Source: a virus
Taxonomy: Duplodnaviria > Caudoviricetes
Length of the DNA: 35,266 bases
Virus record (IMG/VR): IMGVR_UViG_3300009619_000002
Coordinates: 1 to 35,266 of that record
Reading direction: 5' to 3' (one strand)
Within the stretch, counting starts at the first letter, position 1. Each line of letters starts with the position of its first letter. A program made the translations under genes and the position numbers. Under the pieces are notes generated by a model that did not search any database, was not told where the DNA came from, and saw nothing but the letters and a program-made list of their open reading frames with translations. Positions 1 to 35,266 of the stretch are shown here, one piece after another.

Positions 1-77
1 ATGTAGCTGCCGGGCGTGGCGCGGATCAGGTCGGTGAAGGAATGGGCCGCGGGGTTGATGGCGGTGATGGCGCTCAT
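1..77 (-). CDS. 5' end of an early-operon gene running off the window (MSAITAINPAAHSF...)
   Basis: ATG at 77 preceded by GGAG SD; co-oriented with cro/CII. Confidence 0.5.
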   Translation of the reverse strand, partial: MSAITAINPAAHSFTDLIRATPGSY

Positions 78-226
78 TGGGTCGTACTCCGATGAAGGCA
101 AAAGGGAGGCGCTTCCGGAAGCGGGCCGGATGCGCAGCGGTTCGGGAAATGGCGGCGGGCGACCGGGGGGCATTGGCGCCCGCCGCCGGGAGAGGCCGCG
201 CACGGGCTTGCGCGGCCGGGGGAAGG

Positions 227-706
227 TTAAGGCCCTAGCGCCTCGGGCGGCGCGTTTGCGTCGTCGAGGAGGAGAGGGAGGGTCTGCTTGAGTTTCTCGT
301 AAGCCTCGGTGCATTCGCGCAGCGCCTCGGCGCGGTCGCGCGGTGAGGCCCCGGGCTGGGCTGCAACGACAAGCGCACTGCCTGCTTCCCCGCATTCGCG
401 GATGACATCGGCGGCCTGGCGGCCGAGCGCAACGCGATTGCAATGCCTGGCAAGCTCGAGTTGTTCACGCTGATGAGCGAAGGCTTCGAGAAAGGGTGAG
501 CCGACGCCGCCTTGCTCGGCGAAGAAGAGATCGAAATCGAGCGCGACGTCGACCGGGATCTGCTCGGGCGTATCGGGATCGCCCCAATTGCGCACGGTGC
601 GTTCCTTGCGGCCACAGCGCAGGGCAAGCGCGGGCTTGCCGCCGACGGCGCCCGAGACGCGGTCAAGCGCATCCTCGAAAGACAGGGGGGCGCGAAGCTT
701 GGTCAT
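227..706 (-). CDS. Phage regulatory CII-family (186 CII/CP76-like) protein
   Basis: N-terminal HTH (ERTVRNWGDPD), C-terminal helical RECGEA/RECTEA repeats, position downstream of cro. Confidence 0.65.
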   Translation of the reverse strand: MTKLRAPLSFEDALDRVSGAVGGKPALALRCGRKERTVRNWGDPDTPEQIPVDVALDFDLFFAEQGGVGSPFLEAFAHQREQLELARHCNRVALGRQAADVIRECGEAGSALVVAAQPGASPRDRAEALRECTEAYEKLKQTLPLLLDDANAPPEALGP

Positions 707-894
707 GACTGGCGACGTGCTCCTTGCGGCGCTGGAGTACGTTCGCCCACGTCATCGAAGGGGAAGGGGCCGGGAAAGCCTGTATCGATAAGGGCGCGCG
801 GGCGACGCACGACGGGTTGCAAAGCGTCATCCGTCGGCAAGTGACGTGCGGCGTGCCGCTCGGCATGATCGCAGGCGATGATCGAGCCAATCAC
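703..894 (-). CDS. Small hypothetical early protein (63 aa)
   Basis: ATGA overlaps with both cro and the CII-like gene. Confidence 0.5.
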   Translation of the reverse strand: MIGSIIACDHAERHAARHLPTDDALQPVVRRPRALIDTGFPGPFPFDDVGERTPAPQGARRQS

Positions 895-1157
895 GATGCA
901 GCGTCCACAAGGTTGGCGTCAGCCAAAAGCGATGAGCCATGCTCGCGCGGGTAGAGGTCGGGTCGGAGGTCGTGGCGTGAGACGCCGGTGGCGGCCTCAA
1001 TCTTCAGGACGAATTCGGCGGAGGCCCGCTGGGCCTTGTGGAGCATTTTCCAGACTGCCGTGGTTGAAACCCCGACCGAAGCTGCGAGCGATGCTTGCGA
1101 GCCTGCTGAATCGATGGCTTTTTCCAAAGCGACTAGAGGTGAGGGCGAATCAACCAT
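891..1157 (-). CDS. cro: Cro-like (YdaS-type) HTH regulator
   Basis: GSQASLAASVGVSTTAVWKM HTH and C-terminal SRHDLRPDLY motif; divergent from CI. Confidence 0.85.
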   Translation of the reverse strand: MVDSPSPLVALEKAIDSAGSQASLAASVGVSTTAVWKMLHKAQRASAEFVLKIEAATGVSRHDLRPDLYPREHGSSLLADANLVDAAS

Positions 1158-1230
1158 GGGTCATACATAAACCATGGTTGCAGGTGGTCAACACTAAAGT
1201 TGCAGTGACCCTCTACAACTAAGGTTGTAG
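1151..1230. promoter_or_regulatory. CI/Cro operator array (AAC-N4-GTTG(C/T)AG-type palindromes)
   Basis: CTACAACTAAGGTTGTAG 1213-1230, ACACTAAAGTTGCAG 1191-1205, AAACCATGGTTGCAG 1169-1183, CAACCATGGGTC 1151-1162 in the divergent intergenic region. Confidence 0.75.
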
Positions 1231-1233
1231 GCA

Positions 1234-1902
1234 GTGGTTATGGGGATCGACACACGGGTCGGAAAGTTGCTCGAAGAACGGGGCATGTCACAGGCAGAGC
1301 TCGCGCGTCTCGTTGGGATTTCCACTCAAGCAATTTGGAAGCTGGTTAACGGTCGCTCCCGCTCTTCAACCCACCTGCACAAGATCGCTCGCGTTCTTGG
1401 AACCACCCCCGAGTACTTGTCAGGAGAGACTGACGACCCAAGCGGTAGCGCCAACCCCCTTATCCCTCACGTCCAATTGGATGAAGACGAAGTCGAGATC
1501 GACAGCATCGATCTTGCCTACGGCATGGGCGGGACGTTTCTGGACACCGAAGATATCGAAGTCGAGAAGGCAAAATTCAGCCGCGCCTGGCTACGCCAAT
1601 TTTCGCATTCACCGCCCGAGATGCTGTTCAGCACCCAGGGTGCGGGCGATTCGATGATGCCGACGATCCATGATCGCGATGTCGTGATCGTCGATCGGTC
1701 CCAACGCGCACTGGCCGACAACATGGGAGACAAGGTCTGGGCGATCGTGTTTGGCGGCGTGGGAATGTTCAAGCGGCTCAGGCCCATGCCCGACGGTACG
1801 GTGAAGATCATGTCGGACAACCAGCTCATCCCACATGAGACCGCCAGCGATGGTGAACTGTTCCTCGTAGGACGCGTGGTCGCGAAGGTCAGCCGGTTGT
1901 GA
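1234..1902 (+). CDS. cI: CI-like repressor, HTH-XRE plus S24 peptidase (start may be ATG 1240)
   Basis: MSQAELARLVGISTQAIWKL HTH; GDSM catalytic Ser and FKRL catalytic Lys. Confidence 0.92.
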   Translation: MVMGIDTRVGKLLEERGMSQAELARLVGISTQAIWKLVNGRSRSSTHLHKIARVLGTTPEYLSGETDDPSGSANPLIPHVQLDEDEVEIDSIDLAYGMGGTFLDTEDIEVEKAKFSRAWLRQFSHSPPEMLFSTQGAGDSMMPTIHDRDVVIVDRSQRALADNMGDKVWAIVFGGVGMFKRLRPMPDGTVKIMSDNQLIPHETASDGELFLVGRVVAKVSRL

Positions 1903-2318
1903 CCAAGGTCGACTACACGACCCTCCCTGCCATGTCGCTTGCCGTCGTGGGCGCAGCGCATCTCAATCGAGACCGGTCCAACCGCAAATTCGAGATCCTG
2001 CTTTGCGAGCCGGGCGAACCGGTGGATCTGCAACCCGAGCCGAAGAACCGCCACGACGAGCGAGCGGTAGCCGTCTATTCTTCGAGAGGTGTGCAGATCG
2101 GATATCTTACCGCCGAGCGCTGCGGCCGGATCGGGCAGCTGATCCGGCAGGGGCGCGAGATACGCGCGGTATTTCAAAGCAAGGCGACCTTCGGTGCCTG
2201 GGTGCGTGTCGCGTTCGATGGCGAAGAACCGCAGGTCGATACCGAAGGACAGCATGAACCGGTTGATGAGCGGGGACAGGAGCAAGACTTCTGGCCGGAC
2301 CCGGTTTGGCCGGATTGA
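1899..2318 (+). CDS. Stand-alone HIRAN domain protein
   Basis: VVG...L-x-PEPKN-x-HD-x-AVAV...QIGYL signature; GTGA-coupled to cI. Confidence 0.85.
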   Translation: MTKVDYTTLPAMSLAVVGAAHLNRDRSNRKFEILLCEPGEPVDLQPEPKNRHDERAVAVYSSRGVQIGYLTAERCGRIGQLIRQGREIRAVFQSKATFGAWVRVAFDGEEPQVDTEGQHEPVDERGQEQDFWPDPVWPD

Positions 2319-2341
2319 AATTAAGATGGGGGCGAGGGCGC

Positions 2342-3028
2342 ATGAACAAAAAAAGAGACCACTGGAGCGATCAACCATGCCCGGAGTGCAAGAAGGCGAT
2401 AGCTGCAAATGCAAGAAAATGCCCGTATTGTCAGCACGAGTTTTCGGAAGCCGAGCTGGCGGAGCGAAAAAACACCAAGTATGGTGCTATCGGGTGCGCG
2501 ATTATTCTGATCCTCGGCCTAGTTGCCAGCATCGCCATGTGCTCGGGAGACGACACCGATCCGATCACAGCGGCGACCGAGCCAGCCAGCGCTGAGATCT
2601 CAGAGGCCGTGTCGGCGTTTGAAGCCGACCTCGCGAATGCGATGGGCAGTTGCGATGTGCGCGCGGCCAGATTGGGTGAAGGAGTGACCGACGGCTCGAT
2701 CGACGAATACGAAGGATATCAGCTGGCGACGGAAACGTACAATGTATGCATGAACGTGCAACAGGAGCTGAGAAGCCAGGCAATCCCGGGCAATTTCGAG
2801 GGCGATGTCGAGCGCGCTGCGGAACAGGCAAGGTCCGAATGCGCCTCTGCGATGACGGCGAAGGCTATGATGGCCGAGACCATAGGCGAAATCATGGACG
2901 GGGACACCAGCCCATCAAAGATGACAGAGCTTTCAGAAGACGGTGATTATGTGCAGCACAGCATGAGCCAGTGCTCAACAGCAATGATCCAGATAAGCAT
3001 GGCTGCAGGTGTTGGACTGAAGCCATGA
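2342..3028 (+). CDS. Zinc-ribbon, single-TM protein with Cys-rich helical periplasmic domain
   Basis: CPEC...CPYC, hydrophobic AIILILGLVASIAM, spaced Cys in C-terminal part. Confidence 0.7.
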   Translation: MNKKRDHWSDQPCPECKKAIAANARKCPYCQHEFSEAELAERKNTKYGAIGCAIILILGLVASIAMCSGDDTDPITAATEPASAEISEAVSAFEADLANAMGSCDVRAARLGEGVTDGSIDEYEGYQLATETYNVCMNVQQELRSQAIPGNFEGDVERAAEQARSECASAMTAKAMMAETIGEIMDGDTSPSKMTELSEDGDYVQHSMSQCSTAMIQISMAAGVGLKP

Positions 3029-3201
3029 TCGACGACAAAAACCGGCGTTCGATCGCGCGGCTGCACTTCAACAGCGATACGGCGCGATATCTGGGCCTCT
3101 TCACCGGAAAGGACGAAGAGCGCGTGCCGGTGAGCGGCCCGGTCGATATTTATCAGCACCGCGACAGGATCCTCGCGCGGATCGAGGAGCTCGAGGCATG
3201 A
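3025..3201 (+). pseudogene. 58-aa ORF resembling the C-terminal tail of prophage HsdR-N/restriction-endonuclease-like proteins (probable remnant)
   Basis: DDKNRRSIARLHFN...YLGLF...DIY pattern recalled from that family; ATGA overlaps on both sides. Confidence 0.45.
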
Positions 3202-3647
3202 GCGACGAACGGCTGAACAGGATCAAGCGATTGATGGCGGCCAAGCGTGAACGACAAGCGCAGGCGGCGTCCGAGGCTGCGGCGGCCAGCGCCACCAGGC
3301 AGTATGCCGCGGCCAATGCGGCGGCGGCATGGTCCGGCACGCAATCGATGATGCAAAAGGTGCTGGACGATATCAATCTCGAGCTGGACGAGGATGATCC
3401 CAAGCTGGTTCTGGAATTCGTGTTGCCGCAATCGGACAATCGCCTGGGCGAAGGGTACGTTGGCCTTCGCCGGATCGACGGGCTGACCGATCTGTCCTTC
3501 ACTGCCTGGAGCAGCGACGGAACGATCAGCATACGCCTGCCGGACGACCGCCGATCGAGGGAGCACAAGCTTCCGCTGCTCGAGCTGGATAAGGACCAGT
3601 GGCGCGAGCTGCTTTACGAGTACATGGAAGCGCGGTTGGGGATTTGA
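3198..3647 (+). CDS. Hypothetical protein (149 aa)
   Basis: Coupled ORF with GAGG SD and coding-like composition. Confidence 0.7.
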   Translation: MSDERLNRIKRLMAAKRERQAQAASEAAAASATRQYAAANAAAAWSGTQSMMQKVLDDINLELDEDDPKLVLEFVLPQSDNRLGEGYVGLRRIDGLTDLSFTAWSSDGTISIRLPDDRRSREHKLPLLELDKDQWRELLYEYMEARLGI

Positions 3648-3709
3648 AGTTGGTGCGCTACCGACACCAATAGCAGCGGAAATGAACCTTGAGATGAGTT
3701 GGGGGCCGA

Positions 3710-5038
3710 ATGTCCAGCGAAGTAATTCCGATTCCTGTCGACCGAATTCACCTTTTCGATCGCAACCCGCGCCATGGCTACATTGCCGACCCGGACAAAA
3801 TCATTGAGAGGCTGCTGGACGAAGAACAAGTCTATGAGCTGGCCAAGAGCATCGCAGAGAGAGGCGAACTCAATCCCTTACAGCTTATCGGCGTAATCCG
3901 TATCGACGACGAAGCGGATGAGGGCGAGCCGACCTATGTGGTCTATGAGGGCAACCGAAGAGCTTGCGCGGTGATGTTGCTCAACGATCCGGATCTCGCA
4001 CCCGCCAAATGGCACAAACGGTTCATTAAACTGGCTGAAAGCGTAGACGAAATTGAAACGATCGATGGCCGCGTTTTTGAAGACCAAAAGGTCCTTAATT
4101 TCTGGATGGCGAACATACATAATCGCAATCAGAAGGGGCGGGGCCGGAAAGAATGGGGCCCCGACGAACAGCACCGGTTCAACCCGACTAAGAAATACGC
4201 GATCGCGTTCGATCTGCTCGAGAGGGCTGAAGCCATCGGTCTGATTACGGCTTCCGACCGTCAAGGTAGGGTGACCACTTTACAACGGTTCGTCGGCACG
4301 GATGCGATTAAAGCTATCCTCAAAGCCGACGACTCCAACCCACAACCGGGCAAAGTCAAATTCAGGCGGAGCAAAGCTGATTTTGAGAAACTTCTAAGGC
4401 TGCTGATTACGGATTTACTCGGTGAGAAGCGGATAACCTCGCGTAAGAACGAAACAGAGATCCTCGAATACGCTAGCACGCTTGAAGAAAGGGCTGGAGT
4501 GGCAGCGTCGGAACACGCCGATCCCGAAGAGGAAGACCCCGAAAAGGAAAAAGATACGGAAAGCAGCGGAGGAGATCACACTGGCGAGAGCAAGGATAAC
4601 CTTGACGGGAAATCGTCGCCAACGCCAAACCAACCCTTCAGAATCAAGCAAGATAAGGCCCTGACTTCCGCCATTAATAGCAGCGGCAATGACAAGCTCA
4701 TTAACCTCTACCATTCTTTGCGCATTGTGAGCGCAAGGAAGCACCCGCAGCTAGTTGCCGTAGGATGCTGGTCTCTCATCGAGACGATCGCCGCCGTCTG
4801 CGGGGCGAAGGAGGGCCAGTCATTCACCGCGTTTTTTAGCAAGGGCGTGCTACAAAATCAGTTGGGTTTGACCAAAACTCAAAGCGGCCCAATCACAAAT
4901 GCAATGGCGAGCATCTCGCAAGCTGGCAACACTACGAAACACGATGCCATCAGCGCGACGTTCGATGAGATGCAGCTCATCAATGATATGGAACGAGTGT
5001 CCCCGATGCTCGCAAAGGCGCTAACTACGCTACCCTAG
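3710..5038 (+). CDS. ParB/Srx-like N-terminal domain protein with acidic linker and helical (possibly HEPN-like) C-terminal domain
   Basis: NPRH, LAKSIAERG and YVVYEGNRR ParB-like motifs; lower GC than the phage backbone. Confidence 0.7.
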   Translation: MSSEVIPIPVDRIHLFDRNPRHGYIADPDKIIERLLDEEQVYELAKSIAERGELNPLQLIGVIRIDDEADEGEPTYVVYEGNRRACAVMLLNDPDLAPAKWHKRFIKLAESVDEIETIDGRVFEDQKVLNFWMANIHNRNQKGRGRKEWGPDEQHRFNPTKKYAIAFDLLERAEAIGLITASDRQGRVTTLQRFVGTDAIKAILKADDSNPQPGKVKFRRSKADFEKLLRLLITDLLGEKRITSRKNETEILEYASTLEERAGVAASEHADPEEEDPEKEKDTESSGGDHTGESKDNLDGKSSPTPNQPFRIKQDKALTSAINSSGNDKLINLYHSLRIVSARKHPQLVAVGCWSLIETIAAVCGAKEGQSFTAFFSKGVLQNQLGLTKTQSGPITNAMASISQAGNTTKHDAISATFDEMQLINDMERVSPMLAKALTTLP

Positions 5039-5108
5039 ATTTTGCTGGCCGACTGGAAAGAGTTTGTCTACGGAAGGCCCGTATTCCGGCCTTCCAAAAG
5101 GTTATTGC

Positions 5109-5993
5109 ATGGCTCGCGCGCACTCACCGCTTCGCTATCCCGGCGGAAAATCTTCGCTCTATGAGCTCGCTAGCAGCTTACTCCGTCTAAATGGGCTCCA
5201 ACGAGGTCACTACGCCGAACCGTACGCTGGCGGAGCGAGCTTGGCCCTGTCCCTTCTTTTCAATGGGCAGGTGAGCGATATCCATCTTAACGATGTCGAT
5301 CGCGGGATATGGTCATTCTGGAAGAGTGTTCTCGAAGAAACCGACGCACTTTGTGAACTCATTGAAAATACCGAAATATCGGTTGAAGAATGGCATAGAC
5401 AGAAGGCCATTTACCGTTCGGTCGGGCCCGTGGAGACACTTTCTCTGGGTTTTGCCACGTTCTTTCTCAATCGGACGAACAGATCGGGTATCATCGGCAC
5501 TGGCGGAATTATAGGCGGGCTGAAGCAAACCGGAAATTATAAGATAGACTGTAGGTTTAATAAGTCGGAGCTCATCCGACGTATCCGACGCATCCGAAAA
5601 TATCGTTCCAGGATTCATCTCTCCCAAGAAGACGCGCTGGTTTTCCTGTCGAACATGGATCGTAGCTTGCCGCGCAAGAGCTTTATCGCTCTCGATCCAC
5701 CATATTACCAGAAGGGTGCTAGTCTCTACACTAGCTTTTATGGCGCGGACGATCACGCCGAGGTCGCGAGAGCTATTTTATCGATCGATAGACCCTGGGT
5801 TCTAACGTATGACGATGCTCAGGAAGTCCGGCAACTTTACCGGTGCCGCCGACAATACCTGTTCGATATCCGCTACTCGGTACAGACGAAGCGCACGGGG
5901 ACAGAGTTATTGATTGCATCGAAGGGTTTGAAAGTACCCGAAGAGATCAAAGGGAATCAGGTTCACCGCCCTCAATATAGAAAAGCAGCCTGA
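5109..5993 (+). CDS. Dam/D12-class DNA adenine methyltransferase
   Basis: SPLRYPGGKS, EPYAGGA (SAM-binding) and DPPYY (catalytic) motifs. Confidence 0.92.
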   Translation: MARAHSPLRYPGGKSSLYELASSLLRLNGLQRGHYAEPYAGGASLALSLLFNGQVSDIHLNDVDRGIWSFWKSVLEETDALCELIENTEISVEEWHRQKAIYRSVGPVETLSLGFATFFLNRTNRSGIIGTGGIIGGLKQTGNYKIDCRFNKSELIRRIRRIRKYRSRIHLSQEDALVFLSNMDRSLPRKSFIALDPPYYQKGASLYTSFYGADDHAEVARAILSIDRPWVLTYDDAQEVRQLYRCRRQYLFDIRYSVQTKRTGTELLIASKGLKVPEEIKGNQVHRPQYRKAA

Positions 5994-6041
5994 CCCGATT
6001 TTGTGTCGAGCCTTCAGTCCAACCTTTCTGGCTCCATCTTG

Positions 6042-6359
6042 TTAACTGTTTGCTGGTGGCAAGATGTCTTCCGGCGCCCGAGACGCGGTCACCTGATCGT
6101 TATCGTTGCCTGCGCTTCGCCGCGGAGGCGCAACCGGTAAATCTACTGAGTGATCTGGGCAGGCGCTTTGGGAAATCGTGTGCGTGATCGAAAGCGCGCT
6201 GGCGAAGGTGTGGCCGCAATCGAGGTTGCTGCACTGGTGATAGAGTTCGCGATAGAGCCGCGTTACCTGGCGGCTTGTGCGTACGGGTGCTGACTGTCCG
6301 CAGTGGGGGCAGTCGATGCTCGCGCTGGATTTGCGCGGAGCCTTGGTCTTCGGATGCAT
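6042..6359 (-). CDS. ogr: Ogr/Delta-family late transcription activator
   Basis: C-x2-C-x22-C-x4-C zinc finger (CPHC...CSNLDCGHTF); follows gpD as in P2. Confidence 0.92.
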   Translation of the reverse strand: MHPKTKAPRKSSASIDCPHCGQSAPVRTSRQVTRLYRELYHQCSNLDCGHTFASALSITHTISQSACPDHSVDLPVAPPRRSAGNDNDQVTASRAPEDILPPANS

Positions 6360-6479
6360 CGGTGTTCGACCCTGTTCCATAGACGCCGCGCCTTCCCCGC
6401 GCGCCGCGCCTGTCACCTCCCGAGAGCCATGTTCCGCAAATGTTTTCACATGGCAATGCCCAAATATTAGGCAGAACAG

Positions 6480-7535
6480 CTACTTCGCTTCGAGGGTGAG
6501 TTCGGACACGAGGCCACCGGACCCGCTGAGCGTGTGCCGGCATTCGCCGATCAGCCAATCCTGCGCATCGATTTCCGGCTTGAAGCCTGCGAGCGTCAGC
6601 GGCTTTTCGGGAAAGAGTTCGGGACGGCCGAGCGCCAGATTGATGGAGAACTCTGCCTTGGCGCGGTCCATTTTCCTGCTCGCGCTGCGGGCGGCGCGGC
6701 GGGCGGTTTCCTCGCTGCCGTAGGTCCGCTTGAGACGCTTGGGCGGTTTGTCGCCGCCGGCGCCGATCTCGACAGTCGAGCGCTGGCCTTTCGCGCGGTC
6801 GTGCCACCTTGCCTCCACCCCGCCGAACTGGCCGCGTTCGCCGCGGCGATAGCGGAAGCTGTCGCCATCGCGGCGAGTGATTGTGCTGGAGCCCAGCGAT
6901 CGGCCGGAAGCGGAGCGGGCTTCGCCAATCGGCATGAATATCAGCTTGCCATCCTTGACCGTAGCCGCGGCATCGAAGCGGCGGCCGAGGATCCGCAGGA
7001 GCGCCGCGTCGGACAGCTCGTCCTGGTCGATGACAGGCAGGTGTTCAGCCGCGAGGTCCGGATCCACGATCGCGGTGAGCGATTGCGCGGATGCGATCTC
7101 GCGGATGATCTCGCCCAGCTTGCGGGCGACATGAGGCTTTTCGCAGCGGCGATCGAAGCTGGCAGCGAAGTCGGCCGAGCGAGCGCGAATGGTGATGCGA
7201 TCGGGCGCACCTTCCCATTCGGCCTCATCGACCTTGAAGCGGCCCTTGTCGACCAGGCCGGGTTCGACATCGGCGCCCCAGGCCCAGCCCAGCTGCAGCG
7301 AGAGGACCTGGCCGGCCTGCGGGATCTCGAGCTGGCCGTCGCTGTCATCGAGGACGATGTCGAGACGATCGGCTTCTCCATCGCGCTTTTCGGTCAAGGT
7401 GAGCGAAACGAGGCGCGGAGAGAATTTCGCCATCAGCGCCGCGGCGAATTCGGGTAGGGCAGGGGTTCCCCCTGGGCCGAGCGACTTGCCCTCGAGCGTG
7501 AGGCGATAGTCGGCGCGGTTCTGCCGATCAGCCAT
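6480..7535 (-). CDS. D: P2 gpD-like late control/baseplate hub protein
   Basis: EADRLDIVLDDSDG, LVDKGRFKVDE motifs; synteny. Confidence 0.9.
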   Translation of the reverse strand: MADRQNRADYRLTLEGKSLGPGGTPALPEFAAALMAKFSPRLVSLTLTEKRDGEADRLDIVLDDSDGQLEIPQAGQVLSLQLGWAWGADVEPGLVDKGRFKVDEAEWEGAPDRITIRARSADFAASFDRRCEKPHVARKLGEIIREIASAQSLTAIVDPDLAAEHLPVIDQDELSDAALLRILGRRFDAAATVKDGKLIFMPIGEARSASGRSLGSSTITRRDGDSFRYRRGERGQFGGVEARWHDRAKGQRSTVEIGAGGDKPPKRLKRTYGSEETARRAARSASRKMDRAKAEFSINLALGRPELFPEKPLTLAGFKPEIDAQDWLIGECRHTLSGSGGLVSELTLEAK

Positions 7536-7728
7536 CGCAGTCGGCCATGTGGATCGCCGTCTTGTCGCGCAGCTTACTCAGGCTGGAGGCGTTGAAGCTG
7601 GCACCGCAGCGGCAGGTCGCGGAACAATCGAGATGCGCACGCGCGGGGCCGCCGGTATCGCGGCCGACGGGCTGGCGCTGCGCGCCGGTATCGCGGCCAT
7701 GAAAGCGGGCGGGTGTTCGATCGGTCAT
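7528..7728 (-). CDS. Small Cys/His-containing hypothetical protein (66 aa)
   Basis: ATGA overlap with U; stop overlaps start of D. Confidence 0.5.
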   Translation of the reverse strand: MTDRTPARFHGRDTGAQRQPVGRDTGGPARAHLDCSATCRCGASFNASSLSKLRDKTAIHMADCDG

Positions 7729-8108
7729 GAAACGCTCCGCAGTTCGAGGGAGAAGTCGGCTTTGCGGGCTTCGCCGGTGTCGATGAAGTGGGTGCGCGTT
7801 TCGTCGAGCGAGAGGATGGCAAAATCACCATAGACGTAGCCCTGCGCGTCGACGAGCGGATGCGCTTCGCCTTCACTGGCCATTTCGCGCAGCGTGCGCA
7901 GGGCCGAATGGCGTCCGGCAATGCCAGGCGCGATGATACCCGATAGGGTGACTGTGTCGTTGCCCGGGCCGAGATACTGGCCGGCCGGGGCCGCACCGAC
8001 GCGTTCGGTTTCGCCGTGCCGCCATTCGCTGCGGCGGGCGAGTTGCTGGAAGGGGGCGCTGCCGGTTTCAAAGGCGAAGAGACCGAGGGACATGAGCATT
8101 AGGATCAA
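7725..8108 (-). CDS. U: P2 gpU-like tail protein
   Basis: LMSLGLFAF, QYLGPG, ARKADFSLEL motifs. Confidence 0.9.
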   Translation of the reverse strand: MILMLMSLGLFAFETGSAPFQQLARRSEWRHGETERVGAAPAGQYLGPGNDTVTLSGIIAPGIAGRHSALRTLREMASEGEAHPLVDAQGYVYGDFAILSLDETRTHFIDTGEARKADFSLELRSVS

Positions 8109-10267
8109 TCTCCGAAGGCCGAGTTCGCGCCGGCACGACGATCGCGCTCGATCGCTTCGAGCTCGCGGCGCACGCGCTGCGCGAGATCACCCGCGTCTTC
8201 GCCGGGCTGCTGGTAGATCTGGATGGTGACCGGTCCTGATGAGACCGGGGCCGTGGAGGGTCCTAAGCCTGCACCACCGGCATAGGCCGGCGAGGACAGC
8301 GCGGCAGCTCCGGCGACACCGGTTGCGAGACGGCGTGCGCTCGCGAAGGCGTCGCTTCGCTTCCTGTCGATGCCGATCGCCATGCCTTCGGAGAGATTGC
8401 CGCCGAAGCCCATGAAGAGCCGCGAGGGAGAGTTGATCCCGAGCAGCTTCTTCACGTTGGTTACGCCGTTCATGACGATTGACTTCAACGCATCCCAGAC
8501 GCGGCCAGGTGCGGATGTGATACCGTTAACCAAACCGCTGATCATACCCTTGCCGATCGACAAAAACTTGTCGCGCAGTCCGCCAAGGAACGCGATGCCA
8601 GTGTTGAACGCGGCCTTGATGGTATCCCAGTTCCGATAGACGGCGACGCCAACGACAGCGAGTACGGTCAGGAAAAGGCCGACCGGTCCGAGCATGAAGC
8701 GGAAAGCGACGCCCAGCATCCGCACGCCGGTTGCGAGCTTGGGGAATGTCTCCGCAATCGAGCCGAGCGTCCGGTATTTCTTCCATAGCTGATACCCCTT
8801 GGAAAGCGGGCCAAGCATGCCGCCGAAGGCGAACTGCAGGCCGCCGAGTGCGACGCGTGCGGCGCCGAAGCCTGCGACGGTCATCAGGATGGTCTTGGCC
8901 AGGCCCGGATTTTCACGTGCCCAGTCGGCGACCGAATTAGCCAGAGGGGTGATGGCATTGGCTAACGCGGTGAGCGCAGGCGTGAGTACCGGAGCAATTG
9001 CCAAGATCAGACCCGCACCCGCGCTGCCCAGCTGACGCATCTGCGCATTCTGGTCGTTTGCCATGCGCTGTTCGAAGGCCTGGTCGGTTACGCCATCGGC
9101 GGCGGCGATGTCCTTTTTCATCTGCCCGAACTTGTCGTAGTCAGCCATTAGCTGGCGCATTGCCTTGCTTGCTTCTTTATCGGCGAAAAAATTCTGAAGC
9201 TTCTTGTTGTCTCCCCCGGTAGCCTTCTCAGTCAACGCGATCATTGTTTCGAGAGGGGATATGTTGTTCTTCAGCCCCGTCTCGATTGCCGCGAAAGCGT
9301 CGATGCCGGCCTTCTCGAAGGCCTTCATGGTGACGGGTGCGGTGAGCTTGGAAAGAAGGTCGGAAGCTGCGGTTGCCGCCTCCGCCGAAGTGCCGGTCCC
9401 CCCCCGCACAACCTGAAGCATGGCGATAAGCTCTGCGCCAGCTTCGTGACCGCTTTGCCCCAGCGCTTTCATTTGCGCAGTCAGCGAGGGCATGGCGCCT
9501 GCCATGTCCTTGACTTCGAATGCGCCTTGGTTGCCGCCTTCAGCCATCATGTCGAGGAACCTCTGGGATTCCTTCAACGGGATGTTCAGCTTTGTAATGC
9601 CGGCATGAAGGGCTGACGCGGTGTCCGCGCCTTGCGCTTTGAACGCCGTCATAAAGCGGCCCATGGGCAACGCCAGAGATGCCGCCTGCTGTGATGTGAT
9701 GTCGCCCAATCCCGCCATCGCATCGATCGACAATTGCAACTCGTCGGGCATCTGCGCCGACGCCCGTGCGGCATCGATGATATTGTTGCGCATGCGCGCG
9801 GTCGCCGCGTCGGACAGGTTCGCCTTCTGCTGGATGTCGACCATCTGGCTGGAAAAGTCTGCGCCTGCCTTGGCTGCGACTGCCAAGGGTGCGAGGAGCG
9901 CAGCACCACCAATGGCGTTGGCGCGGCCGCGGCTGCGAAAATCAGCGCCCTTCGCCCGGAAAGCCTGAGCTTTCTTAGAGGCTTCGTAGAGCTTGCCCTG
10001 CTTGCGCAGTTCGTCGTTGACGCCTTCGAGCGAACGCTCGAGCTGCTTCTCGCGATTTACGAGCTCGGTAATGTTACCGCTCGCGCCGTCGATCTGCTTT
10101 CGAACCTTTTCGAGTTCGCCTTTGAACCCGTCGGCTTCTCTCCTGAGGTTTCGAAAACTGTTCGCGCCGGACTTGCCGAGACCGACGAGATTCTTGAATC
10201 CCCCCTTCAGCTCAGAAAGCCCCTTCTCGGAGAACTTGACCAGGAGGTTGAGGCTGTTCTTCGACAT
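8105..10267 (-). CDS. T: Tail tape measure protein
   Basis: 720 aa Ala/Gly-rich helical protein, GAFEVKDMA core, NWDTIK repeat, GINSPSRLF C-terminal motif. Confidence 0.92.
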   Translation of the reverse strand: MSKNSLNLLVKFSEKGLSELKGGFKNLVGLGKSGANSFRNLRREADGFKGELEKVRKQIDGASGNITELVNREKQLERSLEGVNDELRKQGKLYEASKKAQAFRAKGADFRSRGRANAIGGAALLAPLAVAAKAGADFSSQMVDIQQKANLSDAATARMRNNIIDAARASAQMPDELQLSIDAMAGLGDITSQQAASLALPMGRFMTAFKAQGADTASALHAGITKLNIPLKESQRFLDMMAEGGNQGAFEVKDMAGAMPSLTAQMKALGQSGHEAGAELIAMLQVVRGGTGTSAEAATAASDLLSKLTAPVTMKAFEKAGIDAFAAIETGLKNNISPLETMIALTEKATGGDNKKLQNFFADKEASKAMRQLMADYDKFGQMKKDIAAADGVTDQAFEQRMANDQNAQMRQLGSAGAGLILAIAPVLTPALTALANAITPLANSVADWARENPGLAKTILMTVAGFGAARVALGGLQFAFGGMLGPLSKGYQLWKKYRTLGSIAETFPKLATGVRMLGVAFRFMLGPVGLFLTVLAVVGVAVYRNWDTIKAAFNTGIAFLGGLRDKFLSIGKGMISGLVNGITSAPGRVWDALKSIVMNGVTNVKKLLGINSPSRLFMGFGGNLSEGMAIGIDRKRSDAFASARRLATGVAGAAALSSPAYAGGAGLGPSTAPVSSGPVTIQIYQQPGEDAGDLAQRVRRELEAIERDRRAGANSAFGD

Positions 10268-10272
10268 TGTGA

Positions 10273-10407
10273 TCAGCCTTTCTCGGTCCGGTTCAACCTG
10301 TTCCAGGTGGCCACGGCGATGCCGTGCCAGCGAAGGAGTTCATCGATTTCGAGCGTGACGAGTTCGGAGCGTTGCCAGTGGAGGATTGCGGCGATTTCCG
10401 CGATCAT
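10273..10407 (-). CDS. E': gpE'-like tail chaperone extension (-1 frameshift product of E)
   Basis: MIAEIAAILHWQRSEL...ELLRW matches the P2 E' pattern; in the -1 frame from the T7 run at 10467-10473. Confidence 0.85.
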   Translation of the reverse strand: MIAEIAAILHWQRSELVTLEIDELLRWHGIAVATWNRLNRTEKG

Positions 10408-10418
10408 CCGTTCGACAC

Positions 10419-10730
10419 TCAGCGGGCCGTCATTTCCTCGACCTGCTTCTTCACCGTCGGGCTCATAAAAAAACCGAAGATCGTGCCCCCGATTTCGGCG
10501 AAGTCCTCGGCCTCGAGCTGGGCGACCTCGCTGTCGATCAGCGCGGGTTCGCTGATGCGGGGGATGACACTGAGCAGCGTATCGATGTCGCTTTCGAGCA
10601 GCTTCTGCAGGCTGAGGCGGCGCAGGTCGCCGGCCTTGGGCTTGCGCAGCACAAGATCAGCGATGTCGCCTCCCTCGCGCCTGATCGGGTGAACCAGCTT
10701 GACGGTTGCGGTTTCGGGCGTGTCACTCAT
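10419..10730 (-). CDS. E: Tail assembly chaperone gpE
   Basis: LRKPKAGDLRRLSL motif; between tube and tape measure. Confidence 0.88.
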   Translation of the reverse strand: MSDTPETATVKLVHPIRREGGDIADLVLRKPKAGDLRRLSLQKLLESDIDTLLSVIPRISEPALIDSEVAQLEAEDFAEIGGTIFGFFMSPTVKKQVEEMTAR

Positions 10731-10751
10731 TTCGGGCCTCTCGTTCCTTTT

Positions 10752-10780
10752 GTCCTACCGGGTTGCGCTAACCTGAGGAC
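10752..10780 (-). repeat. Late-region hairpin repeat, copy A (variant inner stem), upstream of E
   Basis: GTCCTCA-GGTTAGCGCAACC-CGGTAGGAC. Confidence 0.75.
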
Positions 10781-10832
10781 GGGTGTGATAAACGGGTCGA
10801 AGAACGGCGCCCCGAGCGCCGCCCCCGGTGGG

Positions 10833-11342
10833 TTACTGGCCGAGGATCGCGCGGACGGCGGCCATGCGATCGGTGCCGCCGATCATGTAGACGTTGTTGA
10901 TCACGTCGATTTCGACTTCGACAGCGCCGTTGATGGTCCATTTGAGGTAGGCGAGGGTGGAATTGACCTTCCATTCGGTGTCTTCGCCCGCCTTGGCGTT
11001 GCCGGGGTCGAGTTCCATGTGCCGGCCGCGCACGACCAGTTCGGCGGCAGTGGCCTGCATGGAGGAGCTGTCGCCCTGGTAGGCGCCGACGAAGCGGAGC
11101 ATTGCGCCATCCACCCGGGTGAGACCGAACTGGCGCAGCACGCCGACGACGAGACCGCCATAGGTGGCCGACATCTCGAGCTTTTCGAGGCCGAGGTCGA
11201 TATCGACGGGGGCGAGCATGCCGGAGCCGCGGTATTCCTCGCCCGCCATCTTCAGCTTGGGCAGCTCGATTTCCGAAGCGATGCCGAGATAATCCTGCCC
11301 GTCGTTGAAAACGCGGAAGTTCTTCAGTTTCTGGGGGAGCAT
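10833..11342 (-). CDS. FII: Major tail tube protein
   Basis: MLPQKLKNF, EEYRGSGM motifs. Confidence 0.93.
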   Translation of the reverse strand: MLPQKLKNFRVFNDGQDYLGIASEIELPKLKMAGEEYRGSGMLAPVDIDLGLEKLEMSATYGGLVVGVLRQFGLTRVDGAMLRFVGAYQGDSSSMQATAAELVVRGRHMELDPGNAKAGEDTEWKVNSTLAYLKWTINGAVEVEIDVINNVYMIGGTDRMAAVRAILGQ

Positions 11343-11355
11343 GGTGATCCTTTCT

Positions 11356-11436
11356 GCCCTACCGCGCTTTGCGCTGCTTGAGGGCGAGTTGTCCTATCGC
11401 GTCTTCTTTCGTCCTATCGCTGAGCTGCTTGAGGAC
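11356..11436 (-). repeat. Hairpin repeat copies B (11356-11385) and C (11411-11436) plus a half copy (11391-11400) between FI and FII
   Basis: GCCCTCAAGCAGCGCAAAGCGCGGTAGGGC and GTCCTCAAGCAGCTCAGCGATAGGAC. Confidence 0.85.
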
Positions 11437-11441
11437 AGGCG

Positions 11442-12593
11442 TCAGAGGCGGGCGACCTGTTCGCCGAACTGGGCGTAGAAACGGTCGGTGACGCGCTGGT
11501 TGAGCGTCAGGCTTTCGAGCGGGGCGGTGTCGGTGAACTCGTAATCGAGCGTCAGGCGACCCGCCGCGAGGCTGGCTGCGGTGTTGATGTTCGGATCTAT
11601 CGGCAGGACTTCGGCTCCGATGATGCGGCCTTCGGCCTTCAGTCCGCGGAAGAGCGCGTTGATCGTTTCGACGATGTCGCGGGCCAGCTGCGGGGTAAGC
11701 GGCTTGTCGATTGCCCAGGCGAGACCTTCGGCAATGGTGTCCTGCAGCGCCTGGCTGGTGCGTACGCGGCTTTCGAAGGACCAGAGCTGGTCATCGCTGC
11801 AGGTGCGGTTGCCCCAGAAGCGGTGGCCGTTGAGACGGACCATCGTGGTGACATCACCATCGTTGAGCAGGCCGGCGGTGTTCGACGAGTCCTGGAGGTC
11901 GAAGTCGATATCCTTGGTAAGACCAGCGACCCCGGCAATGGCGACGTTGGAAAGCGTCTTGTGCCAGCCCGTCTGCTCGTCGATCCTGGCGCGCAATCCG
12001 GCGGCGCGCGCGATGGCATCGCCCGCGAAGGCGGGGTCGGCCGCGAAGTCTGGCCAGATCAGCATGAGCTCGCGCTGCGAAAAGTTGGCGCGATAGGCGA
12101 GGGTGGCCGCGGTATCGGTACCGGTCGCCGCAGCATAGACGAAGCCGCGAAGGCGCTGGGCCACGGTGACGAGCGCTTCGGTGACGGGCTGCGTATCGTG
12201 CCCGGGCGCGACAAGGATGCGCGGCCGCACGCCGAGTTCGGTTTCAGCTGCGCGCAGCGCCTCGAGGCCGGTGAAGCTGCCATCGGACACGCCGCCGATG
12301 ATATTGGTTTCGGTTTCGGCCGCATCGGCGCCTTCGGGCACGCGAACGACCACGATGATCGGACTGGCCTGGTCCGCGATCGCGGCCAGCGCGGGGGCAA
12401 GCGTGCCGCTGGTGCCGGCCTTCGCAATCGCATCACGCATATCGGTGACGAGTGCGGGGCGGTTCGCGGGGAAGGCGGTATCATCGGCATCGGCGGCGGT
12501 TGCCACGAGACCGATCACGGCGGTCGCGACCAGTTTGAGGGCGCGGACACCTTGGGCGGGTTCGACGACGCGGATCCCGTGATAATAGGGCAT
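11442..12593 (-). CDS. FI: Contractile tail sheath protein
   Basis: YHGIRVVE, GWHKTLSNV, RFWGNRTC motifs. Confidence 0.95.
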   Translation of the reverse strand: MPYYHGIRVVEPAQGVRALKLVATAVIGLVATAADADDTAFPANRPALVTDMRDAIAKAGTSGTLAPALAAIADQASPIIVVVRVPEGADAAETETNIIGGVSDGSFTGLEALRAAETELGVRPRILVAPGHDTQPVTEALVTVAQRLRGFVYAAATGTDTAATLAYRANFSQRELMLIWPDFAADPAFAGDAIARAAGLRARIDEQTGWHKTLSNVAIAGVAGLTKDIDFDLQDSSNTAGLLNDGDVTTMVRLNGHRFWGNRTCSDDQLWSFESRVRTSQALQDTIAEGLAWAIDKPLTPQLARDIVETINALFRGLKAEGRIIGAEVLPIDPNINTAASLAAGRLTLDYEFTDTAPLESLTLNQRVTDRFYAQFGEQVARL

Positions 12594-12611
12594 GAAACGG
12601 TCCTTCCTAGT

Positions 12612-12974
12612 TCAGGCGGCCTGGTTGAGGCGGGGCAGCGGCACGGTCAGCCGCATGAGGCTGTTGGGTTCGGGGCTGTCGGTACGGTAGCCCTCGAGGA
12701 AGAGCGTGGCGGCACCGGCGCCGGTTTTTTCGAGCGCGCAGCGCACCAGGCGCAGACGCTTTTCCCAGCGGCGCAGCGCAGTGGCGGTCGCGGCGAACAG
12801 TGCGAGCCGGGTGGCATCGTTCAGGGGCTGGTCGAGCAGCTGCGGCAGCAGCGAGCCGTAGTCGCGCCGCATCACCCGGCTGCCGATCGGCGTCAGCAGG
12901 ATATCAGCGACGGATTGCGCAAGATGATCGTCACCATCGATAGCGGTGCCGAGGGTGCGGGACATGCCGGTCAT
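12612..12974 (-). CDS. W: Baseplate wedge protein gpW (gp25-like)
   Basis: HLAQSVADILLTPIGSRVMRRDYGS; ATGA overlap with V. Confidence 0.92.
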   Translation of the reverse strand: MTGMSRTLGTAIDGDDHLAQSVADILLTPIGSRVMRRDYGSLLPQLLDQPLNDATRLALFAATATALRRWEKRLRLVRCALEKTGAGAATLFLEGYRTDSPEPNSLMRLTVPLPRLNQAA

Positions 12975-13561
12975 GCGGGCGGCCCCGATTGCGACTGGCC
13001 GGAAGCAACTTCGCCGTGAAGGTGGTCCTCGAGGCTGACACCTGCGCCGGTCACGTCGCCGTCGGCGCGGATCGCACCGGTGATTTCGAGATCGCCGTCG
13101 ATCGTCACATTGCCGGTGATCGCCAGTTCGGCCGAGCCGACGTCGATCGACACGCCGCCGGTCGAGCGAATGGCGAGGGTAGCGTTGTCGGGAAGGGCGA
13201 GTTCGAGATGGTGGCCTTCCGGATCGTAGCTCAGCTGTGCGCCGTCGGCGAAGAGAATGAGTTCGGTCAGGCTGTTGCCGGCCGGGGGAAAGCTGTCCTG
13301 CGGAATCGCGCCGATGCAGATCGCGCGTTCGAGATCGCCTTCGGGGCACAGGAGAAGGACCTGTTCGCCGACGCTGGGCGGTGACCAGATACGGGTGTCG
13401 CCCGCGCGCCCGGTGCTAAAACGAATGGGGGCGCTGTGGACCTCGCCGGTTTCGACCTCGACCGTGCCGGCGTCCAGATCGACGGCAAGGACGGTTCCTT
13501 CGCGCAGGATGGCGCGCGGATCGACGGGGTCTTCGTCTTCAGGGCGGGGCTGGATGAACAT
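12971..13561 (-). CDS. V: Baseplate spike protein gpV
   Basis: WSPPSVGEQV, FADGAQLSYD, C-terminal HLH iron-binding motif. Confidence 0.92.
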   Translation of the reverse strand: MFIQPRPEDEDPVDPRAILREGTVLAVDLDAGTVEVETGEVHSAPIRFSTGRAGDTRIWSPPSVGEQVLLLCPEGDLERAICIGAIPQDSFPPAGNSLTELILFADGAQLSYDPEGHHLELALPDNATLAIRSTGGVSIDVGSAELAITGNVTIDGDLEITGAIRADGDVTGAGVSLEDHLHGEVASGQSQSGPPA

Positions 13562-13606
13562 CGCGGGCAATCATGCCGCGAGAGGAAGCGTCATCCATCC
13601 CCGCGC

Positions 13607-13632
13607 TGTTGTGCGCGCGCTGCCTTACAACA
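13607..13632. promoter_or_regulatory. Late-activator (Ogr) box upstream of V
   Basis: TGTTGT-N14-ACAACA inverted repeat; identical arms at 21355 and 27710. Confidence 0.8.
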
Positions 13633-13636
13633 GGGG

Positions 13637-13831
13637 CTAGCTTTCGGCGGCAGCGGCCTGCTTGCGGGCCCGCGGAGCGGGAGCCACGTCGGCGGCGGCA
13701 ATTGCAGCCTTCAGCGCATCGCGCTGCGGACCTTCGGCCATGGCGGCTGCGGCAGCGCGGGCCTTGTCGACGAAGGCGCGGGGCAAGCCCCTGGCGTGGG
13801 TCAGAAGGTGGATGAACTTCTCGGTCGTCAT
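13637..13831 (-). CDS. Small hypothetical protein (64 aa)
   Basis: GAGG SD; ATGA overlap with spanin gene. Confidence 0.6.
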   Translation of the reverse strand: MTTEKFIHLLTHARGLPRAFVDKARAAAAAMAEGPQRDALKAAIAAADVAPAPRARKQAAAAES

Positions 13832-14448
13832 GGCTGTATTTCCTCGGACTTGTTCGGATCGATCGCTGTCTGCTGGCGGATCCAGTCGATCAGGGCGTCG
13901 AGCTGGAGGGCCTGTTCCGTGGCGATGAGGTTTCGCTCGAGCTCTTCAGCGGCGGCGAGGGCTGCTGCAGGAAGTCGAGGATCCTCGGGCGCTCCAGCAA
14001 TTCCTGCGGCGGTAGCGGATAGGCCGGGCACTGCGAGACCTGCGGGCGCAGCTGCAGGCTGGGTTCGGGCCTGTAGTTCTTTGCGCAGCCGGTCAGCGCG
14101 AGTGCGAGCAGCGGCAAGACGAGAAGCGTAGCCCTGGCGAATGGCATCGGAAATCTCCTGTTGTTCGGCACGGATGCGTTCGAGGCGCGCGCGCTCGAGG
14201 CGCTGGGCTTCGCGGGCCGCCTCGGCGATCCGTATCTTGGTTTCTCGGTGGGCGGTGCGTTCGGCATCGCGCTCGTTCGCGCGCAGCTGCGCGGACTTGA
14301 TCCAACCGGTGACGCTGACCGGCCAGATGTGGAAGCCTTCGAGCCGTACGGTCTGGACGACCAGCGCGGCGCCCAGCAGGACGACGACCAGACCGGTCAG
14401 CCCGATACGCGCGGCGAAGGCGGCGACGCGCTGTTGCAGGGACTTCAT
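13828..14448 (-). CDS. Inner-membrane spanin (Rz-like)
   Basis: N-terminal TM followed by coiled coil; directly after endolysin. Confidence 0.75.
   Translation of the reverse strand: MKSLQQRVAAFAARIGLTGLVVVLLGAALVVQTVRLEGFHIWPVSVTGWIKSAQLRANERDAERTAHRETKIRIAEAAREAQRLERARLERIRAEQQEISDAIRQGYASRLAAARTRADRLRKELQARTQPAAAPAGLAVPGLSATAAGIAGAPEDPRLPAAALAAAEELERNLIATEQALQLDALIDWIRQQTAIDPNKSEEIQP
13890..14147 (-). CDS. Embedded outer-membrane spanin lipoprotein (Rz1-like)
   Basis: AGGAG SD, signal peptide with lipobox LALTGC, Pro-rich mature part, nested in another frame of the Rz-like gene. Confidence 0.75.
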   Translation of the reverse strand: MPFARATLLVLPLLALALTGCAKNYRPEPSLQLRPQVSQCPAYPLPPQELLERPRILDFLQQPSPPLKSSSETSSPRNRPSSSTP

Positions 14449-14888
14449 TCCTGAATTCCCGGCAAGTAGCGGGTGCGGCCCGCAATACGCTTGGCCGAGA
14501 GTTCCATGTTGCGCAACGCGCCGGCGCGATAGCTGACATGGACCCAGCGGCCGAACTCGTAGATCAGCTGATCATACTGAAGATTGCGGTGCATCCACCT
14601 CGCCAGATCGAGGACGCTCACGCCGGGAACAGTAAAGTCGGCGGCTTCGCCCTTGCAATGCTGGCTGGTGGAAGACCCGCCGATCGCGCGATTGAGTTCC
14701 GGCGAGCGATAGCCACTGGAAACGATGACGGGCCTGTCGAAGTGTGCGCGGACAGGCTCCAGCACTTCGATGCTAAGCGCCTTCAGCGCCGCGATTTCGC
14801 TATCGCCAGGCGTGTTGTCGATGCCCCGCCGCGCAGCGGTCTGCGAAACGGTCATCTCCGCGAGCGTAAAGTGGGGAGAGAGTTTCAT
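14445..14888 (-). CDS. Endolysin, peptidase M15A family
   Basis: LSPHFTLAEM, SSGYRSPELNRAIGG, SQHCKGEAAD, WVHVS motifs. Confidence 0.9.
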   Translation of the reverse strand: MKLSPHFTLAEMTVSQTAARRGIDNTPGDSEIAALKALSIEVLEPVRAHFDRPVIVSSGYRSPELNRAIGGSSTSQHCKGEAADFTVPGVSVLDLARWMHRNLQYDQLIYEFGRWVHVSYRAGALRNMELSAKRIAGRTRYLPGIQE

Positions 14889-15178
14889 GGTGCGTCGCTC
14901 CAATGCGGGGGCGGGACGTGGCGCATGATATGGACGAAACGCCAGGCTCCGTAGAGGATGAGAGTGAGGTCGCCGGATTGGCGTAGCCAGGGGATCGCCT
15001 GGCCGGTGAGCCAGGCATCGATCTGGCCAATGCCCAGCAGGGCCAGAGCCACGCCGAGGAGCCAGGTTTTCCAGGCACGCCAGGTGCCGATACGGCGAAG
15101 AGCAGGCGCGGCATGGTGCCACAGAAGGACCGCGATGATGATTTCGACCAGTCCGGTCAGGAGGTGGAACAGTTCCAT
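14885..15178 (-). CDS. Three-TM membrane protein, holin candidate
   Basis: MELFHLLTGLVEIIIAVLLW...; three hydrophobic segments, coupled to endolysin. Confidence 0.6.
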   Translation of the reverse strand: MELFHLLTGLVEIIIAVLLWHHAAPALRRIGTWRAWKTWLLGVALALLGIGQIDAWLTGQAIPWLRQSGDLTLILYGAWRFVHIMRHVPPPHWSDAP

Positions 15179-15552
15179 CAGTCCTTCCCCCCGGGAAGGC
15201 GGAATTCGGAAGGCAATCTGCCGGCGCGCGCCACCGCGCCCTTGCCGAAGCTTGCGAGTGCGCCTCCGACCCACCGCGAAGCCGCGCCAGCAATGGCCAT
15301 AACCAGCTGCAGCGGCCAGTCGTCCAAGTTTAAAGGAAGGTGCGGGTGCGCGATCGCCGCGACCAGACAGACAACGAGGCCCGCGAACAGCGTGGCCCAT
15401 ACTGTCATTCGGCTTTCGGGCGGCGTGAAGAGCATGCTCGCGTAGGTGGTCGCCAGCCCGACGATCATGCCGCCGACCAGGTCAGGCAGCGGCGCGGCGA
15501 TGCCGAGGGCCAACGCCAGCCAGGCCAGCATCGCTTTCAGTTCGATACCCAT
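15178..15552 (-). CDS. Multi-TM membrane protein, holin/antiholin candidate
   Basis: About four hydrophobic segments, charged C-terminus; TGATG coupling. Confidence 0.6.
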   Translation of the reverse strand: MGIELKAMLAWLALALGIAAPLPDLVGGMIVGLATTYASMLFTPPESRMTVWATLFAGLVVCLVAAIAHPHLPLNLDDWPLQLVMAIAGAASRWVGGALASFGKGAVARAGRLPSEFRLPGGKD

Positions 15553-15676
15553 CAAAGGTCTACTTTCTTTGGCGACTGTGCGGTTCGCGAGCCCGGTGGG
15601 GTTAAGTGACTGAAACGACTCGACTCTGTGGGCTCGTTAAGGCACCCTCCGCCAATCGCTGGAGCGGAGGGTGCCA

Positions 15677-16003
15677 ATGGTTGCTGCGGGTAAAGATCGA
15701 CAAGGAAACTCAAGAGCTTTCACGGTAATGCTCGAGGCCGCTCATCAGAGAGGGATAGGGATTTCCCCCTTGGACAGTGACTATTCCTTTGAACCTGCCC
15801 CCCCGATTCCCAAGCAATGGTATTTCTCGGAAAGTTGCCCCGATTGCGGTCGCGAAGCGCCCTTTTTCAGGGATCCCACTGGCGGAAAGGCTGGAACTCC
15901 GTTCAAGGGACCGCATTCGTTTCATACTTCTTGTGACGCTTGCGGCGGGAAAGTGTCGGCTCCCGTGGAGACAGTTTCGTCGAAACAGTGGCGCGGTCAC
16001 TAA
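15677..16003 (+). CDS. Moron: small double-CxxC (zinc-ribbon) protein
   Basis: CPDC...CDAC; GGAGG SD; opposite strand to flanking late genes. Confidence 0.6.
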   Translation: MVAAGKDRQGNSRAFTVMLEAAHQRGIGISPLDSDYSFEPAPPIPKQWYFSESCPDCGREAPFFRDPTGGKAGTPFKGPHSFHTSCDACGGKVSAPVETVSSKQWRGH

Positions 16004-16178
16004 TCGCGCCAAAATCTTCCGGGCGAAGCGGCGGGTGCTTGGGTGGCATTCAACTGTTCCTTTCTCTGAGCGTGGGGAGGTGGGTTCGCGCATCACAATC
16101 CGGCCTTCTGGACTGAGTGAGCGTTTCCATCGGGCAGGCTGAAACACGCTCGCGCGATCAAGGGGCGATCGCGCAGCA

Positions 16179-18203
16179 TCATGCGACGAACGAGATGCTA
16201 AGCCGCACCTCGAACTGTTCGTTGGCCGCCACGAAATCGCTCATCTTCTTCACCAGCCCGTCGTCGTGGCCGACGATATGGGCCGCGTCGGTACTGTTCT
16301 TCTTGAGGAATACCGGCTTCGACGAAGCGCCCGTGGTCACGTTGCGAATGTGCCCGGTACCCAGCATACCCTCCGCGGGCAGCGAATAGCCGAACAGCGA
16401 GCCCAGGCCGGTCACCGACAGGACGGAAGCCTGTGCCGAAGTCAGCGTACCGGCCAGAGTGATCGTGGCAGTACAGGTTTTGCCGATCACTTCGTATCGG
16501 ATGGACCGTGTCGTCCAGGCAGCTGCAAGGGCCGCGCCGGTCGAACCGTTCGACATGCCGACAATTGTGCCATCGTCGGTTCCCGAAGCCAGATTGTCGA
16601 AGGGGATGCCAGCAATCGAAATGCCGTTCTGGAAATCGGGTCGCGCGCCTTCATATCGCTTGCCGTTGAACCCGTCATAGGTGAACTGGACCGGCGCCAG
16701 CACATTCACCCGGTTGTTGCCGTTCACCAAGGCGAACACTTCGTTTCGCCCGCCTTGACCCTGATAGGCCCAGCCCGGGGCATATGTGAGCGTGCAGGTG
16801 TTCTGTGCGCCTTCCAGCATGAAGGCGCGGCCGTGAATATCGGTTGCGGTGTATCCGCCGCCCACATCGGCTTCGACGTATGAAATTTCGCAGATATTTT
16901 GCGTATCCGCACAGCGGATGACACCTTGCGAGAAGTGCCCTTGCGCGGTGGCCACTCTCAGCCAGTTTCGCACGCCGCTTTGGTTGTTGATCGCATAGCC
17001 GGTCACCTGGAATGCCGAGCGAACAAAAATCAGCATTCCGTTCTGATTGCGAAGCCCGCTTTCAACGTCGATGTAGACTGCATCGCCGCCACAGCGGGCT
17101 GCGCGGACGGTGATGTCTGAATAGTTGGTGCCGTTGCCCTCGGTCGTGACCAGCCCGACAGCAAAACATTTCGAGCGCTTCTTGCCGGTGGTCGGTTCGT
17201 TCGCCTGATTGCCATTGGCGGTGTATTCCGACCTGCCAGGGTAATTGTCGCCGCCGCAATAAGCGACGAACACATCACATTTGAAGCGCTTGCTGGACAG
17301 GATCGCCGGATAGTATTCGGTCATTCCGTTGTCGTTCGGATCATTCGAACCCTGACCCTGGATGCCGAGGAACACACCGCACCAATCGTTCACCAGAGAG
17401 GTGAAAGCGTAGTCGTTGCCCGCCTTGCGGATTATGCGGGCTTCGGCATTTGGCCCATGAATTTCGACGGGGCCGTGGTTGCCGAGTTCAACCGCTGATC
17501 CGAGGTAATATTCCTTGCCAGGTTCTGGCGCCGGAACCGTGACGCGCGCCGCCACGACGCTGGAATATCCCGCGGCATCGCATGCAGCCTGGAATGCCGG
17601 TTGATCGTCGGCGCCGGTCTGAGTGTCATTGTCCCAATCGCCCTTCGCGCCAAATGCGCGGACGTTGTAACTGCCATCAGGACCCGGCAGAACGTACAAC
17701 TTCACACCCCCTGCGGTGACAAGGTGGTGGTCGGCAGCGACAATCACAGCTTCGCGGTAACGGTGCCCGTCTGCATGCCATATCGATCCTGCGCCGCGCG
17801 CCGGAAAGACGGAAGCGAGCATATCAGCAACGGTCGGTTCACCGATGAGGTCGAGACCCTTACCGCTAGCGGGGGTGGCCAAGTCAATCGTCGGGGCGAG
17901 CGGGGACACCGGCGCCGAACCTGCGGCCGTTCGCTCATATCGCGAATAGGTGCGGGGGGTATCGCCATTCCAAACCCGGAAGAATTGCCCCTCAGGAGTT
18001 GCTTCTTCGCCCGCTGCCCTGCTTGGATATGAATGGCCTTGCAGTATTTCCTCCGCAGACGCCGCTGCAGCTTCGGCCCGGGCCGATGCCATATCAGTCA
18101 GCTGCGCAACGGTTGTCCTTCGCGTGCGTCCGCCCTGCACGATCGGCAGGGTTTCATCGCCCAACGGCGAACTGGCTTGGGGTAGGTCATTAATTTTTGC
18201 CAT
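16179..18203 (-). CDS. Tailspike/second receptor-binding protein with pectin-lyase-like beta-helix (putative depolymerase)
   Basis: NVRAFGAKGD...DDQPAFQAACDAA beta-helix cap; Asn/Gly-rich body. Confidence 0.8.
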   Translation of the reverse strand: MAKINDLPQASSPLGDETLPIVQGGRTRRTTVAQLTDMASARAEAAAASAEEILQGHSYPSRAAGEEATPEGQFFRVWNGDTPRTYSRYERTAAGSAPVSPLAPTIDLATPASGKGLDLIGEPTVADMLASVFPARGAGSIWHADGHRYREAVIVAADHHLVTAGGVKLYVLPGPDGSYNVRAFGAKGDWDNDTQTGADDQPAFQAACDAAGYSSVVAARVTVPAPEPGKEYYLGSAVELGNHGPVEIHGPNAEARIIRKAGNDYAFTSLVNDWCGVFLGIQGQGSNDPNDNGMTEYYPAILSSKRFKCDVFVAYCGGDNYPGRSEYTANGNQANEPTTGKKRSKCFAVGLVTTEGNGTNYSDITVRAARCGGDAVYIDVESGLRNQNGMLIFVRSAFQVTGYAINNQSGVRNWLRVATAQGHFSQGVIRCADTQNICEISYVEADVGGGYTATDIHGRAFMLEGAQNTCTLTYAPGWAYQGQGGRNEVFALVNGNNRVNVLAPVQFTYDGFNGKRYEGARPDFQNGISIAGIPFDNLASGTDDGTIVGMSNGSTGAALAAAWTTRSIRYEVIGKTCTATITLAGTLTSAQASVLSVTGLGSLFGYSLPAEGMLGTGHIRNVTTGASSKPVFLKKNSTDAAHIVGHDDGLVKKMSDFVAANEQFEVRLSISFVA

Positions 18204-18655
18204 CAGGTCGCCTTCCCGGTTTCAAACTGCGGCCAGTCGGCGTGATCTTTGACGGCGATTTCGCTCAGTTCGGTCGCTGAAGCGGCGGCGATTTCCGCCT
18301 CGATCCTTCCACAAGCGCAGCGGATTGCATCGATCGCTTCGAAGCGCCGCGCGCCGGCGGGCGTTGGGTCGCGCAGATCGTTGATTTGGCGCCATTCGGG
18401 GCTGAAGGCGCGAATGCGGCGCGACGCTTCAGCGCGGGTGGTAGAGATCAGTATCTGCCTGCGCTCTTCTATCTCGGGGAAGCGGGCGCGCGGGTGTCCG
18501 TTAGGTGTGGGGACAATCACTGCCCCCCTGGCCTGGGCAGACATAAGTTCGCGATGGCGGTCGGATGTCACTTCGACAGCATCGTCGGGTGTAGCCGCGC
18601 CGTGAATTTCCGAAGTGTAGAAGCCACCCGTTCTCGCGCTGTAAAACAAGCTCAT
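18203..18655 (-). CDS. Tail fibre assembly protein
   Basis: FYSARTGGFY...PDDAVEV...ELMSAQARG motif; follows H. Confidence 0.8.
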   Translation of the reverse strand: MSLFYSARTGGFYTSEIHGAATPDDAVEVTSDRHRELMSAQARGAVIVPTPNGHPRARFPEIEERRQILISTTRAEASRRIRAFSPEWRQINDLRDPTPAGARRFEAIDAIRCACGRIEAEIAAASATELSEIAVKDHADWPQFETGKAT

Positions 18656-18659
18656 GGGA

Positions 18660-19766
18660 TCAGTTTCCGATTGCCAGATATGCCATGGTGATGTTGTTCC
18701 CATCGCCGCCGACGGATACGTTGAACCCGGCGGCGTTCATGCCGGTGACCCACCAGGTTTCATCAGCTTCGTCCCCGCCATCGGGATCGCCCAAGGGCGT
18801 AAGCAGGACGCGGTAGCAAGCGTTGGGGAAAGCGGTGGGGAAGGTGTGGCTGCCGCCGCCCGCGAAGGCGACGGACACGGTGCCCGTCTTGATAAGCGAA
18901 CCGCCGAGCCCGAGGATCGAGCATGCCCCGCCGAAGGTTTGCGGAACCTGTGCTATTGCCTGGGGCGTCACCGCTTTCGAACTTGAAGATCCGCTCGCGA
19001 TTTCCGGTCCACTCGCTGCCGGTACGTTGATCTGGCGGTTGCCCGTCAAATTGCCGCCACCGGCGGCCAGCCCCGACCCGGTGATCGTGACCGCGCGCAG
19101 CGCATCGATCAGCGATCGCAGCGCCGCATCCTCGCTTCCCCGGTCTATGATTTCATGGGCGATGGTATCTGCAAGGTCGCTGTCGCCAGCAATTCGCGCG
19201 GCCTGTTCTGCGGCAATTGATTGCAGCACGGGAGCGAGACGGGCGGCGAGTTTCAGAGGGCTGACGATCGTTTCATCGTCCTCGCCGCCATCGACCAAGG
19301 CCTGGGTTGCAAGGCGGGCGACGCCCTTCACGGTTTCGGTGGCCGGCGGGTAGAGAAAGGTTGAATCACCGAAGACGATGTCCTCGGCGATGTCGCCCGA
19401 GAATCGCACGTCGAGAGCCAGCAGGAAATCGGCGATCGTGACCTTCACGAAGATCGGATCGGCTTGTCCGTAAGTGGCGAATAGCGTGCCATCGGACAGA
19501 TAGAGCCCGATGCCGCGCAGTTCATAGGCTTCGGTGGTCGCGTCGAGAGCAACCATATGGATGATGTCGGGCGCGACCGATTGACCGGTCACGCTGGCGA
19601 GGCGCTTCGTTTCGCCAGGGAGCGCGGTGAGCGTCGGCGCGGGATCGAACGCGGTTTCGGTCAGTCCGACTTCAACCACTTCGATCGCATCGGTGTTGCC
19701 GTTCTGGGCATCGACAAGCGCGTCTAGACCCGCATTGGTGATAACGAGGTCGATCGGTTCAGCCAT
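18660..19766 (-). CDS. H: Tail fibre protein gpH-like
   Basis: ITNAG N-terminus, IGLYLSDGTLFA, ATETVKGVARLAT repeat, C-terminal FPTAFPNAC gp53-like domain. Confidence 0.85.
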   Translation of the reverse strand: MAEPIDLVITNAGLDALVDAQNGNTDAIEVVEVGLTETAFDPAPTLTALPGETKRLASVTGQSVAPDIIHMVALDATTEAYELRGIGLYLSDGTLFATYGQADPIFVKVTIADFLLALDVRFSGDIAEDIVFGDSTFLYPPATETVKGVARLATQALVDGGEDDETIVSPLKLAARLAPVLQSIAAEQAARIAGDSDLADTIAHEIIDRGSEDAALRSLIDALRAVTITGSGLAAGGGNLTGNRQINVPAASGPEIASGSSSSKAVTPQAIAQVPQTFGGACSILGLGGSLIKTGTVSVAFAGGGSHTFPTAFPNACYRVLLTPLGDPDGGDEADETWWVTGMNAAGFNVSVGGDGNNITMAYLAIGN

Positions 19767-20409
19767 CGATTTCATGCTCCAGGAAGGTGCCTTCGCCGCC
19801 GCGCAAGGGCTCGCCGTCTTCGGTTTGCAGGTAGGTCGCCCAGAGCGGGTCAAGCGGAGTGGCCAGATCGGTCAGACCGTCCTGGCGGACGAAACCGGCG
19901 ATGTGGCCGCTGCCGGCAATGTAGGTGCCAGCCTGCACGACCAGGCGATGAACGGCCTTCATGTGCGCCCGCAGTGGCTTGACCGCCGCGATGTCGCGCA
20001 ACAGCGCTTCGACCAGCGCCTGATCGTACTGGACGGCGCTGTCGGCGGCCAAGGGAAGTTCGAGGCGGAAGGTATGCGGCTCGAGATTTTCCTTGTCTTC
20101 GAACCATTCGACCAGACCGATCATCGGATCGAAGCGGTCGAGAACTTCGCGCAGGGACGCCGGCGTTCCCTTGCGGCGCTGGGCTTCGATCGCGCCGGCA
20201 ATGGCGGTACGTTTTTCGGCTTCGGTCCAATCGGTGTCCCAGAAGTCGATCGATACGCCGAAGGCCAGAAATGGCAGAAGTTCGCGCGGGCAAGTGGCGG
20301 GATCCCAAAGCGAGCGGATCGGCGCGGGCACGTCGCTGAGCCGGGCGCTGGCATCGGCCAGCGAACGCTCGAGAAAGCTTGAACCGGGGGGAAGGAGGTC
20401 CGCGCTCAT
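19759..20409 (-). CDS. I: Tail protein gpI
   Basis: LLPPGSSFLE, LWDPATCP, KGTPASL motifs. Confidence 0.92.
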   Translation of the reverse strand: MSADLLPPGSSFLERSLADASARLSDVPAPIRSLWDPATCPRELLPFLAFGVSIDFWDTDWTEAEKRTAIAGAIEAQRRKGTPASLREVLDRFDPMIGLVEWFEDKENLEPHTFRLELPLAADSAVQYDQALVEALLRDIAAVKPLRAHMKAVHRLVVQAGTYIAGSGHIAGFVRQDGLTDLATPLDPLWATYLQTEDGEPLRGGEGTFLEHEIDG

Positions 20410-21308
20410 TCGGGCGAGACCTGGGCGCTGATCGTGATTTGCCGAGGTGCGGACACCTGGGTTCGCGCGATCAGAATGTCGGCAGCGGGTGACTGCAAGT
20501 CGACGCGCTGGACACCGCCCACGTGAAGGGCGGCGATGATCGCGCTGCGCGGAACGTCACGGCCGATGCGGCGTGCGCGATCGTAGAGCTCGCCGAGCGA
20601 GGCGGCCGCCTGTTCGAGAATGAAATTCTGGTCAGGGCCGGCAAAGACTTCGAGCACAGCCACGGTGTCAAAAGGTACGAGCTGGACGGCCTGTACGGTG
20701 ACCTGGTCAGTGAGCGGGCGAACGGTATCGCCTGCGACAGAAGCCTCGACAGTTTCAAGCACTTCGGCGGCCGGGACGCCGTCGCCCGAGCGCGAAAGCA
20801 CGACGACGACGACTTCGCCCGGGGCGGGACTGAAGGCATCGGCGTCGGCAACGTCCGGATCGGCGGAGAGGGCGTGGTAGCGATACGCACCGACGGGCCC
20901 TGCGACCGAATAGCTTTCGGGCGCGAGGAGTATCCGCGTGCGCAGGTCGAGATCGCTTTCGTAGACGGCAGCGGTCCCGGCGCCGGGATCTTCGGGCACG
21001 AGGATGAGGCGCGTGACGCCGAAGAGCGCGCCAAGCTGGTCGAGATCGGCACCCGTTGCCGAAGCCACCATGACCGCGCGGCAGGCTTCGTTGACCCGCT
21101 GGCGCAGGAGCAGCTCGCGATAGGCGGCGACCTGCAATACCTTGATCGCCGGATCGGCATCGCCGAGCTGGTCGAAGGCGGGATCGCGCGCGACGAGATC
21201 GGCCTTCATTGCAGCAAGGATCGTTTCGTAATCGAGCGGCTCGACGACATCGGGCGCGGCGAGGCGCGAGAGATCGACAGCGGTAGAGGAGGAAATGGAG
21301 CCGGGCAT
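20406..21308 (-). CDS. J: Baseplate protein gpJ
   Basis: DLSRLAAPDVVE, YRELLLRQRVNEA, SVAGPVGAY, VRPLTDQV motifs. Confidence 0.95.
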   Translation of the reverse strand: MPGSISSSTAVDLSRLAAPDVVEPLDYETILAAMKADLVARDPAFDQLGDADPAIKVLQVAAYRELLLRQRVNEACRAVMVASATGADLDQLGALFGVTRLILVPEDPGAGTAAVYESDLDLRTRILLAPESYSVAGPVGAYRYHALSADPDVADADAFSPAPGEVVVVVLSRSGDGVPAAEVLETVEASVAGDTVRPLTDQVTVQAVQLVPFDTVAVLEVFAGPDQNFILEQAAASLGELYDRARRIGRDVPRSAIIAALHVGGVQRVDLQSPAADILIARTQVSAPRQITISAQVSPE

Positions 21309-21354
21309 CGGGCGCGACTATGCGCTTGGCCCGGCAGGCGGGCGAAGCGGGCGC

Positions 21355-21380
21355 TGTTGTGCGAGCGCCCGCTTACAACA
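21355..21380. promoter_or_regulatory. Late-activator (Ogr) box upstream of J
   Basis: TGTTGT-N14-ACAACA. Confidence 0.8.
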
Positions 21381-21383
21381 TGG

Positions 21384-21602
21384 TCAGCCGGGTAAGGGGG
21401 CCGGGCCTTGGGTTTCCTGCCGCCGCAGCAGATCGACGACCCAGAAGTCCAGCCCGCGCAGCAGCGCGGCAAGCGTGTGCGGCGCGGGCTGGTCCTCGAG
21501 CGCTTCGAGCATTTCGGCAAGCCCGGCGATGGCGCTGCCGATATCGGAAATCTCGCCGATCAGTTCGGCCCGGCGCAGCAGGTCGGCATCGTGCCGGGTC
21601 AT
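21384..21602 (-). CDS. Small hypothetical protein (72 aa, MTRHDADLL...)
   Basis: ATGA-coupled to upstream ORF. Confidence 0.6.
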   Translation of the reverse strand: MTRHDADLLRRAELIGEISDIGSAIAGLAEMLEALEDQPAPHTLAALLRGLDFWVVDLLRRQETQGPAPLPG

Positions 21603-21850
21603 GCGATGCCGACCTTCGAGACGATATCGCTGCCGCGCTGGAGGACATCCTCGCAATTGAGCGGGCCGCGGCGCTGGTCGATGCCGTAGCGCAGCCGGCC
21701 GGGGTAATGGCCGGGATGCTCGCCAAGGTCGAGCGGGTCGTATTCATCATCGGTGTCCTCGAGGTCGGGATCACCGTCGACGGCATCGAGCAGGCCAATC
21801 AGCTGATCGATCGCGGTTTCGATCTCCGCGCGGGACGAGGTATCGAACAT
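21599..21850 (-). CDS. Small acidic hypothetical protein (83 aa, LLDAVDGDPDLEDTDDE)
   Basis: TGATG-coupled to upstream ORF. Confidence 0.65.
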   Translation of the reverse strand: MFDTSSRAEIETAIDQLIGLLDAVDGDPDLEDTDDEYDPLDLGEHPGHYPGRLRYGIDQRRGPLNCEDVLQRGSDIVSKVGIA

Positions 21851-21987
21851 CACGCACCCCCTGCCAGCGGTGAACCGTCGGGCGCGTAGCCATCCCACAG
21901 ACGGCGCAGCAGCGCGGCGCGGGTGGCGGCGGGAACCGGTTGCGGTGATTTGAGGGTGGCGGTATCGGTGCGTTTAGCTTGGGTCAT
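21850..21987 (-). CDS. 45-aa hypothetical protein (MTQAKRTDTATL...)
   Basis: GGAG SD; stop overlaps the next ATG; below ORF-track cutoff. Confidence 0.55.
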   Translation of the reverse strand: MTQAKRTDTATLKSPQPVPAATRAALLRRLWDGYAPDGSPLAGGA

Positions 21988-22015
21988 CGGACTTGTACTC
22001 CGTGGCTTGAGTTAG

Positions 22016-22084
22016 GGCCGGTGGAGAAGTTGGCGCTTCCCATCGGCCTGATTTGGTGTTAACCTGAATTCATGAGCAAGTCAA
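22016..22084 (-). promoter_or_regulatory. Sigma70-like promoter plus leader hairpin for the three-ORF cassette
   Basis: TTGACT(22084-22079)-N17-TAACAC(22061-22056), then hairpin GGCCGATGGGAAG-CGCCAA-CTTCTCCACCGGCC. Confidence 0.6.
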
Positions 22085-22251
22085 CTGGGGATAACACGAG
22101 ATCAACACGCCCTCCACAAAGGGGTGTACTCGTCGGCGTCCGGCTCCAGCCAGACGAGCTGGAACCTCTCGACAAATGGCGGAAAGCAGAGAGCGACGAG
22201 CCCTCGCGTCCCGAAGCGATTCGCCGCATCCTGAGAAAAGAATTCGGCTGA
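22072..22251 (+). CDS. Ribbon-helix-helix (Arc/CopG-like) regulator, 59 aa
   Basis: GVLVGVRLQPDELEPLDKWRKAESDEPSRPEAIRRIL; stop overlaps next ATG; below ORF-track cutoff. Confidence 0.75.
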   Translation: MSKSTGDNTRSTRPPQRGVLVGVRLQPDELEPLDKWRKAESDEPSRPEAIRRILRKEFG

Positions 22252-22571
22252 TGTGGGAAGCTGTCGTATTTTCCTGCTGGATCGGAACGATATTCGCCCT
22301 GATCATTGCCGAATGGCGGCATTCGGGGATCGACGCGATCGGCAAGTTCGGGGCTCCGGTCCTGCTGGTTGCATCCTTGCTCGGCATCGGGCTGTCGGGC
22401 TGGTTCGTAATCGCGATCTTTTGCATGGCAGCGGGCGTGGCCGCGGCCCCGCAAAGTGCCGCACGCAAGGAAGAGATAGCGCGCAGCAAGCGTGAGATGG
22501 CCATTGAGTTGGATCCCGCGACGCGCGCTGAAGAGCTGAATGCGATCGAGGAGGATCAGAGGCAAGGCTGA
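22251..22571 (+). CDS. Two-TM membrane protein (possible superinfection exclusion)
   Basis: MWEAVVFSCWIG...; two hydrophobic stretches and charged tail. Confidence 0.65.
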   Translation: MWEAVVFSCWIGTIFALIIAEWRHSGIDAIGKFGAPVLLVASLLGIGLSGWFVIAIFCMAAGVAAAPQSAARKEEIARSKREMAIELDPATRAEELNAIEEDQRQG

Positions 22572-22623
22572 TCGCTGCCGACCGGGGCGACCGGCAGCTG
22601 GGCGAGGCCGGGTTCATCCGCGT

Positions 22624-23112
22624 CTAACGCGACCACGCCGGGTTGTCGTCGAACCATTTGAGCAGTTCTTCGGTCAGCGCGTCCATGTCTTCGCTGTCGA
22701 GGCCCAGGAGCGGGCGGGCCGGGAAATCACCTTCGACCCTCCGCCCTTCCGAATCCCGGCCAACGGCCATCCGACCGCCGCTGTGGTGCCGAGCGGCGAT
22801 GGGATTGGCGAAATAGACCTTGGCACTATCGGGCGTAGCGTGGAATTTCAGATGATCCGCCTTGTAGAGGTTGCGGAACATCAGCCTGCTCTTGATCGTG
22901 CGCTTGCCCCTTCGGATGCGGCGCTTGCGTTTACGCGGGGCCATCTTGCCGCCATCGGGTTCGACATTGCGCTTGATCCGATCGCGGTTCCTGCGGCGCA
23001 GCTCGCGCGCGATCTTGACCGCGACTTTCTTGCGCTTCGCCGGCGAGAGATCGGATAGCATGGCATCGAAATACTCACCGACGACCTCCATGGCTTCCAC
23101 GCCTTCAATCAT
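22624..23112 (-). CDS. S: Tail completion/virion morphogenesis protein gpS
   Basis: RIKRNVEPDG, PARPLLG motifs. Confidence 0.9.
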   Translation of the reverse strand: MIEGVEAMEVVGEYFDAMLSDLSPAKRKKVAVKIARELRRRNRDRIKRNVEPDGGKMAPRKRKRRIRRGKRTIKSRLMFRNLYKADHLKFHATPDSAKVYFANPIAARHHSGGRMAVGRDSEGRRVEGDFPARPLLGLDSEDMDALTEELLKWFDDNPAWSR

Positions 23113-23585
23113 GAAGCCAGGTCCTCGCCGCCGATCACGAGGCCGGACAGACCAACCGCATCACCGATGCCTTCGAAACTGTCATCGATCGCCGGTTCGG
23201 GCAGATATTCGAACCCGTCTTCGGTCCGGCGCACCGCTTCGCTGAGCTCCAGCGAGAGCTGCAGATCGATGCGTTCGTCATCGATGATGTCCGCCTGCAG
23301 TTCCACCGGGCTGCCTTCATGCGACAGCAGCAGCTCGGGCTGATGGATCCGCAGCCAGTCGAGCACGAGCGCGAGGACGGTGTTGGCATCGCCCTTGAAG
23401 TCGAGCAGCACCGCCTCGAGCCGGTAGGCCCATTCGAAACTGGCGACACCAGTCGAGGTGCCGGGCGCAGGACGCGCGCGGACGCGGCCATTCTCGACAT
23501 AGACGGCGAGCCTGTCGCGCGCGCGGCCGTTGAATTCGGGAAAGGCATCGGCGAGATGATCGCGGAGGAGCTGGGGCTTGCGCAT
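23109..23585 (-). CDS. R: Tail completion protein gpR
   Basis: MRKPQLLR, SFEWAY, WLRIHQPELL motifs. Confidence 0.9.
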   Translation of the reverse strand: MRKPQLLRDHLADAFPEFNGRARDRLAVYVENGRVRARPAPGTSTGVASFEWAYRLEAVLLDFKGDANTVLALVLDWLRIHQPELLLSHEGSPVELQADIIDDERIDLQLSLELSEAVRRTEDGFEYLPEPAIDDSFEGIGDAVGLSGLVIGGEDLAS

Positions 23586-23591
23586 TTTTGT

Positions 23592-23617
23592 GTCCTACCA
23601 CTTCGTTGCTTGAGGAC
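23592..23617 (-). repeat. Hairpin repeat copy D overlapping the RBS of R
   Basis: GTCCTCAAGCAACGAAGTGGTAGGAC-ACAAAA-ATG. Confidence 0.9.
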
Positions 23618-23629
23618 CGGGGGACACAT

Positions 23630-23839
23630 TCAATCCCACAGCTGCACGATGTCGCGGGTTTCGGGCGCGGCGATCGCGACGTCCGGCAGGACGACGCGCG
23701 TGCCGAGGGGAAGGACCGGACCCAGATCGGCAATGCCGGGATTGGCTGCGACCGCGACTTCGACAACTCCGGCAGTGCGGCCGAGCTCGCGCCAGCAGAT
23801 GAGGTCGAGTGTGTCGCCTTCGATCGAGAGGACGTTCAT
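23630..23839 (-). CDS. X: Tail protein gpX
   Basis: GDTLDLICWR, ANPGIADLGPVLP, VQLWD motifs. Confidence 0.93.
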   Translation of the reverse strand: MNVLSIEGDTLDLICWRELGRTAGVVEVAVAANPGIADLGPVLPLGTRVVLPDVAIAAPETRDIVQLWD

Positions 23840-23946
23840 CGTCCTACCGCTTCGCTGCTTGAGGAGAGCATTTCCGGCCCTACCGCTTCGCTGCTTGAGG
23901 ACGGTTTTGCGCGTCCTACCGCTTCGCTGCTTGAGGACGGGGTCAT
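23836..23946 (-). CDS. Candidate 36-aa repeat-encoded coupling ORF (MTPSSSSEAVGRAKPSSSSEAVGPEMLSSSSEAVGR)
   Basis: ATGA overlap with the L stop and ATGA overlap with the X start. Confidence 0.5.
   Translation of the reverse strand: MTPSSSSEAVGRAKPSSSSEAVGPEMLSSSSEAVGR
23841..23938 (-). repeat. Three tandem hairpin repeats (E, F, G), 36-bp period
   Basis: Identical core TCCTCAAGCAGCGAAGCGGTAGG with 13-bp variable linkers. Confidence 0.95.
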
Positions 23947-24422
23947 ATCAGCTCGACCGAAGTGCGGGTGACGCCGAGCATGTCGCGTATCGCGAGGGTG
24001 GCCAGGCGGCGGAGTTCGCCGGCGGCATCGCGGCGGGCCTCGTTGCGTTCCTGGCCTTCACCGGTGGCGGCGATATCGGAATGGGTTTCGGCGAGTTCGG
24101 CAGCTGCGGCATGGAAGACCGCGCGGCGGTAGAGCAGCTCGACAGCCGGTTCGCCGTCGATCTCCTCGCTACCAACTGCACCGAGGGTGGCAGCGCCCGC
24201 CAGGACGTGGCCCGCCTTCCAGAGCCGGAGTTCGCCGCGGACCTGTAGCATCCCGCCACGAAGCGCGGCGCGTAGACGCGCAGGATCGACTTCTTCGGGG
24301 ATCCGCATCTCGGACTGGAAACCCGCGATCGACAGGCCCGGCCAGAAGGCATCGCCCGCGACGAGGTCGGCAGGATCCTCGAGGTCGGGTCCCGAGGGAG
24401 GAGAGGCTACGAAGCCGGATAT
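23943..24422 (-). CDS. L: Head completion protein gpL (apparent ATA start)
   Basis: (M)SGFVA...FWP...MRI...LYRRAV...AIRDMLG..TSVELI; AGGAGG SD 5 nt before ATA. Confidence 0.85.
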   Translation of the reverse strand: MSGFVASPPSGPDLEDPADLVAGDAFWPGLSIAGFQSEMRIPEEVDPARLRAALRGGMLQVRGELRLWKAGHVLAGAATLGAVGSEEIDGEPAVELLYRRAVFHAAAAELAETHSDIAATGEGQERNEARRDAAGELRRLATLAIRDMLGVTRTSVELI

Positions 24423-24542
24423 GTTAGCCTCCTATCGTAAGCCACGAATCCGGGGGTGAGGAAGCGCGCTGCGCGGGAACCGGGGCAAGCCCCGTTCGTG
24501 CATGTCTTCCGCCCCCGGGCGCCGTGGGGCAGATTTTTGTCC

Positions 24543-24568
24543 GTCCTACCGCTTCGCGGCTTGAGGAC
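24543..24568 (-). repeat. Hairpin repeat copy H in the M-L interval
   Basis: GTCCTCAAGCCGCGAAGCGGTAGGAC, outer stem extended by CC/GG. Confidence 0.9.
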
Positions 24569-24579
24569 GGGCGTTCGGT

Positions 24580-24690
24580 TCAGGCCAGCTTGGTGCCGAC
24601 CCAGATAAGTCCGCCGACGATCGCGACGATCGCCAGCACGTATTTCAGACATCCGAAGAGAAGCTTATTCTCCATGCCGGGCACCGCCAT
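24580..24690 (-). CDS. 36-aa single-TM peptide (MAVPGMENKLLFGCLKYVLAIVAIVGGLIWVGTKLA)
   Basis: TGATG-coupled to M; clear hydrophobic helix. Confidence 0.55.
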   Translation of the reverse strand: MAVPGMENKLLFGCLKYVLAIVAIVGGLIWVGTKLA

Positions 24691-25472
24691 CAGGCTTCCT
24701 CGACAGAGAGCTTGCGGATAGTGTTCTCGACGCGTTCGATCGATTTCTTGACGCCCGCCTTGTCGTCGAAGGCGAGGGCGCGTTTGTAAGCTTCGAGCGC
24801 GGTCTGGAAGCCGCGCTTGCGACCCCCGGCCTGCGCGAGATCGGCGTCTTCAGCCCCGTCGGTCGCACGCTCGATCGCCATGCCGATGGCCTTGTGCAGT
24901 TTGGCACGGGCCTGATCGGGCATGTCGTGATCGGTGGTGAGATCGGCGATTTCGACCAGCGGGGCATAGTCGGCGATGTGGGCCTTGTCGGTCGACATGG
25001 CCTTGAGCGCCGTTTCGGCGAATTCCTCGGCCACAAGGCAGCCGGGCGTGCGGTCGAAGCGCTGCGGCAGTTCCATGCCGTGGCGGAAGAAAATGCGGAT
25101 GCGCGGCAGGGCACGTTCGTGATCCGCGCAGTCGATCGCCCAGACCATCGTTTCGACCAGCACGTCGTCCTGGTCGATCAGCTGGCCCTTGCCTTCGGCG
25201 GCCTGCGCGGCCTCGAGGACGCCGTCTACCCAGGGATCGTATTTGGGAAGCATCGCGGCCTTTGCCTCGATCTTCGACGCGACCGACTGCATGTTCTTGA
25301 GCACGCCGAGGTCCTCGCCGATCGCGGCGCGCTGCAGTTCGTATTCGTTCGCCCGGGTCGGATCCCCGGAAGCGGCAGGCTGGCCGCTGGTGCCGGGGCG
25401 CGCAGCCGTCTTGGCCGGCGTTGACTTGGCGGCGAGTTTCCGGGCGAAGCTGCGCTGGGCGGGACTGGGCAT
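24690..25472 (-). CDS. M: Terminase small (endonuclease) subunit gpM
   Basis: MPSPAQR, YDPWVDGVL, DMPDQARAKLHKAIG, GVKKSIER motifs. Confidence 0.93.
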   Translation of the reverse strand: MPSPAQRSFARKLAAKSTPAKTAARPGTSGQPAASGDPTRANEYELQRAAIGEDLGVLKNMQSVASKIEAKAAMLPKYDPWVDGVLEAAQAAEGKGQLIDQDDVLVETMVWAIDCADHERALPRIRIFFRHGMELPQRFDRTPGCLVAEEFAETALKAMSTDKAHIADYAPLVEIADLTTDHDMPDQARAKLHKAIGMAIERATDGAEDADLAQAGGRKRGFQTALEAYKRALAFDDKAGVKKSIERVENTIRKLSVEEA

Positions 25473-25545
25473 GGTGGAGATCCTCTGCTTGCCTGGCCGA
25501 ACGGTTTATCCGGCCAGGCTATTCGATGTTCAGCGAGCCGCTGCC

Positions 25546-26565
25546 TCAGGCAGCCGGTGCGGCGGTGATGTTCTCGATCACGCAGCAGTAATCGTGGTCC
25601 TCGATCACATAGGCTTCGTTGTCCGAGCGGTAATCGGTGACGCGGTCGTATTCCGGTTCGTCCTTCACCAGGCGGCGCTGCTTGCCTTCCTGGTCGTAGA
25701 TCGAGAGGTTGTCGAAGCGGGTGATCATGACCGTCCCGGCCGGGAAGAAGGGCACGCGGGTGGCCGGATGGCCGCCGAGGCGCTTGGTGGACATGATGAC
25801 ATCGCGCGCGAGCTGGTTTTCCGGATCGTGCTGCGCGTTGATCAGCGGGAAGTACTTGTCGTGCAGCAGGTCGCGGCTGACGATGGCGACCAGTTCGGTA
25901 TCTTCCACCGCCCAGGGAGCGAGCAGCTGGTTGGTCGCATCGTAGATCAGTGCGTCGAGGTTCTCGTAATCGCCGCCCGGACCATAGGTGACCTGGCCGC
26001 TGGTATCGACGATTTCGTCCATCACGCGTTCGGGCGCTTCGGTGCGCATTTTCTCGAGCCAACCGATGTTGACCGTCTCGCCGAGCGGATCGGCCGCGCG
26101 GTCGACCACGGGAGCGGCGCTCTTGCCGTTCATGCCGATGCGGATCTTGTCGAGCGAGATTGCGCGGACGATGTGATCGCGGATGCGTTCGTGGAAGTCG
26201 GGGTATTTGGCCCACATGTCGAGCTTGCCGTAGCTCAGGAAGGTGTCGAAGTTGGTCTGGAACAGTTCGTAGCCGTGCTTGTCCAGGCCGCTCGGATCCG
26301 TCGGCTCGCGGCGGTTGCCGCCGGCGGTGTCAGTGCGGCTGCCTATGGGGGAGGCGACCGAGAGGCCGAGCTTTTCGCCCTTCATTTCCGGCACGGTGAC
26401 CATGTTGATGCGGCTGAGGAATTCGGACGATTCCTGCTGCTTGTCGATCAGCGACTGCTGTGCGGTCGGCTCGACGTTGAATTTCACGGTCGCGTCGGAC
26501 ACGCCGTTGAGCTGGGCGGTGTTCTCGAGATACTCGTTGAAGAGCTCGCGGGTCTGGTTGCGCAT
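25546..26565 (-). CDS. N: P2-family major capsid protein gpN
   Basis: MRNQTRELF, FNVEPT, QESSEFLSRIN, QTNFDT, LDMWAKYPDF motifs. Confidence 0.97.
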   Translation of the reverse strand: MRNQTRELFNEYLENTAQLNGVSDATVKFNVEPTAQQSLIDKQQESSEFLSRINMVTVPEMKGEKLGLSVASPIGSRTDTAGGNRREPTDPSGLDKHGYELFQTNFDTFLSYGKLDMWAKYPDFHERIRDHIVRAISLDKIRIGMNGKSAAPVVDRAADPLGETVNIGWLEKMRTEAPERVMDEIVDTSGQVTYGPGGDYENLDALIYDATNQLLAPWAVEDTELVAIVSRDLLHDKYFPLINAQHDPENQLARDVIMSTKRLGGHPATRVPFFPAGTVMITRFDNLSIYDQEGKQRRLVKDEPEYDRVTDYRSDNEAYVIEDHDYCCVIENITAAPAA

Positions 26566-26572
26566 TCTATCA

Positions 26573-26598
26573 GTCCTAACGCTTCGCTGCTTGAGGAC
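26573..26598 (-). repeat. Hairpin repeat copy I overlapping the RBS of N
   Basis: GTCCTCAAGCAGCGAAGCGTTAGGAC-TGATAGA-ATG. Confidence 0.9.
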
Positions 26599-26652
26599 GG
26601 CGGGGTCCGGGGACGGCAGCAGGGTGACGGGTGTGGGCGGTTCTGAGGGCGA

Positions 26653-27564
26653 TCAGCAGAAGGTGGAAAGGTCGGTGGTCTTGTTGCCGGTGGCGCGGGT
26701 GCGGCGCGGCGCGCCGGCATCGGTGTTCTCGATCGAGGCCTTGAGCGTGTCGTGTTCGCCCTGGAGCTTGTCGAGACGGGCGCCGAATTCGCTGCCCTGC
26801 TTCTCGATCGCGGCGGTGAGCTTGTCGAAGCCCTTGCCGAAATTGTCTGCGAAGGCGGCGAGATTGTCGTTCGCCGGGTCGCCCGAATTGTCATCGCCGC
26901 CAGCCTGCGAGAGCTGCTGCTGCGAAGCCTGTTCGACAGGCTTCCCGCCCTGGGCGAAGAATTCGCGCATCGAGCTGAAGAAGCCCTTCGCCTCGCCAAT
27001 CAGCGCGCTGGCTTCGGTGCTGTCGCCTTCGGCGAAATCGAAACCGGTGATCTCGTGCGAGGCGGAGAAGAAGTTGCCCTTTTCGATCTTGCGTTCAGCG
27101 AAGAGGCTGGTGCCGCCGTCCTTCACCTTGCCGGCAGCGAATTCCATGATCTCGGTGCCGAGCGAGGCCGGGCTGTCGGTAACCGCGAGGCCCTGGAGAT
27201 AGGCTTTGCCGGTGCCGGCGAAATTGGGATTGAGTTCGATCGAGCTGAAGAGCTTCTGGCCCTTGTTCTTGAGTTCGACCAGCGTGTCGAGCGCGTCGAC
27301 CTGAGCGAAGAGACCGACCTTCTGTTCGGTCTTGCCGCCAAGCTGAAGTTCGACATCGCGGGTTTCGAGCGCGACCACGTCGCCATAGGCGTTGAAGGGC
27401 GGTTCGGCGCTGAAGCCACGGATGTGTTCCATGTTCACCCGCGCGGTATAGGTCGCCGGGGCGTAGGTCTCGGCCATTTCATGCAGTGCGTTCGCATCGA
27501 GCGTGCGACCGTCGCAGGTGGCGCCTTCGACGGCGATGCAGAAGAATTTCGAACGTTTGGCCAT
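26653..27564 (-). CDS. O: Capsid scaffolding protein/protease gpO
   Basis: FFCIAVEGATCDGR, ARVNMEH, GLAVTDSPASLGT motifs. Confidence 0.96.
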   Translation of the reverse strand: MAKRSKFFCIAVEGATCDGRTLDANALHEMAETYAPATYTARVNMEHIRGFSAEPPFNAYGDVVALETRDVELQLGGKTEQKVGLFAQVDALDTLVELKNKGQKLFSSIELNPNFAGTGKAYLQGLAVTDSPASLGTEIMEFAAGKVKDGGTSLFAERKIEKGNFFSASHEITGFDFAEGDSTEASALIGEAKGFFSSMREFFAQGGKPVEQASQQQLSQAGGDDNSGDPANDNLAAFADNFGKGFDKLTAAIEKQGSEFGARLDKLQGEHDTLKASIENTDAGAPRRTRATGNKTTDLSTFC

Positions 27565-27709
27565 GGTTTGCTCCGGCTCCCGTCAAACACAGCGGGCTCC
27601 GGCGAGAGGGGGGACCGGAGCCCGGCCGCGACGGCCCCAGGAAATGAGAGCCGCGCGACTGAGATCGGCGACAAGGGGCACGAGGCGGGCGTTCTTCTCA
27701 AGCTGGCGC

Positions 27710-27735
27710 TGTTGTAGGCGCGAGTTCACACAACA
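27710..27735. promoter_or_regulatory. Late-activator (Ogr) box between divergent O and P
   Basis: TGTTGT-N14-ACAACA. Confidence 0.8.
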
Positions 27736-27762
27736 AGCGGGGCGCGAAGCGAGCGCGCGGGG

Positions 27763-29616
27763 ATGGCAGCGTGCGCCGACACCATGCTGCTCGCCCCCAT
27801 AGAAAGACCGCATTACGCCGATGTCCGCCGCGAGGCGCGCTCGCTTTACTGGCGGGGCTGGGGCCTGCGCGAGATCTGCGACGAGCTGGAGCGCCTTGGC
27901 CTCAAGTGCGAGGAGACGGGCAAACCGATCCCGTACCAGACGATTGCGAGCTGGAAGAAGCGCGAGAAGTGGGAACTGGCCCCGCCGCTGCGCGCGGCCG
28001 AGGAATCGGTGCTGGTTCGATACCAGCAGCTGGTGGCGAAGGAGGACAAGAGCGGGAAGGACTTCAAGGAGATCGACCTGCTTGGCCGCCAGATCGAGCG
28101 GTTCGAACGCTGCCGCAGGTACCGCGACAGCGGGAACGAGGCCGATCTCAATCCCAAGGTCGCCAAACGCAACGCAAAGCCGAAAAAGGCCGCGCGGGCC
28201 AACCAGATCACCGCCGAGCAGGCCGCGCTGCTGAAGGAGAAGTTCGAGGAAGAGAACTTCGGTTTCCAGGACGGGTGGTGGAAGGCGGCGCATCACCGCA
28301 CGCGTTTTATCCTGAAGAGCCGGCAGATCGGCGCGACCTGGTATTTCGCGCGCGAGGCGCTGATCGATGCGCTGGAAACCGGCCGCAACCAGATCTTCCT
28401 GTCGGCAAGCCGCCGCCAGGCTGAGATCTTCCGCAGCTACATCATCGAGTTCGTCTTCAAGTGGACAGGAGTAACGCTGAAGGGCGAGCACCTGCTGATC
28501 GACCGCGGCGACGACGAGGAGGGGCAGCCGCTCGAACGGCCGAAACTGTTCTTCCTTGGCGCGAATTTCCGCACCGCGCAGGGCGAGCATGGCAATTTCT
28601 ATTATGACGAGTGTTTCTGGGCGCAGGACTTCGAACGGATCGACGAAGTCGCCAGCGGCATGGCCAGCCAGAAGCGGTACCGCGAAACCTATTTTTCCAC
28701 GCCCAGCACGACCAGCCACGGGGCCTATCGCAAGTGGAGCTGCGAATGGTGGAACGAGGGCAAGCCGAAGACCGACTGGACGAAGATCGAGGCTTACAAC
28801 CCCGAGCAGCTGGCCGAGGGCGTGCTGTGCGACGACGGGATCTGGCGCCAGCGGGTAACGATCGAGGACGCGGCGGCGGCCGGGTGCGACCTGTTTGACG
28901 TCGAGGAGCTGCGCCAGCGCAAGGCGCCCGAAGTCTTCGCCAACCTCTATCTCTGCGAATTCGTAGACGAAACCGACAGCGCTTTTCCCATGGGCGTGCT
29001 CAACCCATGCCGCATCGACAGCTTTTCGAAATGGCGCGATTACGATCCCTATTCGCTGCGCCCCTATGGCGAAGGCGAAGTGGCGATCGGTTACGATCCG
29101 CAGGAGAGCAGCCAGGGCGACGATGCGGCGCTGGTGGTTGTCGCGCTGCCGAAAACGGTCGGCGGGGTATTTCGCGTGCTGGAAACGAAGCGGCTGCGCG
29201 GCGATTACGAAACGCAGGCGGCCGAGATCTTCGCCGCCATGGATCGCTACAACGTGGTCGACATCGGGATCGACACGACCGGGGCGGGTTCTGGCGTGGT
29301 GCAGCTGGTGCGCAAGCGCTTCGCCGGCGTCCGGTCGATCCAGTATTCGGCGCCGCTGAAAACGCTGATGGTCCTCAAGGCCAAGAACGTGATGCGCAAC
29401 AAGCGCCTGCAGTTCGATGCCGGCAACAAGGATATCAGCGCCAGCTTCCTGTCGATCCGGCCCGAACTGACCGCGAAGGGCAGGCAGGTGACCTATGTCG
29501 CGAGCCGCAGCGGCGAAACCGGCCACGCCGACGTCGCCTGGGCAATCATGCATGTGCTGTTCGACGAGCCGCTCGACGGCGAAGCGAAAAAACAATCCGT
29601 AGTGGAGTTCTGCTGA
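27763..29616 (+). CDS. P: Terminase ATPase subunit gpP (start may be ATG 27784)
   Basis: DFKEIDLLGRQ, LKSRQIGAT Walker A, YYDE Walker B, GHADVAWA. Confidence 0.96.
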   Translation: MAACADTMLLAPIERPHYADVRREARSLYWRGWGLREICDELERLGLKCEETGKPIPYQTIASWKKREKWELAPPLRAAEESVLVRYQQLVAKEDKSGKDFKEIDLLGRQIERFERCRRYRDSGNEADLNPKVAKRNAKPKKAARANQITAEQAALLKEKFEEENFGFQDGWWKAAHHRTRFILKSRQIGATWYFAREALIDALETGRNQIFLSASRRQAEIFRSYIIEFVFKWTGVTLKGEHLLIDRGDDEEGQPLERPKLFFLGANFRTAQGEHGNFYYDECFWAQDFERIDEVASGMASQKRYRETYFSTPSTTSHGAYRKWSCEWWNEGKPKTDWTKIEAYNPEQLAEGVLCDDGIWRQRVTIEDAAAAGCDLFDVEELRQRKAPEVFANLYLCEFVDETDSAFPMGVLNPCRIDSFSKWRDYDPYSLRPYGEGEVAIGYDPQESSQGDDAALVVVALPKTVGGVFRVLETKRLRGDYETQAAEIFAAMDRYNVVDIGIDTTGAGSGVVQLVRKRFAGVRSIQYSAPLKTLMVLKAKNVMRNKRLQFDAGNKDISASFLSIRPELTAKGRQVTYVASRSGETGHADVAWAIMHVLFDEPLDGEAKKQSVVEFC

Positions 29617-29617
29617 A

Positions 29618-30658
29618 ATGGCCGAAAACGCCCTAGCCACCCCTGCCGGCCAGGCGGCCGACGCACTCATCGACCAGGACGGGAAGGGCAGTATGGTCGC
29701 TTTCACCTTCGGCGATCCCGAGCCGGTGCTAGACCGCGTCAGCCTGTTGGGCTTCATCGAAAATGCCTCGAACGGACGGTGGTACACGCCGCCCGTGTCG
29801 ATGGATGGACTGGCGCGTGCCTTCGACCTGCCCGGGCCGCACGCAAGCTGCATCCGGCTCAAGGTCAATTTGCTGGCCAAGCATTTCCAGCCCTCGCGCT
29901 GGCTCGACCGGACGAATTTCCGTAAGTGGGCGCTGGACTTCCTCTCGCTCGGCAATGGGTATCTCGAGCGGCGCGACAATATGGCGGGAAGACCGCTCAA
30001 GCTCGAGCATTCGCTTGGCCGGTTCACCCGCCGCGGGACCGACGATGGACGGTACTTCTTCGTCCAGGGCTGGAAGAGCGAGCATGAGTTCGAAGCAGGC
30101 AGCGTGTTTCACCTGATGCAGGAGCACCCGGCGCAGGAGATTTACGGCGTGCCCGAGTTCTTCGGTGCGCTGCAGGCAGGCCTGCTGGATGAGGCGGCCA
30201 CGCTGTTCCGCCGCAAATACTACAAGAACGGCAGCCACGCGGGCTTCGTATTCGTCAACCGGTCCGAAAAGATGACCGATCTCGACAGCGATGCGATCCG
30301 CAAGGCGCTGAAGGAGGCGAAGGGGCCGGGCAATTTCCGCAACCTTTACGTCCACGCGCCGGGCGACAAGGAAAAGGCGATAGAGATCCTGCCGATCGGC
30401 GAGGTCACCGCGAAAGACGAGTTCTTCAACGTGAAGCGGGTGAGCCGCAACGAAATGCTGGCCGCACACCGCACGCCGCCGCAGCTGGTCGCGATCATTC
30501 CCGAGAACAACGGCGGTTTCGGCGATGTCGAAAAGGCCGAGGGGGTGTTCTTTCGCAACGAGATCGAGCCGCTGATGTCCCGGTTTGAGGAACTGAATGA
30601 CTGGATAGGGCTGCGGGCGGTGCAGTTCTTGCCTTACGAGGGCGCTGGACCGGATTAG
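29618..30658 (+). CDS. Q: PBSX-family portal protein gpQ
   Basis: FTFGDPEPV, QEIYGVPE, FRRKYYKNGSHAG, AAHRTPPQL motifs. Confidence 0.96.
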   Translation: MAENALATPAGQAADALIDQDGKGSMVAFTFGDPEPVLDRVSLLGFIENASNGRWYTPPVSMDGLARAFDLPGPHASCIRLKVNLLAKHFQPSRWLDRTNFRKWALDFLSLGNGYLERRDNMAGRPLKLEHSLGRFTRRGTDDGRYFFVQGWKSEHEFEAGSVFHLMQEHPAQEIYGVPEFFGALQAGLLDEAATLFRRKYYKNGSHAGFVFVNRSEKMTDLDSDAIRKALKEAKGPGNFRNLYVHAPGDKEKAIEILPIGEVTAKDEFFNVKRVSRNEMLAAHRTPPQLVAIIPENNGGFGDVEKAEGVFFRNEIEPLMSRFEELNDWIGLRAVQFLPYEGAGPD

Positions 30659-30706
30659 TCCGCTAGCGTTAGGAACCGGTTAACCACGGCGGGTTAACAT
30701 TTGATC

Positions 30707-32470
30707 ATGAAAAGTGACCGGGCAAGGAGGATACAGCGGGTCGCGGTAATAGCGGCGGGCTATTTCCTGTTAGCATCGGCGGCCATCGCGACGACCCGGT
30801 TCGGGAGCGGTGTTGCCTTCCTGTGGATTGCGAACGCGTGGCTGCTGGCTGAGCTTTCGATCTCTCCACGCCGCGATTGGGCATGGCCAGTGGCGGCGTG
30901 CGGTGTGGCTAGCGTCCTGGCGACCTGGCTATACGGGTTCGGGCTCGACTTTGCCGCCCCGCTGGGGCTGATCAATGTTTCCGAAGCCGTGATCGGCGCG
31001 CTCATCCTGCGCATCCTGAAGCCGGGCGCAACCCGGTTTGGTTCGCTGGACGCGATGTTCGTTTTCATCCTCGCCGCGGGCATCATCGCGCCTGCGGTGA
31101 CGGCATTCGGCGGCGCTATTGTCGCCGAGCTGACCGGAACCCCGTTCTGGGAGAACTGGTTTCGCTGGTATTCGGGACATGCACTGGGCGCATTGACGTT
31201 CACCCCGCTGTTCGCGCAGGTCCTGCGCGGCGACCTGCGGTCCTGGCGGCAAAATGCTTCACGATCGAAACTCATAGAAGCGCTTTTCGCGATCTGCCTG
31301 GTGACGGCGGTAACTGTGCTGGTCTTCGCGCAGGGCGACCTTCCGCTTCTGTTCCTGCCATTTCTACCCATGACGGTAGCAACCTTTCGCCTGGGCCGAT
31401 TTGGAGCGGCCCTGTCGATCACGATCCTGACGATCGTAGGTAGCTGTTTCACCATTCAGGGCACTGGGCCGGTTGCGCTGATGGGCGGCGGACTGGGAGA
31501 ACGGTTGCAATTCCTGCAATTCTACCTTGCGATTACCGTTCTCACCATCATCCCGATTGCGGCCGATCTGGCACGGCGAAAACAGGTTCACGATGCGCTG
31601 CGGGACAGCGAAGCGCGCTATCGCTTGTTAACCGCCAAATCGTCGGACATCGTGCTCAACCTGGACACTGAAGGAAATATCCGGTTTGTTTCCCCTTCGA
31701 TCCGGGCGCTGGGCGGTTACGAACCCGAGGAACTGACCGGAACCAATGCTCTTGAGCTGGTGCATCCCGGCGACAGGGAAGCCGTTCGCCAGACCCATCT
31801 CAACGCCCTGCAAACACCAGAAACGCCGTTCATCGTCGATTACCGTGCGTCGCGCCGCGACGGCGTGGAGACCTGGATGGAAACGCATACCCAAGGGGTG
31901 CTCGACGACGAACGCAACGTCGCGGGGGTGGTCAGCGTTATCCGCGACGTCACGCATCGCAAAGTTCGAGAGAAGACGTTGGCCGTAGAAGCGCAAACAG
32001 ACCCGCTAACTGGCCTGCTCAACCGTCGCGGCTTTGCCCTGGAGATGGAGCGGCACCCGGATACCACAGGCAATTGCCATTTGGCGGTGTTCGACATCGA
32101 TCGCTTTAAACAGGTCAATGATCATTATGGCCATGCTGCCGGCGACGCGGTTCTGCAGAGGTTCGCAGACGTGGCCAGGCAGGTCGTCCGGGAAGGCGAT
32201 CGAATTGGGCGCCTGGGAGGGGAGGAGTTCGCGCTCTTGTTGAACAATTTGACGCTCGAGCAGGCGGTGATGACATGCGAGCGGCTTCGGAAATCAATCG
32301 AAAGCGAGACGTTCGAGTTCGAAGGACAGTCCATCAGTATAACCGTGAGCGGCGGGATCGCCCAAGTGGCCCGGTATAGCGACATTCAGACTACCTTGTC
32401 GGCGGCCGATGAAGCGCTCTTCGAGGCGAAAAAGTCCGGGAGGAATCAGCTCGCGGTGGCCGCACCGTAG
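30707..32470 (+). CDS. MASE1-PAS-GGDEF diguanylate cyclase (phage cargo)
   Basis: Multi-TM N-terminus, PAS (VHPGD), TDPLTGLLNRR, DIDRFKQVNDHYGH, RLGGEEF with REGD I-site. Confidence 0.92.
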   Translation: MKSDRARRIQRVAVIAAGYFLLASAAIATTRFGSGVAFLWIANAWLLAELSISPRRDWAWPVAACGVASVLATWLYGFGLDFAAPLGLINVSEAVIGALILRILKPGATRFGSLDAMFVFILAAGIIAPAVTAFGGAIVAELTGTPFWENWFRWYSGHALGALTFTPLFAQVLRGDLRSWRQNASRSKLIEALFAICLVTAVTVLVFAQGDLPLLFLPFLPMTVATFRLGRFGAALSITILTIVGSCFTIQGTGPVALMGGGLGERLQFLQFYLAITVLTIIPIAADLARRKQVHDALRDSEARYRLLTAKSSDIVLNLDTEGNIRFVSPSIRALGGYEPEELTGTNALELVHPGDREAVRQTHLNALQTPETPFIVDYRASRRDGVETWMETHTQGVLDDERNVAGVVSVIRDVTHRKVREKTLAVEAQTDPLTGLLNRRGFALEMERHPDTTGNCHLAVFDIDRFKQVNDHYGHAAGDAVLQRFADVARQVVREGDRIGRLGGEEFALLLNNLTLEQAVMTCERLRKSIESETFEFEGQSISITVSGGIAQVARYSDIQTTLSAADEALFEAKKSGRNQLAVAAP

Positions 32471-32647
32471 CCTTAGAATTGGAGGCCTATCTCGGCCGAC
32501 CGGCGCTGCACACCCCCGGACCTGGAACATCCCGGTGCATCTCGCGACAGGCTAGCAATGCGATGCGTTCATGACGCGCGACGGTCGCCGTGGCCCTTTC
32601 TGCCGATGACAAACTAGAAGCCAAGGTCCTCAGCTCTCAGCTTCGCG

Positions 32648-32695
32648 CTTGCCCCCACGCCTCGCCTGCGCGCTTTTTGGGTCATTTTTTATGCA
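32648..32695. other. P2-type cos-like site
   Basis: Minus strand GGCGAGGCGTGGGGGCAAG shares its first 9 nt with P2 cos (GGCGAGGCGGGGAAAGCAC); adjacent T-rich tract and ATGCA motifs; near portal. Confidence 0.65.
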
Positions 32696-32980
32696 AAGAT
32701 GGACCGGCCGTTGCGGCCTGCTCATCTCTGAAGCCCGCCCTGCTGAGCGGCGGTTGCTGGATTGTCCGGATATATGCAGCAATCGCCATGCTACGGCTCA
32801 GCTAAGTGCGACGGTTCTCGGGGGCGGTTGGCACCAAACTTGCGCTTGGCCCATCGCCAAGCATGAGGCGGCGTAGCCGCCGACCTCCGACGGTTCGGAT
32901 GGATGGTTTCGTTTCGATTTGTCTGCTTGGGTGCGGGCATTTCCTCCCCAAAACAACGCGTGAGACCGCCTAAAGCGGGC

Positions 32981-33745
32981 TCACTCCTTCTGAATACTTC
33001 GGTTGGGGAGGGGATTCAGGCTAGCTGCTGAACTCGCACTATCCCCAAGAAGCATCTCGAGATGAAGGCGTTGTGAGGCGACGTCGTTTGGGTAGAGCAC
33101 CGCCGCCTGTTCCTCGGGCGATCGGGCTCGAGCAAGGGCATTCCGCTTAGTCGCCCGATCGTAAGCCAGTTTGTCGCGGATCGCACGCGCGCGGCGCTTC
33201 TGGAGGCCCTCGTACCGTGGGAAGTTCCGCGCCGGCGGTGGGCTGAACTTCTTACCCTTGCGCGCGAGTTTCTCCTTTAGCCGCATCAGGCAACGCGCCG
33301 GCATGCGTGCAAAGTCCCAGAAATAGGCATTCGAAACTTGGCGAACAGGCGGCCCTTCATCCGGCGCTAAGCCCGTTTTCGCTGTTCGCCGGATCCAGTT
33401 GAGAAAACCATTCTCCCAAAGGAGCTTGAGCGCTCGAACGACTGTCGCCCGGGCGAAATGCGTTTTCTCCATCAACGTGTCTATCGAAGGTTCGCACGTT
33501 CCGGTCGCGAAGTCGCAGCACCACATAAGCGCTGCCAACACCTTGCGGCAATTCTGGCCCATCCTGTGGCGTTCGCCCTTCTTCTTCGACCAGTCGTCGA
33601 ACTCGTCGAAGGTCTCGAGTAGAGCGTCCTTGAAGAATACGCCGTGCTCGATCGGGCGAAATACCTGCGCGCGCTTATCGTCAATGTCGAAGCTGTCGCG
33701 GCGAACTTTGTGTCGGACGTGGAGATCCAGAGCGTGCGCCGTCAT
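32981..33745 (-). CDS. HTH protein, plasmid/phage replication-initiator-like
   Basis: CEPSIDTLMEKTHFARATVVRALKLL...GFLNWIRR winged HTH and QVSNAYF motif. Confidence 0.65.
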   Translation of the reverse strand: MTAHALDLHVRHKVRRDSFDIDDKRAQVFRPIEHGVFFKDALLETFDEFDDWSKKKGERHRMGQNCRKVLAALMWCCDFATGTCEPSIDTLMEKTHFARATVVRALKLLWENGFLNWIRRTAKTGLAPDEGPPVRQVSNAYFWDFARMPARCLMRLKEKLARKGKKFSPPPARNFPRYEGLQKRRARAIRDKLAYDRATKRNALARARSPEEQAAVLYPNDVASQRLHLEMLLGDSASSAASLNPLPNRSIQKE

Positions 33746-33764
33746 GCCGCACCCCCAGATCTCT

Positions 33765-35006
33765 TCAGGGTATCAGTGTGTCCGGTGGGGGAAATCCGTC
33801 CATCAACATGGCGGCCCAGGCGCAGGCGAGTTCCCGGCGCCGAGGCATATAGGCTGCGCGGTTGTAAGCCGCTTCCACTCCTTCCGGCACGTGCGCGAGC
33901 ATTAGATCGATAATTTGGCGATCGCGTTCGCGATCCTCGATTGCCGCGCGCTCGTTCATTATAGTCGAAAAGCTCGAGCGCCAGCCATGGGGAACGTGCT
34001 GTCCCCTCAGGCCGGCGTTCAAGTAGTGACCGCTTAGCGTAGAATCGCTGATCGGCTTGCGACGGTCGCCAACGCCAGGAAACAGCCATTTCGGGCTGGG
34101 GCTGGTGGCCATCGCCGCTTGCACAGTAGCTACCGCCTCGGGTGAGAGCGGCATCACGAATTCGAACGTCACGTCGCGCTTGCGCTCGCGCGTGAGTTTC
34201 ATCTTTGCGGCCGGAATGCGCCACACAGGAGAAGCCCCGTCCAGCCCCTCGAATTCCCCGCGTTCCGCGCGTCGGACAACACCTGGTCGAGCAGCGGTCA
34301 GCGCGAGAAGTCGAGAAGCCAAGCGCGTCGCCCAATAGATGTCCGTAAGCCGCTCGGTCTTTTCGATAACCGCTCGCGCGGTCTTCAGCTTGGTCGCTGC
34401 TGGGCGAAGTTGTGGATTGGTCGGTGCGAGCGCTTTTCGAATGATTGCAGCAGGATCCTGCGTGCAGAGACCCGACGCAATTCCCCAGACGAATACGTCG
34501 CTCATGTGCATGCGAACGCGGTGCGCCATTTCGTGAGAGCCGCGTTCCTCGATCCTTCTCACCACCGCCAAAGTCATTGGTGGAGTGATCTCGTCGATCC
34601 GGTCCGCACCGATCAGAGGGAAGACATCCGCCTCGAGCCGATCCATGATCTGCCCTGCGTAGCGCTCGGCCAACGCTTTGGACTTCTGCGCATGCCAGGA
34701 TCGCGCAACCGACCGAAAGCTCGTATCCACGGAGGAGCGAGTTTTCCTGCGCCGTTTCTCTGTTGAGGGATCCAGTCCCTCTTCGAGCTCGGACCTTGCT
34801 TCGTCTCGTCTTCGGCGTGCTTCGCCGAGCTTCACGTCCGGGTACCGACCGATAGTCAGCCGCTTCTCCTTCCCAGCGAAGCGGTACTTCCAGTTCCAGA
34901 CTTTCACGCCGCTTTTGCGAACGAGAAGGTACAGGCCGCCCGAATCCGCGATCTTGCGATCGCGCTCGCCCGGCTTCGCATTCCGGCAGGCAGTGTCCGT
35001 CAGCAA
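33765..35006 (-). CDS. int: P4-family tyrosine integrase (likely TTG start; ORF extends to 35075)
   Basis: Arm-binding N-terminus (DSGGLYL...YRFAGKEK...GRYP); catalytic R, K, HGWR, LAH, Y all present. Confidence 0.96.
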   Translation of the reverse strand: MLTDTACRNAKPGERDRKIADSGGLYLLVRKSGVKVWNWKYRFAGKEKRLTIGRYPDVKLGEARRRRDEARSELEEGLDPSTEKRRRKTRSSVDTSFRSVARSWHAQKSKALAERYAGQIMDRLEADVFPLIGADRIDEITPPMTLAVVRRIEERGSHEMAHRVRMHMSDVFVWGIASGLCTQDPAAIIRKALAPTNPQLRPAATKLKTARAVIEKTERLTDIYWATRLASRLLALTAARPGVVRRAERGEFEGLDGASPVWRIPAAKMKLTRERKRDVTFEFVMPLSPEAVATVQAAMATSPSPKWLFPGVGDRRKPISDSTLSGHYLNAGLRGQHVPHGWRSSFSTIMNERAAIEDRERDRQIIDLMLAHVPEGVEAAYNRAAYMPRRRELACAWAAMLMDGFPPPDTLIP

Positions 35007-35143
35007 AATGAGCCCCCGTGCGCGCCCCCATATTGGGGGCGTTGCCATGTGCCGACCTGCGTCGGCATGAGCCATCTAATGAAAAGAAAGGCCCAGAAAC
35101 GCAAGGTTTCCGAGCCTTCTTGAGCCAAGATGATTTAGCGGAT

Positions 35144-35218
35144 TGGCTCCCCGAGTTGGATTCGAACCAACGACCAAGTGATTAACAGTCACCTACTCTA
35201 CCGCTGAGCTATCGGGGA
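35144..35218 (-). tRNA. tRNA-Asn (GTT), with encoded CCA; prophage att site
   Basis: TCCCCGATAGCTCAGCGGTAGAGTAGGTGACTGTTAATCACTTGGTCGTTGGTTCGAATCCAACTCGGGGAGCCA; cloverleaf with GTT anticodon. Confidence 0.97.
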
Positions 35219-35266
35219 GCAGCCCGCTGGGCAGGGGTGCGCCTATATGGGTGCGATTCCGGTTTG

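Follow-up and report, generated by a model that had tools for sequence, protein, structure and literature searches.

A ~36-base hairpin repeat at the late-gene junctions of a P2-like prophage: likely a tiny mobile element rather than a dedicated virion-gene RNA switch

Among the closest described systems, the cyanobacterial SDR4-6 repeats, which Elhai and colleagues reportedly described in 2008, are said to be mobile hairpins of 21-27 nt with compensatory changes and tandem arrays. Movement via an RNA intermediate has been proposed for the cyanobacterial SDRs, and no transposase is known for them. The repeat analyzed here resembles the SDRs, by description only, in its 26-nt hairpin with covarying outer pairs, and differs in occurring in another phylum; no cases were seen in which it had inserted into HIP1 or a heptamer repeat. 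The REPs of the GTAG and CGTC superfamilies, as outlined in the accessible part of Di Nocera et al. (2013; PMC3733652), are also imperfect palindromes of 20-40 bp, which, like our element, occur in tens of copies per genome, are patchy across species, and are largely intergenic with some copies in frame. Unlike REPs, the element carries neither GTAG nor CGTC as an unpaired tag at its end (the GTAG it does have is internal to the 3' arm, pairs with the CT of the 5' arm, and is often GATAG, the base before TAG being A in about 35%), is arrayed head to tail and not as inverted dimers (head-to-head or tail-to-tail), adjoins no RAYT gene, and is strongly enriched in prophages. The Rickettsia palindromic elements (RPEs), according to the available sections of PMC10969869 and PMC3733652, are likewise palindromes lying in frame in unrelated housekeeping proteins, to which they add a recurring peptide; the RPEs are given there as ~150 bp (PMC10969869), whereas the element is ~36 nt and adds 12 residues, and its hosts, unlike theirs, are free-living Alphaproteobacteria, two Actinomycetota-labelled bins, and phages. 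In the NTS/SRM system with its Ssn GIY-YIG single-strand nucleases, as far as the accessible text of Chenal et al. (2025; PMC11893778) describes it, a small enzyme reads a short hairpin repeat on single-stranded DNA; by contrast, the SRM pattern with its conserved HGTC end overlaps 0 of 206 single copies of the element, and no GIY-YIG gene was found to adjoin the element directly or to be flanked by it. Overall, the element behaves like REP, RPE, and SDR repeats, yet the GTAG, CGTC/SRM, and RAYT tests each came out negative, and no published match was found in Rfam or the literature searched.

The window, a 35,266-nt stretch of viral DNA (IMG/VR record IMGVR_UViG_3300009619_000002), is a P2-like prophage with nine full and two half copies, every one on the late-mRNA (minus) strand. 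A first-pass annotation had placed nine full copies and a half copy at 11391 between genes, on one strand and within the leftward late operons, and these coordinates and this placement hold for every copy. The pattern CCTCA-N10-25-GDTAGG has 10 matches, on the minus strand only, against a mean of 0.22 and a maximum of 1 in 100 shuffles. A covariance model recovers exactly the nine full copies at E<=3e-6 (the following match has E=0.45), although it was partly trained on the window copies, whose matching is thus by construction. In the FII-E gap, a diverged full copy (10752..10780; E 2.8e-6) sits upstream of the SD of E itself, and the same gap in relative L160 holds a canonical copy. A full copy with a lengthened inner stem (11356..11385) lies just upstream of the own SD of FII. 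A half copy made up of the 3' arm (11391..11400) and, 5 nt past the FI stop, another full copy (11411..11436) share this region. Further full copies occupy the X-R gap (23592..23617), with AGGA 7 nt before the ATG of R; the M-L gap (24543..24568); and the O-N gap (26573..26598), with AGGA 8 nt before the ATG of N. The 3' arm lies 7, 6, and 1 nt before the ATG of N, R, and X, respectively, as had been annotated, as had the position of the FII and E copies relative to the SDs of those genes.

Between L and X, three units form a tandem array of period 36 (first unit 23913..23938, second 23877..23902, third 23841..23866). As read from the sequence, a mini-ORF of 36 codons with three SSSEAVG units runs across it (23836..23946). 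It begins with an ATG that overlaps the L stop and ends with a TGA that overlaps the X ATG, and would therefore preserve L-X translational coupling. In the distant relative L389 the array is absent and the L stop and X start overlap directly. The second half copy (24427..24437), again a 3' arm, forms AGGAGG 5 nt before the start of gpL, likely an ATA at 24422. It accounts for the 3' part of a supposed degenerate copy at 24430-24462, which is no full member and is missed by the covariance model; the 5' part is a piece of a GC-rich M-L hairpin that also occurs in relatives L003 and L005, both devoid of the repeat.

The unit consists of a 26-base bulged hairpin and an A-rich 3' tail (50% A), ~36 bases altogether. 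Its first flanking pair is paired in 289 of 305 copies (98 expected) and its second in 279 of 305 (217 expected), and from the third pair onward pairing is at chance level. The compensatory changes reported earlier are thus real at the outer pairs, where none of 500 shuffles matched the covariation, but not at the inner-stem Y-R pair, which is C-A in 78 of 631 cases; in the window copies at 23841 and 23877 the outer stem is broken or wobbled. Of the segments CCTCA and G(G/A/T)TAGG that had been described as fixed, only CT(C)A and G.TAG stay constant, since copies beyond the window show a covarying change of the leading C of CCTCA to G. Position -1 carries T in just 25%. In predicted folding energy, a typical copy does not surpass its shuffles (z ~ -1). 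The loop obeys the G-N-A rule known from DNA mini-hairpins: among 150 matches listed in one genus sample and counted by hand, 126 are G-N-A and 16% are not, with G first in 134, A in the middle in 96, and A last in 137. The higher figure of 550/613 from a larger locus set is inflated because most of those loci were fetched with loop-constrained patterns. The available part of PMC13037366 reports that, of 64 loops, GNA alone forms a DNA mini-hairpin. The evidence supports the second reading of the first-pass annotation, in which the repeat is a REP-like DNA element and GCGAAGC forms its mini-hairpin.

Several other classes were considered. General target-site duplication, as would befit a MITE, is not supported. 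Array periods of 34-36 nt leave ~10 nt that neighbors have in common, not the unique long spacers of a CRISPR array. The 3' flank is A-rich with no U-tract, and the T-run of the opposite strand lies 5' of the hairpin, unlike an intrinsic terminator. Possible likenesses to the RfaH ops/JUMPstart element, to kink-turns, and to primosome sites were also weighed; of these, ops is disfavored by the antisense and in-frame copies. Speaking against an Rfam-type cis-regulatory motif are both orientations, unrelated genes, copies inside CDS, and the lack of a match to any curated family. The Rfam search returned tRNA alone at gathering level and one chance match (E 1.8) in 23400-24700. Searches of INPHARED and PLSDB by blastn with the 110-nt array gave no match, at a sensitivity that is low for 26-nt units.

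Outside the window, an exact 22-mer occurs in 57 IMG/VR stretches, unrelated phages among them (a looser viral pattern gave mostly single matches, taken as chance), and an estimated ~2,000 GTDB stretches carry the element, of which 121 were fetched. It is present in 12 of 401 alphaproteobacterial genomes and in 53 of 61 in one genus sample. Intergenic copies run sense and antisense in phages (53/29), chromosomes (30/20), and metagenome contigs (20/15), and a site adjacent to tRNA-Thr is filled in both directions (4 vs. 6 loci). Coding copies include 73 in frame (58+4 sense, 11 antisense), in genes such as those for PheS, TyrS, PheT, Fmt, ThiC, and a GidA-family protein. Genes were assigned by a codon-usage caller, with AT-rich loci left out; some phage copies called within CDS near N-termini are probably mis-called starts. 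Dispersal across chromosomes and occurrence in both orientations, which the first-pass annotation had named as evidence against its regulatory reading, are in substance what alphaproteobacterial chromosomes display. Per base, prophages hold far more copies than chromosomes: nine in the 35 kb of the window vs. 0-5 per 3 Mb in five genomes taken from the top matches by score to the tRNA end of the prophage, and, in genome G303, 8 of 29 copies on one 43.5-kb prophage contig.

Comparison of filled and empty sites indicates gains and losses. In 21 empty/filled pairs, several of which represent one and the same pheS site, the net insert ranges from 33 to 42 bases and is 36 in 13. At the pheS site, 6 of 28 aligned rows carry 36 additional nt, and two different pairs of flanks are found among them. 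Copies were gained or lost at the same junctions between phages whose flanks are 93-100% identical. Relative L158 has no counterpart of the copy at 11411..11436 although its flanks are 98-100% identical; one contig of run X14 skips the copy at 11356..11385 together with the half copy, with 30 letters on the short side; and the gpL half-copy site is filled by a full copy, with the 11-mer of the half copy duplicated, in L001, L002, and contigs of X9 and X12. The N-M junction (25473..25545, minus strand), empty in the window, holds two copies in L002 and three in L001 and L501. Tandem periods are 34-36 in 67 of 86 cases, array neighbors share tails (0.74 vs. 0.35), and mixed-strand arrays number 0 of 277; the few inverted neighbors were seen with looser variants only (L161). 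Direct repeats are not in excess at 17 of 18 lags (at lag 38 there are 12, against a shuffled maximum of 10), which does not indicate target-site duplication. A few cases hinted at microhomology at the empty sites, but the full set does not support it (mean 4.05 vs. 3.93, p=0.79, n=21). An A-run pre-exists in several empty sites (L432, L439, L372), and the A-run can thus be derived from the target.

A search for a helper enzyme gave no recurrent candidate. The window contains no helper gene and, as annotated earlier, no RAYT. Pfam scans of 67 of 113 and 96 of 174 listed neighbor proteins detected no Y1 transposase, GIY-YIG protein, or reverse transcriptase, and clustering of 1,168 ORFs near copies (282 loci) recovered orthologous hot spots only, with no recurring nuclease or transposase. 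Among five element-rich genomes, Y1_Tnp occurs in one, with no copy within 8 kb and no flanking element. GIY-YIG matches occur in all five; the nearest is separated from one copy by two genes, a distance of ~1 kb. The single tyrosine-recombinase match (L260) sits on the far side of a tRNA.

The occurrence in unrelated phages and chromosomes, in both directions and in frame within proteins, points to a tiny mobile element and not to a dedicated virion-gene RNA switch. Judging from these sequence comparisons, the hairpins are probably a non-autonomous mobile DNA element, a repeat of ~36 bases predicted to form a hairpin in single-stranded DNA and moved by some enzyme. New copies arise at unrelated sites, as the mostly 36-base net inserts show, without general target duplication or microhomology, and arrays enlarge by local head-to-tail duplication. 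By analogy with RAYT and Ssn enzymes and their own repeats, a protein may recognize the fixed internal loop CT-CAAG-Y-A / G-R-TAG on the G-N-A-capped DNA hairpin. Temperate phages, with much single-stranded DNA in replication, might be the main niche and ferry the element between hosts. In compact operons, copies would persist where they are harmless: in frame within loops of proteins, or between genes if stop/start coupling is kept or if an arm provides an SD match, which is AGG for sense and GAGG for antisense copies. Such a filter would explain the position before N, R, L, and X. A more specific version, which we offer tentatively, is that this is a minimal phage-borne mobile DNA: during prophage replication, an unlinked host or phage enzyme would cut and insert the 36-base mini-hairpin in single-stranded form, and the unit would act as a portable ribosome-binding and linker module. 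If so, its SD matches on both strands and its kept frame would allow it to rewire operon junctions and add loops to essential proteins.

It is possible, if unlikely, that the hairpin, regardless of how it arose, is now a co-opted RNA cis-element that tunes ribosome access or marks processing on P2-like late mRNAs and is selected for virion protein ratios. The element is in sense at 28 of 33 sites in distant P2-like phages, at 12 of 12 near ones, and at all six window sites (p ~0.02-0.07), and it recurs before R, FII, E, T, and L, for the first four of these in several distant P2-like lineages, although these junctions are nearly all the gaps that the operons offer. Its 3' arm is the best SD match of N and R (for L, that of a half copy), the array before X retains an ORF coupling L to X, and the window density far exceeds that of the five genomes. 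Against this, most P2-like relatives lack the element, and of 36 capsid-matched loci just 2 have it, each of which is almost identical to the window; phages 93-100% identical differ in copies; FII and E have their own SDs downstream of the copies; orientation in other prophages is mostly antisense (G003 4/4; G303 6/9); Rfam has no match; and predicted SD accessibility, 0.50 for N and 0.26 for R, is within the span of element-free genes, 0.17-0.63. The proposal of a phage RNA motif coordinating virion protein output is therefore partly supported: dispersal, both orientations, copies within CDS, and gain and loss speak against it, whereas the SD arm and sense bias stand, and these make a secondary effect on translation possible. 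Selection acting on the mRNA or the protein would suit the nonrandom orientation, as would insertion coupled to transcription, but so would an RNA role.

Mobility via an RNA intermediate, in which an A-tailed hairpin RNA is copied back or recombined into DNA, seems quite unlikely. The A-rich 3' stretch, the sense bias in chromosomal and metagenome coding regions (38:0), and the absence of an adjoining DNA transposase among scanned neighbors would agree with it, but RVT_1 is absent from all five element-rich genomes, the A-run is already in several of the empty sites, the loop rule is that of DNA, and the sense bias in proteins is also explained by the peptide, small polar SSSEAVG as opposed to hydrophobic antisense frames. 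Very unlikely, finally, is a single-stranded DNA signal useful to the phage, loading primase or primosome or blocking exonucleases on displaced strands: prophage enrichment and the accessible text of PMC13037366 (GNA mini-hairpins resisting 3' exonuclease and occurring at G4 and RSF1010 priming sites and the N4 promoter) favor it, but chromosomes show no replication-strand lock (27 of 60 loci look leading), single prophages use both strands, the majority of P2-like relatives do without the element, and in-frame copies in host housekeeping genes are left unaccounted for.

For the reading as a mobile DNA element, which we favor, a covarying hairpin before start codons may stem from insertion and tolerance, with no regulatory RNA required. 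For the general problem of how repeats of fewer than 40 bases can spread with no transposase next to them (REP, RPE, SDR), the element offers a tractable case: it is found at high density in inducible temperate phages whose Erythrobacter/Qipengyuania-type hosts can be cultivated, its filled and empty sites are cleanly distinguished, its step is a constant 36 bases, and its signature is sharp enough to serve as bait. Phage copies most often lie 8-10 nt from the next start when in sense (11 of 44) and 7-10 nt from it when in antisense (9 of 24), as counted with a gene caller that has no SD bonus. A 36-nt skip in X12, possibly an assembly effect of the repeat, was left out of the counts. Some of the stop/start overlaps (L161, L480) do show short duplications.

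Sequence comparison indicates that the hairpins of the window belong to a real and apparently uncatalogued family of tiny, probably mobile repeats of the REP/RPE/SDR kind, which temperate phages carry in excess. The dispersed family described in the first-pass annotation was recovered in the window as ten matches to a hairpin pattern, on one strand only and against 0.22 expected by chance, and as nine full copies with a clear gap to background under a covariance model built partly from those same nine copies. The spacings reported between hairpins and start codons also held on re-reading the sequence. The possible degenerate copy over the gpL SD, the tenth pattern match, proved to be a half copy of the element fused to an unrelated conserved hairpin. 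A GC-rich GGGGGCGG hairpin region lies between M and L (24450-24520, - strand) and is kept in three other loci (L003, L004, and L005), and a run resembling it occurs between FII and E (10800-10830, - strand).

A comparison of 305 copies that differ in their flanks gave the anatomy of the unit. It is made up of two outer base pairs of variable sequence, CCT, a CAA bulge, G-Y-A, a GC stem of two pairs closed by a three-base loop, G-R-T, and AGG, followed by 8-9 A-rich bases. The two outer pairs covary, being paired in 289 and 279 of the 305 copies (98 and 217 expected), while the third does not, and the Y-R position of the inner stem is not a constrained pair. In a 30-sequence alignment, 96% of cells were paired, a value reached by no shuffle; predicted folding energies are modest. 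A genus-wide search used a pattern that accepted any base at the last two loop positions and any base but T at the first. Of the 150 matches listed, 126 had a G-N-A loop (hand count), with G first in 134, A in the middle in only 96, and A last in 137. According to one study (PMC13037366), only GNA among the 64 possible loops gives a very stable DNA mini-hairpin, the RNA counterpart being much weaker. The loop rule therefore points to, without proving, an element that acts as DNA.

The element behaves as an insertion, as judged from near-identical phages that differ at the same junctions. Two or three copies occupy the N-M junction in the close relatives L001, L002, and L501 and none in the window; before L, these phages carry a full copy versus the half copy of the window, and that extra copy is also found in contigs of runs X9 and X12. 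Another close relative (L158) lacks the copy present after FI in the window, and there is weak evidence from one contig of run X14 that the copy before FII is skipped. Overall, 25 of 272 single sites had an empty homologue, and the net insert at 21 distinct empty sites, several of which represent one and the same pheS site, was mostly 36 bases (13 sites), otherwise 33 (3), 35 (1), 38 (2), 39 (1), or 42 (1). At pheS, 6 of the 28 rows aligned are longer by exactly 36 bases, and two distinct pairs of flanks occur among them. General target duplication at insertion sites was not supported. Arrays are laid out head-to-tail with a period of 34-36 in 67 of 86 cases, and neighbouring units have flanks and tails in common, so arrays arise by local duplication.

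The window is a whole viral record of 35,266 bases. Its PHROG matches comprise the virion genes of a P2-like phage, with O, N, M, L, X, R, S, J, I, V, W, FI, FII, E, T, U, and D running leftward and P and Q rightward, together with a repressor block and an integrase; a tRNA-Asn lies at the terminus. This tRNA end and its flank match genomes in a sample of Sphingomonadaceae, with identities reaching 97%, and one of the matching genomes belongs to the Qipengyuania genus sample, from which we infer a likely Erythrobacter/Qipengyuania-like host. Accessory genes on the + strand encode a 442-aa unknown protein adjoining a D12-class adenine methyltransferase (3710-5993) and a membrane protein (30701-32470) that has PHROG matches of unknown function and, by sequence reading, a likely GGDEF-type C-terminus.

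The element is not confined to this phage: it occurs in unrelated phages and, in slightly degenerate form, in an estimated 2,000 or so GTDB stretches. The exact 22-base core is present in 57 IMG/VR stretches (some sharing one contig) of P2-like, Mu-like, and other phages. Among the 80 GTDB titles listed, the majority are Alphaproteobacteria (Erythrobacteraceae, Rhodobacterales, Caulobacterales, Rhizomicrobium, and others), and a few Actinomycetota bins carry the degenerate pattern. The pattern was found in 12 of 401 genomes of the class sample (centre genome included) and 53 of 61 of the genus sample (0-9 copies each); five carrier genomes hold 5, 10, 26, 30, and 6 copies, with both strands used. 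Among 36 capsid-matched loci, just 2 have the element, and these are near-identical to the window. Copies are much denser in phages than in chromosomes: there are nine in the 35 kb of the window versus 0-5 in 3-Mb genomes related to the likely host, and in one genome (G303) a single prophage contig holds 8 of the 29 copies. In another genome (G003), contigs C8, C9, C10, and C12 share one element variant; the two of these contigs that were retrieved (L462 and L463) agree exactly in a small-terminase region, suggestive of a prophage that has multiplied.

The element works like a REP yet falls outside those REP families against which it was tested. The families of Di Nocera et al. (PMC3733652) are defined by terminal GTAG or CGTC tags and inverted dimers, whereas the element lacks either tag and has few inverted dimers. 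Element copies gave no match to the SRM motif, and no Rfam family matches the element. Searches by motif strings, peptides, and description found no matching published family, but subscription journals were mostly outside coverage and a prior description is possible. The neighbouring proteins scanned, five element-rich genomes, and the window itself yielded no RAYT, no Ssn nuclease, and no reverse transcriptase linked to the element.

On either strand, the unit closes with an SD-like run. The spacing between a phage copy and the next start is most often 8-10 nt for sense copies (11 of 44) and 7-10 nt for antisense copies (9 of 24). In the window, N and R find their best SD match in the element's arm, and the likely ATA start of L finds it in the half copy; in L003 and L004, relatives without the element, N is preceded by an AGGA-type SD of its own. 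For N and R, the predicted accessibility of the SD falls inside the spread calculated for the remaining late genes. The L-X array holds a 36-codon ORF (23946-23836, - strand) overlapping the stop codon of L and the start codon of X. These positions are most simply read as the outcome of a filter, by which a compact operon would retain only insertions that preserve translation.

Biased orientation and high density in phages count against this reading and would also fit co-option on late mRNA or a phage-dependent mechanism. All window sites are sense, as are 28 of 33 in distant P2-like phages (28:5), where R, FII, E, and T are repeatedly preceded by a copy, and coding copies in chromosomes and metagenomes are 38:0 sense; this bias is tempered by other prophages, which lean antisense. 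Intergenic sense:antisense counts were 53:29 in phages, 30:20 in chromosomes, and 20:15 in metagenomes, besides 34 unassigned sites and 24 between opposite-strand genes, and one tRNA-Thr-adjacent site is filled in either orientation. An unlinked single-strand enzyme together with a portable ribosome-binding role for the element is, as a joint proposal, rather unlikely. Regulation of virion genes by the element, as originally suggested, was not borne out, because copies face both ways, lie in coding sequences, and vary between near-identical phages.

The first set contains 73 coding copies, 58 of which read xSSSEAVG; the proteins that carry coding copies include tRNA synthetases, Fmt, ThiC, and members of the GidA family as well as phage proteins. 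In AT-richer hosts, in-frame 36-nt arrays lie within or adjacent to a phage lysozyme-like gene and also follow the signal peptides of paralogous outer-membrane-like genes (L203:9212-10058; L234:5001-8346). The gap beside tRNA-Thr is a hot spot with 1-5 matched copies in either orientation (loci L260, L305, L312, L315, L325, L349, L436, L478, L496, and L528).

At the homologous start, the gpL gene of the window (24422-23943, - strand) offers none of the codons ATG, GTG, and TTG. A perfect AGGAGG is followed 5 nt later by an ATA codon, kept in L001 and L002, which opens a 159-aa frame matching the L003 and L004 N-termini, and gpL likely uses a non-canonical AUA start. In the Mu-like phages L175, L195, L200, and L218, compared with L176, an ATC codon lies right behind an SD-like run in the large gene after the insertion site, filled and empty alike, and is possibly another non-canonical start. 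Finally, a TTGT...ACAACAGCGC motif is shared upstream of O, J, and V (about 27670-27700, 21350-21380, and 13590-13620, - strand) and at the equivalent place in locus L161. This motif resembles an activator site of late promoters and is distinct from the hairpin family.
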